This document shows positions 1-64,000 of a stretch of DNA of 64,000 bases, piece by piece (the stretch's first letter is position 1; every line of letters starts with the position of its first letter). The position numbers and the translations under genes are program-made. The DNA comes from Candidatus Latescibacterota bacterium (GTDB lineage Bacteria > Latescibacterota > UBA2968 > GCA-2709665): contig OZ242180.1 of NCBI GenBank assembly GCA_965205485.1, positions 1,920,001 through 1,984,000 of the forward strand, read 5' to 3'. Under the pieces are notes generated by a model. That model did no database searches, was not told where the DNA came from, and saw only the letters and a list, made by a program, of their open reading frames with translations.

Positions 1-1
1 T

Positions 2-94
2 AACCAGGGCAGGGGCGTTGCAAGCGGCGTTTACATCGCCAAGGTCGACGCCGGAACCACCACGCTGTCCCAGAAGATGCTGCTGCTCAAGTAA
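2..94 (+). CDS. 3' end of a secreted protein with FlgD-Ig/T9SS-type C-terminal sorting domain (partial)
   Basis: Manual translation NQGRGVASGVYIAKVDAGTTTLSQKMLLLK*, matching the typical SGVY...KMLLLK tail. Confidence 0.8.
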   Translation, partial: NQGRGVASGVYIAKVDAGTTTLSQKMLLLK

Positions 95-122
95 TCGCAG
101 CCGCGCAGATGGAAAATCAAAG

Positions 123-156
123 GACCGCCGAACCTCGCGTTCGGCGGTCTTTTTTT
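123..156 (+). terminator. Rho-independent terminator
   Basis: GACCGCCGAAC-ctcgc-GTTCGGCGGTC perfect 11-bp stem followed by T7. Confidence 0.9.
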
Positions 157-167
157 AATTCTCAAAG

Positions 168-900
168 GCAGCTATCAGCGGTCAGTCATCAGCTATCAGC
201 TAAAAGCGAGAGACAAAGTCAAAAGCAAACATTCCTCCCCACCCCGCAGACCTTTCTTCCCGGCCCTCTCAGGAAAAGCTGTCAGCGATCAGCCATCAGC
301 TAAAAGCGAAGGGCAAAGTCAAGAGCAGATCCGCCTCCCAGCCCCGCAGACCTCTCTCCCCGGCCCTCTCTCCTACCAGGAGAGAGGGGGACAAGGCGGG
401 TTTCGCTCTATCAATGCATTTCACGACTGGCGACCGGGGGTATGGGGGGTTTTTCCGTGCTGATCCGTCCAGCGCATTTGCCCTGGAACCGCTGGCAGGC
501 CACACAGAAGATAAAATCATCGCACTCGTTTGTGAAACACCCCGTGGGTTTGCTTCGCAAGCTGTCGCGACCGGGGGTATCCCATTTGCCCTGGAACCGC
601 TGAAGAGTTGGCAGGCCACGCAAGTCCCGTTTACGCCTCTGGAGTGATTCACGGAAAAACCGGCCCCCCGCCGAGGGGCGCGCTTCTTTTTGGTCCTTTT
701 TCTTCCGCGCATAAGAAAAAGGACGTAAAAGAAAGAAAACAAAGGATTTATGAGAAATAGATCTGACATGCAAATGACTTACATGCTGTTTGCCTTTTCA
801 TATGAAATCATGCATTCGGCATACTCCCAAAAAGCTGCGTGGAGATAAGATGTTGGTGGGGAGAGATCCCCTGCCTTGCGAGGTTTCTTATCGCGCCGGC
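168..900 (+). repeat. Composite dispersed repeat, copy A
   Basis: TCAGCNA heptamer run, CCCCGGCCCTCTC module, core GGTTTTTCCGTG(448-459)...CACGGAAAAACC(650-661), GTCCTTTTTCTT/AAGAAAAAGGAC hairpin, AT-rich tail; outer ends approximate. Confidence 0.9.
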
Positions 901-1031
901 GACTTTGACACTTAGCCCCTTGATTTGTATTACACGATATAGTACTTTTACAGGTGTTGATCCAGCGGCGCCCGATGCCGGGTAGCCTGCGGAGGAACGT
1001 GAATAAGAAAAGCGTTTGAGGGGGAACACAA

Positions 1032-1226
1032 GTGGGTACGGTGACAGACGACAACGACAACAGAGATTGGGGCAGTGAGCAGGTGGCAAAGCTGCAAGGC
1101 CTTTCGGAACAGATGGATAAGCGGATTGAATTCATGGAAAAACTGTACGTCAGCATAGACCGCGAACTTTGGGCTGTGATAATGCTCGGAGTAGGGGCAA
1201 TCCTGGTACCAATTTTCATCAGGTGA
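1032..1226 (+). CDS. Small hypothetical protein, coiled region plus C-terminal TM helix
   Basis: 64-aa ORF with hydrophobic C-terminus LWAVIMLGVGAILVPIFI; start uncertain. Confidence 0.45.
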   Translation: MGTVTDDNDNRDWGSEQVAKLQGLSEQMDKRIEFMEKLYVSIDRELWAVIMLGVGAILVPIFIR

Positions 1227-1274
1227 CCGGATCTTCAATTTGTTTAAGACCCCCACGGAGAAAGGGCGGCAACC

Positions 1275-1823
1275 ATGGCCATTCCCAATCCAACGGTCAA
1301 GTTTACCTACGAAGACTACCTGAACACACCGGAAGACAGGCGGTACGAGCTTATAGACGGAGACCTGTTTATGACGCCCGCGCCTGGGGAACTTCACCAG
1401 CGAGTTTCCATTCTGCTGGGATCGAAACTGTTTCAGTTCGCATCCGAGAACAGGCTGGGGCGGGTCTATGTCGCTCCCTTCGACGTGGTGTTGTCGGACA
1501 TGGACGTGGTACAACCCGATCTGCTCTTTGTCTCTAACGAACGCAGCCGGATCATCACTCCCGAGAATGTGCAGGGCGCCCCGGATCTGGTCGTCGAAAT
1601 CCTTTCCCCGGCTACTGCCACACGAGACACGACATTCAAGCGCGTACTGTATGCGAGGCACGGCGTAAGAGAATACTGGATGGTAGACACACAGGAAGAA
1701 ACCATCACAGTGCTGCTGGCCGGCGATCGAGGATTGGAGATTGCGGAGGTCTATGGCGCAGGAGAGACGTTGACATCCGCTACCTTGGGCGGTTTCAAGT
1801 TGAATATCGACGATGTTTTTTAG
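1275..1823 (+). CDS. Uma2 family (DUF820) putative endonuclease
   Basis: TYEDY...RYELIDG, VVQPDL, APDLVVEILSP, YARHGVREYWMVD motifs. Confidence 0.93.
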   Translation: MAIPNPTVKFTYEDYLNTPEDRRYELIDGDLFMTPAPGELHQRVSILLGSKLFQFASENRLGRVYVAPFDVVLSDMDVVQPDLLFVSNERSRIITPENVQGAPDLVVEILSPATATRDTTFKRVLYARHGVREYWMVDTQEETITVLLAGDRGLEIAEVYGAGETLTSATLGGFKLNIDDVF

Positions 1824-2103
1824 TCCAAATTCAAGATAAACTGCAACCTACCGGCGGTCCCGCCTTCCTGGCAGGAAGAGGTTCATGAGGTAGGTCGCAC
1901 ACCACCGGTCTCCTGTCTTGCTTCTACACGTAAATGGCCGCATTTGGGGGGTTGACGATTCACAATGGTATGGATATATTGTATGGAGCCCCAGGACGGT
2001 GCCGGTTTTCGAGACGGGCTCGTTTTTCCGAATCGGGCATCGTGAATCAGGCCGCCCGAGGCTGTATTGATATCCTCGCGCACACAATAAGAAAATTCAC
2101 TGG

Positions 2104-2643
2104 ATGGACGACAGGAAATCTGTTTGGAGCGTTACGGATCGGGGCATATTTTCTTTCCTGTTCGTTTTATTCTTCATCAGTGGCGTTTTCCTGCGGTTTG
2201 CAGGATCTTATGAAATTCAATGGAATTTTTCAATTGTTGCGGACGTGGGGGCGATCGGGCTCTTCGCTGTGACAGCTTCATTCTTCTTAGAAGTTGTTTT
2301 AAAATTGCCGGTGAGTTCCCGAGCGCGAGCGAAAAAGCGGCGGTCAAGGCGGGAAAATCCGCCCATATTTGTCTATACGGGTGGAATTGACCAACGCCGA
2401 CCGGCGCTTTTGCAGCCGCGCGAAGACCGCTGGGAATTTTAAGACAGCTTCTTTTGGGAGGTGAAAGACGTTATGCTGGGCGTACACGAGGCTGTTAAAC
2501 AGTGGAATCTCAAGCGGGGACTTGAAAGGGGAAGAAGAGAACGTGACGAGTTGATAAGGAAGTGGCTATCGGAGGAGAGGGCGAAGGGCAGCGAGGGGTT
2601 CAGGGAAGATCCGCCGTTCCTCAACAACGGATCCGAAGATTGA
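2104..2643 (+). pseudogene. Two-TM hypothetical membrane protein interrupted by a MITE
   Basis: ORFs 2104-2442 and 2461-2643 share a frame; removing 165 bp gives a continuous 124-aa ORF. Confidence 0.7.
2290..2451. mobile_element. MITE-like element, about 162 bp
   Basis: AGAAGTTGTTTTAAAATT (2289-2306) vs AATTTTAAGACAGCTTCT (2435-2452), 16/18 inverted match; flanks TTA/TTT; internal imperfect palindrome. Confidence 0.75.
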
Positions 2644-3061
2644 CGAAAGCAACCCGTTACTGGAAGCAGAAAACCGGGGCTATCGGCGCGCCGGTTTTTT
2701 TATGCAGAACAGATATCTCCCCCGGCCCCGCAGACCTTTCTCCCCGGCCCTCTCAGAAAGAGCTGTCAGCGATCAGCCGTCAGCCATCAGCAAAAAACGA
2801 AGGGCAAAACCAGTAGCCACCGTTCCCCCTTCCCGTGGGAAGGGGGCTAGGGGGTAGGTCTCGCCCTATCAATGCATTTCACAGCTGGCGACCGGGGGTA
2901 TGGGGGGTTTTTCCGTGCTTTTCCGTCCATCGCATATGTATTGGTACTGCTGAAGTGTTGGCAGGCCACGCGAGTCCCGTTTATGCTTCCGGAGTGATTC
3001 ACGGAAAAACCGGCCCCCTGCCGAAGGGCGCCCTTCTTTTTGGTCCTTTTTCTTCGGCGCA

Positions 3062-4361
3062 TGTATAGACCGGGCAGATAGGTAACACATGTTCGGGCAC
3101 ATGGGTGACAGTTGAAAGTGTTATTGTAGACCTGTAGAAAGGAGGTCTACAATGCCTTGGCCCGAGGTGTCCGCAGTGTCTGCTCGATCAGAGTTCGTTG
3201 ATTTCGCCCATCGTGAAGGCGCCAATGTCAGCAGGTTGTGTGAACGGTATGGCATCAGCCGCAAGACGGGATACAAGTGGCTGTCCCGCTATAAACAGGA
3301 CGCGTGTTGTGACTTCGAGGACCGCAGCAGGTGTCCTGGAACGATTCCGCACCGCACGTCGAAAGCGGTCGAAGATAAAATCATCGCACTGCGAGATAAA
3401 CACCCGGCGTGGGGTGCTCGCAAGCTGTCGCGACGGTTGAAGGATCTGGGAGAACGGGAGGTGCCGGCGTTAAGCACCATTACACAGATCCTGCGTCGCC
3501 GCGGCCGGCTATCTCCGGAACCGTGTCCAGAGCGTCAACCGTGGCAGCGCTTTGAGCATCCCGTACCGAATGCGCTGTGGCAGATGGACTTCAAGGGGCA
3601 CTTCCCGTTGCGGCGCGGGGCCTGCCATCCGCTGACGGTGCTGGATGACCACTCGCGGTTCTCCGTGGGGTTGGTGGCCTGCCCCAATCAGAGAGGCGAC
3701 ACGGTTCAACCCGCCCTCACACAGATCTTCAGGACCTATGGGCTGCCCGACAAGATCCTGAGCGACAATGGCGCGCCGTGGTGGGGTACAAAAGGCGGTA
3801 CCGTCTCGCGTATCTCGATCTGGCTGATCCGCCTGGGCATCCGCCTGACACGCTGTCGTCCGTATCACCCGCAGACCCAGGGCAAGGAGGAACGCTTTCA
3901 CCGCACGTTGAACGCGGAGGTGATCGCCTATCGCGCCTGGTCCACGTTGCCCCAGTGCCAGGACGCGTTCGACCACTGGCGCGACGTCTACAACTTCGAG
4001 CGTCCCCACGAAGCGCTGGACCTCGAGGTGCCCTCCACCCGCTATGAACCCTCTCACCGTGCGTTCCCTGATGCGTTGCCGCCGATCGAATACGGCCCTG
4101 GCGACCACGTGCGGAAGGTGGGCGCGAACGGCTACTTCCGCTATCAAGGACACAGCCTTCGTGTCAGCAACGCCCTGAGGGGCCTGCACGTAGCGGTACG
4201 GCCTACAACCAAAGATGGATGCGTCGACGTCTTCTTCTGTAACCACCGCGTCGGTGCGTTCGACCTTCGGGAATATGATGACACATAAATTGCTGCACAA
4301 CACATCAAAAAGTGTTACCTATGTACCCGAACACCTGTTACCCATGTACCCGGTCCGTACA
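3062..4361 (+). mobile_element. IS481-family insertion sequence, 1300 bp
   Basis: TGT...ACA ends, about 51-bp imperfect terminal IRs, 6-bp target duplication GGCGCA at 3056-3061 and 4362-4367. Confidence 0.95.
3152..4288 (+). CDS. IS481 family DDE transposase
   Basis: N-terminal HTH (GISRKTGYKWLSRY), LWQMDFKG, LSDNG, HPQTQGKEERFHRTL, YNFERPHEAL. Confidence 0.96.
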   Translation: MPWPEVSAVSARSEFVDFAHREGANVSRLCERYGISRKTGYKWLSRYKQDACCDFEDRSRCPGTIPHRTSKAVEDKIIALRDKHPAWGARKLSRRLKDLGEREVPALSTITQILRRRGRLSPEPCPERQPWQRFEHPVPNALWQMDFKGHFPLRRGACHPLTVLDDHSRFSVGLVACPNQRGDTVQPALTQIFRTYGLPDKILSDNGAPWWGTKGGTVSRISIWLIRLGIRLTRCRPYHPQTQGKEERFHRTLNAEVIAYRAWSTLPQCQDAFDHWRDVYNFERPHEALDLEVPSTRYEPSHRAFPDALPPIEYGPGDHVRKVGANGYFRYQGHSLRVSNALRGLHVAVRPTTKDGCVDVFFCNHRVGAFDLREYDDT

Positions 4362-4694
4362 GGCGCATAAGAAAAAGGACGTAAAAGAAGAAAAAAAAAG
4401 GATTTATAAGAAAGAGATCCGGCATGCAAATGGCATATGTGTAGTCTGCCTTTCTATAAAGAATCATGCTATTCGGAAGAACAAATCGGCACGGATTTCT
4501 TCTCCCGTCTTGCGTCCACCGCCTGCCCGATTCTCCGGAACGAACTCATCCCATATTCGTTAAAGAGATTGGCGGGTAAATGTCGTCCCCGCTTTTTCTA
4601 AAGGGAAAGACACCGAGGATCCCGGGTCCCCCCTTCCTTCAGGAAGGGGGTCAGGGGGTAGGTCCTTGGGAGAAAGGGTAAACAGGAGAACCAT

Positions 4695-5520
4695 ATGAAA
4701 AAAGATCACATTTCTTACCGCAGTTCTGCCGCTCCTGATCGCATCCCACGCGTTCGCGGGCGCCTGGACCCAGAAGAAGGGCGGCTATTATCTCAAGCTG
4801 TCGGGCGGATATCTGAATACCACGCAGGATATCAACGCCGAGGGCGATAAGGTTCGGAAGGACGGCGAGGGCAGATTGCGGGACGTAAACTGCACGGCCT
4901 ATCTGGAGTACGGGATCCAGGATGAGCTCACCCTGGTGGCCACGGCCCCTTACAAGAGCATGAAGGATACCCGAACGTTCCAGACGGGGACCGCCCTGGA
5001 GAGGCGGTGGGGGTTCGGCGACGTGGAGGTCCGGATGCGCCGGCTGCTCTGGAACAGGGATTTCGTGGCATCCGTGGCCGCGGGCGGGAAGATCCCCACC
5101 TGGTACGAAGACGACGAGAGCACGCGGGTGCCGTTGAGCTCGAAGAAGATCGACGGCGACGCGCGGCTTCTCCTCGGAAAGTCCCTCTACCCGCTGCCCG
5201 GGTACGTCACGGGTGAAGTGGGCTACCGGCTGCGCGGGGGAACGTTCAGCAACGAATGGTTCTACACCCTGGAGGCCGGTCTCACCTACGATCGGATTCT
5301 CATCAAGGGATTCATTTCAGGCATCCGGACGTTCGGCAACTGCGAGCCGGGGGATGAAGTGGACCTCATCGGCGATCAGAACATCCTGAAGATTGCCCCG
5401 GGGATCATCTATAAGCTGAATTCGAGGGTGGAGCTGAGTCTGGACCTGATCCACATCGCGTCAGGATGCAACACCACCGCCGGCAATACCTTCTTCGTGG
5501 GCGTGGCCCTCAAGCGGTAG
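4695..5520 (+). CDS. Secreted/outer-membrane beta-barrel-like hypothetical protein (one extra A after the ATG)
   Basis: AGGAG RBS; ATG followed by A6; frame from 4699 reads KKITFLTAVLPLLIASHAFAGAWTQKKGG and continues into ORF 4876-5520. Confidence 0.7.
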
Positions 5521-5627
5521 TCGCTTTTTTCAGTCAATCACAACCCGGAATTGTGCATTCAATCGCACGTGTCTACGATCGGCTTCGTTCATTGAACGAC
5601 CTCAATACCCCGGTATCGCACCGTTAC

Positions 5628-5999
5628 CTTCTGTGCCTTTTGTGCTTTTTGTGGTAAATTGACTGTTGTCTTTCTTTCGAATTAAGTCTGGCAGCGTCAA
5701 CTATTTAACGCTCCCCGTAACAATCCTTCTGTGCATTATGTGCTTCTTTCAGCCATTGATCCACCAAGAGCAATAGCCACAAAAGGCACAAAAACACAAA
5801 ATGGGAGAGGTTTTATTCTGTGACCGACTAAGTTGGGGTAACGAACAACGCCCAGATTCCGCCCCGACGGTTGGCGTTTCTTCGCACTGGTTGGCTTTGG
5901 GTTCTTCTGTGCCTTTTGTGCTTTTTGTGGTAAATTAACGGTTGTTTTCTTTCGAATTAAGTCTGGCAGCGTCGACTATTTAACGCTCCCCGTAATAAT
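5628..5999 (+). repeat. About 96-bp direct repeat (5628-5724, 5904-5999) with an inverted CACAAAAGGCACAAAA unit between
   Basis: Both copies read CTTCTGTGCCTTTTGTGCTTTTTGTGGTAAATT...TTCGAATTAAGTCTGGCAGCGTCRACTATTTAACGCTCCCCGTAA. Confidence 0.9.
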
Positions 6000-6020
6000 A
6001 ACGGGAGGAGGATTTGATCG

Positions 6021-7082
6021 ATGGCGAATATCGTGATTCCAAAGGGATGGGAGATGCCGGAAAGCGAGGCCACGTCGGAAGACGTGTACGTGAACCGGCG
6101 GAAGTTCCTGAAGACGGCCGGCGCGGTTGGCGCGGCGGGCGTACTGGCCGGGTGCGGCAGCGAGCGGGTATTCGAACCGTTCGAACCGGAACCTGGGACG
6201 ACCGACGAGGATAAGGACAAGGAAGAAGAGGAAGAGAAGGAAGAGGAGGAGGAGGAAGAAGAGGAGGAAGAGGAGGAAGAAGAAGAGATCAAGCCGGCGT
6301 ACCCGGCACAGACGAATCCGAAGTTCTCGGAGCTGGACCGCAACCTGACGAATGAGTCGATTGCCGGCGGATACAACAACTACTACGAGTTCACCCGCGG
6401 GAAGACCGGCGTCCTGGAGAAGGCGGAGAAGTTCGTGATCAATCCGTGGACGCTGGAGGTCAAGGGGTTGGTCAGCAATCCGCTCACGCTGGACTACGAC
6501 GCGCTGCACCGCAGGTTCCCGCTGGAAGAGCGGCTCTACCGGCTGCGCTGCGTGGAGGCGTGGTCCATGGCCATTCCCTGGACGGGATTCCCGATGAAGG
6601 CGCTGATCGACGCCGTGGAGCCGCAGGCGGGCGTCACCCACGTCAAGTTCAACACGTTCATCAATCCCGACCAGGCCCCCGGTCAGTTCGACCGCCCCCA
6701 GTGGCCATGGCCCTACCAGGAAGGGCTACGGATGGATGAGGCGATGAACGAGCTCACGTTCGTCGTCACGGGCATCTACGGCCACGAGCTTCCCAAACAG
6801 CACGGCGCCCCGGTCCGGCTCGTCATCCCCTGGAAATACGGGTTCAAGAGCGCGAAGTCGATCGTGTCCATCGAGTTCGTGGCTGAACAGCCGGCCACGT
6901 TCTGGAACGAACTCGTCCCCAGGGAGTATGGATTCCTGGCCAACGTGGAGCCGGATGTGCCGCATCCGCGCTGGTCGCAGAAAACGGAGCGGTTCATCAC
7001 CACCGACGTGTCGAAGCCGCTCGTGCGTCCCACGCTCCTGTACAACGGATACCAGGAATTCGTGCAGGATCTGTACGGTTGA
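6021..7082 (+). CDS. msrP: Protein-methionine-sulfoxide reductase catalytic subunit MsrP (molybdoenzyme)
   Basis: Tat motif NRRKFLK, YNNYYEF, RLRCVEAWSM, GAPVRLVIPWKYGFKSAKSIV, HPRWSQ. Confidence 0.95.
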   Translation: MANIVIPKGWEMPESEATSEDVYVNRRKFLKTAGAVGAAGVLAGCGSERVFEPFEPEPGTTDEDKDKEEEEEKEEEEEEEEEEEEEEEEIKPAYPAQTNPKFSELDRNLTNESIAGGYNNYYEFTRGKTGVLEKAEKFVINPWTLEVKGLVSNPLTLDYDALHRRFPLEERLYRLRCVEAWSMAIPWTGFPMKALIDAVEPQAGVTHVKFNTFINPDQAPGQFDRPQWPWPYQEGLRMDEAMNELTFVVTGIYGHELPKQHGAPVRLVIPWKYGFKSAKSIVSIEFVAEQPATFWNELVPREYGFLANVEPDVPHPRWSQKTERFITTDVSKPLVRPTLLYNGYQEFVQDLYG

Positions 7083-7109
7083 GGCGCGGGTCAGTCTGCG
7101 GAAAATGAT

Positions 7110-7868
7110 ATGATCATCGACGTCAACGCGTGGGTGGGGCACTGGCCGTTCCGGCAGTTGCGACACAATACGGTACCGGGCCTGCTGAGGCTGATGGACC
7201 GCAGCGGGATCGACAGGGCGGTGGTGGCGTCGGTTCACGGCGTGTTCTACAGGAACGCCCATTCGGCCAACGAGGAGCTGGCCGCACAGGTGCTGCGCCA
7301 TCGGGACCGGTTGATCCCGTTCGCCACGCTGAATCCGGCCTACGCGGGATGGGAGGAGGACCTGCGCCGGTGCGCCGAAGACCTGGAGCTGTGCGGAATT
7401 CGCCTGGTTCCGCAATACCACGGGTACGAGCCGGATTCCGAAGCGGCGCTGGATTTCCTGGATGCCGTTGCGGACCTGGGGTGGTCCGTTCAGGTGCCGA
7501 TGCGAATCGTGGACCGGCGACAACGGCATCCCTGGGACATGGCAGATGACCTGAAGCCGGCGACGTTTCGCCGGCTTTTTAATTTGCGGCCGCACGTCCG
7601 CTGGATGATCCTGAACGGCGCCGGCTTCACCGGGCGCATATTGCCCCCGGACGTCCGCTTCCTGGTGGACGTCTCCCGCCTCACCGCGGTATTGGAGCGC
7701 AGCATCCAGGGACTTACGCAGGCATGGGGCATCGAGCGCCTGGCCTTCGGCTCGGGCATGCCGTTCAACACCCCCGCGCCCGCATTGCTGAAACTTCAGG
7801 TCCTCGACGCGCCCGACGAGGTCAGGGAAGCCATCGCCTGGCGCAACGCCGACACCATGCTCCGCTGA
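7110..7868 (+). CDS. Amidohydrolase_2 family protein
   Basis: MIIDVNAWVG, MDRSGIDRAVV, RLAFGSGMPF, IAWRNA; some canonical metal ligands appear substituted. Confidence 0.8.
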   Translation: MIIDVNAWVGHWPFRQLRHNTVPGLLRLMDRSGIDRAVVASVHGVFYRNAHSANEELAAQVLRHRDRLIPFATLNPAYAGWEEDLRRCAEDLELCGIRLVPQYHGYEPDSEAALDFLDAVADLGWSVQVPMRIVDRRQRHPWDMADDLKPATFRRLFNLRPHVRWMILNGAGFTGRILPPDVRFLVDVSRLTAVLERSIQGLTQAWGIERLAFGSGMPFNTPAPALLKLQVLDAPDEVREAIAWRNADTMLR

Positions 7869-7945
7869 CCTCTCTCCCCGGCCCTCTCTCCTATCAGGAG
7901 AGAGGGAGAAAAGCAAAGAAAACGCAACATGATCTACCAAGATCT

Positions 7946-8101
7946 GGAGCGAGGGCATCCCTGCCCTCGTACTTCGTGCAGCCGACCAATTTGCACACAA
8001 GGAGCCTAACCTAATGCTTCCCTTCCATGCGAAAACACGTCTCGATATACGGCCCCGGGACCTCGCGAATCAGCCGTCGAGGGCAGGGATGCCCTCGCTC
8101 C
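7946..8101. repeat. REPIN-like element with perfect 24-bp inverted arms
   Basis: GGAGCGAGGGCATCCCTGCCCTCG (7946-7969) and its reverse complement (8078-8101). Confidence 0.9.
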
Positions 8102-8271
8102 CGGGGGCACTTACACCGGTCCTCTCAGAAAACCAGGGGAGACGTGAGACGTTAGACGGGAGGGAGTGCCTGCCTTGTGAGGTCTCTTCTGATGCCGGAG
8201 GCAAGTAAGGAATAAAATACGGGGCAAGGGAATGGGGACGTAATGGGTGTGGGGGAGGAATTAAAATATAC

Positions 8272-10885
8272 TCATTGCCCGAACGCCCTGGCAAAGATCA
8301 CAAAATCCCCCAGTCCAATGGCGTCATCGCCGTCCAGATCGAACTTCGGATCGAAGTCCGCATCCGCGGACGTCCTGCCAAACGCTTCCGAAAACGCGAC
8401 AAAGTCCGCGAACCCCACCGTTCCGTCGCCGTTGAAGTCTGCAAACACCGCCGCCTCGATAGAAACCGGCTCGAACGTCCTGAACCCCGCTGAACGTTCT
8501 CCGTTTTTCCACAGTCGCACGTCCAGCGTATAGGCGTCCGAAACCTGCTGCTCGCGCGAAAAGGCAATGTCCGTGCTGAACCGTCCGTTCACAACCGGTG
8601 CGACGAATTGGGTGTCGGACCGGCCGGATGGCGATGTGTCATCCCCGCCGAACGTGAAGAAACTGAATTCGATCTGGGATACCGACGGATCTGACGTGGC
8701 GCCGTCAACCCGCACCGGGTGACCGATCCGGTATTCAATGGGCATCGGCGCGTCGAGCCGGATGCCCTGGAAGAAATCCACGGGAAGCAGGACGGGCCCT
8801 GCTCCTTGAATTACGACGAAGGGGCGGAATGAGTCCTGTGGAAGCGCGTAGTTCGTATTGCCGCGTTGCCTGTTGATCGCCAGCTGATGAACGCCGGACT
8901 GCGCGTGCGTGAAGAGGACCGTCTTGCTGAAGTGCCTCTCGATCACGGGCGCCTCGAAGTGCACGGATCTGTCGATATCCTCGTGCCAGAAGCTGAGGTT
9001 GATCGCCGTCAGCGTTGTATCGGATACTGCGCCGGATATCTGGAGCGCCTGTCCCGTGCGCACTTCAACGGGGACCGGCGAGGAGAACACAATGTCGGTA
9101 AAGTAGCTGGTGGGCAATGGAGACTTCTCCGGTCCTTCCGCTATGGTGAAGACGCCGAAGGTGCCCGCCGGATCGAAGTCCTGTTGAGCCTGCCGTCTGG
9201 TTCCGACCCGGAGCCGATAGTCACCCGCCTGCTCGTGCGAGAAGAAAAACGTCTGGCGGAATTTTTCGTCGCGGATCGGGACAACGTAACGGTTTCTTCT
9301 GCCGAAATCCTCGAGCAGGAGCGTGAACTCGATCTCGGATATTGACGTATCGGATACAGCGCCCGAAACTTGAATCGGTTTGTAGGACTGAAAGGGTCCC
9401 GAAACCGGCGCATCGAGCGAAATCCCTGAAGAAATCGGCGGGAATCGCGATGCGGGTTTGGTCGCGAGGCGGAACGGGGATGAGGAACACCCTGGGAGAA
9501 CCCTCGGCGTCGGTTTGAATCCATATGGTTGTGGTCTCGCGGTACGACAATCGCAGAAAAGCTGCGGAAAGGGGTTGGACGGTTCCCTGTCCGGGGGACG
9601 TCTCCGGAGTGACGGGAATTCCGTTGGAAGGGGAAACCGTCGTGCGCCGCTTGTCGTGTCCGCCAGAAAGGGCGTGGTGTATTCGAGCGCAGGGTTGAAC
9701 CCCGACCCGCTCAGATACAGCCGCGACAGAAATCTCTCGTAAATGTCGGTGATGCGGTCATTGGCGGCCTCTCTCACGTTCCGTAATCCGACGTGGCTCG
9801 TCTGAACCAGGCGCGGGAGGATTTCATGCCGAAATCTTCGATGAGGCTGCCGCACAAACAGATAGGCTGCGCCGCGGACGGCCGGGTTATCGACCGACCC
9901 GCGCAGCGGCGTACCGTGCGGGTTGGCGAGGAAGCGTTCGATATTCTGTCGATTGTGCAATTCGTGCGCGCCGACCAGGTCCTCACAGAGGAGGGACAGT
10001 CCTTCGTTGAGCCAGTTCTCTTCTGGCAGGCCGTTTCGAACCAGCACGTGCTGGTGGAAGCTTAAGAGATGTTGAAATTCATGGGCAAGCACTGCGCCGG
10101 TAACGGCGGGATCGTTGAAAGGATTAATGAAGAGCAGGTCGACCTGGTCGCCGTTGCCGCCCTGGCTCTCGGGCAGGATCGATGCGGCGTTGAAGAATCC
10201 GCGTACCACGGTGGTATCGTCACCCACTTCGTCAACCAGGTGGGTGTAGAGCAGGTGAATCCTCTCGACGCCCACCGCACGCGGGTCGCGTACGAGCGCG
10301 GACGTGACAACGGGATAGATCCTCAGGCCGAACAGGCCGACGTCCCCCTCGATCCGCGTCCTGCTCACGCGGCCGGTGTCGGACACGTCCACGTAGGCTC
10401 TCGCCCGGTGGCCGTCCGCGAAGAGCACCGCCGTAACGGACGTATCGGGCACGTTTCCGAATGCGGGAAATTGCGAACCGGCGGGCGCCGACCAGATGCG
10501 GCGCGACCTTTGTCGCCGGGGGGCGGTATCCGCCGGTCTGTCGTACCCGGCGGGCAAGCTCGTGCTCCTTTCTTCGAAGCTGCGCTTCCAGACCGGCGCC
10601 CGGGATTGACGGCACCCTCGCATCGGGAGTGGGAACGCTCACGGACGTTGGCGCCGCTCGGGATATTGAAAACAGCGAACCCAGTACTCCGGATTCTCCT
10701 TGAGATCGGGCGTCGCTTCCGTATTCAGGGAATACAGGAACATCATGTAGTCCCGGTCGGTAAAATCGAGGGTCAGATGCGACTCGTCCCCAATAGTTGA
10801 CCGCCTGGCGTTCCCCGATCTTCTGCGCGGGAACCGGCTGAAAGGAGAATAACAACAGGAGAATGGAAACGGAAAAACGTGTCAT
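8272..10885 (-). pseudogene. Secreted Zn-metallopeptidase + 3 repeat domains + dockerin-like EF-hand tail; multiple frameshifts (decay or sequencing indels)
   Basis: Signal peptide MTRFSVSILLLLFS at 10885, HEFQH...WLNEGLS, DFNGDGTVGFADF/DLDGDDAIGLGDF; paralog-matching segments lie in different frames. Confidence 0.8.
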
Positions 10886-11301
10886 TGTTGGCCGTCCTGT
10901 AAATTTCGTGTACGTAATACACGCTGCCCGGACAACCGCACGTCCCGGGCGGGTGGATGAACCCGCCGGCGCCGGCGGGATGGAGCCACACGTCAATGTC
11001 GGCTCGTCGGGTCGACCTGAGGGCGAAGAGGATCGCCCCCTCGCCCCACATTGCAAAACATCAGGCAACCCGGCGACATTGTCAAGCCATTTCACCAGAC
11101 TTCATCGGGAAAACACTTCAGGAAGGCAGTTGCGAAGGGAATACCGGCAACACATCATGACGACGTCACATCGCGGGCGGGGATGATACGGGAGACACAA
11201 CGACGCGCTTACGATGGGGGACGGGAAGTGAAGAGTACGCGTTACTTCCAGCTTTCGATCGATGTCAGTCTCAGTTGATCACATTCCGCTTGATGGCCGG
11301 C

Positions 11302-12579
11302 CTAATTCCCGACGGGTTGCCCGAACGCTTTCGAAAAAATCAGAAAGTCAGTAAATCCGACGGTTCCGTCACCGTCCAGATCGAACCTGGAATCGAAGGC
11401 CTCATCGTCGGAAGACGCGCCGAACGCATCTGCAAACAGGATGAAATCCGGAAACCCAATCGTTCCATCACGATCGAAGTCCGGGGAAGGGGGCGGCATT
11501 AAGGTTATTGGTCCGAATCGTCTGGGACCCAGCGAGCGGTTGCCCCGTCTCCACAGATACACATCCAGCGAACCATCGCCAGGGCGGTGCCCGTGCTCGG
11601 GTGAAAACTCGATATTTGCGATGAATTCACCTTGGGTCACAGGTGAGCTGAAGTCGACCCGGCCTCGGAAATTCTGACGCGATTTGTGTACAAAGAACTC
11701 AAAGTCGATTTGACGCACGGAAGGATCGGACACGGTGCCGGTAACTCGAACGCTTCGTCCAAGCGCATAGACGACTGGCATCGGCGACGTAAGTTCGATT
11801 TCCTCGAAGTAGTCGAAAGGAAAGAACACTGCACCCTCGCCTTCTGTTACGTTAATGGGGCTGAATTCGTCCCGACGTATTTGAACAGTGTGCCCGGAGC
11901 GATACCTTTCCAGTGCCAGTTTGTAAACACCTGCCGTATTGTGCGGCAGGAATATCGGCTTGTTTAGTCGACCGTCGATCACCGGGGCTATGTGCCACAT
12001 CGGAAAATCACCGTTCCTATTGTAGAAGATCAGCTTGACCATGTATAGTGATGGATCGAATACCGTTGCGGAAACACGAACAATCTGACCGGTCGTCATT
12101 TCAACGGGGATCGGTGAGTCCAGTTCAATATCGGAAAAATAATCCACGGGAATCGGCGATATCTCTGGGGCTTGTTGAACAATGAAGGGACGAAATGCGC
12201 CTGCTGAGGAGTATGGCGGCTTCCCCCGTATGAGTCTCAACTGCAAGACATAGTCATCTGCCTGTTCGTGGGAAAAGAACAACGTATGTTTGAATCCCTG
12301 GTCGTGTACCGGAACCATGTACCAATACGCCGACCCACATTGGTCTATTTCTTCACTGTCGTTGTAAAGGAATGCAAACTGGATCTCGGATATCAGAGGA
12401 TCGGATACCGTACCGGAAAAGTGAATCGGCGTGTACGACAGAAATGGGCCGGACACGGACGCATCCAGCGAGATCCCTGCGAAGAAATCTCTTGATATCG
12501 TCGTATTGGCTTGACCGTCCGCGGCAAGCGGCTTTAGACCGAGTGAGATCAGAAGGAACGCAACTGCCAGAGTTCTCAT
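11302..12579 (-). CDS. Secreted protein, 3 beta-rich repeats + dockerin-like EF-hand tail
   Basis: Signal peptide MRTLAVAFLLISLG, three D[FY]FxxIxLxxP...SGTVSDP units, PDFDRDGTIGFPDF...DLDGDGTVGFTDF. Confidence 0.85.
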   Translation of the reverse strand: MRTLAVAFLLISLGLKPLAADGQANTTISRDFFAGISLDASVSGPFLSYTPIHFSGTVSDPLISEIQFAFLYNDSEEIDQCGSAYWYMVPVHDQGFKHTLFFSHEQADDYVLQLRLIRGKPPYSSAGAFRPFIVQQAPEISPIPVDYFSDIELDSPIPVEMTTGQIVRVSATVFDPSLYMVKLIFYNRNGDFPMWHIAPVIDGRLNKPIFLPHNTAGVYKLALERYRSGHTVQIRRDEFSPINVTEGEGAVFFPFDYFEEIELTSPMPVVYALGRSVRVTGTVSDPSVRQIDFEFFVHKSRQNFRGRVDFSSPVTQGEFIANIEFSPEHGHRPGDGSLDVYLWRRGNRSLGPRRFGPITLMPPPSPDFDRDGTIGFPDFILFADAFGASSDDEAFDSRFDLDGDGTVGFTDFLIFSKAFGQPVGN

Positions 12580-12882
12580 CTCCAGCCTCCCTGCAAGTTT
12601 TCGACCGATTGCGCACCGCTGGAAACTGATACGTTGCAAATGCTTTGGCAATCTGCAACGATTAACCTCAATCCAAAAAAAACAGCAACGCGGCGACGCG
12701 ATAAAACCCTCCGAAACGGGGCGTTATCGACGTAAAGAAGGGCGTTTTTTCCCTTCACGTACAGTGTCCTGGTGTATCCTGGTAATCAGCCGTCTAATCG
12801 CCTTTATTAACTCGCACATATTCGAATTAACCTTCCCGAAAAATGACGAATCAAGGTCAAAATCAGGAATAGATCCTTCGCA

Positions 12883-14883
12883 TCACTGTCGTCCGTTCGT
12901 ACCGAAAGCCTCCCCGAATATCAGAAAGTCCGAGAATCCCACCTCCCCGTCCAGGTCCAGATCGAACCAGGGTTCGAAGTCGTCGTCGGCCCACGACCTG
13001 CCGAAAGCGCGCGCAAAGAGGATGAAATCCGGGAACCCGACCGTCCCGTCACGGTCGAAGTCCGGAGACGGGCGTTCCCCCCGCATTACGGCCATCGGGC
13101 TGTATGTCGTTGCAAAATGCCTGTTTACGCCAATGCGAAGCGTGTATGTTCCTGCCTCATCCGGATAGAAAAAGAGCCGTTTGTTGAACCGACCCTCGGT
13201 AACGGGCGCACGGAATCGGATCTCCCTCAAGGCGTTTTCAAAATAGAAATCAACCACACCGGACGGCGCCGCAGCGGATGACGTTCCACTTATGGATATG
13301 GCCTGCCCTGTCCTGAACTGAAGCGGCAGCGGCGGGTCGAAGGCAGCGCGGGCCCGATAATTCGCGGGTATCGCGATACGTGGTTGGTAGTTTATGGGTA
13401 TGGGTATGAGTTGTGCCCGAAATGTACCATCCGGATCGGTCTGTATGGTTATCGTGGTCCGCCTTCGGTTTCCAGTCAATCGAATGTACATGGGTGAAAG
13501 TTGATGCAAAAGCCCTTTGACCGTAACCGTGTGCGCATCGCTCCGAAAGACAGGATCGAACCCGCCGCCGTCGTAGATCTGGTACCCGCCTTCCGGCCAA
13601 ATTACAGGCTGATTGGGGAGGGGAAATGCACGAGCGTGCGAAATGTCGTCTGCGAGCGGCGCCGAAGTATAGTTGAGCTTTGTGTTGAGGCGCAATCCAC
13701 TCAGGAACAGCCTCGCAGCGTGCCTGTCGAAAATATCGCCAAATCGACGGCCCGTCGCGGCCTCTATATTTGCAATTCCCGTCTTGTCGGTCTGCACGAG
13801 CCGTGACACGATTCCTGAGCCAAACTCCTCAACAAGGCTATGCACGAAAAGATAAAGGGCCCCACGACTTCTCCGTACACAATTCCCGTTCGTAACCAAT
13901 GGACCCTGGCCCGTAAAGTCGAGGAAGAAATCGGCATTCGATTCATTGAAGAAGTTCTCGCCGATGAGGTCTTCGCAGAAGTGTGATAACCCCTCATTGA
14001 GCCAAAGAACTTCCGGTTGTCCGTTGCGAACGAGCACGCGCTGATTGAAGTTGATGAGATGTTGGAATTCGTGTGCAAGCACGGCATGGACTTTCCGTGG
14101 ATCGGTGTCCGGGTCTATATAGAACATATCGGAAAGGTTACCATTGCCTCCCTGACTCACGGATAGCAACGACGGTGCATGGAAGAATCCGGCCGCGCCG
14201 AAAATGGATTCATCCGGGTTAACGAGATTGGTATAAAGAAAGTGGATCTTGCCATCGCTATCCACGTCTGAAGCCGGTCCGAATGCGGACGTGACAAGGG
14301 GATATGTCTTCTCGCTGAAGCGGTCGACCTGTACCTGGAGCGAGTCTGCGTTCATCCGGCTGACGTCCGCCACGTCCACGTAGGCATTAGCCCGCTCGCC
14401 GGTCGCTACGAGAGACGCCGTAATTGTGGTTTTCGGGACATTTCCGAATGGGGGAAACACGAATTGGCGGGTGCTGCCTATCTGTTGCGGGACGGTCTTC
14501 GCCGCGTGAGGGCGATAGCCGCCGGATTCCTGCAGGCGGCCCGCAAGTTCCCGTTCCCGTGCTCGCAGCATGCTTTCGAAACTGACACGGTCGGCAACGG
14601 GCGCTTGCGGACTGGCCTCCGGTCCGCCATCCAGAACGGGATTCGAAGTGCCGAAAGCGGCGGTCACGGAGTAGCCCAACGGACTTTGGAGACCGAAACT
14701 CTTGTTTTCCAAATGGGTATCAATGGAATAGAGGATCAACTGGTAGTCGCATTTCGAGAAATCAAGGGTCAGCGTCGTTGAATTCTCAGGGAGATCGACC
14801 GGTATCGGCTCGCCGATTTCCTGGGCGGGAAGCTTCTGAATGCCAGCCAATAACAGCAGGAACAAGCAGCTGAGAAGCCTCAT
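12883..14883 (-). CDS. Secreted Zn-metallopeptidase (M30-like HEFQH) with dockerin-like tail
   Basis: Signal peptide, LAHEFQHLI, WLNEGLSH, C-terminal paired DxDxDG loops. Confidence 0.88.
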   Translation of the reverse strand: MRLLSCLFLLLLAGIQKLPAQEIGEPIPVDLPENSTTLTLDFSKCDYQLILYSIDTHLENKSFGLQSPLGYSVTAAFGTSNPVLDGGPEASPQAPVADRVSFESMLRARERELAGRLQESGGYRPHAAKTVPQQIGSTRQFVFPPFGNVPKTTITASLVATGERANAYVDVADVSRMNADSLQVQVDRFSEKTYPLVTSAFGPASDVDSDGKIHFLYTNLVNPDESIFGAAGFFHAPSLLSVSQGGNGNLSDMFYIDPDTDPRKVHAVLAHEFQHLINFNQRVLVRNGQPEVLWLNEGLSHFCEDLIGENFFNESNADFFLDFTGQGPLVTNGNCVRRSRGALYLFVHSLVEEFGSGIVSRLVQTDKTGIANIEAATGRRFGDIFDRHAARLFLSGLRLNTKLNYTSAPLADDISHARAFPLPNQPVIWPEGGYQIYDGGGFDPVFRSDAHTVTVKGLLHQLSPMYIRLTGNRRRTTITIQTDPDGTFRAQLIPIPINYQPRIAIPANYRARAAFDPPLPLQFRTGQAISISGTSSAAAPSGVVDFYFENALREIRFRAPVTEGRFNKRLFFYPDEAGTYTLRIGVNRHFATTYSPMAVMRGERPSPDFDRDGTVGFPDFILFARAFGRSWADDDFEPWFDLDLDGEVGFSDFLIFGEAFGTNGRQ

Positions 14884-15022
14884 CCCTGGCCTCCTTTCAT
14901 ATTCTCAACCGTACGCACGTCGGTGGAAACCGACCGGGTAGTGGTACGATACTTGCAATAGGCCTTATGTTCTGCCATTGAAAAGCGCAGTTGGATCGGT
15001 AAAACCGAAAATTGAAAAAATG

Positions 15023-15038
15023 TGCAAGCCTGCTGCCA
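15023..15038 (-). promoter_or_regulatory. Candidate sigma54 promoter
   Basis: TGGCAGCAGGCTTGCA (GG-N10-GC) upstream of the 14883 start; counterpart at 19104-19119. Confidence 0.45.
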
Positions 15039-15612
15039 TTGTTCAATAGTAACCGGGAAGTTGCACGTTGTTGTCAAATAATATTGTTCAATCATAGCAG
15101 GAAACGTACTGAATTCGCACGGCTTCCTGATCCATCGCGGTCAACTATAGTCATACCCACCCTCCCACAGATCCGAATAATCCCTGCAGGTCGCAATCGT
15201 AGTTGGCCGGATTCCAGCCCTGCTTGTTCGTTATCCGGTCTTGACCCCTGTCCATTGTTTGTCAATCCTGTTCACTCGGTCTCTCATCATGTTCAATCGG
15301 CTTTTCACTTTGTTCAGTCCTGGTCGGGGTTTTGATCCTGCACAATCCGCTTCAAATCCTGTTGCGTTCTGCTCCTGGTTCTTAACCTCAATTCCGCAAA
15401 AGCCGCAACGCGGCAACTCGACGAAACCCTTCGAAACAGGCCGAAATGGTCGTCATGAAGGACATTTTTTCAGTTCACGTACAGTGTCCTGGTGTATCCT
15501 GGTAATCAGCAGTCTAATCGCTTTTTTAACTGACACATATTCGAATTAACGTCCTCGAAAAATGAGGAATCAAGGTTAATCCTGCTTAATCCTTTCCCGG
15601 TTTTTCTCTCAT

Positions 15613-16875
15613 TCACTGCCCAAATGCTTTGGCGAAGATCAAGAAATCGCCGAAATCAACGGTCCCATCGCCATTCAGATCGTACCTGAAAATCCATGCA
15701 GCTGAAGGCCTCCCGAACGCCCCCGCAAATAACCTGAAATCGGCGAGATCCACCGTGCCATTGCCATCAAAGTCAGGGGAGGGTAGTATGGTAATCGGCC
15801 GGAATGTTCTGGGGCCCCGGGAACGATTGCCTCGGCTATGCAAGAAGACATCAAGCCAATAGTCCCCGGGATGCAGCTGGGACGGGAAATCGCCCAGGAT
15901 GGAAAATTGCTTGTAGCTGATGGCTGCCTTGAAGCTTGCGTCTGTGGTCCCGGGTGATGGACCCAGATATCCACTGGGAAACTGGAACTGGAACTGGAAT
16001 TCGATATCGGAGACCGAAGGATCGGATACGGCGCCGGCAATCCGCAGCTTCTGGCCCGGCGAAAATACAACCGGCATACGCGAGGTAATTATGACTCCCT
16101 CAAAGTAGTCATAAGGGAGGTACGCGGTCCCCGCGCCTCTCATGACATTGACGGGTCTGAATACATCCTGTGCGGCGGCACCTTGTCGGCTGCCATGATA
16201 TCTCCATAACTCCAGGTCGTATACGCCTGCTGTTTTGTGGGCAAAAAAGATCGTCTTGTTGAATTTACCGTCTATCACTGGCGCGCGGTGTACCAGCCGA
16301 AAGTCGATATTCTTCTGAAAGAAGGTCAACGCGATCATCGATAGAGTTGGGTCGAATACAGTACCGGAAACTCGAACAGCCTGCCCTGTCGTGATTTCAA
16401 CCGGGATTGGTGACGCCAATTCAATGTCAGGAAAGAAGCCAGTGGGAATCGGCGTGGGTTTCGTATTTTCTTGTATTAAGATCGAGTGGACGACACCCGC
16501 CGAAGAGTACGGCTGTTTACCCCGTTTTGTAAGCAGTTCCAGATGGTAGCCATCCGCCTGTTCGTTTGAAAAGAACAACGTATGGCTGAATCTGCGTTCG
16601 CGCACGGGGACACTGTAAAAATTAAACAAATTACAGTCATCTATGTCTTCAGCTTCATTGAAGTAGACGTGAAACATGACCCGGGAAATCGAGGGATCGG
16701 ACACCGTGCCGGAAAAATGAATTGGCGTGTACGAAAAAAACGGACCGCTTACCGGCTTGTCAAGCTTAATGCCTGTGAAATAATCGGTTGAAATCTCGAT
16801 GTTGGACCGGCTGTCTGCATATAGCGGATGAAAGCACAATAATGAAAGAAGGAATGCGCTTGAAAAGGACCTCAT
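15613..16875 (-). CDS. Secreted protein, 3 beta-rich repeats + dockerin-like tail (paralog of 11302-12579)
   Basis: MRSFSSAFLLSLLCF signal peptide, SGPFFSYTPIHFSGTVSDP shared with paralog, PDFDGNGTVDLADF. Confidence 0.85.
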   Translation of the reverse strand: MRSFSSAFLLSLLCFHPLYADSRSNIEISTDYFTGIKLDKPVSGPFFSYTPIHFSGTVSDPSISRVMFHVYFNEAEDIDDCNLFNFYSVPVRERRFSHTLFFSNEQADGYHLELLTKRGKQPYSSAGVVHSILIQENTKPTPIPTGFFPDIELASPIPVEITTGQAVRVSGTVFDPTLSMIALTFFQKNIDFRLVHRAPVIDGKFNKTIFFAHKTAGVYDLELWRYHGSRQGAAAQDVFRPVNVMRGAGTAYLPYDYFEGVIITSRMPVVFSPGQKLRIAGAVSDPSVSDIEFQFQFQFPSGYLGPSPGTTDASFKAAISYKQFSILGDFPSQLHPGDYWLDVFLHSRGNRSRGPRTFRPITILPSPDFDGNGTVDLADFRLFAGAFGRPSAAWIFRYDLNGDGTVDFGDFLIFAKAFGQ

Positions 16876-16969
16876 TCCGGCCTCCAGCTGTGTTTGAGAC
16901 GGAAAAAATGCCGCAGGAAATCGGTCTGGACGGAGCGCCATGGGGTTCGTTCGCTGTAACCGGAGCGAG

Positions 16970-18964
16970 TCATCGTCCGAAAGCCTCCGTGAAAATCAGA
17001 TAGTCCGAGAATCCCACCTCGCCGTCGAGGTCCAGATCGAACCGGGATTCCCAATCCTCGTCGTCCCTGGAATTGCCGAACGCGCGCGCAAAGAGGATGA
17101 AATCCGGGAACCCGACCATCCCGTCGCGGTCAAAGTCCGGGGAAGGGGGTTCCCTGTGTACCACGGCCATTGGGTAAAAGACCGCTGATCCGTGCCATCC
17201 CGCCACCGTGATGGAGAATGAATATCTCCCGACGTCATTGGGATGAAAGAAGAGTGTCTTATTGAACTTACCATTTGCAATTGGCGTTTGTAAGCGGATT
17301 ACCCGGAGACCGCTCTCCAGCCAGAACTCGACGTTTCCGGTCAATGACGCATTGGAGATTCTTCCGCTGACAGGAATGGCCTCGCCAACCCGGAACTGCA
17401 CGGGCAACGGCGTGTCAAAGGCTACACGTGGCCAATAATTCCCGGATATCGAGATTTGAGGCTGATAGTTCACGGGGACGGGAACGAGTTGTGCCCGGAA
17501 TTCACCTTTTGGATCTGTACGAATGGTAATCTTCGTCTCATTTCGGTTGCCAATCAGGCGTAGATACACAGGCGCGAGCTGATATATTTCCCCTTTGACC
17601 GTGACGGATTGCGTCTCATCCGGGGAGACCGGTATAAACCTCCTGTTTCCGCCAAATTGGTGCCCGCCACCTGGCCACATCAATGCTTGATGGGGGAGCG
17701 GGAATGTCCGTGCGCCGGAAACGTCGTCTGCAAGAGGCGCTTCAGTAAAGCTTAGGTCGGCGTTGATGCCCAGTCCGCTCAAGAATAGCCTCGCAACGTG
17801 CTTCTCGAAAATTTCCCCAAATTGACGGCCCGCCGCAGCTTCTATGTTTTCCAATCCAATCTCGTCGCTCTGCACCAGCCGCGCCAGAATTCCTGACCCA
17901 GACTCCTCAACGAGGCTGCGCACGAAGAGATAGGCGGCACCCCGACTCATCTGGCCCATGCGCGACGTCGTGACCAACGGTCCGCCGCTGGTATTTGTCA
18001 AAAAGAGATCGACATACCTGTCATTGTGCGCGCGGTTCTCGCCTATAAGGTCTTCACAGAAATGCGATAACCCCTCATTGAGCCAAAGAACTTCCGGTTG
18101 TCCGTTGCGAATGAGCACGCGCTGATTGAAGCTGATGAGATGTTGAAATTCGTGTGCAAGCAAGCCGTGCATTCTCCATGGATCCGTGTCCGGGTCGATA
18201 TAAAACATATCGGATAGATTACCGTCGCCTCCCTGGTTCACCGAAAGCAACGACGGGGCATGGAAGAACGCCGCGGCGCCGAATAAGGAATTATCCGGGT
18301 TTACGCGATTGGTGTACACAAAGTGGATCTTGCCATCGTTATCCACGTCCGAAGGCGGTCCGATTGCGGATGTAACAATGGGATATGTCGTCTCGCTGAA
18401 GCGTTCGACCTGCACTTTGATCGAGTCATTACTCATCCGGCCGACGTCGAGCAGGTCCACGTAGGCATTTGCCCGCTGGCTGGTCGCCACAAGAAGTGCA
18501 GAAATCGTGACACTCGCTCTGTCTTCAAACGAAGGAAAGACAAACTTGCGGATTCTGCCTGATTCCTGCGGGACGATCTTCGCCGCGCCCGGGCGATAGC
18601 CACCGGATTCCTGCAGGCGCCTCGCGAGTTCCCGTTCCCGTGTACGTATCGAGCTTTCAAGGCTGACACGGTCGGAAAGGGGCGCTTGTGGACTGGCCTC
18701 CAATCCGCCATCCAAAACGGGATTCGAAGTGCCGAAAGCGGCGGTCACGGAGTAACCCAACGGACTTTTGAGTCCGAAACTACTGTCTTCCAAATGGGTA
18801 TCGATGGAATAGAGGATCAACTCGTAGTCGCATTTTGAGAAATCAAGGGTGAGCGTCGTTGAAGACTCAGCGAGATCGACCGGTATCGGCTGGCCGATTT
18901 CCTGGGCGGGAAGCTTCTGAATGTCGGCCAACAACAGGATGAGCAAGGAGACGAGAATCCTCAT
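16970..18964 (-). CDS. Secreted Zn-metallopeptidase with dockerin-like tail (paralog of 12883-14883)
   Basis: LAHEFQHLI, WLNEGLSHFCEDLIGEN, PDFDRDGMVGFPDF. Confidence 0.88.
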   Translation of the reverse strand: MRILVSLLILLLADIQKLPAQEIGQPIPVDLAESSTTLTLDFSKCDYELILYSIDTHLEDSSFGLKSPLGYSVTAAFGTSNPVLDGGLEASPQAPLSDRVSLESSIRTRERELARRLQESGGYRPGAAKIVPQESGRIRKFVFPSFEDRASVTISALLVATSQRANAYVDLLDVGRMSNDSIKVQVERFSETTYPIVTSAIGPPSDVDNDGKIHFVYTNRVNPDNSLFGAAAFFHAPSLLSVNQGGDGNLSDMFYIDPDTDPWRMHGLLAHEFQHLISFNQRVLIRNGQPEVLWLNEGLSHFCEDLIGENRAHNDRYVDLFLTNTSGGPLVTTSRMGQMSRGAAYLFVRSLVEESGSGILARLVQSDEIGLENIEAAAGRQFGEIFEKHVARLFLSGLGINADLSFTEAPLADDVSGARTFPLPHQALMWPGGGHQFGGNRRFIPVSPDETQSVTVKGEIYQLAPVYLRLIGNRNETKITIRTDPKGEFRAQLVPVPVNYQPQISISGNYWPRVAFDTPLPVQFRVGEAIPVSGRISNASLTGNVEFWLESGLRVIRLQTPIANGKFNKTLFFHPNDVGRYSFSITVAGWHGSAVFYPMAVVHREPPSPDFDRDGMVGFPDFILFARAFGNSRDDEDWESRFDLDLDGEVGFSDYLIFTEAFGR

Positions 18965-19354
18965 CCCTGGCCTCCTTTCATATTCTCAACCGTACGCACG
19001 TCGGTGGAAACCGACCGGGTCGTGGTACGATACTTGCAATAGGCCTTACGTTCTGCCATTGAAAAGCGCCGTTGGATCGATAAAACCGAAAACTGAAAAA
19101 ATGTGCACGCCTGCTGCCATTGTTCAATAGTAACCGTGAAGTTACACGTTGTTGTCAAGTAATATTGTCCAGTCATAGCAGAAAATCTACTGAATTCGCC
19201 AGGCTTCCTGATCCATCGCGGTCAACTATAGTCAATCCCACCCGCCCGCAAATCAAAGTAATCCCGGCAGGTCTCCATTGTAGTTGATTGGGTGTTAAAC
19301 CTGTTCAATCGGATTCAAATCTTGCTCCATCCTGGTCCGGTTTTAGTCCTCGGC

Positions 19355-21454
19355 CTAATCTCCAACCGATTGCCCAAACGCCTTTGCGAATATCAGAAAG
19401 TCCGAAAATCCGACGGTTCCATCACCGTCCAGATCGTACCTTGCGTCGTAACCGGCATCCCCATGACTGAATCCGAATTCTGTCGCAAACCTCACAAAGT
19501 CGGTGAAGTCCACCGTCCCATTATCGTCGAAGTCAGGATCCGGCTTAAGAGGCGTGACAAAGGGTGACACATCCCAGATTAAAACAGTACCGTCCCATCC
19601 GCGGGAAGCCATTATGGGCTTATAGAATGAAAACGCCACTGAACGGATCCCGCCCGGATGCCTCAAGGTTGCGATCTCCTTACGGGCATCGACGTCCCAC
19701 AGCCTGACGGTTTCATCCCATGAACCGGATGCCAGGATATTTGTGTCGGGCGAGTAGGCTAACGTATAGACCCCTCTCTCATGACCTTCGAGCGTGCCGA
19801 TCTCTATCCCTCGCGCCGAATTCCACAATCTGATCATGCTTTCGTCGAGTTCCGCCGAAACGAGGGTGTTCCCGTCGTGCGAGAACACCACGGATTCAAC
19901 GGGATTCAGATGCCACAAGGTGGCGATTTCCTTTCCTGCGGCCACGTCCCACATCTTGACCGTGGTGTCAAACGAGCCCGAAGCCAGGATGGTCCCGTCG
20001 GGCGAAAACGCCAGCGTCTGAATTCTCTCCGCATGCCCTTTCAGCGATAAGACCTCCCGTCGATTCGCTACGTCCCATAGTCTGACCATGAATTTTTCAC
20101 CATTATCGCGACTCCCCCCCGAGGCCAGGAAGGAGCCATCGGGGGAAAAGGCTATTGGATCGACGCCGCGGAGCCACTCTTCGTTAAGGACGGCGATCTC
20201 ATTTCCGGTCGCCAGGTCCCAGATTGTGATGTATCCATCGATGGTGGTTGCCAGGGTGTTTCCGTCGGGCGAGAAACCGACTGAAAAGACCCCTTCCCTA
20301 TCTCTCGCTATCTCCGAGGGTTCTGACTCGTTCGACAGATCCCATCGCAGGATCCTGCCAGAACCTGTTGTAGCGATTAACCTCGTTCCATCGGGCGCAA
20401 TTGCCATCGAAGTCGTATGATGAAAGTCGCCGAGAATGGTGGCGCTTCCCGACTCCAGATCATGTAAGACGACCCCATCGTAGCTCGAAGAAACAAGAAG
20501 ATTCGGTTCGGCCGGGGAATATGTCAACGAGTTCACCGATCCTCCATGCAAACCATCGCCAGCGATACGACCTCCCGTATCGACTTCCCAGCGTATCACC
20601 ATTTTATAGGATCCAACCGTCAGCGTACTGCCATCGGGGGAGAACGCCACCGACCACACCCGGTGGTACCGGCGCACATTCAGCGTGGCAATCTGTTCTG
20701 CGGTCGCTACGTTCCACAATCTTGCGGTATCGTCCCGCGAACCGGACGCCAACATGGCGCCGTCCGGGGAAAAGGCCAGCGTCTCGACGTTCTCTCTGTG
20801 CCCCTCCAACGTGGCGATTTCCATCCGTGCAGCCACGTCCCATAGCTTGATGTTTTGATCGCCAGCGGTCGCCAGCTTACTTCCGTCGGGCGAGAACGCT
20901 AACGCTCTGACGCCTTCAGTATGCCCTTCCAATACGGCCACCACGGTTCGGTTGCCCGGATCCCATAACTGTACTGTGCCGTCATTCGACCCTGAGGCCA
21001 GGATAGTTCCATCGGGCGAAAACACTGCGATGGGAAAATAAAGCGGGTCGTGGCGGAGGGTCCCGATGCGTCTGCCGGTATTGACCTGCCATAGCGCAAT
21101 GGTGTGATTGTGCAACCCGGTGGCGAGCGTCGCTCCGTCAGGTGAAAATGCAACCGAAGTGAGTTGCGTTTCCGTGGGCAAGAGCGTTACATAACGGTTA
21201 GTCGCCACCTCGTAAATCCAAACGCCGATGGAACTCGCAACGGCCAGATATCTCCCATCACTCGAAAAGTCCACGGCGTGATTGCCGTAAGCACTGATAA
21301 ACCCCTTACCCAGGCGGGCAATCGCTCCTTCCGGCAAGTGCCATGTTCGGGGATGACCAGGCAGACTGGCCGGAACAAGCTCACCTGCTCCCTGGCCGAA
21401 TAGCGGTTGAAGGAAAATGAGGACCAGCAAAAAGGCTTGGATAGGGTATTTCAT
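19355..21454 (-). CDS. Secreted WD40 repeat protein with dockerin-like tail
   Basis: MKYPIQAFLLVLIF signal, LPEGAIARLGKG, many AFSPDG...LASGSxDxTVxLWD repeats, PDFDDNGTVDFTDF. Confidence 0.92.
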   Translation of the reverse strand: MKYPIQAFLLVLIFLQPLFGQGAGELVPASLPGHPRTWHLPEGAIARLGKGFISAYGNHAVDFSSDGRYLAVASSIGVWIYEVATNRYVTLLPTETQLTSVAFSPDGATLATGLHNHTIALWQVNTGRRIGTLRHDPLYFPIAVFSPDGTILASGSNDGTVQLWDPGNRTVVAVLEGHTEGVRALAFSPDGSKLATAGDQNIKLWDVAARMEIATLEGHRENVETLAFSPDGAMLASGSRDDTARLWNVATAEQIATLNVRRYHRVWSVAFSPDGSTLTVGSYKMVIRWEVDTGGRIAGDGLHGGSVNSLTYSPAEPNLLVSSSYDGVVLHDLESGSATILGDFHHTTSMAIAPDGTRLIATTGSGRILRWDLSNESEPSEIARDREGVFSVGFSPDGNTLATTIDGYITIWDLATGNEIAVLNEEWLRGVDPIAFSPDGSFLASGGSRDNGEKFMVRLWDVANRREVLSLKGHAERIQTLAFSPDGTILASGSFDTTVKMWDVAAGKEIATLWHLNPVESVVFSHDGNTLVSAELDESMIRLWNSARGIEIGTLEGHERGVYTLAYSPDTNILASGSWDETVRLWDVDARKEIATLRHPGGIRSVAFSFYKPIMASRGWDGTVLIWDVSPFVTPLKPDPDFDDNGTVDFTDFVRFATEFGFSHGDAGYDARYDLDGDGTVGFSDFLIFAKAFGQSVGD

Positions 21455-21570
21455 CTCGGCCTCCCTCCAGGGGTGAAACGGCCAGCACATCAATGGCAAT
21501 CGAAAAAGACGTCGCATTTCCTGGCTACTTGAACATTCGGTTATAGTTAAACACGCCGTCAGTGTAAAGG

Positions 21571-21586
21571 GCAACATGTGTGCCAA
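21571..21586 (-). promoter_or_regulatory. sigma54 -24/-12 promoter
   Basis: TTGGCAC-ACATG-TTGC matches the TGGCAC-N5-TTGC consensus, about 117 bp upstream of the WD40 gene. Confidence 0.65.
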
Positions 21587-21685
21587 TGAGTATCGCATGG
21601 ATAAATGTGATTATAAACTATTGTTTAAATTAAGGTTAATTATTTTTCAAGACCTAACGGCCAAAAAAGCCAGCAGCACAAAAGG

Positions 21686-21719
21686 ACGATATATCGACCC
21701 GATTACGATATATCGACCC
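21686..21719. promoter_or_regulatory. Tandem palindromic sites, candidate activator (UAS) binding sites
   Basis: ACGATATATCGACCC twice (21686-21700, 21705-21719), each containing the palindrome CGATATATCG. Confidence 0.55.
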
Positions 21720-21762
21720 TGAGTATGCCGGTAGTGGCCTGAGATTTGCACGAATGCCGGGT

Positions 21763-21837
21763 ATGATCAATGATGAGCACGAACATTCTGCGCTTACTGC
21801 GAAGATCATCGGTTGCGCGATGACGGTGCATTCCGCA
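21763..21837 (+). pseudogene. GxxExxY-family N-terminal remnant
   Basis: Translates MINDEHEHSALTAKIIGCAMTVHSA, then similarity is lost. Confidence 0.6.
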
Positions 21838-21925
21838 AATCCCGTTAATCATTGTCAATCCTCCAAAGTCTCTCCACGGTTTTAATCAGCTTTTATCATA
21901 GTAATCACACGAATCACGGTACGGG

Positions 21926-21954
21926 TTGACATTGCAAAAACACCGGGCTATACT
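21926..21954 (+). promoter_or_regulatory. sigma70-type promoter
   Basis: TTGACA-N17-TATACT upstream of the 22105 gene and arc. Confidence 0.7.
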
Positions 21955-22104
21955 TATGCAACATCGTCGCCTTTGAATGTTCTGGTCGCGTCTTGTTCCT
22001 GATTTAATTGGCTTCCAGTCCTGTTTCATCCCGTTCACTCTTGGTCCCGAATCTAATCCTGCCTAATCCCGGTCGTTTTTTGATCTTGGTCAAAGGAGGG
22101 AACC

Positions 22105-23007
22105 ATGGTCCGGTATCGTTTTATCTGCCTGATAATTTCATATGCCCTGGTCGCTCCGGCGGGCACGGTGTACGGCGAAAAGGTGGCGCTCAGCTTCGTC
22201 TACAAGCCGGGGCAGTCGAATGTCTACAAGAATTCCTGGACGTTGGAATACTACAGCGGCCGCGCCGACCTGATTGACGACGACAAGACTTCCGGCACCG
22301 TCGACGTGCGGAGCTACGGAAAATGGAAGAGCCGGGAAGTGGTCAGCGCGATCGAAGCAGCCGCCGCGACAGTCACGGCGACGGTTCAGAATGCCGAAAG
22401 CACGGTTATGGAAGACCGCGTTCAGATCAGCGAGAACAACTTCCCGTATCTGCTCGATATGTTCAACGGCAGGACGTTTTCGTGGAACGTGACCGCTACA
22501 GGCGACGTGACGGGATTCAAACCCGGTTTCAAGCCGTACGAGGTGCGCCGCGAAGCCGCGATCAGCGATTTGCAGCAGCTCTGGATGCCGGAGATTCATC
22601 CGGTCCTGCCCAAGAGGGAGGTTGGATCGGGAGATTCGTGGAACGGGATTCGCCGCCATGAGATTCCCATCGCGGCGCTGCAGGACAAGGGCTCGGTGGA
22701 GATCAACAGCGTCTACGTTCTGAAGCGGCTGGCGAAGAAGAAGGGCCGGCGCGTCGCGCTCATCGACGAGACCCGGCAGATGCGGTACCGTGGATGGATA
22801 TTCTCCAACGCAGTGTCCATTATGGTGGAAGGCACGGGCCAGGGAAAGGGCAAATGGACGATCGACGTGAACCGGGGGCTTGTGATTGGACATGAAATCA
22901 AGGTGTCGTTCAAGGAAGTGCATGTCACCGTGGTCAGGGGCAACGTCAAAGTCGAGAACGCGGGCGCCAAAATGAAATTTGCTTTCAAACGGGAAATGGA
23001 CGATTAG
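22105..23007 (+). CDS. Secreted hypothetical protein (beta-rich)
   Basis: AGGAGG RBS, N-terminal signal peptide, LPKREVGSGDSW motif, 300-aa ORF. Confidence 0.75.
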   Translation: MVRYRFICLIISYALVAPAGTVYGEKVALSFVYKPGQSNVYKNSWTLEYYSGRADLIDDDKTSGTVDVRSYGKWKSREVVSAIEAAAATVTATVQNAESTVMEDRVQISENNFPYLLDMFNGRTFSWNVTATGDVTGFKPGFKPYEVRREAAISDLQQLWMPEIHPVLPKREVGSGDSWNGIRRHEIPIAALQDKGSVEINSVYVLKRLAKKKGRRVALIDETRQMRYRGWIFSNAVSIMVEGTGQGKGKWTIDVNRGLVIGHEIKVSFKEVHVTVVRGNVKVENAGAKMKFAFKREMDD

Positions 23008-23033
23008 GGTTTACAAACCCCTGGATTCAGGAG

Positions 23034-24755
23034 GTGAGTCCCATTAACGGCCCGAACGAAGGATCTCGCCAGCGAAAGTCGCCGGATGACTTTCTGCAGG
23101 ACTACGTGGATATGCAGCACACGTTCCGGTCCCTGTCAATTATCGACCAGATACTGATGTCGATGGACGAGAAGGACAAGCGGCGTCCCCTGCTCTACCA
23201 TCTCCGCCGGCAGCTTCAGGAAGACGAGATCACATTCGAGGAGGCCAGGCGGACCATCGTGGAGATGGAGACCGCGCTTGAGAAGGTGACGGCGCCGGCC
23301 AACCGGGTGGGTACGCTTCTGGAACCCCCCCGTGACGGCGTGGCATACATCAGTGTGGGCGGCTCGGAATATTATGCCAACGTCGATTCGCGGCTGGAAC
23401 AGGAGGCGCTGAAGGTGGGCACGCGGGTGCTCGTCAACGATGCGTTCGCCATCGTCGGCGATCTGGGCTTTTCGAGTTCCGGCCAGGTCGCGAAGATATC
23501 CGACGTGCTGGAAGACGGCCGGTTGCGGGTCGGACAGGAGCCGGGCGGCCAGGTCACGGTGCTGTCGCGGTCGAGCGACCTCGTGAAGGCGTCCCTGAAA
23601 GCGGGCGACGAGGTTCGCGTGGACCCGAATTTCCGGGTGGCGCTGGAACGCATGCCCGAAAAAGAGGCGAAAGACTACTTCCTCGAAGAGATTCCGAATC
23701 TGCCATGGGAAAAGATCGGCGGCCAGGAAGAGGCCATCCAGGCCATCAAGGATACCATCGAAATGCCGGCGTTGCATCCGGACCTGTTCTCAAGGTTCCA
23801 GTACAGCGTTCCCAAGGGCTTCCTGCTCTACGGCCCGCCGGGCTGCGGCAAGACGCTCATCGGCAAGGCGACCGCCTATAACCTCGTCAAGCAGGCGCAG
23901 CAGGAGGCCGGTCTGAACCTGAAGGAATGTTTCATGAACGTCAAAGGACCGGAAATCCTCAATATGTGGGTGGGCGAGTCCGAGCGCCAGGTCCGGGAGA
24001 TCTTCTCCAGGGCGCGTGAGAAGCGCAAGGAGGGGTACCTGCCCGTAGTGTTTATCGACGAGGCGGAATCGGTCCTCGGCACGCGCCGGGCCATGCGGTC
24101 GCACAGCATTTCGAATACGGTCGTGCCGATGTTCTGTTCGGAGATGGACGGCATCGAGTCGCTGCAGGACGTGGTGATCATACTGGCGTCCAACCGCCCC
24201 GACCTGATCGACCCCGCGATCTTGCGGCCGGGAAGGATCGACCGGAAAATCAAGGTAAGGCGTCCCGACCGGTATGGCGCGCTCGACATCCTCAAGATCT
24301 ATCTGACGCCCAATCTCCCGATCGACCGGAAGACGATGGAAGAACACGGCGGAGACAGCGCCGCGGCCGTGGAGACGCTCGTGGGGCGCACGGCGGAAGA
24401 GATCTTCTCAAAGCGGGACCATTCGATATTTCTAGAGGTGACCCTCCGAAGCGGCCGGAAGGACGTCCTCCGACGGGGGGACCTGGCCAGCGGCGCGATC
24501 ATGGAATCCATTGTAAGGCGGGCAAAGGAGATGGCCATCCGCCGGTCCATCGCGTCGGGGCACGAAGAGGGAATATCCCAGGAAGACCTGCTCCAGGCGG
24601 TAGAGACCGAATACACGGAGAACGAGATCTTCCCGCCAACCGATAACACGGAGGACTGGCTCAAACTCCTGGATTACGATCCCGAAAACGTCGTGCGCGC
24701 TTCGCCCGTTCGCCCTGGACGCGAGACCAACCGCCGGGGTCATAGGATCGTATAA
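23034..24755 (+). CDS. arc: Proteasome-associated AAA ATPase (ARC/Mpa-like)
   Basis: N-terminal coiled coil, LLYGPPGCGKT, NVKGPEILNMWVGESERQVR, FIDEAE, NRPDLIDPAILRPGR; SGAIMESIVRRAK. Confidence 0.93.
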   Translation: MSPINGPNEGSRQRKSPDDFLQDYVDMQHTFRSLSIIDQILMSMDEKDKRRPLLYHLRRQLQEDEITFEEARRTIVEMETALEKVTAPANRVGTLLEPPRDGVAYISVGGSEYYANVDSRLEQEALKVGTRVLVNDAFAIVGDLGFSSSGQVAKISDVLEDGRLRVGQEPGGQVTVLSRSSDLVKASLKAGDEVRVDPNFRVALERMPEKEAKDYFLEEIPNLPWEKIGGQEEAIQAIKDTIEMPALHPDLFSRFQYSVPKGFLLYGPPGCGKTLIGKATAYNLVKQAQQEAGLNLKECFMNVKGPEILNMWVGESERQVREIFSRAREKRKEGYLPVVFIDEAESVLGTRRAMRSHSISNTVVPMFCSEMDGIESLQDVVIILASNRPDLIDPAILRPGRIDRKIKVRRPDRYGALDILKIYLTPNLPIDRKTMEEHGGDSAAAVETLVGRTAEEIFSKRDHSIFLEVTLRSGRKDVLRRGDLASGAIMESIVRRAKEMAIRRSIASGHEEGISQEDLLQAVETEYTENEIFPPTDNTEDWLKLLDYDPENVVRASPVRPGRETNRRGHRIV

Positions 24756-24759
24756 AAAC

Positions 24760-25450
24760 CGCACCTCTCCCCCTGGCCCCTCAGAAAGAGCTGTCAGCTA
24801 TCAGCCATCAGCAGTCAGCCAAAAGCAGTTTCTATCAAGGACAAGCGTAAGGAATCACCAAAATTCCCACCGCCACGAGGGCGACCACAAGGGTTGCACC
24901 TACAAATTCAACACCAGCGAGTCCGGTGGTGGAGAGGGTCCTCGGTGCTCTACAATACAGCACCTCTATCGGAACGAATCTCGCCGGATCCTTTCATGCG
25001 CCCGGTTGTGGAGTGAGGGGTTTTTCCGTGTTAATCCGTCCAGCGTTATTTATCCGTCCAGCCCTTTAGCGTTGGTACTGTTGTGGTGCTCGCAGGCCAC
25101 CTGAGTCCCATTTATGCCTCTGAGGGAATTCACGGAAAAACCGGCCCCCTGCCGAAGGGCGCGCTTCTTTTTGGTCCTTTTTCTTACGCGCATAAGAAAA
25201 AGGACGTAAATAAAATAAAAATAATGATTTGATTTTAAAATAGCGACCTGTATTAAGCAAACCTATCTATTGTCTTTCTTTTCAAAATCATGCCTACGGC
25301 GTGTTCCTTAGAACCGCGAAGACGTGAGACGGAAGAGGGGAGAGATTGCCTGCCTTGCGAGGATTCGTTTCGTGCTGAAGGCAAGAAGGAAAAACATAGC
25401 GGGCAAGGATTTCATCTACCGTCTACCCACTTACCTCTACCCGCCTTTTG
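24760..25450 (+). repeat. Composite dispersed repeat, copy C
   Basis: Core IR 25019-25030 / 25131-25142, hairpins, AT-rich tail and AGACGTGAGACG module. Confidence 0.88.
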
Positions 25451-25873
25451 GCGACCTCTCTCCCCGGCCCTCTCTCCTAAAGGAAACGGGAGCAAGACTG
25501 GAAGACCATCCTCACACAAAGACACGAAGGCACAAAGGGACACAAAGGGAAACCGGAGAAAGCAAAGGGCAAAGTCAAAGGCAACCCATCCGCCCGGCCC
25601 CGCAGACCTCTCTCCCCGACCCTCTCTCCTAAGGGAAAGAGGGAGAAAAGGCGGGTTTCGCTCTATCAATGTATTTCACAACTGGCGACTGGGGGTATGG
25701 GGGGTTTTTCCGTGCTGATCCGTCCAGCGCATTCGCATTGTTACATCAGAAGGATTGGTAGGCCACACAAGTCCTGTTTACGCCTCCGGAGTGATTCACG
25801 GAAAAACCGGCCCCCCGCCGAGGGGCGCCCTTCTTTTTCGCCCTTTTTCTTGGGCGCAGCAAGAAAAAGGGCA
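25451..25873 (+). repeat. Composite dispersed repeat, copy D (3'-truncated)
   Basis: Core IR 25703-25714 / 25797-25808; hairpin variant GCCCTTTTTCTTG...CAAGAAAAAGGGC. Confidence 0.88.
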
Positions 25874-25987
25874 AGGGAATAGGGGACGTTTGGGGGAAGG
25901 GAAGACTCCCAATCGCTCCGAGAAAAATTACCGGCGTCCCATATCGCCTTTACCCAACATACAACATGAGATACTGAGACAAGGTCT

Positions 25988-27508
25988 ATGAATCGACTCT
26001 TCGGCCTTGAAACGGAGTACGGGATCACGATCGACGGCGTGGACAGGATCGACGTGGTGGAGGAGTCGATGCAGCTGATCCGGTGCTACCTCAGAGGCGA
26101 GTTTACGCCACTCTGGGACTACCAACTGGAGAACCCCCGCAAGGACGTGCGGGGATTTGAAGTGAAATCGCTGTTGAACGATACCGACGAAAAGGTCCAT
26201 CTTCAGAAAGACCGCCAGCGAAAGGTGCCGCTCGAGGAGTTGAAGAGCGACCTGATCATCCGCAACGGCGCCCGTTTCTACAATGACCATACGCACCCTG
26301 AATACGCCACGGGGGAGTGTCTCAGCCTCTTCGAGCTGGTGGCGCAGGACCGCGCGGGCGAGCGGATCGTGGATATGTGCGCGCGGCGGCGGACGGAGAT
26401 GCTGCCCGAGGGCGCCGTGCGGATCTACAAGAACAATACGGACTTCGAAGGCCACAGCTACGGGTGTCACGAGAATTACCTGATGGACCGCGGGACGCCG
26501 TTCGACCGGATCGTGAAGGGGCTGCTTCCCTTCCTGGTGACGCGGCAGATTTACGCGGGCGCGGGCAAGATGGGCGTGGAACGCGGCGACAGGGCGCCCA
26601 TCTATCAGCTCTCGCAGCGGTCCGAGTTCTTCGAGGTGATCGCCAGCGTCGACACCATGCACAAGCGCCCGCTCATCAACACACGCGACGAACCGCACGC
26701 GGACGCCGGAAGGTACCGCAGACTCCACGTGATCCTGGGCGACGCGAATATGTCCGAGTACGTCACGGCGCTGAAGGTCGGCGCCACCGCGCTTGTGGTC
26801 GCGCTGGTTGAACAGGACGATCTGCCCGACGTGGTCCTTAAGGATCCCGTTGCGGCGCTGAAGGACGTGTCGCGCGACCAGAGTTATCAGTGGCTGGTGG
26901 AGCTGGATCGCAAGACCGGCCGCCTGATACCGGCCGTTGAGGTGCAGCGGATGTACCTGGGGCTGGCGAAGGAGCGGTTCGGCGGCCGGGACGTGGAAAC
27001 GGACTGGGTGCTCAACGCCTGGGACGAGATGCTGCACGGCCTCGAACGGGACCCGATGGCGATGGTGGGCGCCTGCGACTGGGTCAGCAAAAAGTGGCTG
27101 CTGGACTGTTTTCGCGAAGCGGAAGGGCTTTCCTGGGACAATCCGGACGACCTGGCCTGGCTCCAGAGCCAGGATCTGGAATACCACAACGTGGACCCGG
27201 AGGCCGGGCTGTATTTTCTGCTGGAGGAGCAGGGCAAGATGGTCCGCCTTATTGATGACGAACGGATCGAGGAAGCGATGTCCGTTCCGCCTGCCGACAC
27301 GCGCGCCTGGTTCCGTGGGCGATGCCTGGAGAAATTCGGCCACGACGTCAAATCGGTCAACTGGGACCGGATCGTCTTCCTCCGGAACGGCGAACAGCGT
27401 TCGGTGGATATGAAGGATCTGGTTGATGGGGAGAAGGTCGCGTATTATAATAGGGCGTTGGATCGCTCGGATGAACTGGAGGAATTCCTGAACGCGCTTG
27501 AGGTCTGA
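25988..27508 (+). CDS. dop: Depupylase/deamidase Dop-like protein
   Basis: RLFGLETEYGI, NGARFYNDHTHPEY, YKNNTD..GHSYGCHENYL, RPLINTRDEPHAD..YRRLHVILGDANMSE. Confidence 0.9.
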   Translation: MNRLFGLETEYGITIDGVDRIDVVEESMQLIRCYLRGEFTPLWDYQLENPRKDVRGFEVKSLLNDTDEKVHLQKDRQRKVPLEELKSDLIIRNGARFYNDHTHPEYATGECLSLFELVAQDRAGERIVDMCARRRTEMLPEGAVRIYKNNTDFEGHSYGCHENYLMDRGTPFDRIVKGLLPFLVTRQIYAGAGKMGVERGDRAPIYQLSQRSEFFEVIASVDTMHKRPLINTRDEPHADAGRYRRLHVILGDANMSEYVTALKVGATALVVALVEQDDLPDVVLKDPVAALKDVSRDQSYQWLVELDRKTGRLIPAVEVQRMYLGLAKERFGGRDVETDWVLNAWDEMLHGLERDPMAMVGACDWVSKKWLLDCFREAEGLSWDNPDDLAWLQSQDLEYHNVDPEAGLYFLLEEQGKMVRLIDDERIEEAMSVPPADTRAWFRGRCLEKFGHDVKSVNWDRIVFLRNGEQRSVDMKDLVDGEKVAYYNRALDRSDELEEFLNALEV

Positions 27509-27642
27509 ACCTTGGTCGCCTAGCGTGTATGATAACCGTTCGGGGGAACGCTCCGGCATTTTGGAACCGATTTGCGTGACGGGATGGATCGGCGGTCGAA
27601 TGGTGAAGAATTTTTGGGACAGGACACCAGGAGGAGGAGGCT

Positions 27643-27834
27643 ATGAAGAACGATCTGACAGGTTTTGAACGGCGGACCCGGCGGCCCGGCGCGCCCGACG
27701 GGGGGCCGAACGACGGGGACGACGGTCCGTCCCGCCCGGACGTTGACCGCCCCGATACCCGGGATCTGCTGCGCCGGATGCGCCGCGTGGACCCGAATCA
27801 GGCGCGACGCTACCGCCAGCGCACGGGCGAGTAA
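27643..27834 (+). CDS. ubact: Ubiquitin-like modifier UBact
   Basis: 63-aa disordered protein ending LLRRMRRVDPNQARRYRQRTGE (R[TS]G[EQ] terminus), between dop and proteasome beta; strong RBS. Confidence 0.93.
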   Translation: MKNDLTGFERRTRRPGAPDGGPNDGDDGPSRPDVDRPDTRDLLRRMRRVDPNQARRYRQRTGE

Positions 27835-27838
27835 GCCT

Positions 27839-28657
27839 ATGGGCGCGGGTGGGGATTTTCTGGATCTGCTCAAGGCGGAGGGATACCGGCTGCCCGGCGC
27901 CGACCTGAAGGAAAACGCGCCGGGTAGCGCGGCGTCCCTTCCGTTTCAGCCTACCGAGGGCACGACCATCCTGGCCCTTCGCTACCGGGATGGCGTCCTC
28001 ATTGCGGGCGACCGCCGGGCGACCGCCGGCCACACCGTGCTTTACGACCGCGCCGACAAGGTCATCGACATCGACGCGTTTTCGGTGATGGCCATCTCCG
28101 GATCGCCGGCCATGGCGTACGAAATCGCCCGCATCCTCGAACACACCTTTCAATATCACCGGCGACGGCAGTTGCAGGAAATGAGCCTGGCGGCCAAACT
28201 GCGGCGCCTTTCCCTTCTGATCCGCGACAACCTGCCCATGGCCATGCAGGGCATCGGGCCGGTGATCCCCATTTTCGCTACGTTCGACCGGCAGGACAGC
28301 CGCGGCAAGATCTTTTTCTACGACGTGCTTGGCGCGCAGTTCGAGAGCGCCGATTTTGCAACCACTGGATCGGGCGCGGCGGCCATCCGGGGCGCGATGT
28401 TCTACAATAACCAGTGGGGCGAGCGTCCGTTTTCCGAACTGGACCGGAGCGAGAGCCTCGGAATGGCCCTGCGCCTGCTGCATACGGCCGCGGAATACGA
28501 TGCCGCAACCGGGAGGTACGAGCGGGACGCCGGCGTGTTGCCCACGGTGAAGACGATCTCGGCGGACGGACTGCGCACCGTGTCCGAGGAGGACCTGCGG
28601 GCGACCTACGAGCGGTATATCGCCCTTGCCCGGGGACCTGGAGACGCTGAGGAATGA
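27839..28657 (+). CDS. prcB: 20S proteasome beta subunit
   Basis: Propeptide then EG/TTILALRYRDGVLIAGDRRATAG, ATTGSG, AAEYDAATG. Confidence 0.9.
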   Translation: MGAGGDFLDLLKAEGYRLPGADLKENAPGSAASLPFQPTEGTTILALRYRDGVLIAGDRRATAGHTVLYDRADKVIDIDAFSVMAISGSPAMAYEIARILEHTFQYHRRRQLQEMSLAAKLRRLSLLIRDNLPMAMQGIGPVIPIFATFDRQDSRGKIFFYDVLGAQFESADFATTGSGAAAIRGAMFYNNQWGERPFSELDRSESLGMALRLLHTAAEYDAATGRYERDAGVLPTVKTISADGLRTVSEEDLRATYERYIALARGPGDAEE

Positions 28658-29433
28658 TGCTGGACGAACCCTATCGATGGGCGGAGGCGGTAGCCAACCG
28701 GCGGGAATATATAGAGGACCAGCTCCGGGGCGGCAGTCCGGTTGTGGGTCTGGCTTATCGTGACGGCGCGCTGCTCTTGACGCTGGGTCGGGGACAACAG
28801 AAAATCTTCGAAGTCTACGATCGCATCGGTATGGCCGCGCTCGGGCATCCGGCCGACATCGAAAAGCTGCGGCAGTCCGCCGTGGATCTGGCGTCGGTGA
28901 TCGGGTTCAACTATTCCGAACAGGACGTGAACCTGCAGCAGATCGTACACTTCGGCCTGGGTCCCGCGGTCAAGACGGCGTTCGACGAGGTGTTCCGGTC
29001 GCCGTTCATCGTGCGTGTCCTGATGTTGGAGCTGGATGTATCGGAGGAAGGCGCTGTCTTTTATACCGTGGACTACGACGGCACGTTTCAGAAATACGAT
29101 GGCCGCGGCGTTGTGGGCGAGGTTCCGGAAGCGGACGGGTTGATGCGGAGCCGACTGCCGGATACGGACCGGCTCAGTCTGCGGAACGCTTTGAAGGCCG
29201 CGCTGGAGGCGTGGGCGGCCGGGCGGTTTGTGGGAACCCTGGACGAGATTCCACGGGATGTGTCGGAGTTGGAACGGTTGGCCGATGAGGCGGATCTGCA
29301 GGCCATCCTGAAGGACGCATTGGAATCGGCCGCGGTTGAGGCCGTGGTCCTGGACCGTTCCGAGCCTGGAAAACGCCGTTTTCGCGTCCTTGGCGACCGG
29401 GAGATTCGGCCCGTGATCAAGCCCTATCGTTGA
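28654..29433 (+). CDS. prcA: 20S proteasome alpha subunit
   Basis: RREYIEDQLRGGSPVV, KIFEVYDRIGMAALG; overlaps the prcB stop codon. Confidence 0.88.
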   Translation: MMLDEPYRWAEAVANRREYIEDQLRGGSPVVGLAYRDGALLLTLGRGQQKIFEVYDRIGMAALGHPADIEKLRQSAVDLASVIGFNYSEQDVNLQQIVHFGLGPAVKTAFDEVFRSPFIVRVLMLELDVSEEGAVFYTVDYDGTFQKYDGRGVVGEVPEADGLMRSRLPDTDRLSLRNALKAALEAWAAGRFVGTLDEIPRDVSELERLADEADLQAILKDALESAAVEAVVLDRSEPGKRRFRVLGDREIRPVIKPYR

Positions 29434-29467
29434 GCGCCGGCACAATTGCGTCTGAACCTTTGCCGCT

Positions 29468-29566
29468 CCCTGAGCACTTGCCCTGCTTGTGCTGCTTGCA
29501 CTGAGCTTGTCGAAGTGGCTTGTCGAAGCAAGCCTGCGGTCCCTGAGCCTGTCGAAGGGTCGAAGG
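29468..29566 (+). repeat. CCCTGAGCCTGTCGAAGGG-type REP-like cluster
   Basis: CTGAGCTTGTCGAAG and CCCTGAGCCTGTCGAAGGG units; same family at 40893-40983. Confidence 0.7.
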
Positions 29567-29637
29567 GGCGGCGACAATCTCATCGAACACCAGATCCTCG
29601 CCCCGCCCGTGTAGGGGCGTCCATACAAGGTCACGAA

Positions 29638-31104
29638 ATGGAACGTCGCATTTTCGGTCTGGAAACGGAATTCGGGTGCATGGCGCCGGAGCACGAGGGG
29701 TTTGTCAGCCCGGATGCCATTACGGTGAAGGTGAAGGACCACGTTTTTCACACCGAGCGCAAGGGTATCGTCGACATCCACTATCGGGGCCGCGACGAAC
29801 CGCCGGGAAACGGCGGTTTTTTGTTCAATTCCGGCAGGGTATATATCGATATGGGGCATATCGAATACACCACGCCGGAGTGCAAGAGCCTGTTCGACCT
29901 GGTGGCCTCCGACCGGGCGGGGGAACGGCTTCTGCAGCGGTCGCTTCGTTCGCTGGGGCTTGCGAAAGAGGCTTCGTTCCTCAAGAACAATATCGACCAT
30001 TATACGGGCGCCACGTTCGGCTGCCACGAGAATTACCTGATTCGGCGAAACGTACCGTTCTCCATGGTTGTGATACCGGCGCTGCTTCCTTTTCTGGTTA
30101 CGCGGCAGATCTACAGCGGCGCCGGCAGGGTGGGCAGCTACGACGACAGCTTTTACTACTATGGCAGGGACGACGTCGACGACGCCGGGCATGAGGACCC
30201 CGTCGCGTTTCAGATTTCGCAGCGCGCGGATCACATCGTCACGGAGATCTATCAGTGGATCCAGTTCAGCCGGGCGATCATCAACACGCGCGACGAACCC
30301 TTGGCCGACTATAACAAGTACCGCAGGCTGCACCTGCTGATGGGCGACTCCAATATGTCGGAGTACGCCACCGCGCTGAAGGTCGGTACTACCGCGATGG
30401 TGTTGAATCTGCTCGAGCAGAGGATTTTCCCGCAGGACGTGGGCCTTGGCGACCCGGTGTGGGCGTTGAAGGAGATTTCCAGGGACCCCTCCCATAAGTG
30501 GATTCTGGAACGCAAGAACGGCAGGCCGGTTTCCGCCGTGGATATCCAGCGTCGGTACCTGGATCTGGCGAAACGGCATCTGCGCGGGATGGATGAGGAG
30601 TCAGACTGGGTGCTGGTCGAATGGGAGGACACGCTGGACGCCCTCGAGCGGGATCCGATGGTCCTGAAGGACCGGCTGGACTGGGTGGCGAAGAAATGGA
30701 TGCTGGAAATGTTCGTGCAGTCGGAGGGCCTGGAGTGGAACGATCCGTGGCTTCAGAGCCTGGACCTGGAATTTCACAATATCGACCCCAACCGGGGGTT
30801 TTTCCTGGACCTCGAACACAAGGGGATGACGCGCCGTATTCTATCCGAGGAGCAGATCGCCCGCGCGGGAGACGAACCGCCCGCCGATACGCGGGCCCGG
30901 GGCCGGTCCGACGTGATCAGGGCCCTCTCGGAGAACCGGATGCGGTACATCGTGGACTGGGACTCGGTCTATCTGGAGAACGAAAGCCACCTGAGCCTTC
31001 TGGATCCGTTCGAGACCTACCGCGACGCGGCGGCAGAATTCATCCAGGAGATCCGTTCCGCGGCGCCCTCGCCCCGCCGCCCCATGCGCCGCAGGCTGAG
31101 ATGA
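29638..31104 (+). CDS. pafA: Pup/UBact ligase PafA-like protein
   Basis: MERRIFGLETEFG, FLFNSGRVYIDMGHIEYTTPEC, KNNID..GATFGCHENYL, RAIINTRDEPLAD. Confidence 0.9.
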   Translation: MERRIFGLETEFGCMAPEHEGFVSPDAITVKVKDHVFHTERKGIVDIHYRGRDEPPGNGGFLFNSGRVYIDMGHIEYTTPECKSLFDLVASDRAGERLLQRSLRSLGLAKEASFLKNNIDHYTGATFGCHENYLIRRNVPFSMVVIPALLPFLVTRQIYSGAGRVGSYDDSFYYYGRDDVDDAGHEDPVAFQISQRADHIVTEIYQWIQFSRAIINTRDEPLADYNKYRRLHLLMGDSNMSEYATALKVGTTAMVLNLLEQRIFPQDVGLGDPVWALKEISRDPSHKWILERKNGRPVSAVDIQRRYLDLAKRHLRGMDEESDWVLVEWEDTLDALERDPMVLKDRLDWVAKKWMLEMFVQSEGLEWNDPWLQSLDLEFHNIDPNRGFFLDLEHKGMTRRILSEEQIARAGDEPPADTRARGRSDVIRALSENRMRYIVDWDSVYLENESHLSLLDPFETYRDAAAEFIQEIRSAAPSPRRPMRRRLR

Positions 31105-31205
31105 CAACCGTGGGACAGGAGTCGTAGTCGCTCCACCATAAGTAAAGCAGCACACACGGGATGCCCGAAGGAACCCAAGCCTTCGTGCATCCCGTTTCAT
31201 TTGTC

Positions 31206-32003
31206 TCACCGCGATGCGAAATCCCGCTCGTCGTCCCGGTTCGCCTTCAGACCCGCCGCGTCGAGGCAGCGGTCCATCTCCGCGATCAGGTCATGGTAAC
31301 GGGTGCTTTCGAAATAGGCCCTGGCTCTGTCCGTCGTCCGGAGCCCCGTCTTGTCGGTATAGCGCATCGATGTGGTGTAGACGTCGTCAGCGGCGTCTTT
31401 CAGCAGCCGTGCGAATCGGGCCGGCTCGCAGTGGAGCAGCGGCGCCACCGCCGCGGTGACGTGAACGCCCGCGGCCCTCAAACGTCGCATGGTTTTCAGC
31501 CGGACGTCGATGCGAGGGGCGTGCGGCTCCAGCTTTCTCCGCACGCGGTCGTCGTCCGTGGGTACGGAAAAACACACGCGCAGAGGGAATTTGAACGTCC
31601 TCAGCAAGTCCACGTCATCCAGAACCAGGTGGCTACGCGTATGCACCACGACGTCTTTCGGGTTGCTGTCCTGCAGCACGCCCAGGCAGCGGCGGGTCAG
31701 CCGGTACTGACGTTCCACGTATTGATAGGGGTCTGTGGCGGAGCCCACGAAGATACGCCGGCCCCAGATCTTGTCTCGCGCCCTGCCCAGAAGAAACGGC
31801 GCGTTTGTCTTGGGCTGCACCCATGCCCCCCACGGCAGGGGGTGTTCCACGGCGTAGGGGTATTTCATGACGTAGCAATACGCGCACCCCATCCCGCAGC
31901 CCACGTAAGGATTCAGGGTGTACCGGGTGACGGGGGGGCCGTCCTGCGGCATCAGTACGGAACGCGCCGCGGTTTCTTCAATGGCTAGGTGAGTATGCGC
32001 CAT
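31206..32003 (-). CDS. Radical SAM protein, SplB-like DNA-repair family
   Basis: LNPYVGCGMGCAYCY (CxxxCxxC), GSATDPYQYVE..YRLTR..L, HTRSHLVLDD. Confidence 0.88.
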   Translation of the reverse strand: MAHTHLAIEETAARSVLMPQDGPPVTRYTLNPYVGCGMGCAYCYVMKYPYAVEHPLPWGAWVQPKTNAPFLLGRARDKIWGRRIFVGSATDPYQYVERQYRLTRRCLGVLQDSNPKDVVVHTRSHLVLDDVDLLRTFKFPLRVCFSVPTDDDRVRRKLEPHAPRIDVRLKTMRRLRAAGVHVTAAVAPLLHCEPARFARLLKDAADDVYTTSMRYTDKTGLRTTDRARAYFESTRYHDLIAEMDRCLDAAGLKANRDDERDFASR

Positions 32004-32009
32004 ACGCTG

Positions 32010-32038
32010 AATATACTGTACAAATGTTCAGATATCAA
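32010..32038 (-). promoter_or_regulatory. sigma70 promoter with embedded LexA-like box, probable leaderless transcript
   Basis: Minus strand TTGATA-tctgaacatttgtacag(17)-TATATT-N6-ATG. Confidence 0.65.
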
Positions 32039-32043
32039 GTGAG

Positions 32044-32610
32044 AAAAAGCTATCAGCGATCAGCCGTCAGCTAAAAACGAAAGGCAAATTCAAAAGCAAC
32101 CTCTCTCCCCGGCCCTCTCTCCTAAAGGAAAGAGGGAGCACGGCCAGGGTCTCGCGCCATAGCAGATTTTTCCGTTCGAGCGACCGGGGGTATGGGGGGT
32201 TTTTCCGTGTTAATCCGTTCCGCACCGATGTCTTGGCACACGTCAGGGGGTCGCAGGCCACCGAGTTGCATTCGTGCCTCTGAGGCGGTTCACGGAAAAA
32301 CCGGCCCCCCGCCGAGGGGCGCGGTTCTTTTTGGTCCTTTTTCTTACGCGGATAAGAAAAAGGACGTAAAAAATTGAAAAATAAGAAGTTATCATAAAAG
32401 AGCCGACTTGCAAATGACAAATCCTCTTTTGCCTTTCTGTTCAAAATCGTTCCTACCGCGTGTTCCTCAAGAACGGGAAGACGTGAGACGGAAGAGGGTA
32501 GAGATCGCCTGCCGTGTAATGTTTCTTCTCATGCCGCAGGCAAGTCGGAGGAACAAATCGGCAAGGGTTTCTTCTACCGTCTCGCCTCTACCGTCTAACC
32601 GCTTCTTCCC
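32044..32610 (+). repeat. Composite dispersed repeat, copy E
   Basis: Core IR 32198-32209 / 32291-32302 plus flanking modules. Confidence 0.9.
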
Positions 32611-32712
32611 TTGTTTCATGCAACCCAAGTCCATCCGCCGGCGTCCCATACATAGAGGCTATCTATTTCGACGTGTTCGGCCCGAGTGCCGTGAACGTGA
32701 GGAGGAACCCGG

Positions 32713-33819
32713 ATGAAAACCACACTTGTGCTGTTGTTGACCGCTGCCGTCGTCGTTGTCGCACTGGCCCTGGGCCCCGGGGACGGCCGTTCCGAAACGA
32801 AGAACGTGGAGCAGGCCACCTTTGCCGGCGGATGCTTCTGGTGCATCGAGGCGCCATTCGATAAACTCGAGGGCGTTGTTTCCGCGGTATCCGGCTATAC
32901 CGGCGGGGAGATCCGGAATCCCACCTACGGCCAGGTCAGTAAGGGCATTACCCGGCACATCGAGTCGGTGCTGGTCACGTACGACCCCTCCGTGGTCACC
33001 TACGCGCAATTGCTCGACGTATTCTGGATGCAGTTCGACCCCACCGATGCCGGAGGGTCGTTCTATGATCGGGGCCATCAGTATTCGTCCGCCATCTTCT
33101 ATCATGACGAGAAGCAGAAGCAATTGGCGGAAGCTTCGAAAGACGCCCTTGGGAAATCCGGTCGCTTCAACGCCCGCATCGTCACGCCCATCCGGCCGGC
33201 GGAGACCTTTTATCCGGCGGAGGAATATCACCAGGACTACTACAGAAAGAAGCCGGCCCACTACAACCGCTACCGGAAGGGCTCCGGCCGCGACCGGTTT
33301 ATCGAAAAGACCTGGGGACGCGACCAAACGTCCGAATCCTCCAGCGGGACCTGGATGAAGCCTCCTGACGCGGACCTGCGCCGGAAACTGACGCCGCTGC
33401 AGTGGAACGTCACCCAGGAAGACGGTACCGAGCGGCCGTTCCGCAACGAGTATTGGGACAACAAGAAGCCGGGCATCTACGTGGACGTCGCGTCGGGAGA
33501 GCCCCTCTTCAGTTCAACGCACAAATACAGGTCGGGCACGGGATGGCCGAGCTTTACGCAGCCGCTCGTGCCGGAACACGTGGTTGAGCGCGTGGACAAC
33601 AGTCTCTTCATGACCCGAACCGAGGTACGCAGCAAGTACGGGGATTCCCATCTCGGCCACGTATTCAATGACGGCCCCGCACCGACCGGACTGCGCTATT
33701 GCATCAATTCGGCCGCGCTGAGGTTCATTCCCGCGGATGAACTGAAGGCTGCCGGGTATGCCAGGTACCAGGACCTGTTCAAGGACCTGGCGGTGACCGC
33801 GGGAAAACCGTCTGAGTAG
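32713..33819 (+). CDS. msrAB: Exported bifunctional peptide methionine sulfoxide reductase MsrA/MsrB
   Basis: Signal peptide, [43 protein letters not shown]. Confidence 0.96.
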
Positions 33820-33883
33820 AAGATTCTGCGCCAAACACATTTGCATGGTGGAGCGGACATTCCTGTCTGCTCGCACCGAAAGT

Positions 33884-33927
33884 AAAAAAAGCGCATCGCC
33901 CCGCAGGATTGGGGCGATGCGCTTTTT
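33884..33927. terminator. Bidirectional intrinsic terminator
   Basis: A7-GCGCATCGCCCC-loop-GGGGCGATGCGC-T5 between convergent genes. Confidence 0.9.
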
Positions 33928-33942
33928 CGGTTCCAAATCTCT

Positions 33943-34569
33943 CTATCCAGTAATCTCGTCGGTAGAAACGACCGTGACGCCGCGAGCCTTCCAGCCTTCC
34001 ACCAGCGTTTCTCCCCGTTCGGGGAAGATGGCCTGCGTGGCGTCCAGCACCAGTTGGACGGGCGCGGTGTTTCTCTCGAGAAAGCCGTCGATGGCGTAGG
34101 CATTGCAGACGTCCAGGGCAACGCCGTACAGTACGATGCGACCGGGCCTGACAGCGTTCAGAACGGGCTCCACGTTCCGGTTGGTGAACACGTCGAAGCG
34201 CTGTTTGCGGAAGATGACCTCGCCCGTGTGGTTTTGGACCCGTTCGCCGAGCGCCGCGGTGTCTTCCGCGGCGCTGTCGATCCACAGCGGATTCACCGGG
34301 TGTGTTTCCGTGACTTTTCGCTGGCCCGGGGTGTTCTTGAGACAGTGCGGCGGAAAGGTGTCCTGGAAGTCGGGCGAATCCGAAATCTCCGGATCGTCGG
34401 GGTTGTGGTAGTCCACGGACCCGAAGATGGGGATATTGCGCTGCCGGGCGCATGCCGTGAGCCGATCCAGGTTGGGCAGGATTCTCTCCGCGTCCCGGAT
34501 GTAGAGTTTGCCGTCCGGCATGATGAAGTCGAACTGGGTGTCCACGTCCCAGAAGATGGTCTCGGCCAT
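33943..34569 (-). CDS. Isochorismatase-family cysteine hydrolase (nicotinamidase-like)
   Basis: WDVDTQFDF, FPPHC, FRKQRFDVFTN, GVALDVC; start at MAETIF. Confidence 0.88.
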   Translation of the reverse strand: MAETIFWDVDTQFDFIMPDGKLYIRDAERILPNLDRLTACARQRNIPIFGSVDYHNPDDPEISDSPDFQDTFPPHCLKNTPGQRKVTETHPVNPLWIDSAAEDTAALGERVQNHTGEVIFRKQRFDVFTNRNVEPVLNAVRPGRIVLYGVALDVCNAYAIDGFLERNTAPVQLVLDATQAIFPERGETLVEGWKARGVTVVSTDEITG

Positions 34570-34658
34570 GGGCCTGTCCCCCGAATTTTTCGGAAAAAGA
34601 TACGGCAAATCGGAGACGATAACAAGAGCGGCGCCGTTCGCGCGCGACAGTCGGCAGT

Positions 34659-35390
34659 CTATCCGTTCGTCGTATCCGGCGGCTCGGCGAGCTTCTGCAT
34701 GATTATGCCCGCGGCCACGGAGACGTTGAGCGAGGCGACGTGTCCCGTCGATGGAATCCTGCAGGTGGCGTCGCACTTGTCCAGCGTAAGACGGCGGAGC
34801 CCGCGTTCCTCGTTGCCCAGGACAATCAGCCACGGCCGGTCGGCCGCGATCCGGTCCAGGCTCGTGTCGGCATGTTCGGACGCGCCCAGAATCCAGAGGT
34901 TCGCCTTCCGCGCCAGGTCGAGCGCCCTGCCGAGATTGGCCGGGAAGCAGAAGGGCACGTGCTCGACACCGCCGGATGCGACGTCGTACACGGTATCCGT
35001 GAGTGGCGCCGAGCGGTCCCGTGTGATCAGGATGCCGCGGACACCGAAGAAGGCGGCGGTCCGAAAGATCGCCCCCACGTTGTGCGGGTCCTGCACCCGG
35101 TCGAGCGCGAGCCAGAGTCCGGTTTCAGGCACGTTCGCGAACAGATCCTGGACCGGGACCGCGCTTCGTTCCCTGACAACGGCCTCGGCGCCGCCGGCCC
35201 GTCCACTCCGGTTTTGCCTCCGCGAGCCCCGTTTCTCGCCCCCGAATTTGACGCCGATTTCCATGGCGGACGACTGCACCCGGCTCCACGGGCCGGCCAC
35301 GGGGTCCGGCAGACGGATTTCGTAGACGTCCTGGGGCCGGGATCGCAAAACGGCCAGGATGCTGTGAGGGTTCTTCAGGTGGAGAGGCAT
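34659..35390 (-). CDS. TrmH/RlmB-like SPOUT RNA methyltransferase
   Basis: LDRVQDPHNVGAIFRTA, VLGNEERGLR, SLNVSVAAG. Confidence 0.92.
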   Translation of the reverse strand: MPLHLKNPHSILAVLRSRPQDVYEIRLPDPVAGPWSRVQSSAMEIGVKFGGEKRGSRRQNRSGRAGGAEAVVRERSAVPVQDLFANVPETGLWLALDRVQDPHNVGAIFRTAAFFGVRGILITRDRSAPLTDTVYDVASGGVEHVPFCFPANLGRALDLARKANLWILGASEHADTSLDRIAADRPWLIVLGNEERGLRRLTLDKCDATCRIPSTGHVASLNVSVAAGIIMQKLAEPPDTTNG

Positions 35391-35421
35391 TGCGGTTCCT
35401 GTTTTCCCGGGCCGCGGCCGG

Positions 35422-37047
35422 CTATCCGAACTTTCCCTCCGCATACTGCCGGCGGATGACTTTCTTGTCCAGTTTTCCGACGCTTGTTTTGGGGATCTGC
35501 TCCACGAAGACGATTCTGTCGGGTACCCAGTATTTCGGATATGCGGACGCGAGGCGCGCCCGGAGCGCCTCGGCCGTGACCGGGTCCGCGCTGGGCGACC
35601 GTACGGCGATGGCGAAGGGTCGTTCCGTCCATTTTGCGTCGGGAACGGCGATGACGGCGGCCTCGGTGACGGCCGGGTGGTCCATGAGCGTGTTCTCCAG
35701 CGCCACGCTCGATATCCACTCGCCGCCGCTCTTGATGAGGTCTCTCGTCCGGTCCGTGATGGTGAGGAAGCCGTCCGGACTCATCGAGCCGACGTCGCCG
35801 GTCCGGAACCACCCGTCGGCCGTGAAGTGATCTGACGCGGGGTCCTGTCTGTAATAGCTCCCGATCACCCACGGACCCCTCACCTGTACCTCGCCCATGC
35901 TGCTGCCGTCCCATGGCGCTTCGTTTCCGGAATCGTCCACGATCCTCATGTCGACACCGCAAATGGGATATCCCTGCCTGGCTTTCACGTCCCACCTGTC
36001 CGCTTCCGGAAGGGCGCGATGATGCCGTTGCAGCCTGGAGACGGTCCCGAGGGGCGAGAGTTCGGTCATTCCCCAGGCGTGTACGACCGGCACGTCGAGT
36101 TCGGTTTCGTAGGCTTCGATCAAGCCGCGCGGCATGGCCGCCCCGCCCACAATCAGGGCGCGAATGCTGGAGATGTCGCGTGGATTGACTTTCAACTCTT
36201 CGTACAGCCCGGTCCAGATGGTGGGGACGCCGGCGGTGACCGTGACGCCTTCCTCCGCGATCATCCTCGCAAGGGCGGCGGGATTCGGGTGGGGTCCGGG
36301 CAGGACCAGTTCCGCGCCGGCCGCGGCGCAGGCATACGGCAGCCCCCAGGCCATGGCGTGAAACTGCGGTACGACGGGCATCACGACGTCTGATTCGACG
36401 AGGCCCACCGCGTTGGACTGGTTCACGCCGAGGGTGTGCAGAAACATCGAACGGTGCGAGTACAGCGCGCCCCGGGGCTCGCCGGTGGTGCCGCTGGTGT
36501 AGCAGAGGCCCATGGCCCTGTCTTCGTCCAAAACGGGCCATTCGAACGAATCGCTGCCGCCGGCGATCAGGGTTTCGTAGCAGCAGGTGTCCGACAGGGC
36601 GGTCCGGATTCGCGGTTCCACGTTGAACAGGACGATGCGCGGGCAGCGGTCGAGTCGGGCTGCCACGGCTTCGAAGCGGGGCAGCAGGGTTGCGTCCACA
36701 AAGATGGCCTTATCTTCCGCGTGGCCGATGATATACGCCAGCTGATCCGGAGAGAGGCGGATATTCAGCGTATGGCAGACGGCGCCGCTGCCGGGTACGG
36801 CGAAATACAGTTCCAGGTGCTGGTAGTTGTTCCAGGCGAAGGTGCCCACCCGGTCGCCGGGTTCGATACCCAGCCCGCCAAGCGCGCTTGCGAGTCGCTT
36901 CGACCGGCTGTACAGGTCCGACCAGGTGTACCGGTGGGCGGTTCCGTCGGGCAATACAGTCGTTATGCGTTTTCCAGGGTACAGACGGTTGGCGTGCTCC
37001 AGGATCCTTTCCATAGTGAGGGGGTAGTCCATCATAAGGCCCTGCAT
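35422..37047 (-). CDS. Long-chain fatty-acid--CoA ligase
   Basis: [44 protein letters not shown]. Confidence 0.94.
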
Positions 37048-37126
37048 GGATTGCGCTCCTCGGGAAATCGTCGCCAACGTCTGAAAACCGCTGTAGCGAC
37101 GGCTCGGCCCGCTAACATAAGCCGGG

Positions 37127-39559
37127 TTACGGGAGGTACTCTTCAGGGGTGAACGCGTCCACCCGGACCGCCTCGTCCCTGGCGGTCTCCGCGCGCCGGA
37201 ACAGCTCCGCGTCTTCCCGCGTAATCAGCTCTTTTTCGACGGCTTGTTCCACCAGCCGGTGAGGGTCCCGGCCCGATAGCATGCCCGCGCGCGCGGCCTC
37301 TTTGATGGCGCGGGAAACGGGTTCGGCCCTGCAGGAAAGCTCGAATGCGGATTCAAGTCGGGCCAGGGGTTCATCGGGCGAGTCCGGCAGGTGGATGTCC
37401 GAAGTCAGCGCGTCCCGGTCCGGGCCGGGCGTCCGGATGGCGCGGGCGACGTCGCCGCCGAGGGCATCCGATGGCATGCTGCCGATCGGGTTGAGGCGAA
37501 ACCACAGCGCGACCGGATAGCGGAACAGCAGACTCAGGCCGGGGAAAGCGCGCAGGTTCCGGAACAGGCCGCTGAATCCGGTTTGGATCTGAGCGAACGC
37601 GTATTGCATCGCCCAGTGCAGATAGGGCAGGTGGCCCGGTCTGCGTCCTTCCGCTTCGAATCGGCGCGTGACGGCCGTGCCCAGGTACATCCACGAAAGG
37701 ACGTCGGCGAAACGGCCGGCCAGTTTCTCTTCTTTTTTCAGCGCGCCGCCCAATGTGATCAGGGCGACGTCGGCCAGAAAGGCAAAGGTGGCCGACGTCC
37801 AGGCCAGTTTGCGATAGTACCGGGACGCCGGCCCCCGCACCGGCGAGGCGGCCAGATAACCTCGCGACAGGCTCAGGAGCGCGGCGCGGAAGGCGTTGCG
37901 AATGAAGTGGCCGGCGTGGGCCCAAAACGCGCGATCGAAGGCGCGCAGGTTGCCGGTCTTGAGCGCCTGTATTTCTTCATAGATGTACGGATGGCACCGG
38001 ATTGCGCCCTGCCCGAACGTGATGAACGTCCGCGTGAGGATATTCGCGCCTTCCACCGTGATGGCGATGGGCGCCCAGAGATATGACCGGGCGAGCAGGT
38101 TTCTGGGACCCTGGGCGATGGCGTTGCCGGCCAGGACGTCCATGCCGTCCATAATGGCGCGCCGGTGGAGCTCCGTGAGATTGAATTTGACGATGGCGGA
38201 GACCACGGCCGATTTCTCACCCGCGTCCAGGCCGCCGCAGGTGAAACGCCTCGCGGCCTCCATCAGATAGGTAAAGCCGCCGATACGCGCGAGCGGCTCC
38301 TCCACGCCCTGGAACCGGCCGATGGAAAGTCCGAACTGTTTGCGTACGGTGGCGTGGGCGCCCGCCACCCGCGCGGTCAGCTTGGCGCCGAAGGCCGCGG
38401 TTGCAGGCAGCGAGATGCCGCGTCCCGCGGCGAGGGATTCCATGAGCATGCGCCAGCCCTGGCCGGCGCCTTCCGGACCGCCGATGATGGCGTCAGCCGG
38501 GACGACGACGTCCCGGCCCTCGGTGGGGGCATTGTGGAAGGGCACGCCCATCGGATCGTGCCGCCTGTCCACCACAACGCCCGGCGTGTCGCGTGGAACG
38601 AGGGCGCAGGTGATGCCCGGGTTGTTGCCCTTGCCCAGCAGATTTTCCGGATCCCTGAGTTTGAAGGCCAGTCCGATCAGTGTGGAAATGGAAGCCAGCG
38701 TGATATACCGCTTGTTCCAGTTCAGCCGCAGATAGGTCCGTTCGTCCTCGCCTTTGAAGACGACCCCGCTGGACCGGATGCTGCCGGCGTCGGACCCGGC
38801 GTTCGGCTCGGTGAGGGCAAAGCAGGGAATCTCTTCGCCGCGCGCCAGGCGCGGCAGGAAACGGTCCTTCTGGTCCTGGGTGCCGTAATGGATCAGCAGT
38901 TCCGCCGGCCCGAGCGAGTTGGGCACCATGACGGTGACGGCCAGAGGCATGGAGCGCGAGGCCAGCTTGCCGACAATGGCGCTGTGAGCCGAGGCGGAGA
39001 ATCCAAGCCCGCCGAATTCCTCGGGGATGATGATGCCGTAAAACCGTTGCTTCTTGAGGGTGTCCCAGAGTTCCCGCGGGAGGTCTCTGTCCCGGTGAAT
39101 CTGCCAGTCATCCGCCATCCGGCACGCGGCTTCCACGGGGCCGCTGAGGAATGCGCGCTCCCTTTCGTTCAGGTCGGGGTAGGGTTCACTGTTCAGACGC
39201 CTGAAATCGGGTTTGCCGGAGAAGAGGTCGGCGTCGATCCATACGCTGCCGGCTTCGATGGCGGCCTGTTCGGTAGGAGAGATGGTTGGAAGGAGTTTGA
39301 GGACCCTGAGGATCTTGAGGATCCAGAAGGAAATCAGAATGCGGCGCAGCGGCCGCAGGTTGAGGAGCAGCGCAAGGGCGCCGAAGCCCCACCAGAGGCC
39401 GCCGGGAGCGCCGAATGCCCATAGCCCCGCGGCCGAGAAGACCGTCCAGAGCCACAGCGGGGCGCCGGTGAAACCCAGGACGCACACGAGGACCGCGATG
39501 CCGAGGGCTTCCACGTACGTAAGGGACAGGACGCCGCAGGTTGAAGTCAGAACGTCCAT
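37127..39559 (-). CDS. fadE: Acyl-CoA dehydrogenase, FadE type
   Basis: [49 protein letters not shown]-terminal TM segments. Confidence 0.93.
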
Positions 39560-39564
39560 GCATT

Positions 39565-40749
39565 TTACACCATGAGGTTTTCGAAAACCCCCGCCGCGCC
39601 CATACCACTTCCGATACACATGGTGCAGATGCCGTAGCGGACGTTGCGACGCGCCATCTCGTGCAGGAGGGTGGCCGTGAGTTTGGCGCCGGTACAACCC
39701 AGGGGATGGCCGAGCGCGATGGCCCCGCCGTTGACGTTCACGATATCCCGGTCCAGGTCGAGTCTGCCGATCACGGCGAGAGCCTGGGCCGCGAAGGCCT
39801 CGTTCAGTTCGATCAGGCCGATATCTTCAAGGGAGAGACCTGCCTGGCGCAGCGCCTTCGGCACGGCTTCGGCGGGGCCGATGCCCATGATTTCCGGCGC
39901 GACGCCGGCCACCGCGTAACCCGCGAGCCGCGCCATGGGTTCCGCCTGGAGTTCTCTGGCCGTCCGTCCGCTCATGACCACCGTCGCGGCGGCGCCGTCC
40001 GAGACCTGCGAGGCATTCCCCGCGGTGACCGTGCCGCCGGCGCGAAAGACCGGCCTGAGCCGGGCAAGCGCGGCGGCGCTGGTGTCGGCGCGAGGCCCTT
40101 CGTCCGTCCTGAACGTCTTCTCGGTGGATGTCGTCCTGCCGTTGTCGTACACCGTGTCCACCACATGGAGGGGCACGATCTCGTCATCGAATCGGCCTTC
40201 GGCGGCGGCGGCGAGCGCGCGCTGATGGGAACGCAGGGCGAAGTTGTCCTGGTCATCCCGGGAGATGCTTTCGCTTTCCACCAGGTTTTCAGCGGTGTTT
40301 CCCATGTCGATGTACAGGTCCGGGTCTTCCCTCGTGATATCCGGATCGGGCATGAAGTTGTTTCCGCCCATGGGCACCAGGCTCATGGACTCGGCGCCGC
40401 CGGCCACAATCGCGTCGGCCTGGCCCGCGGAGACTGCCTGGTGAGCCATCGCGATGGATTGAAGACCCGAAGCGCAAAACCGGTTGATGGTTACGCCGGG
40501 GACCGAATCGGGCAGGCCGGCCTTCTGTGCGACGACGCGACCCAGAACCATGCCCTGCTGCGCTTCCGGAAACGCGCAGCCCATGATCACGTCGTCGATA
40601 CGTTCGGGCTGAAGGCCATCCACGCGGGCGATCGCGCCGTTGACGGCGGCCGCGCCCATGGTTTCCGGCCGCACGTTGCGCAGGGCCCCGCGTCCGGCTT
40701 TGGCCACGGCCGTGCGTACGCTGCTCACGATGTATGTTTCGTTGTTCAT
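39565..40749 (-). CDS. Acetyl-CoA acyltransferase (thiolase)
   Basis: [41 protein letters not shown]. Confidence 0.96.
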
Positions 40750-40892
40750 GGCGGGCTGCACCTCTCGCGTCCGGTGACACGAAGTGTCCTGATAATCCTG
40801 AGTCAAATCGCCTTGATTAACTTGCATATATACGAATTATTACGGGGAACCACGCGATAGTTTACCTCTCATTCACATCATTGACCGCGTAC

Positions 40893-40983
40893 CCCGAGCC
40901 GCTCCCTGAGCCTGTCGAAGGGTCGGCGAAGGGTAGGCGAAGGAAAAAGGGTGCCGAAACGCGGGCGCTTCGACAAGCTCAGC
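40893..40983. repeat. REP-like inverted pair
   Basis: CCCTGAGCCTGTCGAAGGG ... CTTCGACAAGCTCAGC. Confidence 0.7.
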
Positions 40984-41084
40984 GTCCACGTTTGGGCACG
41001 TTCCTTTCCACTGTAGCAGGCGCAATAGATGTCAACTATTTACGGCTCCCGGTAATAACATTCCTGAAAAACGATGAATCACGG

Positions 41085-43439
41085 TCAGTTTCGCAGGGGT
41101 CTGTTGGTTCGCAGAATACTGTGGATCCGTTCCCGGGTCTTTGCTTCGCCGGTAAGGGCGACAAAGACTTCGCGCTCCAGTTCGAGAAGGTAGTCCTCGT
41201 GTACGTTGGCCGGGCCCGTAAGGTCTCCGCCGGTCAGCACATAGGCGAACCGGTTGGCCAGAAAGCGGTCGTATTCGCTGATGAATCCCGACTGGAGCAT
41301 ATTCCAGGTTGTCACCTCGAACCGCGCGCGGGCCGGTTGTCCGAGGACCCTGATGGCATTGCGGACCGGGGGCGCCGCGTACCCCTGGCCGGAAAGGCGC
41401 AGGACCTCCTGGCGCGCGGCCTGGAGCCGGTGGTCCTCGTTCATGACAATGGGCGAACCGGGCGGCAGAAACCCGTACTCGCGCGCCTGCCAGGCGCTGT
41501 TGGACACCTTCGCCATGGCCACCGTTTCGAAGGCCCTCGTCAGAAACGGCTGGATGTGGCTGTCGTGCTCGGAAGGTGCGCGCTCGTGCGAAATCGCCGC
41601 CATCCGCATGGTGCCGCACCCCCCGGGAATGAGTCCAACGGCGAGTTCCACAAGACCGATGTAGGACTCCGCCGCGGCCACCGGGCTGGCGCAGGCCAGC
41701 GTGAGTTCGCAACCGCCGCCCAGCACGCGGCCGTGGGTGGCAACGACGACGGGTTTGGCGGCGTAGTGGACACGCTGTATCATCCCTTGAAAATTGACCA
41801 GGAGTCGGTCCATCCGGTCGAATCGATTCTGTTCTGCGTGCGCGACCATCTCTCCCAGATTCGCGCCAACGGAGAAGTTTTTTCCCCTGTTGCAGATGAC
41901 CATTCCCCGGTAATTCCCCGCTTCGACGATGTCGACCGCTTCGACGAGGCCGCGTACGAGCGATTCTCCCATGGAATTCGCCTTCGAACGGTATTCGAAG
42001 AGGGCGATATCCTCGCCCAGGTCCAGCAGGGCGGCTTCCTCGTTCTCCCAGCGGACGTGCTGTTTCTCCGGGCGAATCGCGGGCATGGCGGATTCATCCG
42101 TCGTTCCGGAATCCGGCGCGTATCCGCGGCCGGGCAGATAGACCCGTGAGCGGTCGCGGAATCCCTTTGCCCCCGCCCCGGACATGGTTTCGACCCAGTC
42201 CGGCAGGGGGATGTTTTCGGCCGCCATGGCATCGAGGACGGTATCGAACCCGATGGTATCCCACATTTCAAAGGGTCCGGCCTCCCAGCCGAATCCCCAG
42301 CGAAGGGCCCGGTCTATGTCTGCCGGGTTCGCCGTGATCTCGGGAATGCGGCGCGCGGCGTAACCCAGCGTTTCCAGGAGATGCCCCCGGAAGAAATCGC
42401 CCGCCCGCCCGTCATGCGCGTAAAGGTCGCGCAGGCGCCGGGAGAGTTCCCGCTGCTTGCGTACGGGTTCGAGATCGCCCAGTCGCTGTTCCCGCGGAGG
42501 TTCCCACGCGCGGGTAGCCGGATTGAACGAAAGGATGTCCCGGCCTTCTTTTCTGTAGAAGCCTCTGCCCGCCTTGGCGCCGGTGGCCCCGTCTTCGACG
42601 AGATGGGTCAGCGCTCCGGGAACCTGGAACCGGTCGCGGCTTTCATCCTCCGGCAGGGCATCGTACAGGTATTCGGCGACGTGTACGAGGGTGTCCAGCC
42701 CGACAACGTCGGCTGTTCTGAACGTGGCCGACCTGGGGCGTCCCAGTAGCGGGCCCGTGAGGGCGTCAATTTCCTCGATCGTATATCCGCCCTCGGTAAA
42801 GGCCCGGATACACTGCATCATGGCGTATACGCCGACGCGGTTGCCGATGAAGCCCGGCGTGTCGTTTGCGACCACAATGCCCTTGCCAAGTCGTACGCGG
42901 CCGAACATGGAGATGCGTTCCATAACGGCCGGATCGGTTTCAGGAAGGGGAATGAGTTCGAGGAGCTTGAGGTAGCGCGGCGGGTTGAAGAAGTGGGTTC
43001 CCAGGAACCGGCTCCTGAAATCCGATGACCGGCCCTGAGCGATCAGGTGGATTGGAATGCCGCTGGTGTTGGTGGAGATAACGGCGCGACTGTTCGCGGC
43101 GGCTTCCACGCGCGCCATAATCTGTTGCTTGACGTCGGGCTTCTCGACGACGGCCTCGATGATCCAGTCCACATCCGAGGCGCGATCGAAGTCGTCTTCG
43201 ATGTTGCCGGGAGTAATGCGTCGGACGGTATCTTCAGTAAACAGGGGGGCCGGGCTGACGCGCTCGAGGCCTTTCATCGCGCCTTCGACAATCGCGTTTC
43301 TGTTCTTCCCGTCGCCGGGAAGGTCCAGCAGATGGACGGACAGGCCGGCGTTCGCGAGGTGGGCGGCAATCTGGGATCCCATGACGCCAGCGCCCAGAAC
43401 GGCAGCGGTGCGAAACGGGGGATGTGCTGCGCGGTGCAT
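41085..43439 (-). CDS. 3-hydroxyacyl-CoA dehydrogenase / enoyl-CoA hydratase (FadN-like)
   Basis: LGAGVMGSQIA, STNTSGI, GTHFFNPPRY, C-terminal crotonase domain FSVGANL / LGGGCE. Confidence 0.94.
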   Translation of the reverse strand: MHRAAHPPFRTAAVLGAGVMGSQIAAHLANAGLSVHLLDLPGDGKNRNAIVEGAMKGLERVSPAPLFTEDTVRRITPGNIEDDFDRASDVDWIIEAVVEKPDVKQQIMARVEAAANSRAVISTNTSGIPIHLIAQGRSSDFRSRFLGTHFFNPPRYLKLLELIPLPETDPAVMERISMFGRVRLGKGIVVANDTPGFIGNRVGVYAMMQCIRAFTEGGYTIEEIDALTGPLLGRPRSATFRTADVVGLDTLVHVAEYLYDALPEDESRDRFQVPGALTHLVEDGATGAKAGRGFYRKEGRDILSFNPATRAWEPPREQRLGDLEPVRKQRELSRRLRDLYAHDGRAGDFFRGHLLETLGYAARRIPEITANPADIDRALRWGFGWEAGPFEMWDTIGFDTVLDAMAAENIPLPDWVETMSGAGAKGFRDRSRVYLPGRGYAPDSGTTDESAMPAIRPEKQHVRWENEEAALLDLGEDIALFEYRSKANSMGESLVRGLVEAVDIVEAGNYRGMVICNRGKNFSVGANLGEMVAHAEQNRFDRMDRLLVNFQGMIQRVHYAAKPVVVATHGRVLGGGCELTLACASPVAAAESYIGLVELAVGLIPGGCGTMRMAAISHERAPSEHDSHIQPFLTRAFETVAMAKVSNSAWQAREYGFLPPGSPIVMNEDHRLQAARQEVLRLSGQGYAAPPVRNAIRVLGQPARARFEVTTWNMLQSGFISEYDRFLANRFAYVLTGGDLTGPANVHEDYLLELEREVFVALTGEAKTRERIHSILRTNRPLRN

Positions 43440-43582
43440 TCGGGCTCACCTTTCCGGACGGGTTCAGGGAGAGAGGTTTCGCGTCGCTGGAAGTCAGATC
43501 GCGGGCGGGCGTATGCCAGTCCCGAAAGGTAGTGTACAACCGTTCGCCGATCAAGAACGAAACGCATGATGCCGAACATCAG

Positions 43583-44348
43583 AAGGAGCTGTCAGCTATC
43601 AGCCGTCAGCTGTCAGCAGAAGCGAAACACGAAAGGCAAAGATCAAGAAGCAACCCCTCCACCCAGCTCGGCAGACCTCTCTCCCCGGCCCTCTCTCCCA
43701 CCGGGAGAGAGGGAGGATAAACAGGTTTCGCGTGCCGGTCAACTCTAGACACATTGATCGAAAGGCAATCGCCATCCCGGCACTTCGCAAAACCTGCACA
43801 ACCACCCATCACCGTTCCCCCTTCCTCTCAGGAAGGGGGTTAAGGGGTAGGTCTCGCCCCATCAATGTATTTCACGTCTGGCGACCGGGGGTATGGGGGG
43901 TTTTTCCGTGCTGATCCGTCCAGCGCATTTGCACTGGCACTGCTGAAGGGTTCGTAGGCCACACAAATCCCGTTTATGCCTCCGGAGTGATTCACGGAAA
44001 AACCGGCCCCCTGCCGAAGGGCGCGCTTCTTTTTGGTCCTTTTTCTTCCGCGCATAAGAAAAAGGACGTAAAAAAAAGAAAAATAATGATTTAATTAAAG
44101 AAAATGGGATCTGTCAGTCACAAAAACCATCATTTGTCTTTTTGTCAAATTATGCCTACGGCGTGTTCCTTAAATGCGGGGAGACGTAAGCCGGGAGACG
44201 TTAGAGATTTCCTGCCTTGAGAGGTTTCTTATTGTGCCGGAGGCAAAACGGAAAAAATGTCGGGCATATATGTCTTCTAACGTCTCACCTCTCCCGTCTA
44301 ACCGCATTTCATCTACCGTCTACCGTCTTCCCTCTCCCCGCCTTTAGG
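43583..44348 (+). repeat. Composite dispersed repeat, copy F (most complete)
   Basis: All modules present; core IR 43899-43910 / 43993-44004. Confidence 0.9.
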
Positions 44349-44792
44349 ATGCGTGAGCGCTTCCATCACAGGCCGGATGCCAGGCCCGTATTCGTACGTC
44401 ATCCGGCCCCCGGTATATCCGCTCAGGGCAACGAGTACCGCCGTCGCCGCCACACCCGCGAGATACAGGAAGCGAACGGATCCAGCGAACTTTTGCTTGA
44501 GGATGAGGTGGGTGCGGAGGAGGGCCAGTACGATGGCGAGCCACGTGGCGGCGGTGGAGATGGATTCGTGCTGTTCGAGCGCGGCGGCGATGCCGGGGAT
44601 CCCGGCGGCCGCGTCTTCAGCCGCGTTTCCGGTCAGCGATGCCGCAATCGCCGAAACAGCGCCAAGAACCAGGAGGAGGTATCCGGTGCGGAGAAGCTGG
44701 TCCCTGCGAAACAGAATGCCGGCGGCGTCGCAGAAGAAGCCCACAGTGAGCAGGGCGACGGGAAAGTGGACGATAAACGGATGGTAGTCCAT
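44313..44792 (-). CDS. DUF2231-like membrane protein
   Basis: HPFIVHFPVALL, ASLTG, C-terminal SGYTGGRMTYEYG. Confidence 0.85.
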   Translation of the reverse strand: MDYHPFIVHFPVALLTVGFFCDAAGILFRRDQLLRTGYLLLVLGAVSAIAASLTGNAAEDAAAGIPGIAAALEQHESISTAATWLAIVLALLRTHLILKQKFAGSVRFLYLAGVAATAVLVALSGYTGGRMTYEYGPGIRPVMEALTHPKGGEREDGRR

Positions 44793-44822
44793 AGATGGGG
44801 TTGTGAACCGGGACCCGGGCGA

Positions 44823-45611
44823 TCAGCTCCACGCGCCTTTGGCCATCATCCCGCCGTCCACGCAGACGTTTTCGCCGGTCATGAAGGACGCTTTTTCGCT
44901 GGCGAGGAAAAGCACGGCATTCGCGATGTCCTGCGGCATGCCGATCCGGCCGATGGGATGGGACCGGCCCATGCGTTCCCGATGTTCCTTCTCGTCGCCG
45001 CCCATGGCCTGAAGGGCCTCGTCGACCAGCGGTGTGTCGATGGTGCCGGGGTTGACGGCCAGCACGCGCACGTTGTCTTCCGCGTATTCCAGGGCGAGTT
45101 GCCGCGTCAGGGAGAGGATGCCGCCTTTGCTGGCGGCGTAGGCGCAGACGCCCTTGGTGGATTGCAATCCCTGGACGCTGGCCGTGTTGATGATCACGCC
45201 GCCCCCGCGTCTGATCATCTCGGGTACGCAGTGCCGGGTCATCAGGAAGGCGCTCTTGAGGTTGACGTTCAGGATGTCGTCCCACGTTTCTTCTGGCAGT
45301 TCATGGGCGGGCAGGTAGCTGCTGACGGGCTGAACGCCGACGTTGTTGCAGAGGATATCCACGCCGCCCCATTCTGAAACGGCGGTCCGCGCCAGCGCCC
45401 GGCAGGCGTCGTCCCGCGCCACGTCGGCTGCCTGAAACCGGATATGGCCGCGAAGAGAACCGTTTTCCGCCGCCAGGCCTTCCCCGGCCTCCACGTCCAC
45501 GTCGGCGCAGAGTACGCGGGCGCCCTCCCGGGCGAATGCAAGGCAGATACCCCTGCCGATGCCCTTGGCCCCGCCGGTGACGATGACCGCTTTATCCTGA
45601 AATTCCGACAT
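44823..45611 (-). CDS. SDR family oxidoreductase
   Basis: TGGAKGIG, NNVG, YAASK, NPGTIDTP, VDGG. Confidence 0.95.
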   Translation of the reverse strand: MSEFQDKAVIVTGGAKGIGRGICLAFAREGARVLCADVDVEAGEGLAAENGSLRGHIRFQAADVARDDACRALARTAVSEWGGVDILCNNVGVQPVSSYLPAHELPEETWDDILNVNLKSAFLMTRHCVPEMIRRGGGVIINTASVQGLQSTKGVCAYAASKGGILSLTRQLALEYAEDNVRVLAVNPGTIDTPLVDEALQAMGGDEKEHRERMGRSHPIGRIGMPQDIANAVLFLASEKASFMTGENVCVDGGMMAKGAWS

Positions 45612-45739
45612 GGCGCACTCCTGGTATTGTTCGGTCCGCGTAGACACAGGTGCGACAGGGACAATAAGACAAAGCGGGCGCTGGATGTCAAATGTTAGTG
45701 TTGCGTCCCGCGAACCTCTCCCCCCACGCCTCACACAGA

Positions 45740-46380
45740 GTGATCAGCTGTCAGCCATCAGCTAAAACCAAAGGCGAGAATCAAAGGCAGCTTAAGGCAA
45801 GAACGAAAAGCAAAGTCAAAAGCGACGTCTCCCCACCGCCCCGCAGACCTCTCTCCCCGGCCCTCTCTCCCAAGTGAGAGAGGGAGCAAGGCGAGGTCTC
45901 GCCCTATCAATGCATTTCACAACCGGCGACGGGGGGTACGGGGGGTTTTTCCGTGTTCGTCCGTCCCGCGCATTTGCACTGAAACTGCTGAAGGGTTGGC
46001 AGGCCGCCGGGTTGCATTGGTTCCTTTGAGGTGATTCACGGAAAAACCGGCTCCCCGCCGAGGGGCGCGGTCTTTTTGGTCCTTTTTCTTACGCGTATAA
46101 GAAAAAGGACGTAAAAAAAAGAAAAATAATGATTTATTTCAAAAAATAGAGTCATGCACCAAGCAAAATCCGGCGTTTGCTTTTTTGTTCAAAGTCATGC
46201 CTGCGGCGTGTTTCTTGAAACCGGGAAGACGTGAGACGAAAGAGAGTAGAGATCGCATGCCGTGTAAGGATTCTTCTCATACCGCAGGCTAGTCGGAGGA
46301 ACCTATTGGCAAGGGCTTCTTCTCCCGGCTAACCTCTCCAGGTCTCCCCTCCATTTCTTCTCCCGTCTCCCCGCCTTTAA
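45740..46380 (+). repeat. Composite dispersed repeat, copy G
   Basis: Core IR 45944-45955 / 46037-46048 plus flanking modules. Confidence 0.9.
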
Positions 46381-46464
46381 ATGTTTTTGCTGACAGGAAG
46401 CGGTTTTTTTGTTTACTTGTGATGGAAATCATCACTTCGCCATGTTTCTGGAAAAGGAGCAATT

Positions 46465-49239
46465 ATGGATGGGCGTCCGAAGGGATGGATCGTTCTTGGC
46501 GTGCTGGTTGGCGGGTTCTTCGGTATCAGTTTTCTGGTGTCGTACTATACGGACTGGCTCTGGTTCAGGAGCCTGGAATTCGATTCGGTTTTCTGGCGTA
46601 TCATACGCGCCCGCTTCGGATCGGGCATGTTATTCGGCGCGATCGCGGCCGTCGTGGTGGGGGTGAACCTGTGGATTGCCGGAAGGATAACCCAGCGGGC
46701 GCTGCGGGTGGACGGCGAAACCGGAGGCGTCTTGCAGTCCGGAAAAGCCCGGATTCTCATCGCCGCCGTGCTGGTATTCATCCTGGGCAACATCGGCGCC
46801 AGCCAGTGGCCGGTCCTTCTGCGGTACCTCTATGAACAGCCGTTCGGCGCCGTCGATCCGATCTTCAATAAGGAGGTGGGTTTCTATGTGTTCCTGCTTC
46901 CGTTCTACGACTTTCTGTCCGGTTATCTGATTGCGGCGCTGGTGTTGTCGGCGCTCGTGGTCGTGGTGATGTACGTAACCGCGGGCGGCATCGGGATCCG
47001 GGAGGGGCTCGAGGTGGAGGAACGCCCCATGGCCCATCTCTCGGGATTGGGCGGGGTATTCCTCCTCGCGCTGGCGTGGAAGTACCGTCTGAAGATCTAC
47101 GGCCTTCTGTATTCGCAGGGGCGTTTTTTCGGGGCCGGTTACGTGGACGTCAACGTTCAGATCTGGGCGTTCTGGGTGATGGTGATCGTCTTCCTGGCTG
47201 CGGCGGTCTTCCTGTTTCTGAACGTGAGATCGCCCAATTCCCGGCTGCCGCTCAGGGGTGTCGGAGTGCTGGTCGTCGGCACGATCGTCGTGGGGGCGGT
47301 GCCCGCCACGGTGGTGCAGAAGCTCGTGGTGGAGCCGAGCGAACTCCGCCGTGAGGGACCCTATATCAAGTACAATATCGAGGCCACCAACCGGGCATAC
47401 GGTCTGGACCGGATCGTCGAGCAGCCTTTCGAGGCCTCGGAGGACCTGACGCTGGCGGATATTCAGGCGAACCCGCTGACGATGCGAAATATCCGGATCT
47501 GGGACGAACGCCCGCTGAAGCAGACCTACCAGCAGGTGCAGGAAATCCGTCCCTATTACGTATTCCCGAACGTGGACGTGGACCGGTATACAGTGGATGG
47601 CGTATACCGGCAGGTGATGCTGTCCGCCCGGGAACTGGACACCAACCGCCTGCCGTCCCAGGCGAGGAACTGGGTCAACGAGCGTCTGCAGTACACCCAC
47701 GGATACGGGGTGACCATCAGCCCGGTCAACCACGTCACCCCGGAGGGCCTGCCGGCGTTCATGGTCAAGGATATTCCGCCGATTTCGGACCCGGGACTGG
47801 AGGTCGATCGGCCCGAGATCTACTACGGTGAAAGAACCTACGCCTACGTGGCGGTAAAGACGGGAATTCAGGAATTCGACTACCCGAAGGGCGATGAGAA
47901 CCAGTATTCGACGTATGAAGGGACAGGGGGCGTTCCCACGGGCGGCTTCATCAATCGGCTGGCGTTCGCCATACGATTCTGGGACGTAAGCCTCCTGCTG
48001 AGCGGTTACATATTGCCCGATAGCCGCATCATGTTCCGCCGGCAGATCCGGGAGCGGGTCCAGACGCTGGTTCCCTTCCTCATGTACGACACCGATCCCT
48101 ATATCGTGGCGTCCGAAGGGAGGCTCTACTGGATCCAGGATGCGTACACGATTTCCGATATGTATCCGTATTCCACGCGCTCGGGGCGCATGAGGATCAA
48201 CTATATCAGAAACTCAGTGAAGGTGGTGGTCGACGCCTACAACGGCACGGTGACGTTCTATCAGGTGGATGCGGAAGATCCGCTGGTTCGATCTTATGGC
48301 GAGATGTTCCCGGGGGTGTTCCAGCCGATGTCCGCCATGCCGGAAAAACTGAGAGCGCACGTGAGGTATCCGATCGACCTGTTTTACGCACAGGCCTCCA
48401 TGTACCGAAGCTATCACATGGAAGACGTCAACGTCTTCTTCAACCAGGAGGACCTCTGGGAGATCCCGAACGAGATTTACAGCGACCAGCCGCAGCCGAT
48501 GCTTCCTTACTACATCATTGTCAAGCTGCCGGGCGAGAGCCAGGAGGAATTCCTGCTGATGGTGCCGTTCACGCCCGCAAAGAGAGACAATATGATCGCC
48601 TGGCTCGCGGCGCGTTCCGACGGTGAAAACTACGGACACCTGCTGGTGTACAAGCTACCCAAGGACAAGCTCATCTACGGTCCGATGCAGATCGAAGCTC
48701 GGGTGGACCAGCAACCGGAGATCTCAAGCCAGCTGACGCTGTGGGGGCAGCGCGGTTCGGAGGTGATCCGCGGCAACCTGCTGGCGATTCCGGTGGAAAG
48801 TTCGTTTATCTATGTCGAACCCATCTATCTGCAGGCGAGGCAGGAGCCCGACCAGCAGGCGTATGGGCAGGAGGAGGGGATACCCGGGGGTCAGCCACCG
48901 CCGAGGCGGCAGCAGGAACGCAGTACGGCCATTCCGGAGCTGAAGCAGGTGATCGTCGCTTTCGGCGGGCAGGTGGTGATGCGGAATACGTTCGAGGAGG
49001 CGCTGACGGTCCTGTTCGGGGAGGGGGTTGGCGCCACCCTGGCGGAAGACAGGGAGGAAACGCCGGCGACTCAGGTTGCCGTTCAGGCCGGGCGTTCCGC
49101 GGCCGAACTGGCTGCGAAGGCGGATGTACACTACTCGCGCGTGCGAACGGCGCTGCAGCAGTGGGACTGGGAACAGGCGGGCAAGGAGATGAAGGCGCTG
49201 GAGGAGACGATCCGGGCGCTGAAGGAAGAGTTGAAATAG
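46465..49239 (+). CDS. UPF0182 family membrane protein
   Basis: YTDWLWF, DPIFNKEVGFYVFLLP, NIRIWD, YTHGYG, NYIRNSVK, VIRGNLL. Confidence 0.95.
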   Translation: MDGRPKGWIVLGVLVGGFFGISFLVSYYTDWLWFRSLEFDSVFWRIIRARFGSGMLFGAIAAVVVGVNLWIAGRITQRALRVDGETGGVLQSGKARILIAAVLVFILGNIGASQWPVLLRYLYEQPFGAVDPIFNKEVGFYVFLLPFYDFLSGYLIAALVLSALVVVVMYVTAGGIGIREGLEVEERPMAHLSGLGGVFLLALAWKYRLKIYGLLYSQGRFFGAGYVDVNVQIWAFWVMVIVFLAAAVFLFLNVRSPNSRLPLRGVGVLVVGTIVVGAVPATVVQKLVVEPSELRREGPYIKYNIEATNRAYGLDRIVEQPFEASEDLTLADIQANPLTMRNIRIWDERPLKQTYQQVQEIRPYYVFPNVDVDRYTVDGVYRQVMLSARELDTNRLPSQARNWVNERLQYTHGYGVTISPVNHVTPEGLPAFMVKDIPPISDPGLEVDRPEIYYGERTYAYVAVKTGIQEFDYPKGDENQYSTYEGTGGVPTGGFINRLAFAIRFWDVSLLLSGYILPDSRIMFRRQIRERVQTLVPFLMYDTDPYIVASEGRLYWIQDAYTISDMYPYSTRSGRMRINYIRNSVKVVVDAYNGTVTFYQVDAEDPLVRSYGEMFPGVFQPMSAMPEKLRAHVRYPIDLFYAQASMYRSYHMEDVNVFFNQEDLWEIPNEIYSDQPQPMLPYYIIVKLPGESQEEFLLMVPFTPAKRDNMIAWLAARSDGENYGHLLVYKLPKDKLIYGPMQIEARVDQQPEISSQLTLWGQRGSEVIRGNLLAIPVESSFIYVEPIYLQARQEPDQQAYGQEEGIPGGQPPPRRQQERSTAIPELKQVIVAFGGQVVMRNTFEEALTVLFGEGVGATLAEDREETPATQVAVQAGRSAAELAAKADVHYSRVRTALQQWDWEQAGKEMKALEETIRALKEELK

Positions 49240-49366
49240 CAACCCGATGACGCTTTTTACCTTGATTCGCGATAATTCGGGGACCTGAATGCCGAAAGTA
49301 TACACAACAACAAAGGCGAATTGACGTTAAAGGTCCCGGATACTTGATGGCACTGGATGTGAACGG

Positions 49367-49522
49367 GACCTCTCCCCCCGGCGCCCGAAGAGCAGGAAGA
49401 CGTGAGACGGAAGACGGTAGAGATGACCTGCCCTATGAGGATTCTTTTCGTGCCGAAGGCAATGAGGAGAAACTTACCGGGCATGGCTTCTTCTCCCGTC
49501 TCACCTCTACCGTCTCCCCGCA
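49367..49522 (+). repeat. Partial composite repeat (AGACGTGAGACG module)
   Basis: AGACGTGAGACGGAAG...CCTGCC...TGCCGAAGGCA...GGGCA...CCGTCTC as in copies C, E, F, G. Confidence 0.8.
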
Positions 49523-49594
49523 TTCAGGCTTTTTGTGGCCATTTTTACGTTTGTCTTTTTTCGAATTGAGGTTAAATCTGTTGAGGGTATGCGG

Positions 49595-50569
49595 ATGACG
49601 GTGAAGGTCGGTTTTATCGGCGCGGGGAATATCTCACGCGGGCATCGCCGGCATTTGAAGCGTATGGACGACGTGGCGGTTGTGGCCGTTTGCGACCTGG
49701 ATCGGGCGAAGGCGGACGAGGCCGCGGCGGAGTGGAATGCCGGCGTTTTCACGGACTACAGGACCATGTTGAACGACGTGGAACTGGATGCGGTATACGT
49801 CTGCGTTCCTCCATTCGCGCACGAGACGCAGGAAATCCTGGCCGCGGAGAAGGGGATCGCGCTTTTCGTCGAGAAACCGGTCTCCCTGCACATGGACACG
49901 GCGCGGGAGGCGGACGCGGCCATTCGGGAACACGGTGTGATTTCCTGCGTGGGCTTCCAGGGTCGCTACCTGGACATTATAGACAAAACGCGGGACCTGC
50001 TTGCGGACCGTCAGGTCGGGCTGGCAATCGGGTACTGGATGGGGGGGTTGCCGGGCGCATACTGGTGGCGGCGGAAGCATTTGTCCGGCGGGCAGGCCGT
50101 GGAGCAGACGGTTCACGTGACGGACATGGCCCGGTATCTCTTCGGCGAGGTGAAAACCGTATTCGCGGGGGGCCGTACGGGGTTGATGACGGATGTGGAG
50201 GACTACGATATCGAAGACGCGAGCGCGGCCACGCTGATTTTCGAGAACGGCACGCTGGCGACGCTTTTTTCGGCCTGTTTCCTGTCGTGCGGCCACCGCG
50301 GCGGGTTGGACATTTACACGAAGGACATGGTCATCGAATACAAAGAGCGAAAATCCATTACGGTTGTGCAGGGGGACCGTTCCGAGCATTTCGAGGTGGG
50401 TAACCCGTACTGGCAGGAAATGGACAACGCCTTTATCGAGGCGGTCCGCACCGGCGACGGATCGAAGCTGCGATGTCCGTACTCGGACGCCGTGAAGACC
50501 CAGCAGGTTGTGGTGGCGGTGAACCGGTCGCTCGAAACCGGCGAACCCGTATCGATTGCGGATGTGTAG
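49595..50569 (+). CDS. Gfo/Idh/MocA family oxidoreductase
   Basis: VGFIGAGNIS, LDAVYVCVPPFAH, FVEKPV, SGGQAVEQTVH. Confidence 0.93.
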   Translation: MTVKVGFIGAGNISRGHRRHLKRMDDVAVVAVCDLDRAKADEAAAEWNAGVFTDYRTMLNDVELDAVYVCVPPFAHETQEILAAEKGIALFVEKPVSLHMDTAREADAAIREHGVISCVGFQGRYLDIIDKTRDLLADRQVGLAIGYWMGGLPGAYWWRRKHLSGGQAVEQTVHVTDMARYLFGEVKTVFAGGRTGLMTDVEDYDIEDASAATLIFENGTLATLFSACFLSCGHRGGLDIYTKDMVIEYKERKSITVVQGDRSEHFEVGNPYWQEMDNAFIEAVRTGDGSKLRCPYSDAVKTQQVVVAVNRSLETGEPVSIADV

Positions 50570-50745
50570 AAAAGCTGTCAGCCATCAGCAGTCAGCTAGA
50601 ATCAAAAACAAAAGGCAGGATCAAAACCCACCACTTTTCCCAGCCCCGCAGAACCTGGTAAAACCCACAGGTCACTGCACCGGACACGAGAGTCCGGCAA
50701 CTGAAGGCAATCTCCCCACGTTTACCGCGTGAACCACCAATATCC

Positions 50746-50884
50746 GGAGCGAGGGCATCCCTGCCCTCGAACCTCGAGGAACCGACCAATCCCACATCAA
50801 TGCCGAATTGCTTCTCTTCCGTCTGAAAACAATTGAAATGGTGGCGCAGAGGCCTATCCTATTCGCCGTGATGCCCTCGCTCCC
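50746..50884. repeat. REPIN-like element (right arm truncated)
   Basis: GGAGCGAGGGCATCCCTGCCCTCG ... GATGCCCTCGCTCCC. Confidence 0.8.
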
Positions 50885-51101
50885 GGGAAAGGCATTCCTG
50901 GCTACTTCGCCATTGCGATCCGTTCAGCGTCGATCGCGACTTCGAAATGACCTCCCGCGGGTGCGCGACATTCGTTCCTCCGGTCACTTTGCGCGCCTGC
51001 CTGATAGCCGGCTACGGCAGATGGGTTGCCAGAGTATCATTGGCTGCCGGTCTCGCGCAGCTGCGGTTTTGCAGCGCCCCTTTTCTATAGGTTGTAACCC
51101 G

Positions 51102-52667
51102 TCATTTGTAAACTTTCATCTGCCCGGATTTCAACCGGTCCCAGTATTCATTCAGCGTAGCCTTGATGTGCGGGCTGAGGATCACGCCGCCGATGATGTT
51201 CGGGAAGGCCATTCCGAGGATCATCATGTCGGTGAAGTTGAGTACGTTGGTCAGGGCGGTTACGGCGCCCAGGAAGACAAATACAACGAAGATGACGCGG
51301 AACACGAGGATGGTGTCCGTCCCGAAGAGATACTCCCATGCCCGCTCACCGTAATAGGACCACGAGATCATGGTGGAATAGGCGAACAGGACGACGGCGA
51401 TGGCGAGGACGTGCCTGGCGCCCGGGATGAAGGTTTCGAATGCAGCGGCCGTCATCGCGGCGCCGACCGGCTGCCCCTGCTGGGCCTGCCCAAGGAACTG
51501 GGGGTCTGCGTACACGCCCGTGATCAGGCAGACGAGACCAGTCATCAGACAGATGATGATCGTGTCGATGAACGGCCCGATCATCGCGACCATGCCCTCC
51601 CGGGCGGGTTCGTCGGTTCTGGCCGCAGCGTGTGCGAATGCCGCGGATCCGAGGCCTGCTTCATTGGAAAAAGCGGCGCGTCGGATGCCGGTTACCAGCA
51701 CGCCGACGAAACCACCGTAGAGCGCCTGGGGCGAAAAGGCCTGGCCGAAGATGGTGGCCAGCATTTCAGGAATGCGGGTGAAGTTGGTAAGGATGATCAG
51801 AAGGCAGGTGGCGACGTACAGGAGACACATCGTTGGCACGACGCGGGAGGTGACGCGCCCGATTCGCCGGATCCCGCCGATGATTACGACGGCGACCATC
51901 GCGGCGAGAACGATACCGACCAGCCAGTTGTATTCCTTGAAGACCGGGGAAACGGTGCCCAGTATTTCCAGCGTCTGATTGGCCTGGAACATATTGCCGC
52001 CGCCCAGGCTGCCCCCCACGGTCAGAAAGGCGAACATGACCGCAAGGGTGCGTCCGAACTCCCCCATGCCCTTTAGTTTGAGACCGTTCTCAAGGTAATA
52101 CATGGGGCCGCCCGAGACGCGGCCGTCGGGGTGTATCTTCCTGTACATGACCGCCAGGGTGCAGGAGGCAAGCTTGGATGACATGCCGAAGACCGCGGTG
52201 ACGAGCATCCAGAAAATCGCGCCCGGTCCGCCGAGACTTACGGCGATGGCGACTCCGGCGATGTTTCCAAGCCCGACCGTTGCCGAGAGCGCGCTGGTGA
52301 GGGCCTGGAAATGCGAGATTTCCCCGGGATCGTCCGGATTGTCGTAGCGGCCGCGGATGACGTCGATGGAATGGCGGAACCCCTTCAGGGAAATCCATCC
52401 GAAGAAAAACGAATAATAGATGCCGCCCAATAGAAGCACGACGACGATAAGTGGAATCCCGGTGCCGAACGATGCGAAGAGGACCGCTGCCAGAAGTTCG
52501 ACCGTGTTTCCGAAGAGCCTGTCCAGGTCGGTAAGGTTGGACTGTATCCAGCTATTTGCCGAATCACCCGTAGCGGTTTCCTCCGCGCAGGCCATGACGG
52601 GAAAGACGAGCGCCAGGAGCAGGATTGAACCGAGCGTTACAACGGAACGACGATTGACTCTATGCAT
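51102..52667 (-). CDS. Alanine/glycine:cation symporter (AGCS family)
   Basis: ISHFQALTSALSATVGLGNIAGVA, GGPMYY, FSNEAGLGSA, FAYSTMISWSYYG. Confidence 0.95.
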   Translation of the reverse strand: MHRVNRRSVVTLGSILLLALVFPVMACAEETATGDSANSWIQSNLTDLDRLFGNTVELLAAVLFASFGTGIPLIVVVLLLGGIYYSFFFGWISLKGFRHSIDVIRGRYDNPDDPGEISHFQALTSALSATVGLGNIAGVAIAVSLGGPGAIFWMLVTAVFGMSSKLASCTLAVMYRKIHPDGRVSGGPMYYLENGLKLKGMGEFGRTLAVMFAFLTVGGSLGGGNMFQANQTLEILGTVSPVFKEYNWLVGIVLAAMVAVVIIGGIRRIGRVTSRVVPTMCLLYVATCLLIILTNFTRIPEMLATIFGQAFSPQALYGGFVGVLVTGIRRAAFSNEAGLGSAAFAHAAARTDEPAREGMVAMIGPFIDTIIICLMTGLVCLITGVYADPQFLGQAQQGQPVGAAMTAAAFETFIPGARHVLAIAVVLFAYSTMISWSYYGERAWEYLFGTDTILVFRVIFVVFVFLGAVTALTNVLNFTDMMILGMAFPNIIGGVILSPHIKATLNEYWDRLKSGQMKVYK

Positions 52668-52815
52668 AGAGACCTTCCTTGCCGTCGGGTTGTGGGATAC
52701 GCAGGTGGTGAACACGGGTTACGTGCGTGAATATGCGGAATACCGCGGGCACAGGCAACAGCAATCCCGCGCGCCCGGACCGCTCGAACGACAGGCGCCT
52801 TTCAGGCCGATCGGC

Positions 52816-53706
52816 TCATTCGCGCCGCCGTTGGACCTCTTCCTGCTTGTCTCCATGCGCGCTTTCGCCGGTGATCCAGCGCAGCCGTTCCTCGTGCGAA
52901 CTCCCGGCGAGCAGGAGATTCTCCTTTGTGACGGACAGACACCTTGAGATTTCCCGGTACCCGCGGATGAAGGTCTCGGCGTAACCGGTGCCGGCCTTCC
53001 ACCCCTGAAATCCCGCGCTTGACTCGATCCGCTTTATTGCGAATTCCGCCGTATGCCCCTGGGATTCGAATAGTTCCTCCGCCTTGATCCGGTTCTGAAC
53101 CTGATCGGAGATATCGATACAGACGTCGACCTCGTGGAACCCGTAGTCGATGCCCGTATAGTAGATGGCGGCCACTCTGTGAGGCGCGCGGCCCAGTTTC
53201 GTGTCCGGGATGGACACGTGGTTGAGCGCCTTTTGAACCGCGATGCCGGCTGCGGTATGGTCGTTCACCCACGCGTAGTGAAAGCGGCGATCGGGAAGGG
53301 TGTAGGGCGCATGGGTCAGGATCATCTGAGGGCGGACGACGTACAGAATATCGGCCAGCGCCGACACCACGTCTTCAGTGGCCTCGAGGGGATGATCGGA
53401 AAACGGCAGCACGGTTACGTCGGTGATGCCGAATACAGCGCACGCCCTGGCGAATTCTTCTGTCTTGCGTCTTGCGTATTCTTCCTGCGATCCGTGAATC
53501 ACGTTCCTGTCCCGCTGGTCGGACGGCTTGCGCAGTTCGTCCGCCAGTTTTTCGTTATGGGTGCGCTGTCCTCCGGTTATCGCCACCACGGAGACGCTGT
53601 CGCCACGATCGACGTGGTGGGCGCACGTGCCCCCCATGTGACACACATCGTGCGGATGGGCCACCACGACCAGGATCTTGAGGCTCTCATCTCCAGCAGG
53701 CAGCAT
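52816..53706 (-). CDS. PIG-L family deacetylase-like protein
   Basis: LVVVAHPHD (AHPDD variant), RPQMILTH, NDH, IDISDQ; start at MLPAGDE. Confidence 0.82.
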   Translation of the reverse strand: MLPAGDESLKILVVVAHPHDVCHMGGTCAHHVDRGDSVSVVAITGGQRTHNEKLADELRKPSDQRDRNVIHGSQEEYARRKTEEFARACAVFGITDVTVLPFSDHPLEATEDVVSALADILYVVRPQMILTHAPYTLPDRRFHYAWVNDHTAAGIAVQKALNHVSIPDTKLGRAPHRVAAIYYTGIDYGFHEVDVCIDISDQVQNRIKAEELFESQGHTAEFAIKRIESSAGFQGWKAGTGYAETFIRGYREISRCLSVTKENLLLAGSSHEERLRWITGESAHGDKQEEVQRRRE

Positions 53707-53729
53707 GATGGGTTTCTTCCCTTCGGGAT

Positions 53730-55406
53730 TCAGGCCGGCGGCGACCACGCCGGCGGCGCAATGCCCTCGATGTGGGTCTTGACGTCGATCACGGCCGGTT
53801 TTCCAGATGTAATCGCCTCGTCGAGGGCGCTTCCGAACGCTTCCGCCCTTCGTACCGTGATGCCCACGCAGTCCATCGATTCCGCCATTTTCGCAAAGTC
53901 GCCGTCCGTCATATGCCAGAGCTCGTCGGACCCCGGTTCCGGGCCTCCGTAGATATCTTCGTTGAGTTCCTTCTCCTGGTTGAGAGAATGGTTGTTGTTG
54001 ACCACAACGACAACGGGAATGTCGTTTCGAACGGCGGTGTCCAGTTCCGTGACGTGATACCAGATGCCGCCGTCGCCGGTGAAGCACACGACCGGCCGGT
54101 CCGGAGCGGCGCACCGGGCGCCGACGGCCGCGGGAATGCCCCAGCCGAGGGATCCGGAACATCGGATATAGGACTGACCCGGATGGATGAGATCGATCAG
54201 GGTTCCGGTCCAGATTCCGGAGTGGCCGGTATCGGAAACGAGGATGGCGTCGGCGGGCAGATGCCGGGTCAGTTCCCTGCACAGGCGCTCGGGTCGAATG
54301 GGAACCTCGTCCGAATTGACGAACGGGGCCACGCTCTCCCGCCATTGGGAGGTGAGTTGCCGGACGCGCGACGACCATTCGCCTCGCGCGACGGAGGCCG
54401 GCGCGGCATCGATCAACCTGGAAAGTCCGGCTTTTGCGTCGGCTTGAATACCGAGCCGGATCGGATAGGAGCGTCCGATCTCGGACGGGTTGATATCGAG
54501 TTGAATGACATGGGTCCCGGCCGGGGGAACGCTCCAGTCGTTCGTGACCTGACCGCCGGTATGGCTTCCGACAAAGAAGACCAGGTCCGCCTCGCAGACG
54601 GCGCGGTTTGCGCACTCCCGGGAATACAATCCGCAGACGCCCACGGCGAGGGGATGGTCGAAAGGGAAGGCTTCCTTGGCGTTCAACGACGTGGCCACGG
54701 GTATGGAGAGCCTTTCCGCGAACCCTCGCAACGCTGCGCTGGCCCCGGAGGAGACGATCCCGCCGCCGGCGACGACAATCGGGCGTTCAGCGGCGGCCAG
54801 CAGATCGATCGCCTTGCGGACGGCCTCCGGGTCGGGCTCGGGCCGGAAGGGAGGCAGTTGGGCGAAGGGTTCTTCGGCCACCACGTCCAGATCGGCTTCG
54901 GCGTTCGCCACCACGTCTCCGATGAAACCCGCCATGTCGAGATGAACGGGCCCGGGCGTTCCCGTGGTTGCTTCACGGAAGGCCTGCCTCAGGAAATAGG
55001 GGAGTTGCTCGGGCCGGTCCACCAGAACGTTGTACTTGGTGACGGCGTCGAAAGGCGCTACGTGGTCCACTTCCTGATAGGCGTGCCGGTGCCGGTTGAT
55101 CTGGGTCTGACGGCCAGTGATGGCAATTACGGGAGAACACGCGAGATACGCGTCCTGGAGCCCGGCGGCGAGGTTTGCGGCCCCCACGGATTGCGCCATG
55201 CAGATGCCGGCGCCCCGGCGGACCCGGGCATAGGCGTCGGCCATATAGGCCGCGCTCTTCTCACCGTGGGTCATGATGCGCCGGATACCCAGCCGTTCCA
55301 TTTCCATCAGGGCACGAGGCGCGATCACGGGCATGAAGAACACGTGGGTGATCCCGTATCCGTGGACCGTCTCGGCGATGAACCGGCCGCCGGTCAGGCG
55401 GGGCAT
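53730..55406 (-). CDS. Thiamine pyrophosphate-dependent enzyme (acetolactate synthase-like)
   Basis: HGEKSAAYMADAYAR, PGPVHLD, GSLGWGIPAAVGA, GDGG...NN TPP motif. Confidence 0.92.
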   Translation of the reverse strand: MPRLTGGRFIAETVHGYGITHVFFMPVIAPRALMEMERLGIRRIMTHGEKSAAYMADAYARVRRGAGICMAQSVGAANLAAGLQDAYLACSPVIAITGRQTQINRHRHAYQEVDHVAPFDAVTKYNVLVDRPEQLPYFLRQAFREATTGTPGPVHLDMAGFIGDVVANAEADLDVVAEEPFAQLPPFRPEPDPEAVRKAIDLLAAAERPIVVAGGGIVSSGASAALRGFAERLSIPVATSLNAKEAFPFDHPLAVGVCGLYSRECANRAVCEADLVFFVGSHTGGQVTNDWSVPPAGTHVIQLDINPSEIGRSYPIRLGIQADAKAGLSRLIDAAPASVARGEWSSRVRQLTSQWRESVAPFVNSDEVPIRPERLCRELTRHLPADAILVSDTGHSGIWTGTLIDLIHPGQSYIRCSGSLGWGIPAAVGARCAAPDRPVVCFTGDGGIWYHVTELDTAVRNDIPVVVVVNNNHSLNQEKELNEDIYGGPEPGSDELWHMTDGDFAKMAESMDCVGITVRRAEAFGSALDEAITSGKPAVIDVKTHIEGIAPPAWSPPA

Positions 55407-55500
55407 AAATCCTCTCCTCTGCGATGAGGCGACGGGCGCCGCATCACTTTCAGCGGTTAGAACACTGGACACGATCGCCTTGCAACCGAAGGCAATCTGC

Positions 55501-55686
55501 CCGCTATCACGACATGATCCACTCGCTCCCGGGGAACGCCATCCACACCGGTCCCAAATCGGTTTCTGTCCTGCACAGCCATGGCCAAAAGAACATGACC
55601 TGCATTGGCACTACGAAACGACTATAAAAAAAGAAGGTACTTACGCATCCGGGATCGTCTTTACCAAACGACCTTCGACAGCAGTG
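55501..55686 (+). repeat. Intergenic repeat, short form (homologous to 63298-63632)
   Basis: Shared CCGCTATCACGACATGATCCAC, CCTGCATTGGCACTACGA, AGGTACTTACGCATCC, GACAGCAGTG. Confidence 0.88.
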
Positions 55687-55960
55687 TAACGGTATTTTTG
55701 GATTCAGGTTGGCTGGCCGAGGTCGAAGGGCCCACGCGAACGGAAATCTAAACCGTACCGATTGATTTTGAAAGTAAAAACGGCACGGGCAGGGCACATT
55801 GGGACGGGCGATTGCTTCTCCCCTGCTTCGGCTCTTTCCCGTTCCCCCGGGCTACCCGTTTCTTTTCCGGGCGCTGAACCGGGCATTTCCGCTTGACTTT
55901 TCAACCTGCGTGGGAGATTATGAAAGCTGCTGTTCTTGGCAGATAATCCAGGAGGACGGT

Positions 55961-56953
55961 TTGGATTTTTCTCTGTATTTGCCCATCGCGGGCACGAGCG
56001 TCAACCTGTGGTTGTTGCTCACGCTGGGCGCTGGCGTCGGGCTGCTTTCGGGTCTGTTCGGGGTGGGCGGCGGGTTTCTGCTGACGCCTCTCCTGATCAT
56101 GATCGGGATACCTCCCACCATCGCGGCGGCATCAGATGCCAATCAGATCGTGGCGGCTTCGGCATCCGGGGTCTATGCCCACTGGAGGTTGAAAAACGTC
56201 GATCTTCGGATGGCCCTGTTGTTGATTGTCGGAGGGTTCGCCGGCGGCACTGCCGGCGTGCAGATCATCAAGGTGTTGCGGGCGGTCGGCAGCGCGGATC
56301 TCGCGATACAAATCGGCTACGTCTTCATGCTGGCGACCGTGGGCGGCATCATGTTCGTGGACGGGCTTCTGGGGCGGCGCGCGGGTACAGTCGTGAGGGC
56401 GGCGGACCGTGCCAGGCGGGAATTGCGGATAACCTGGGCGGAGCGCCCGCTGGCCTGGGTGAACAAAATAGGTGGTATGGCGTCATGGTTCGTCCGGCTC
56501 AACCGTGCGCTGCCGTGGAGAATCCGGTTCGAGACGGCCGGAACCACCATGTCCGTGCTCGTTCCATTGGGGCTGGGAATCCTGGTGGGCATGCTCGCCG
56601 CGATTTTGGGCGTGGGCGGCGGCTTCATCATGGTGCCGACCATGTTGTACCTGCTGAAGATGCCCATGCCCGTGGTGGTGGGAACCAGCCTGCTGCAGGT
56701 GATGTTTACGTGTATCAACGTCACCCTGATGCACGCCTATACCAATCATACGGTGGATTTCGTGCTGGCATTGATGCTGCTTGCAGGGTCAACGCTGGGG
56801 ACCCAGGCGGGCGTCCGGATCGGCAGGCGCCTGGGGGCGGAGCAGTTCAAGATGCTTCTCGCCGCGATTGTGCTCCTGGTGATGGGAAAGATGCTGTCGG
56901 ATCTTCTGTCGGCGCCTGCTATCCTGCTTGCCGATTGGGGAGGGAGGGCATGA
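55961..56953 (+). CDS. Sulfite exporter TauE/SafE family protein
   Basis: LSGLFGVGGGFLLTP and GVGGGFIMVP repeats; AGGAGG RBS before TTG. Confidence 0.92.
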   Translation: MDFSLYLPIAGTSVNLWLLLTLGAGVGLLSGLFGVGGGFLLTPLLIMIGIPPTIAAASDANQIVAASASGVYAHWRLKNVDLRMALLLIVGGFAGGTAGVQIIKVLRAVGSADLAIQIGYVFMLATVGGIMFVDGLLGRRAGTVVRAADRARRELRITWAERPLAWVNKIGGMASWFVRLNRALPWRIRFETAGTTMSVLVPLGLGILVGMLAAILGVGGGFIMVPTMLYLLKMPMPVVVGTSLLQVMFTCINVTLMHAYTNHTVDFVLALMLLAGSTLGTQAGVRIGRRLGAEQFKMLLAAIVLLVMGKMLSDLLSAPAILLADWGGRA

Positions 56954-57690
56954 TCTGCCGGGTCTGGGCAAGTGTGTTGACGATGCTAATCGCCGTGCCG
57001 TGCGCGGCGGAACCGTCGCTCCAACTGTCTCCCTCGCGGGTCGAGGTCGACCTCTTTTTCAGGGGCGCGGGACTGGTCGCGAACGGGACGGTTCGGAGGG
57101 ACTGCCAGGTCGTTTTGAAACTGGAAGGGGAACGGAGCGCCGCCGCGTATCGCAGAAAGGACAAACGCGGCCCCGTGTGGGTGAGTATGGGCAGCGTCGT
57201 GTTCGACGCGCTGCCGGGGCTCTATATGGTCGCCGCCTCAAGCGATTCTGCGGACCTCGAACGGCAGCTGGAAATCGTCGGGGAGGGGTTCGGCGCGCTT
57301 CGACGAAGCGTCACCATCGAGCAGTCGCCTCCGGGCGATGACGGGTTCGTATTCGACGAGTTTCTGCGTCTGAAGATTCAACGGGGATTCTACGCGGTCC
57401 GGCCGGGTTCGGTAGCCTTGTCCGACCGGGACGGCGCATTCACCGGTTTTCGTGTGGAATTCCGGGTTCCGCCCGCTGTTCGGCCCGGAACCTATCGCGC
57501 CACGCTGTACTGTTTCAACGAACACACGCTGATCTCGGAAACCACACAGTCGATTTCTGTCGAAAAAACCGGGCTTGTACGGGTGCTCTCCAACGTCGCC
57601 TTTCAACACGGGGGTCTTTACGGCATCGTCTCGGTTCTCGTGGCGCTGGCTGCGGGGTTGGTCGTGGGTATGATATTCCGTAAATTGTAA
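56950..57690 (+). CDS. TIGR02186-like transmembrane protein
   Basis: Overlaps the TauE-like stop, signal peptide, RRKDKRGPVW, C-terminal LYGIVSVLVALAAG helix. Confidence 0.8.
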   Translation: MICRVWASVLTMLIAVPCAAEPSLQLSPSRVEVDLFFRGAGLVANGTVRRDCQVVLKLEGERSAAAYRRKDKRGPVWVSMGSVVFDALPGLYMVAASSDSADLERQLEIVGEGFGALRRSVTIEQSPPGDDGFVFDEFLRLKIQRGFYAVRPGSVALSDRDGAFTGFRVEFRVPPAVRPGTYRATLYCFNEHTLISETTQSISVEKTGLVRVLSNVAFQHGGLYGIVSVLVALAAGLVVGMIFRKL

Positions 57691-57839
57691 CGGGCGTATC
57701 ACGATGGATTATCGGGCGGGGACATACGGGGTTCATTCAGACTGGACAGGCGGCGCGACGGGGACGTCCGGAGTCGAAACGGCTCCTCTCCGGCTGAGTC
57801 CGGAGTCCTGGACCCGCCGCCTGTGAAAGGAGTTGCGGC

Positions 57840-58613
57840 ATGACTAATGTTCGGACGACGCTGGCGGTTTGTCTTTCGTTGGGCATATTCGCGATTGACG
57901 GGCGGGCAGGCGCGGACAAGATGTCAACCGGGGATGTGAAGACCGATGGTTTGATGGTCGCCATTCAGGAAAAGCTGAAGTCAGTCAAAACGTGTGAATT
58001 CCGCGTCAGGACCCTGTTGACGGTAGAAGGCGAGCAATATGAAATCCTGGACGACATCACCGCTCAGACACCGGCAAGGATGCACGTGGCCCGTGTGCTT
58101 GCCGGCCGGATCCGTCAGACGATTGTGTCTGACGGCAGCCTGATGTGGCGTTACGATCCCGAAGAGAAGATCGTCTACCGGATCAACATGGCAAGAGTCT
58201 ACCGGGCGACGCAGGTGGAAGCGGATGCGGACCAGCCGAATCCCATGCGTCCTTTCCGAGCGCTCGAGTGGAAGTCAATCCGTTATTCAGAAACGGACAC
58301 GTTGAAGGGCGAGATCCTTCGGGTGTTCGAAGCGACGCCGGAGGTGACGCTGTTGAATGCCGAGCTCCCGGAGCCGCCTTCCAGGGTCCGTTTCTCGGTC
58401 CACCCTGAAGATGGACTGGTGAGGGAGGTGCGGTATTTTAACGCCGGGGGCGGGGAGCTGCTGTCAAGGCGATTTGAAACCTTGAAAACAAACGTAAAGG
58501 TGGACGAAGAACGGTTCGAATTCGTCGTGCCGGCGGGGGTTCATGTGATGGACGTGACGGACGACATCATCGACCTGATCAAGACGACGAAGCCGGGGCG
58601 GCCTAAAGAATAG
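57840..58613 (+). CDS. LolA-like periplasmic carrier protein
   Basis: Signal peptide, IVSDGSLMWRYDP, NVKVDEERFEFVVPAG. Confidence 0.75.
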   Translation: MTNVRTTLAVCLSLGIFAIDGRAGADKMSTGDVKTDGLMVAIQEKLKSVKTCEFRVRTLLTVEGEQYEILDDITAQTPARMHVARVLAGRIRQTIVSDGSLMWRYDPEEKIVYRINMARVYRATQVEADADQPNPMRPFRALEWKSIRYSETDTLKGEILRVFEATPEVTLLNAELPEPPSRVRFSVHPEDGLVREVRYFNAGGGELLSRRFETLKTNVKVDEERFEFVVPAGVHVMDVTDDIIDLIKTTKPGRPKE

Positions 58614-58683
58614 AACGTCGAAATCCGGGAGATCTCAAGAAGCCGTCAGCGACCCATCACCGTTCCCCTCCCTAAATACGTTT

Positions 58684-60003
58684 CTAAAGGGCCATTCCGA
58701 AGGACGTGGCCAGCAGAGTGGCCAGACCCAGAAAACTGACGAACCCGATGACGTCCGTTACGGTAGTCAGGAAAATTGACGCCGACTGGGCCGGGTCCTT
58801 CCCCAGGGCCGTGAGAACAATGGGAATGATCGCCCCCGTGAGACTGGCCATGGACATTGAAAACACCATCGATACGGCCAGCACTAGGGGAAGCCCGATC
58901 GTACCGGACCAAAGGTATGCGGCCAGCGATGCGACCAGAGCAATGGCCAACCCGTTGACAAACCCGGCCAGCAGTTCTTTCCGGGCAACGCGAAACCAGC
59001 GTCGCGGCCTGAACTCCCGCAACGCCAGGCCGCGAGACGTCACCGCCAGGGCCTGGGCGCCGGTATTGCCCGCCTGCCCGGCGACCACGGGCAGAAAGAC
59101 CGCGAGGGCAGTAAATCTGGCGATGGTATCCTCGAAAAGGGCCACGGCAGCTGCCGCGAGAAAGGCCGTCCCCAGATTGACCTGCAGCCACGGCAGCCGC
59201 TTGCGTACTGCAAGCACCGGGCCGGAAAGGGCGCGTTCGTCTTTGCCGGCGCCAACCATGGTCACCAGATTATCGCTAGCTTCGTGTCTGGCGGCATCCA
59301 CCAGCGCATCGTGGCGGATGATTCCGCAGAGCCGGCCGTCAACCCCGCCGACAACCGGCAGCGAAGCCAGTTTGTGAGCCTCGAGCAGTTCCACCACTTC
59401 CTCCCTCGATGACATGGCCTGCACGTACACGGGAGGGCCCTGCGCCAATTGCCCAAGGCGGTCGCCCGGCTGGGCGACCGCGACCTCCTGAAGCGTAAGT
59501 ACCGCGCTCAGCGCCCCGTCGTCGTCCACCACGCACAGATCGTGAATGCGCCGTTCCGGAAACGACCGGATGCGGGTGAGCGCCTCCTCCGCGGTTTCGT
59601 CGACATTGAAAACCGACACCGAGCTATCCATGATCTGACCTGCAGACCCGGACGGATAGCTCATCAGTTCCCGCATTTCACCGGCCAGTCTCTCTGGCAG
59701 AGCGGCCAGGCGCTCGGTTCGGTCTTCCGGCGACAGCCGGGCCAGGAGTGAAGCGGCCACCCCTTCGTCCATCGCCGCCCATAGACGCCGGAACAATGTC
59801 TCGTCCATGGCTTCCAGGAGAACGACGGCCCGATCCGGGTCCAGGCGTTCAAAGACCTGCGCGGCCCTGTCTCCAACCTGGGTTTCAATCAGTTCGAGAG
59901 CCTCGGGGACGGGTGTTGAGGCCAGCGCGCGCGCGGCCTCACCCGGATGGAGACGAAAATAGGCCCTGATCAGGGCCTGCTGGGCACTCGCGTCTTCAGT
60001 CAT
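58684..60003 (-). CDS. mgtE: Magnesium transporter MgtE
   Basis: N domain, CBS pair, KRLPWLQVNL, GNTGAQ, DPAQSASIFLTTVTD. Confidence 0.92.
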   Translation of the reverse strand: MTEDASAQQALIRAYFRLHPGEAARALASTPVPEALELIETQVGDRAAQVFERLDPDRAVVLLEAMDETLFRRLWAAMDEGVAASLLARLSPEDRTERLAALPERLAGEMRELMSYPSGSAGQIMDSSVSVFNVDETAEEALTRIRSFPERRIHDLCVVDDDGALSAVLTLQEVAVAQPGDRLGQLAQGPPVYVQAMSSREEVVELLEAHKLASLPVVGGVDGRLCGIIRHDALVDAARHEASDNLVTMVGAGKDERALSGPVLAVRKRLPWLQVNLGTAFLAAAAVALFEDTIARFTALAVFLPVVAGQAGNTGAQALAVTSRGLALREFRPRRWFRVARKELLAGFVNGLAIALVASLAAYLWSGTIGLPLVLAVSMVFSMSMASLTGAIIPIVLTALGKDPAQSASIFLTTVTDVIGFVSFLGLATLLATSFGMAL

Positions 60004-60165
60004 ATCTGACTCCTTGTACGATGAGTCCTTCCCTTCCTTCGAATTAAGGGAGCCTGGGGACGAGGTCGTTACCTTTGATAAGTCGATTCGCATCTTTCCG
60101 GAAAGGCTTGTGAATAGCTGCCAGTGAAATGACTCCTGCAGATAACGGAAAACCTGCTCTGCGAA

Positions 60166-61017
60166 TTATTCCGGCCAGGGTCGGGATCGATCGCCCGTGG
60201 GGGGCTGGATGTTTTCCGCTCCGAGGGCGCTCCTGGCCAGGGCCGACAGACCGATGCGATAGAGTTCTCCCAGTGCGGCGCCCGCCTCGCCCGCGTGCAA
60301 GAGTCTGTCCGTATGTCCGGTCAGTTGGCAGAGGGTCTTGTGGCGCAACGCACCGACGAACAGGCTTTGTTCGTCGAGTACGGGCAGCGTGTGAAAATCC
60401 GTCCAGGAAGGATGGACGAGCACCGAATCCACCGAATCGTCCGTTCGCAGGAACATCACGTCGCGGCCCATAAATGAGGCGACGATTATCGCTTCATCGG
60501 CAGCAAGGAGTTCCCCGAGGCTGAAAACCCCGGCCATTGTCCGGTCGCGATCCACAACATATACGTAACCCAACACCCGGGCCTGACTGGTTCGCAATCT
60601 GGCCAGCGCCTCGCCGGCGGAGATTTCAGGCGGCACGGTGAATACCTGAGATTCCATCAGTGCGCCGGCGGTCTCCTCCCGGTAACGAAGTAGTGGATTC
60701 AGATTCCTGGTGAGATCTTCGGGCAACACTTTTAAGATCGCCTTTCTCGACTTCGGCTCCAGCCGGCGAACGAGGTGCGCCGCCCGGTCCGCCGCCAACC
60801 CGCCCAACGCGTCGGCTGCCACCTCGGCGGGAATACGCTCGAGACAGGCCGCGGCGGTACTCGATTCCATCGTGTTGAGTAAAGGGGTGGCAAGTTCGGT
60901 CGGGACCTGGGAGAAGAAGGGAACAAGGTCATCCAGCGAGCAGTTCTCCAGTTCGCGTGCGGCTTCCGCGGCGTGTACGCGGATAAATTGATGTATTACA
61001 TTCGATGCCCCGTTCAT
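60166..61017 (-). CDS. MgtE N-terminal/CBS domain protein lacking the membrane domain
   Basis: LLRYREETAGALM, YVYVVD, LPVLD; no TM region. Confidence 0.82.
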   Translation of the reverse strand: MNGASNVIHQFIRVHAAEAARELENCSLDDLVPFFSQVPTELATPLLNTMESSTAAACLERIPAEVAADALGGLAADRAAHLVRRLEPKSRKAILKVLPEDLTRNLNPLLRYREETAGALMESQVFTVPPEISAGEALARLRTSQARVLGYVYVVDRDRTMAGVFSLGELLAADEAIIVASFMGRDVMFLRTDDSVDSVLVHPSWTDFHTLPVLDEQSLFVGALRHKTLCQLTGHTDRLLHAGEAGAALGELYRIGLSALARSALGAENIQPPTGDRSRPWPE

Positions 61018-61021
61018 CGTA

Positions 61022-61834
61022 TCAATTCCTCTCGACAAGCAGAATGGACGCCCGTTCGGCAAACACCGACGCGGGCACCGAGACTCGTCCTTCTTCGGCG
61101 TCAAGCACCACGGCCGTGGCGGTGATCTGGACAATCTCTCCCTGGTGGTCCCCAACGCTGACCCGATGGCCGACCCGGTAGGTCTTCTGCAGGTAGTATG
61201 AAGCCAGGATATTGGCCACGGTGGTACGGGCCCCGAGAGCGAAGGTCAGTGCGCTGCCAAGCAGGGCGATACCGAGTACGAGTAGAAGCCCGCTGGTCAG
61301 CAGGTCGACGTTCAGACCCGCCTGGTTTACGGCAATCAGGGCACTCGCGACCACGACAGCCATCTGACCCAGACGCGCGAGGGCCGTCGCGTAGGCAATC
61401 CCCGTCGACAGGATTACATCCCTGAGAAACTGACCGCCGATCAGGCCGGCGAACAGGATCAGGACTGCCGCGAGGAACCGCGGCAGATACACGACGATGC
61501 CGTTGAGCCAGACGGACACCACGGGCAGCCCGAGTATCTCGGTAGCCAGGGTGAGGAAAAAGAGCAAAACCAGCCAGAAGAGCACACGACCGACCGCCCA
61601 GCCGGCCGCGTTCCGGAATTCCGCTCCTCGCCCTCGGTGCAGCCTGAGCTTCGGAACCAGCCGGTCCAGCCCGGCGATCAGCCTGCGGCTCAGGGCGCGC
61701 ACCAGATACGCCAGCGCCAGACCGAGCAATGCCAGCGCAAGGGCGCCCGCGACCCGCGGTGCGGCATCGATCACCTGGTGGGCTATTTGCTGGATCTGCA
61801 CCTTGAGTTGGGCGATCACTTCCTGGTAAGACAA
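61022..61834 (-). CDS. Small-conductance mechanosensitive channel-like protein
   Basis: Multiple TM helices, FALGARTTVANILAS, VGHRVSVGDHQGEIVQI. Confidence 0.85.
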   Translation of the reverse strand: MSYQEVIAQLKVQIQQIAHQVIDAAPRVAGALALALLGLALAYLVRALSRRLIAGLDRLVPKLRLHRGRGAEFRNAAGWAVGRVLFWLVLLFFLTLATEILGLPVVSVWLNGIVVYLPRFLAAVLILFAGLIGGQFLRDVILSTGIAYATALARLGQMAVVVASALIAVNQAGLNVDLLTSGLLLVLGIALLGSALTFALGARTTVANILASYYLQKTYRVGHRVSVGDHQGEIVQITATAVVLDAEEGRVSVPASVFAERASILLVERN

Positions 61835-61902
61835 TTCACGGGTCCTTTCTCATCAGAAAATTCTGAAACGGCCGATTTATGTCGTCCCGTTTTCCCCACT
61901 GC

Positions 61903-63069
61903 TTACCTCGTCAGGCCGGGAATCCCTCGACGGGTGTCCTCCACGACGAGGTCGACCACTTCCCGCAGGGCTTCAGGTTCCGAATCGCCTTCCAGTCGCC
62001 GCAGGCGGAAATGGTCGATCTGGCGGTCCGCGCCGGTACCGTTTCGTATGACGGTCAGCGCATGGCGCAGTTCAGGCTCGCAATTCAGCGCCCGCGCGTC
62101 TTCCGCAAGATCGTCCACGAGCGAGTGCGCGAGTTCGTCGATGTCCGTGCGTCCCTTTCCACCGGTATTGCCCAGGAAGGCAAGCACGCCGTATCGTTGC
62201 GCGAGCCAGCAGTTTTCGGCGATCAACTCTGTTGGCGGCTCCGGCGGAAGCCGACCCTCCAGATCCAGCCGGAGCAGGTAACGCACAAGAGAAGCATATA
62301 ACGCGACCACGCAGACCGCTTCTTCGATGGTGTGGCAGATGTCGCAGATGCGCAGTTCCACCGTTGGATAGGCGCGGGATGGCCGGATATGCCACCAGAG
62401 TTCGGTGCTGTCCTGGATGAAATCCATTCGCTGGTAGCCGGATACGAGAAGGTCGAATTCGTCCCACGTCTCAAGAGGCGCGGGGAGGCCCGTGCGCGGC
62501 AGACTGCTGAAGAGCGTGATCCTGTAGGACTTGAATCCGGTTTCCCCGCCGCTGCTGAACGGAGATGAAGCCGAAAGCGCGTGGAGCAGCGGAAGGTGCT
62601 GCCGCAGTGCCGTCATTACCCTCACGCGGCTGTCCGCGTCACCGAATCCGGCGTGAATGTGCATCCCGCCGACGAGCAGTTCTCTAACCGCCTGCTGATA
62701 GGTCGTTGCGAATTGTTCGTAACGCCGTCCTGCGGTAACGACCTGGCTGCGCCAGGCCGCAAAGGGATGGGTGGAGGCGGCCATGACCGCTGCTCCGTAA
62801 TTTGCCGCCACATTGATAACCAGGCGTCGGGTCTCCACCAGGGCTTCGCGGACCTCTGCAACGGATTGGCAGACTCTGGTGGTGGTTTCGATCTGGGATC
62901 GGAGGAATTCCGCAACAACCTTGTGGCGTCCTCGGTTCTTATCGCAATCCTCGAAAATTCGAGAGTCCGGATCCGGCAGCAGATTGCGGGTTCCCGGATC
63001 TACGAGGAAGAACTCTTCCTCGATCCCGAGTGTAATTGCAAGGGGATCGTCGTTTTTACCCTGCGCCAC
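61903..63069 (-). CDS. Carboxylate-amine ligase, YbdK/GCS2 family
   Basis: TLGIEEEFFLVD, GMHIHAG, LSASSPF, LWWHIRPS..YPTVELRICD. Confidence 0.93.
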   Translation of the reverse strand: MAQGKNDDPLAITLGIEEEFFLVDPGTRNLLPDPDSRIFEDCDKNRGRHKVVAEFLRSQIETTTRVCQSVAEVREALVETRRLVINVAANYGAAVMAASTHPFAAWRSQVVTAGRRYEQFATTYQQAVRELLVGGMHIHAGFGDADSRVRVMTALRQHLPLLHALSASSPFSSGGETGFKSYRITLFSSLPRTGLPAPLETWDEFDLLVSGYQRMDFIQDSTELWWHIRPSRAYPTVELRICDICHTIEEAVCVVALYASLVRYLLRLDLEGRLPPEPPTELIAENCWLAQRYGVLAFLGNTGGKGRTDIDELAHSLVDDLAEDARALNCEPELRHALTVIRNGTGADRQIDHFRLRRLEGDSEPEALREVVDLVVEDTRRGIPGLTR

Positions 63070-63297
63070 TTTGCCTCCTCGAACTCCCGGGGGTTTTGGA
63101 ACGGATACATTTCGGCGCCGGCCTGCCGGTCCTCAGGACGGCACTCGTTTGTGTACTTGAAGTGTACCGGAGTCGCTCTATATTTCTCGCTGCCGGCCTG
63201 GCGGTTGCCTCCGGCCGGGTATATTTATACCACATTTGCCTCTTGCAGCGCAACTGTTTTTCATTTTTTCACTGCCGTCCGGGATCGTTTTTTCAAA

Positions 63298-63632
63298 CCG
63301 CTATCACGACATGATCCACCCGTACCCCGAGCGAGGGCATCCTGCCCTCGAACTTCGCGTCGCCTACCCCTATTCGTGTCGAGCGCCCGACGTGTCCATT
63401 CAATCCGACACCGGTTCGCGGAAAACACGGTGTGCGACGAGCTATCCGACGTCGAGGGCAGGATGCCCTCGCTCCCGGGAACGCCAACCACACCGGTCCA
63501 AAATCGGTACCTGTTATGGACAGCCGTGGCCAGGAGAATGTGGCCTGCATTGGCACTACGATACGACGATCAAGAAAACCAGGTACTTACGCATCCAGGA
63601 TCGTCCTTTGCAAACTGTCCTGGACAGCAGTG
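63298..63632 (+). repeat. Intergenic repeat, long form containing a REPIN-like element (63329-63474)
   Basis: GAGCGAGGGCATCCTGCCCTCG arms; flanks homologous to 55501-55686. Confidence 0.88.
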
Positions 63633-63707
63633 ATTTGTCACCGTCATTGAACGTCTGATTTGCTCACACGGAACCGGTTTCAGGGACATTGCTCCCGGGA
63701 GGGCATT

Positions 63708-64000
63708 GTGGACAGCGCTTCAGATGGGGAACGGCTGGAAGAACTCCGATGCGTGGTGAATCGGAATCGGCTTGTTGAAACGGCGAAGGCGCTGATTTCA
63801 GTACCCAGCCCCACGCGGAGCGCCGGCGCCGTGGCGGACCGTCTCGCGGAGATACTGGCCGACGACGGATTCGAAGTGAAACGGCCGGAAGCAGACTGGC
63901 CCGAAGCGCCCGCCGTGGTCGTCCGGCTGGAAACAGGGCGGCCGGGACGAACGCTGCAGTTCGACGGGCACCTGGATACGGTTCACCTGCCGTTTGTTCC
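63708..64000 (+). CDS. M20/ArgE-DapE family metallopeptidase (5' part, runs off the window)
   Basis: Manual translation ...LISVPSPT...GRTLQFDGHLDTV; GGGAGG before GTG. Confidence 0.85.
   Translation, partial: MDSASDGERLEELRCVVNRNRLVETAKALISVPSPTRSAGAVADRLAEILADDGFEVKRPEADWPEAPAVVVRLETGRPGRTLQFDGHLDTVHLPFV

Follow-up and report, generated by a model that had tools for sequence, protein, structure and literature searches.

The closest described counterpart of the element reported here is the extended TwoAYGGAY motif of Pseudomonadota, which, in the accessible parts of its sources (RF01731; PMC2864571; bioRxiv 10.64898/2026.09.22.753630), combines a basal stem, extra hairpins and a 3' pseudoknot, is preceded on its 5' side by short repeats, and occurs in divergent doublets. 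The main text of the preprint gives 68% of the doublets as divergent, with a median of 249 bp, presents the extension as largely confined to Pseudomonadota and mentions no triplex. REPINs (PMC3337134) and REP dimers (PMC3733652) are described, in the available portions of these papers, as carrying unique spacers of set length, while TMECO is a ~37-nt G/C-rich motif for which the accessible text describes no pseudoknot (Holder 2015, PMC4666352). Finally, the ncRNAs of UG27 reverse transcriptases (RTs) consist of structure-conserved, sequence-diverse pseudoknot units of ~150 nt that template cDNA (main text of 10.64898/2026.09.22.753630). A survey of the open literature (subscription papers and preprint supplements lay outside it) on tail motifs, on repeats joining a pseudoknot to a triple helix and on Latescibacterota repeats found no description of an element such as ours, nor is one described in the accessible portions of PMC2267715, PMC11893778 and PMC2864571. 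The element appears to be an undescribed variant in a class of structured repeats that is known but has yet to be explained.

The element is ~190 bases long and is dispersed in dozens of copies in sponge-symbiont bacteria. Seven copies lie in the window, by which we mean the whole 64,000-nt stretch analysed here (contig OZ242180.1 of a Candidatus Latescibacterota bacterium, positions 1,920,001 to 1,984,000):

428 to 727, + strand: copy A, the ~190-nt element enlarged by a 108-nt insert
2886 to 3061, + strand: copy B, with an 82-nt loop (2918 to 2999); its terminal hairpin is split by an IS481 element, the remainder lying at 4362 to 4381
24999 to 25208, + strand: copy C, with a 100-nt loop that includes an imperfect 18-nt tandem duplication (25031 to 25066)
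25683 to 25875, + strand: copy D, with an 82-nt loop (25715 to 25796)
32178 to 32368, + strand: copy E, with an 81-nt loop (32210 to 32290)
43879 to 44070, + strand: copy F, with an 82-nt loop (43911 to 43992)
45924 to 46113, + strand: copy G, with an 81-nt loop (45956 to 46036)

An earlier reading of the letters alone (the sequence-only reading) had noted seven perfect 12-bp inverted pairs around segments of nearly fixed length, and this was borne out: the window holds 14 matches to the 12-mers with no mismatches, where chance predicts 0.51 per window and none of 100 shuffles reached 14, and the enclosed lengths are indeed 190 (A), 82 (B), 100 (C), 82 (D), 81 (E), 82 (F) and 81 nt (G). Equally accurate was its remark that the enclosed loops diverge, with 56–85% identity among the five normal window copies, compared with 83–97% over the 40 nt that follow the right arm in these same copies. 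Copy A, at whose coordinates the original finding was placed, is an aberrant copy. In the closed, 5.13-Mb, 97%-complete genome we found 33 such 12-bp pairs, 31 of which enclose 79–82 nt (82 nt in 22, 81 nt in seven, 80 and 79 nt in one each; the other two enclose 100 and 190 nt), and a profile search added about ten further variant or truncated copies and a second subfamily. No Rfam family matched the window or, at E ≤ 1, five of the loci. Copies C and D are flanked by a proteasomal ATPase gene on one side and a Pup-ligase-family gene on the other (window 23034–27508).

The clamp formed by the repeat had been called invariant and frozen, which proved too strong: its inner three pairs vary on both sides among 105 distinct copies from relatives (GTG/CAC in 61, ACG/CGT in 21, GCG/CGC in 10, GTG/CGC in 6, others in 7), and variants occur in this genome as well. 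Moreover, the element outlasts the repeat, with ~65 conserved nt on the 3' side of the right arm and looser homology on the 5' side of the left arm. The repeat is the covarying basal stem of a polar element of ~190 nt, and not the boundary of that element. Read 5' to 3', the element consists of the stem, an unstructured loop with two fixed anchors, a small hairpin and an H-type pseudoknot, of which stem and small hairpin are placed in copy A as follows:

446 to 459, + strand: 5' arm of the basal stem, made up of the 12-bp arm (448 to 459) and a 2-bp extension that pairs with 664 to 665 across a 2-nt bulge
650 to 665, + strand: 3' arm of the basal stem
666 to 678, + strand: small 4-bp hairpin with a conserved five-base loop and two covarying pairs

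In an alignment of 45 copies, the 22 named pairs of stem, hairpin and pseudoknot are paired in 99.6% of 986 cells, with 79 double changes; none of 500 shuffles scored as high, and controls with the pairing slid along gave 40–56%. The top covarying Watson–Crick-consistent pairs (at least 91% paired, non-adjacent) all fall within the named helices and none in the loop, in tests that ignore kinship among copies (no tree correction). In other genera and in a second family, entirely different arm sequences surround the same loop, and pairing is kept. Where stem pairs depart from Watson–Crick, G-T (17) is commoner than A-C (4; other departures 13), and 24 copies from distant families show seven G-T and no A-C; this bias identifies the + strand as the folding strand. 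In several relatives (L018, L021, L035, L051, L083, L458 and others) a GC-rich palindromic repeat is inserted between the small hairpin and the pseudoknot strand, always at the same position. At genome site C1:1649625–1649828 the left arm contains a copied 17–18-nt piece from the 3' end of the loop, which points to template switching across the stem.

The 3' end of the element is laid out in copy A as:

679 to 724, + strand: H-type pseudoknot tail, in which 679 to 682 pairs with 706 to 709 inside the loop of the terminal hairpin
693 to 704 with 713 to 724, + strand: terminal hairpin
684 to 691, + strand: pyrimidine tract, the predicted third strand

A loose pattern for the T-rich end matched at least 120 metagenome loci, on contigs labelled human gut and many other projects, and in these tails the terminal-hairpin loop is complementary to the bases that immediately precede the first pyrimidine tract. 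Among 98 of them the complementary run averages 4.1, against 2.9 when permuted (0 of 500 permutations as high; 240 of 500 for a shifted control), and among 48 tail types of the element itself it averages 4.46 against 3.87, including single-copy compensatory changes. Covariation also links the pyrimidine tract, as a parallel third strand, to the purine strand, and an extended third strand accompanies 14 of 16 tail types with an extended duplex as against 5 of 69 others, counts in which kinship is ignored. From these sequence patterns, the tail is an H-type pseudoknot with a probable triple helix. Telomerase RNA and the SAM-II riboswitch likewise contain H-type pseudoknots with a U-rich loop 1 and major-groove triples; our tail has their topology and the same T-A-T/C-G-C third-strand register, a likeness in fold only. 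A similar T-rich/A-rich hairpin occurs in an intergenic region of small viral contigs (4–6 kb; L294–L297), by eye without the pseudoknot complement.

The sequence-only reading had offered a plain double-stranded protein-binding or recombination site as one explanation of its fixed spacing, and here the polarity of G-T over A-C and the covariation of the pseudoknot point instead to one folded strand. A site in double-stranded DNA, whose arms or anchors bind protein or recombine and whose spacing is set by DNA geometry as in BIMEs or REPINs, would suit the rigid 41-nt spacing of the anchors (see below), the lodging of copies in mosaic intergenic repeat clusters that turn over, and the precedent of REP dimers with spacers similar in length and different in sequence (accessible text of PMC3733652). 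We nonetheless regard it as quite unlikely, since the arms change wholly between families while their pairing is kept, the pseudoknot, third strand and G-T polarity require a single strand, an 81/82 length polymorphism and anchor spacings of 39–41 nt are tolerated, and loop conservation shows no helical periodicity (1833 of 2000 permutations as high).

Like REPINs and REP dimers, the element has conserved inverted ends and a copy-specific spacer of set length, is intergenic, serves as a target for insertion sequences and lies in mosaic clusters; it differs in having no REP palindromes with a GTAG/CGTC tag, arms that are non-palindromic stem halves changing between families, a loop that does not fold where the REPIN spacer forms a hairpin, polarity, a pseudoknot tail, and no cognate RAYT flanked by the element. 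With BoxC/PIT/TMECO repeats it shares a triplex-capable arrangement of three blocks (pyrimidine, pyrimidine, purine), an intergenic position, variable surroundings and frequent inverted pairs of two types, but here an A/T-rich tail, locked by a pseudoknot helix that covaries, forms the end of a 190-nt element. Two other kinds of repeat lie upstream of copy A:

171 to 300, + strand: two short TCAGC-type heptamer arrays (171 to 200 and 278 to 300), oriented as is typical upstream of the element
351 to 390, + strand: G/C-rich three-block motif with a layout like that of the TMECO/BoxC triplex

The TMECO-like motif is a separate repeat family with 18 matches in the genome, 7 of them upstream of an element at a distance of no more than 300 nt. 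The TCAGC heptamer array is found upstream of the element in sense orientation at 23 of 43 copies and in antisense at none of the 43, with 6 of 3000 at random. Seven TCAGC-array matches surround a four-helix-bundle (PF05635) gene at C1:1728143–1731460, a possible partner of the TCAGC repeat and not of the element. Elsewhere in the window, 2289–2452 is a very high-copy repeat with inverted ends, at which summed contig depth exceeds 100 times that of the flanks and loose ends occur at both borders (three runs).

Within the stem lies the segment on which the original finding centred, in copy A:

460 to 649, + strand: loop of copy A, 82 nt without 475 to 582, with anchors TCCGT and AGGNC and a terminal TT

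The anchors that had been proposed are real, for 134–135 of 135 copies retain the C-C-G of TCCGT, 134–135 the A-G-G and 134 the final TT. Between TCCG and AGG there are 41 nt in 129 of 140 loops (different in four, unscorable in seven), and 39–41 nt in relatives. The alternation of 81 and 82 nt goes back to a single inherited gap near position 57, present in 53 of 135 copies. A pattern built on the stem only recovered 28 distinct copies of the second family from five genomes, all 28 with both anchors and with 77–81 nt between the arms. A conserved fold inside the loop was rejected: fold z-scores of 22 loops average 0.1–0.4 on either strand, as RNA or DNA, with none of the 22 below −2, no Watson–Crick covarying pair falls in the loop, and single-copy folds of copy F gave only unstable pairing there. 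A coding or periodic loop was rejected too, with neither codon nor helical periodicity, and the variable positions are scattered rather than gathered into blocks.

The length of the loop is under constraint, as had been proposed. Counting loops of 80–92 nt (closing triplets included) without copies A and C, which biases the figures low, we scored 28 indels per 1953 substitutions (0.014) in 140 loops, 12 per 488 (0.025) in the 33 loops of this genome and a ratio of 0.022 in 45 loops of the second subfamily, against 109 per 1364 (0.080; 8,470 columns) in orthologous non-repeat intergenic DNA and 0.056 and 0.107 in the element's own flanks. Given the length-filtered count, the true contrast between loop and intergenic DNA is nearer two- to sixfold.

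Fast substitution, in contrast, finds no support. Nearest-copy loop divergence, a measure biased low and based on 2–15 loops per genome, is below the divergence at four-fold sites in seven of ten relatives, equal in one and above in two (loop/four-fold 0.12/0.12, 0.10/0.21, 0.23/0.17, 0.23/0.29, 0.28/0.17, 0.22/0.28, 0.31/0.38, 0.28/0.39, 0.35/0.38 and 0.36/0.38), and transitions to transversions stand at 61:74 in 26 close loop pairs, compared with 26:38 to 50:64 at the four-fold sites of the closest relatives. Loops drift at a neutral rate. Differences between loops of the same length have a median of 33, and one orthologous pair differs at 2 of 82 loop positions (L074) within flanks that are 89–93% identical. 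Variable interiors of fixed length, with low indel ratios, are also found in two unrelated repeat families of this genome. One is a RAYT-type REPIN family of 43 copies whose spacers measure 102–103 nt in 35 (e.g. C1:2516466–2517043); the other, at nine genomic sites including window 25345–25430, has conserved ends and a 44-nt variable interior in seven of the nine. Neutral drift with purged indels and exchange between copies explains the combination of variable letters and fixed length, without hypermutation.

This bears directly on whether the loop could be guide-bearing or hypermutated. Bridge or guide RNA scaffolds hold blocks of variable guide bases that match a target and come with an associated recombinase or nuclease, and diversity-generating retroelements (DGRs) combine a reverse transcriptase, adenine-specific variation and a coding target. 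High diversity of copies inside conserved ends is what either would produce, and a scaffold of conserved structure around a loop of drifting letters, as had been suggested, is indeed present. The guide-like loop suggested along with it fares poorly: the longest exact match of a loop to the masked genome averages 14.5 nt for own loops, 14.3 nt for foreign loops and 14.6 nt for column-resampled loops, copy F had no match in 50,697 phage records and two chance-level matches (E = 0.5) in 72,556 plasmids, and the variable positions do not form blocks. A viral scan with the loop anchors gave matches that, among those listed (at least 120), we judged to be chance. None of 140 loops is inverted relative to the tail, which speaks against loop inversion. 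As for a DGR, no RT was found, adenine-specific mutagenesis is not seen in the substitution spectrum, which is that of the background, and lengths of 81 and 82 would break a reading frame. With rate and spectrum neutral and one orthologous pair all but unchanged, a bridge-RNA-like or DGR-like loop is largely refuted and in our view highly improbable.

Copy A has an enlarged loop:

475 to 602, + strand: private 108-nt insert with a bracketing 20-nt direct repeat (475 to 494 and 583 to 602)

The insert is a mosaic of a piece of loop, a piece of IS481 at 507–571 (like 3371–3434) and 14 nt of 5' flank (567–580 equal to 430–443). The 65-nt IS481 piece consists of two exact blocks, of 20 and 17 nt, around a noisy centre, which slow decay cannot account for because the two IS481 copies are 99.5% identical. 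Orthologous copies (L065, L077, L081) have normal loops, and among the read-derived contigs listed, with 15 of 24 joints shown, none spans copy A. An assembly consensus artefact or a multi-step template switch has about an even chance of being the origin of the insert, which is no evidence of spacer capture.

Comparison with relatives shows that parts of the element change hands between copies. We matched 30 syntenic loci in relatives to 16 element sites of this genome, and most have a different loop, upstream part or tail: at one (L028) the upstream part is near-identical and the loop of another type, at another (L029) the loop is common and the upstream part different. Among 115 pairs with near-identical upstream parts, 48 have left loop halves at least 35% apart. 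Distances of loop halves and tails across 132 copies are nearly uncorrelated (r 0.07–0.10), and linkage along the element weakens as distance grows (2 of 1000 permutations), without any particular break at AGG. At 12 loci where this genome lacks a relative's copy we found no target duplication and no clean empty site; the entire intergenic region had other content or was nearly gone. Homology beyond the repeat on both sides, and no target-site duplication at these 12 loci, also set the element apart from MITEs. We infer that gene conversion and turnover within mosaic repeat clusters are the mechanism. The terminal-hairpin loop is a target for insertion sequences, with IS481 in copy B, one more such site, and other IS-like ends at this loop in this genome and in relatives:

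3062 to 4361, + strand: IS481-family element (transposase 3152 to 4288), inside the terminal-hairpin loop of copy B with a 6-bp duplication

This IS481 is a passenger.

Module swapping of this kind could alternatively be a dedicated process, as it would be if the loop were a template or cassette copied by a trans-acting RT-like enzyme whose cDNA homes to other copies, in the manner of UG27, DRT2 or DGRs. Such copying would accord with the exchange of whole loops at orthologous sites, where the break points fall in the conserved arms, and the UG27 units described above provide a precedent; their narrow unit length, short conserved motifs, pseudoknot and sequence diversity recur here. UG27 units, however, form tandem arrays by an RT operon in prophages and have a hairpin as their variable part, whereas the element is dispersed and its loop unpaired. 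With 11 RT queries, tblastn found no RT in this genome, and of 14 genus relatives with the element, 6 likewise yielded none. One relative (G008; L162, L172) has multi-copy RT genes of 463-aa frames adjoining element copies; they resemble group II intron proteins and are probably group II introns, an identity that rests on copy number and size. Together with a spectrum that is not adenine-specific, and with ordinary recombination between 60–90% identical repeats accounting for the swaps, this makes the cassette reading very unlikely, and gene conversion remains the mechanism that we prefer.

Searches for another driver were likewise negative in this genome: RVT_1, Y1_Tnp and DUF559 had no match, and PF01797 had none beyond weak fragments by tblastn. 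Of 12 Y1/RAYT loci in the family none carries the element, and these loci bear their own repeat; in relatives, RAYT genes are flanked by the RAYT-type REPIN (L157, L158, L159). The lack of a driver is weak evidence, because 43 RAYT-type REPINs persist here without a scored RAYT. Two four-helix-bundle and two GIY-YIG loci were rejected as drivers, having no element at them. Uma2, which occupies the interval between copies A and B and also the orthologous site in relatives, was rejected as well, with the element at only 3 of 30 Uma2 loci and three element-rich genomes without an Uma2 match. No neighbour protein recurs at the 120 metagenome loci listed, where 127 ORFs adjoining the tails fell into small clusters of 2–4 only.

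A covariance model of the element found matches in all 18 genomes of the family, in 27 of the 30 from the sister family and in none of the 64 from a third; overall 60 of 151 genomes matched, some of them probably by the tail alone. The carriers are mostly titled Candidatus Latescibacterota, and some Gemmatimonadota or uncultured bacterium; sponge or marine metagenome is the label of several sequencing runs in which part of the stretch occurs. Neighbouring copies within 2 kb in this genome (14 pairs) are divergent in 11 cases, convergent in two and tandem in one, the divergent gaps measuring 121–295 nt, and divergent doublets are always heterodimers of the two subfamilies. A replichore bias was rejected as not robust (32–33 of 43 by GC-skew turning points, 28 of 43 with the origin at dnaA, by hand count).

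Relative to genes, as located by simple gene calls, 18 copies are sense and 12 antisense between co-directional neighbours, eight lie between divergent and five between convergent genes, which equals the intergenic baseline. This independence speaks against the element being a terminator or riboswitch. An intrinsic terminator acting in cis, or a stabiliser of mRNA ends, placed behind genes would explain a GC hairpin followed by a T-rich run, and terminator-like matches are enriched around copies F and G (13 against 3.8); given also that the T-run covaries as a third strand, we find this reading scarcely credible.

A transcribed, multi-copy regulatory RNA with a host function, for example a protein sponge as proposed for TwoAYGGAY and Csr/Rsm, and not mainly mobile, has more to recommend it. 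Two families of the order have kept the architecture and the anchors, G-T wobbles are tolerated, the divergent heterodimer doublets could have a common central promoter region, the part of the genome within 1 Mb of dnaA (39% of it) contains 45 of 60 copies, and in 33 of 43 copies the opposite strand of the TCCGT anchor reads AYGGAY. On the folded strand, however, AYGGAY occurs in only 1 of 43, and CsrA was found in one of five genomes searched, which is not this one. A crude scan found no promoter-like site pointing into copies F or G, and one RNA run with a small share yielded three contigs, none over a loop (weak evidence). Copy number and sites turn over between species. We consider a regulatory RNA to be unlikely.

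The element and TwoAYGGAY share a basal stem, an extra hairpin, a 3' pseudoknot, dispersed intergenic copies, divergent doublets and polar short repeats upstream, and the tail motif is found ~40–70 nt downstream of three RF01731 matches, in the same orientation (L311, L331, L391), the RF01731 model matching at 3 of 20 metagenome loci. RF01731 matched nothing in the window, in the five loci at E ≤ 1 or in the genome, in a genome run whose 14 control genomes were also blank. TwoAYGGAY has two AYGGAY hairpins where the element has one unstructured loop of fixed length, ~80 nt; the doublets here are heterodimers, and the upstream repeat is the TCAGC heptamer. Six 5-mers of the GMTBT type found in the TwoAYGGAY 5' array occur upstream of the element at 2.02 against 1.59 at random, with no strand bias. 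The element works like extended TwoAYGGAY and has a module in common with it, but is not a member, because the defining AYGGAY hairpins are absent.

The explanation that we favour, with somewhat better than even confidence, is a dispersed, non-autonomous element that acts as one folded strand, with the loop as a length-kept linker, rare copying in trans and gene conversion between paralogous copies. Its working form would be a single folded strand, either RNA or transiently single-stranded DNA, in which the 12-bp repeat forms the basal stem and the small hairpin and the pseudoknot with its pyrimidine third strand form the 3' end. The ~80-nt loop would be an unstructured linker that fixes the distances of the two invariant motifs to each other and to the stem, a spacing that most likely serves a bound protein or a tertiary contact. 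Copies would be old and vertically inherited, with selection acting on anchors, pairing and length and the other letters left free, and gene conversion between paralogous copies would rewrite loops in place. Rare new copies might arise through a putative factor acting in trans, which would recognise the folded strand much as RAYT recognises REPINs. Mobility is a proposal only, because no driver, recurrent neighbour, clean empty site or target duplication was found.

A bolder possibility, which we consider quite unlikely, is that the element is the RNA or single-stranded DNA substrate of an undiscovered, widespread copying system, whose trans enzyme docks on the tail and for which the length-locked loop is an exchangeable template cassette to be written into other copies. 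If true, one tail would serve several phyla and be joined in them to different 'heads': two AYGGAY hairpins, rods, or the 80-nt loop found here. Leaving that system aside, the folded-strand element that we favour addresses an open question, namely the dispersed structured repeats of bacteria that have no known mover or job. It links a Latescibacterota element to the orphan TwoAYGGAY through a common pseudoknot tail with third-strand evidence, which suggests that both belong to a single superfamily, its 3' module being common and its heads differing between lineages, and it offers short, testable substrates with two invariant anchors, a fixed distance and a triplex.

Follow-up and report, generated by a model that had tools for sequence, protein, structure and literature searches.

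Clusters of small folding repeats in a Candidatus Latescibacterota chromosome: a BIME-like mosaic around a core with a predicted pseudoknot-triplex end

MODULE CLUSTERS IN THE WINDOW

The window is a stretch of 64,000 nucleotides from a Candidatus Latescibacterota chromosome (GCA_965205485.1 OZ242180.1:1920001-1984000; genome G000). Its repeats are a mosaic of several small folding repeat types rather than a single element, and at least ten module types are used to build it. The modules are grouped in gene-free clusters, of which the chromosome carries approximately 220. The core module, D, is about 190 bases long and is found in 42 near-full-length copies on the chromosome, seven of them inside the window (430-729, 2888-3061 with its end at 4362-4380, 25010-25210, 25685-25870, 32180-32370, 43881-44072 and 45926-46115). 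An earlier sequence-only reading had counted seven core copies, and module and nhmmer searches place D in all seven, with E values for the main pieces of 1e-64 to 1e-45, far past chance. Short-read contigs (for records 1, 2, 4 and 7) span from unique flank into the repeat and the same sites are found in congeners, which supports the copies as distinct loci.

In cluster 6, the core is preceded by A, a TCAGCNN heptamer run with a tail (43592..43667), B, a BoxC/TM type-B-like purine-motif triplex repeat with a CCG second loop (43671..43717, minus strand; layout as described in PMC4666352), G, a spacer between B and H (43724..43809), H, a BoxC/TM type-A-like triplex repeat with a TTA second loop that is inverted relative to B (43815..43853), and the linker C (43852..43884). 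It is followed by E, an AT-rich tract joined to a T-type core's tail in inverted orientation (a GNA mini-hairpin; 44077..44172), and by F, a GNA mini-hairpin set between inverted purine/pyrimidine heptamer arms (44179..44308); all of these except B lie on the plus strand. The remaining clusters are also read on the plus strand. Cluster 1 (174..899), as delimited by module HMMs, is composed of A, B-head, A, B, C, D, E and partial F; cluster 2 (2730..4664) of B-head, A, H, C, D split by an insertion sequence, E, partial F and H; clusters 3 and 4 (24794..25870) of A, R, D, E, F, B, X, A-tail, B, C and D; cluster 5 (32048..32605) of A, B, D, E and F; and cluster 7 (45741..46351) of A, A-tail, B, C, D, E and F. 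A core-less cluster (7867..8230) holds B, the RAYT-type REP S and partial F, whilst a lone F (49395..49524) and a lone A (50573..50644), the latter followed by an S-type REP on the minus strand (50746-50770), stand apart on the plus strand. The fragments proposed earlier were all recovered by the module search, near 4630, 7870, 8140, 49395 and 50573.

Copy 2 owes its length to a 1300-bp IS481-family element (3062..4361, plus strand) in the terminal loop of its core, bounded by a 6-bp duplication (3056-3061 and 4362-4367). Its ORF (3152-4288) matches NCBIfam NF033577 above the cut-off, and a single 1300-nt contig corresponds to the element. The window does therefore hold a transposase, but as a guest and not as the cognate enzyme. 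Full-length insertion sequences lie in the core terminal loop in four of four cases from the two families checked (two IS481 and two IS1182-like), and since IS481 was absent from the 14 congeners searched, its targeting is represented by two copies. REPs have likewise been described as insertion-sequence targets (PMC1525189). Core 1 contains an insert of ~95 nt (roughly 490..582) that resembles a piece of IS481. It has no contig cover in any of four runs, and in two of these the contig that reaches 583 runs on with a normal core, which makes an assembly error the probable origin of the insert.

STRUCTURE OF THE CORE AND ITS PREDICTED KNOTTED END

Core D has three covarying stems and an unpaired interior of fixed length. 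In cluster 6, stem P1 (43899-43910 paired with 43993-44004, plus strand) encloses the 82-nt interior, in which the motifs TCCGT, AGG(C/G)CA and GAGG..TT are conserved and mutual information revealed neither covariation nor inner secondary structure. These motifs and their spacing are kept across the order, in 29 of the 30 family f2 genomes. The hairpin P2, with a GCCGA loop (44009..44021, plus strand), is followed by a T tract. For the 3′ end of the core (44021..44067, plus strand) the prediction is an H-type pseudoknot that includes a pyrimidine triplex, made up of S1a (44021-44026), a third strand (44027-44034), S2a (44035-44047), a loop with S1b (44048-44055) and S2b (44056-44067); covariation supports both the pseudoknot helix and the third strand. 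A second core type, T, which is inverted and of which whole copies are missing from the window, ends in the layout S1a-TTTT-spacer-TTTT-S1b-AAAA. Among GCC-NNN-GGC mini-hairpins, a GNA loop (with all four N) is commoner inside the clusters (108/130) than outside (589/3906), and in distant relatives GNA tails come directly after the knot (16 of 19 tails). Two other readings of the core were rejected on inspection: a guide or spacer array, as the variable segments are related subfamilies of fixed length, and a hammerhead around the CTGAGG motif, as stem II is missing.

No Rfam family reached its gathering score in the window, and 43400-46500 gave chance-level matches only; a search of 20 + 20 relative loci returned no relevant family. 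Membership of core D in an Rfam family is unsupported, as it matches none. A sub-threshold match to Burkholderia Bp1_684 was seen directly downstream of the knots in two relatives. Relatives of the knotted end are present in records of Variovorax, Ralstonia, Burkholderia, Pasteurella and Pseudoalteromonas, which are culturable genera; viral contigs gave no match to the D-type end, nor did the plasmids searched give one to the window core. No description of core D was found in the main texts of the open-access literature searched.

ORDER, POLARITY AND CHROMOSOMAL PLACE

Module order was counted genome-wide in clusters that hold exactly one D. Upstream and downstream counts relative to D were 38:1 for A, 21:0 for B, 12:0 for C, 0:21 for E and 2:16 for F, and the fixed order proposed from the window therefore holds across the genome, in a cyclic rather than a strictly linear form, because F is followed by B five times and E bears the tail of the inverted core T (the transitions B to G and G to H were counted 14 and 13 times). 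Adjacent polar modules are co-oriented in 153 of 155 cases and T is inverted in 17/17 multi-module clusters; permutation figures overstate such regularities, since the copies are related to one another. Local co-orientation in genome G008 (30/48) was not significant. Eleven of the 12 D/T pairs within 600 bp are back-to-back with their knots outward; for 30 of the 42 D cores no T lies that close.

Cluster sites showed no link to gene arrangement (tandem, convergent and divergent 92/17/24, expected 88/16/29) and their sense to antisense ratio was 48:44. A leading-strand bias was weak in G000 (81/133) and absent in G008 (23/49, counted by hand); lagging-strand targeting was rejected, the effect being weak and not replicated. 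Clusters are crowded near dnaA in G000 (106 vs 6), and the gradient toward dnaA is present in G008 too. The GC-skew minimum lies at 1.06 Mb, away from dnaA, and counts against the interpretation favoured below. Among congeners, core copy number ranges from 5 to 49, an approximately tenfold spread.

TURNOVER AT ORTHOLOGOUS SITES

Six window sites were compared with five congeners whose flanks are 86-98% identical, and other module strings were found there. Comparison of empty sites, as suggested earlier, mostly yielded such different strings and seldom clean empty sites; the site of the lone F lacks F in 5/5 congeners. Four of five congener cores at orthologous sites rank the orthologous G000 core only 7th to 34th of 39, and a core of congener G006 resembles a distant paralog at the 93% level, as against 58% or 76% for the two cores that share its site. 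The remaining core ranked its orthologue 2nd of 39 and may have been inherited in place. Within cores, sub-segments are nearly uncorrelated (rho 0.18, interior vs hairpins). That an intergenic slot differs in content between close relatives speaks for rewriting and not for simple filling or emptying.

PROTEIN LINKS AND THE SEARCH FOR AN ENZYME

Several modules are linked to protein genes in this genus. One clade of four-helix-bundle genes is bordered by A-type heptamer arms (both sides in 3 of 26 four-helix genes), and a second clade in congeners by F-type arms (2/26). DUF559 genes in congeners have B-G-H arrays beside them, and B or H adjoins 8 of 15 DUF559 loci. S doublets flank the RAYT genes at loci L125 and L126, and by pattern S stands beside 2 of 15 RAYT loci. 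In the whole set of 15, D, T, A, B, F, H and R were missing save for one H at L118. A link of module X to GxxExxY genes was unconfirmed (1/8).

For the core, no such partner was found. In G000, 97% complete and with 42 cores, no RAYT, DUF559, GxxExxY or RT gene could be detected, and a Y1 scan of the same genome was negative. A SINE-like retroelement is not supported, since there are zero candidates for the PF00078 reverse transcriptase in G000. The small GIY-YIG gene of this genome is frameshifted and flanked by other hairpins, without D or T. No ORF recurs beside 53 loci or 156 further ones, where neighbour clustering returned syntenic host genes and shadow frames, and ORFs running through the element have no NCBIfam match. 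At a single locus, L208, a 310-aa ORF without NCBIfam match lies between two outward-facing ends.

INTERPRETATION

The window repeats are probably BIME-like and non-autonomous, acting as single-stranded DNA and being shuffled by copy-and-replace recombination, a reading held with some confidence. The BIME-like half of the earlier proposal is supported; its MITE-like half is not, for the repeats have no common terminal inverted repeats, no target duplication at orthologous sites and no cognate transposase, and orthologous sites mostly carry other strings. The modules likely act as folded single-stranded DNA, and folding in DNA would have to occur in vivo. GNA mini-hairpins are described as a DNA motif (PMC13037366), and the purine-motif triplex layout, as in B and H, is reported to be unable to form in RNA (PMC4666352). 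A bridge of about one nucleotide across the lower 4-6 bp of stem 2 would, on the other hand, fit A-form RNA better than B-DNA, which counts against a DNA fold of the core end. The interior of one copy is likely copied over that of another via short shared modules. Shuffling would take place by recombination at heptamer and hairpin stubs, and fixed order and polarity would follow because such recombination needs matching ends. Four-helix-bundle, DUF559 and RAYT proteins may seed or cut their own modules in trans; their association with the modules is partial, which counts against this reading. The enzyme of the D and T cores would be expected to be a single-strand nuclease or recombinase, either trans-acting or of the host, encoded away from the cores, and extra forks or copies near the origin could give rise to the dnaA gradient. 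The main reading is favoured by the co-orientation of modules, the missing link to genes, the replacement at orthologous sites, the range of core copy numbers, the covariation of the knot and the insertion sequences in the terminal loop. Counting against it are the failure to tie any enzyme to D or T, the genes not detected in G000, the weak leading-strand bias and the one core that may have been inherited in place.

The core might instead be a multicopy structured RNA, TwoAYGGAY-like and riding inside DNA-repeat mosaics, in which the 3′ knot protects the RNA end or binds protein and the interior serves as a protein-binding loop. This is rather unlikely, yet it accounts for the retention of interior motifs and spacing across the order, and the H-type topology of the core end with its U-rich loop 1 resembles telomerase-type triplexes. 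TwoAYGGAY loci with the same end are, moreover, treated as RNAs in the preprint that describes them (bioRxiv 10.64898/2026.09.22.753630). Against an RNA stand the random orientation to genes, the interior without covariation, the fast turnover of sites, the insertion sequences that interrupt the knot loop and the GNA tails that come right after the knot in distant relatives.

It is improbable that a MITE-like or composite transposon has T as its left and D as its right end, with an autonomous parent that carried a transposase between back-to-back ends and with the other modules inserted later. The outward-facing pairs, which recur in metagenome loci, and the ORF at L208 are as expected of such ends, but that ORF is single and matches no NCBIfam family, most D cores have no nearby T, and neither target duplication nor a fixed outer boundary was found. 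Very improbable is the view that the host maintains the clusters for a structural or regulatory role (as bidirectional terminators, mRNA stabilisers, IHF/gyrase or origin-domain organisers) and that their turnover is neutral exchange of equivalent modules. Slots do stay occupied across congeners while their content changes, the dnaA gradient is shared by two genomes, P2 is followed by a T tract and 19 of 26 E modules contain an IHF-like string by a relaxed consensus; the strict IHF consensus occurs in only 3/26, however, there is no enrichment between convergent genes and copy number varies tenfold. PIT/BoxC elements are also reported to be without promoter or terminator activity (PMC4666352).

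COMPARISON WITH KNOWN SYSTEMS

The earlier reading had assigned the repeats to no named family; this holds for the core as far as Rfam goes and fails for B and H, which have a BoxC/TM layout, and for the core 3′ end, which is shared with TwoAYGGAY. Extended TwoAYGGAY elements (RF01731, Pseudomonadota), as presented in the preprint (bioRxiv 10.64898/2026.09.22.753630), have in common with the core the 3′ pseudoknot, divergent doublets (68% there, 11/12 here) of similar spacing, fixed-orientation short-repeat arrays upstream (as A lies upstream of D), adjacent REP arrays, large copy-number variation and the lack of a known enzyme. At L292 and L302, both of which score above the RF01731 gathering threshold, the end has the T-type layout. 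A triplex is unmentioned in the main text of that preprint. The AYGGAY hairpins are missing here, the motif being found on the knot strand in 1/42 D and 1/17 T, and the body of core D is, unlike TwoAYGGAY, one stem around an unpaired fixed-length interior. RF01731 gave no matches over 15 genomes, with none in the control genomes too, and the model found 2 of 17 other loci. It is a tentative proposal, held with low confidence, that D and T belong with extended TwoAYGGAY to a pan-bacterial superfamily, in which the 3′ pseudoknot-triplex is the single-stranded-DNA recognition end for a probably host-encoded copying machinery that rewrites fixed near-origin intergenic slots with polar, ordered strings from unrelated repeat-protein systems. 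The knotted end is a short, testable object, an oligomer of ~45 nt with natural compensatory variants that would be expected to fold as a pseudoknot-triplex in DNA, in RNA or in both, and the spread of enzyme-less repeats could be tested because related ends occur in culturable genera.

B and H consist of a pyrimidine stem, a purine stem and a purine third strand with a CCG or TTA loop, and thus resemble intrastrand triplexes of the BoxC/PIT/TM group (Holder et al. 2015, PMC4666352), H corresponding to type A (TTA) and B to type B (CCG). As described there, type A and B form inverted pairs that are intergenic, nearer the origin and at unstable loci; the same applies to B/H. Their stems are 9-10 nt, and the strict TM_ECO consensus has no match in the window or the genome. 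B/H differ in being chained to other modules and in flanking DUF559 genes in relatives, a link that this paper is not known to draw. Ssn nucleases with NTS/SRM repeats are, as described in PMC11893778, an earlier case of a small nuclease whose substrate is a single-stranded repeat, but the GIY-YIG gene of G000 is, as noted, broken and away from D/T. In the genus, heptamer-armed four-helix-bundle (PF05635) cassettes have A or F arms that bracket particular gene clades, whereas the window arms are gene-less and form the edges of larger mosaics.

BIME-like mosaics are as a general class long known. BIMEs and REPINs with RAYT (PMC3333891, PMC6006769, PMC1525189), as described in these papers, share with the clusters ordered intergenic mosaics, inverted doublets, locus-to-locus polymorphism and a role as insertion-sequence targets, and S is itself a RAYT-flanking REP. 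Unlike them, the clusters combine ten or more module types, with links to three protein families that are unrelated to one another, and a 190-nt knotted core, in a genome without RAYT and with a cognate RAYT seen for S only. One ordered grammar in one genome thereby joins BoxC/TM triplexes, heptamer runs, REPs and TwoAYGGAY-type knotted elements.

Copies and module order

The sequence-only reading had listed seven cores and several fragments in the window, and module and core profile searches found all of them at the positions claimed. In the genome as a whole (G000, one contig of 5.13 Mb, of which the window is C1:1920001-1984000), the core profile detected 42 near-full-length copies of the ~190-nt core (D), alongside 17 near-full-length copies and one partial copy of a diverged second core type (T). 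Copy 2 is interrupted by an IS481 element (window 3062-4361, with a 6-bp duplication), and the terminal loop of the D core is the site of both full IS481 copies in G000 and of both full copies of a second family that we take to be IS1182-like. That the copies are distinct loci is borne out by short-read contigs which, at several points within window 1-5200, run from a unique flank into a repeat module; the runs are all from one study and possibly include the source sample. A stretch of ~95 bases in copy 1 is without cover in 4/4 contig sets and is probably a consensus error; internal IS1182-like fragments at or near clusters (G000:C1:1737734-1737808 and 1169937-1169980) may be errors of the same kind. 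At window 28606-31130, the frame of a gene ending at ~30580 is carried on in a different frame in G000 and looks contiguous in congeners, a possible frameshift error.

Window copies served to seed profiles of ten more modules, and merging matches no more than 170 bp apart gave 220 clusters, of which 109 consist of one module. Polar modules next to each other are co-oriented in 153/155 pairs. The module order, which had been described as fixed, proved to be a usual one (A, inverted T, R or B, G, H, C, D, E, F) that can start over at B or A. Where a cluster has a single D, upstream:downstream counts were 38:1 for A, 21:0 for B, 12:0 for C, 13:1 for R and 11:1 for T, with E (0:21) and F (2:16) downstream; D/T pairs within 600 bp are back-to-back in 11 of 12 cases, at a spacing of 109-270 bp. 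Gene context, from simple gene calls made for this analysis, approximates background (tandem/convergent/divergent 92/17/24 against 88/16/29 expected), with a sense:antisense ratio of 48:44.

The window has two other notable features. A ~165-bp element at 2289-2452, separate from the D-core family, folds as one long rod and is MITE-like, with at least 40 copies of 82-97% identity across the whole genome and a summed contig depth thousands of times that of its flanks in runs X1, X3 and X4. The minus strand of 8272-21598 encodes a WD40 protein and a series of long proteins of secreted type whose tails are EF-hand/dockerin-like.

Turnover and chromosomal position

At six window sites compared with five congeners, the flanks are 86-98% identical and the module strings differ, congeners carrying F alone, A-B-R, X-R-D-F, A-T-D-F or nothing (labels assigned by pattern, with some diverged copies missed). 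A heptamer stub is often kept at the edges. Four of five congener cores at orthologous sites are closer to a distant G000 paralog, the local core ranking 7-34 of 39; for the fifth it ranks second of 39. The parts of a core are almost independent of one another in their affinities, and similarity is slightly higher between cores that lie close together (0.77 within 30 kb versus 0.72 beyond 600 kb). This pattern fits copy-and-replace exchange, which would require matching modules at both ends and hence would preserve order and polarity.

With the origin assumed at dnaA (1.66 Mb), clusters per fifth of distance number 106, 46, 32, 30 and 6, where intergenic regions predict 49, 41, 43, 47 and 40; the 49 cores of the congener G008 fall as 29, 6, 9, 4 and 1. 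Two sites at 1.651 and 1.658 Mb match what we take to be the parS motif. A terminus opposite dnaA fits the skew maximum at 4.09 Mb, but the minimum at 1.06 Mb leaves the origin position uncertain. Polarity is common to 91/132 neighbouring cluster pairs, in blocks of 50-100 kb (in G008, 30/48, not significant). The window lies within a run of 13 plus-strand clusters preceded by 13 on the minus strand; the flip, at G000:C1 ~1.915 Mb, is near the density peak, and no inversion is visible there in local skew. Leading-strand preference is weak in G000 (81/133) and was not seen in G008 (23/49, counted by hand).

Core fold and knotted end

Pairing in stems P1 and P2 and in the terminal stem is kept through changes on both sides. 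In a 51-row alignment, where T rows lose register at the last helix and kinship inflates the result, 90.2% of stem cells pair (86.4% shuffled), with eight doubly changed pairs against 4.7 in shuffles (0/500). Interior segments measure 36+29 or 36+28 nt in 73/78 parsed D and 34+27 or 35+27 in 51/54 parsed T; interior motifs are conserved, and no base-pair covariation was found in the interior. A covariance model detected the core in 59/150 other genomes of the phylum (own family 18/18, sister family 29/30, another family 0/64), and records with the same core are mainly from Candidatus Latescibacterota.

The 3' end of D and T is predicted to form an H-type pseudoknot with a pyrimidine triplex, in the order helix strand S1a, pyrimidine tract, S2a, loop, S2b; the tract mirrors the S2a T-tract and matches the purine strand in parallel. 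A detector leaving S1a free returned 118 distinct ends. Of these, 3 were unparsed, and 23 whose flanks are AT-rich, most of them read from the opposite strand, served as control. C is present in both tracts of 74/86 distinct forward ends, in neither of 10 and in one only of 2, and T-runs (3, 4 or 5) are equal in length in 72/74 ends versus 4/15 in the control. The mean best S1a-loop helix was 4.55, versus 3.87 with loops permuted among 67 combinations (0/3000). In fixed register, 41/48 cells pair in G000 (permuted 33.7; 1/5000) and 99/112 in Latescibacterota loci (permuted 84.5; 0/5000). Doubly changed S1 variants include GCCCG/CGGGC, TGCCC/GGGCA, CGTGC/GCACG and CGTCC/GGACG. These figures are qualified by kinship among the sequences and by the metagenome pattern, which itself prescribed GGCGC and four or more T. 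Loop 3, at just 2-4 nt, would strain a 5-6-bp S1.

Whether these folds act as DNA or as RNA is weighed by several observations. Pseudoknot geometry favours RNA, as does the deep conservation of the interior motifs. Action as DNA is favoured by the purine-motif triplex modules, by indifference to transcription direction and by the excess of GNA mini-hairpins in clusters (108/130 inside, 589/3906 outside), GNA being described as a DNA motif in the available text of PMC13037366. Wobble counts in P1 (6 GT, 4 AC) do not decide between the two.

Module links to protein genes

A four-helix-bundle gene at G000 1.7296 Mb is bracketed by A-type heptamer arms. Genus-wide, among 26 loci scored of 30 fetched, arms flank such genes on both sides in 3/26 (A) and 2/26 (F) cases, and at least three F units lie downstream in 6/26; other four-helix-bundle clades have other heptamers. 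A DUF559 gene is present in 17/21 family members and none was found in G000; B or H adjoins 8/15 DUF559 loci, with tandem arrays at L135 and L138. At L125 and L126 the RAYT gene lies amid doublets of S, a RAYT-type REP, and R adjoins 0/15 RAYT loci.

A proposed link of module X to GxxExxY genes was not confirmed. At window ~21760-21830 lies a GxxExxY (PF13366) gene of which just the truncated start is left; at the syntenic site in congeners G002 and G006 the gene is complete and stands amid tandem repeats. Two near-identical intergenic stretches at window 5630-5950, in which units of the CACA(A/G)AA type form inverted runs, are related to X; no partner gene was found for them. A small, frameshifted GIY-YIG gene at G000:C1:1885690-1885990 has its own hairpin repeats on its flanks, in an Ssn-like layout.

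Relation to known elements

The BIME-like mosaic proposed from sequence is real and lineage-wide, and most of its modules fall in classes already known or noted. B (read on the minus strand) and H match TM types B and A, respectively, in layout and second loops (CCG, TTA), although neither matches the strict TM consensus. In the available text of PMC4666352, E. coli TM repeats pair in inverted fashion, likewise B/H here, and have an origin-ward tendency in K-12 that is absent in other strains; the class IV triplex described there corresponds to the parallel tract match of the knotted end.

A pattern with GGCGC and at least four T fixed, which returns related knotted ends, matched at least 121 metagenome stretches, most with unrelated bodies (GC 28-69% among those listed). 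With the core model, the first 80 metagenome loci yielded 94 matches, including several back-to-back pairs. One knotted-end relative matches records of Variovorax, Comamonas, Ralstonia, Pasteurella, Burkholderia, Paraburkholderia, Aeromonas and Pseudoalteromonas, where it is unannotated. In the Variovorax locus L288 (1324-1685), two related elements have a BoxC-type inverted pair between them, so this mixture of modules is also found outside Latescibacterota. At L208:347-2050, a 310-aa ORF, possibly a passenger gene, lies between two outward-facing knotted ends; it has no NCBIfam match and may resemble DUF4238.

A T-like pattern found 17 viral-contig loci, two of which pass the TwoAYGGAY gathering score with the same end layout. 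No description of the D core was found in the open-access literature searched. The core, which is uncatalogued, belongs to a widespread group of elements that share a predicted pseudoknot-triplex end, and its nearest known counterparts are the extended TwoAYGGAY elements. The available main text on those elements describes a 3' pseudoknot, divergent doublets and flanking repeats, suggests mobile-element-like expansion and does not mention a triplex (bioRxiv 10.64898/2026.09.22.753630). D and T would work like TwoAYGGAY elements but, being without AYGGAY hairpins, are not TwoAYGGAY.
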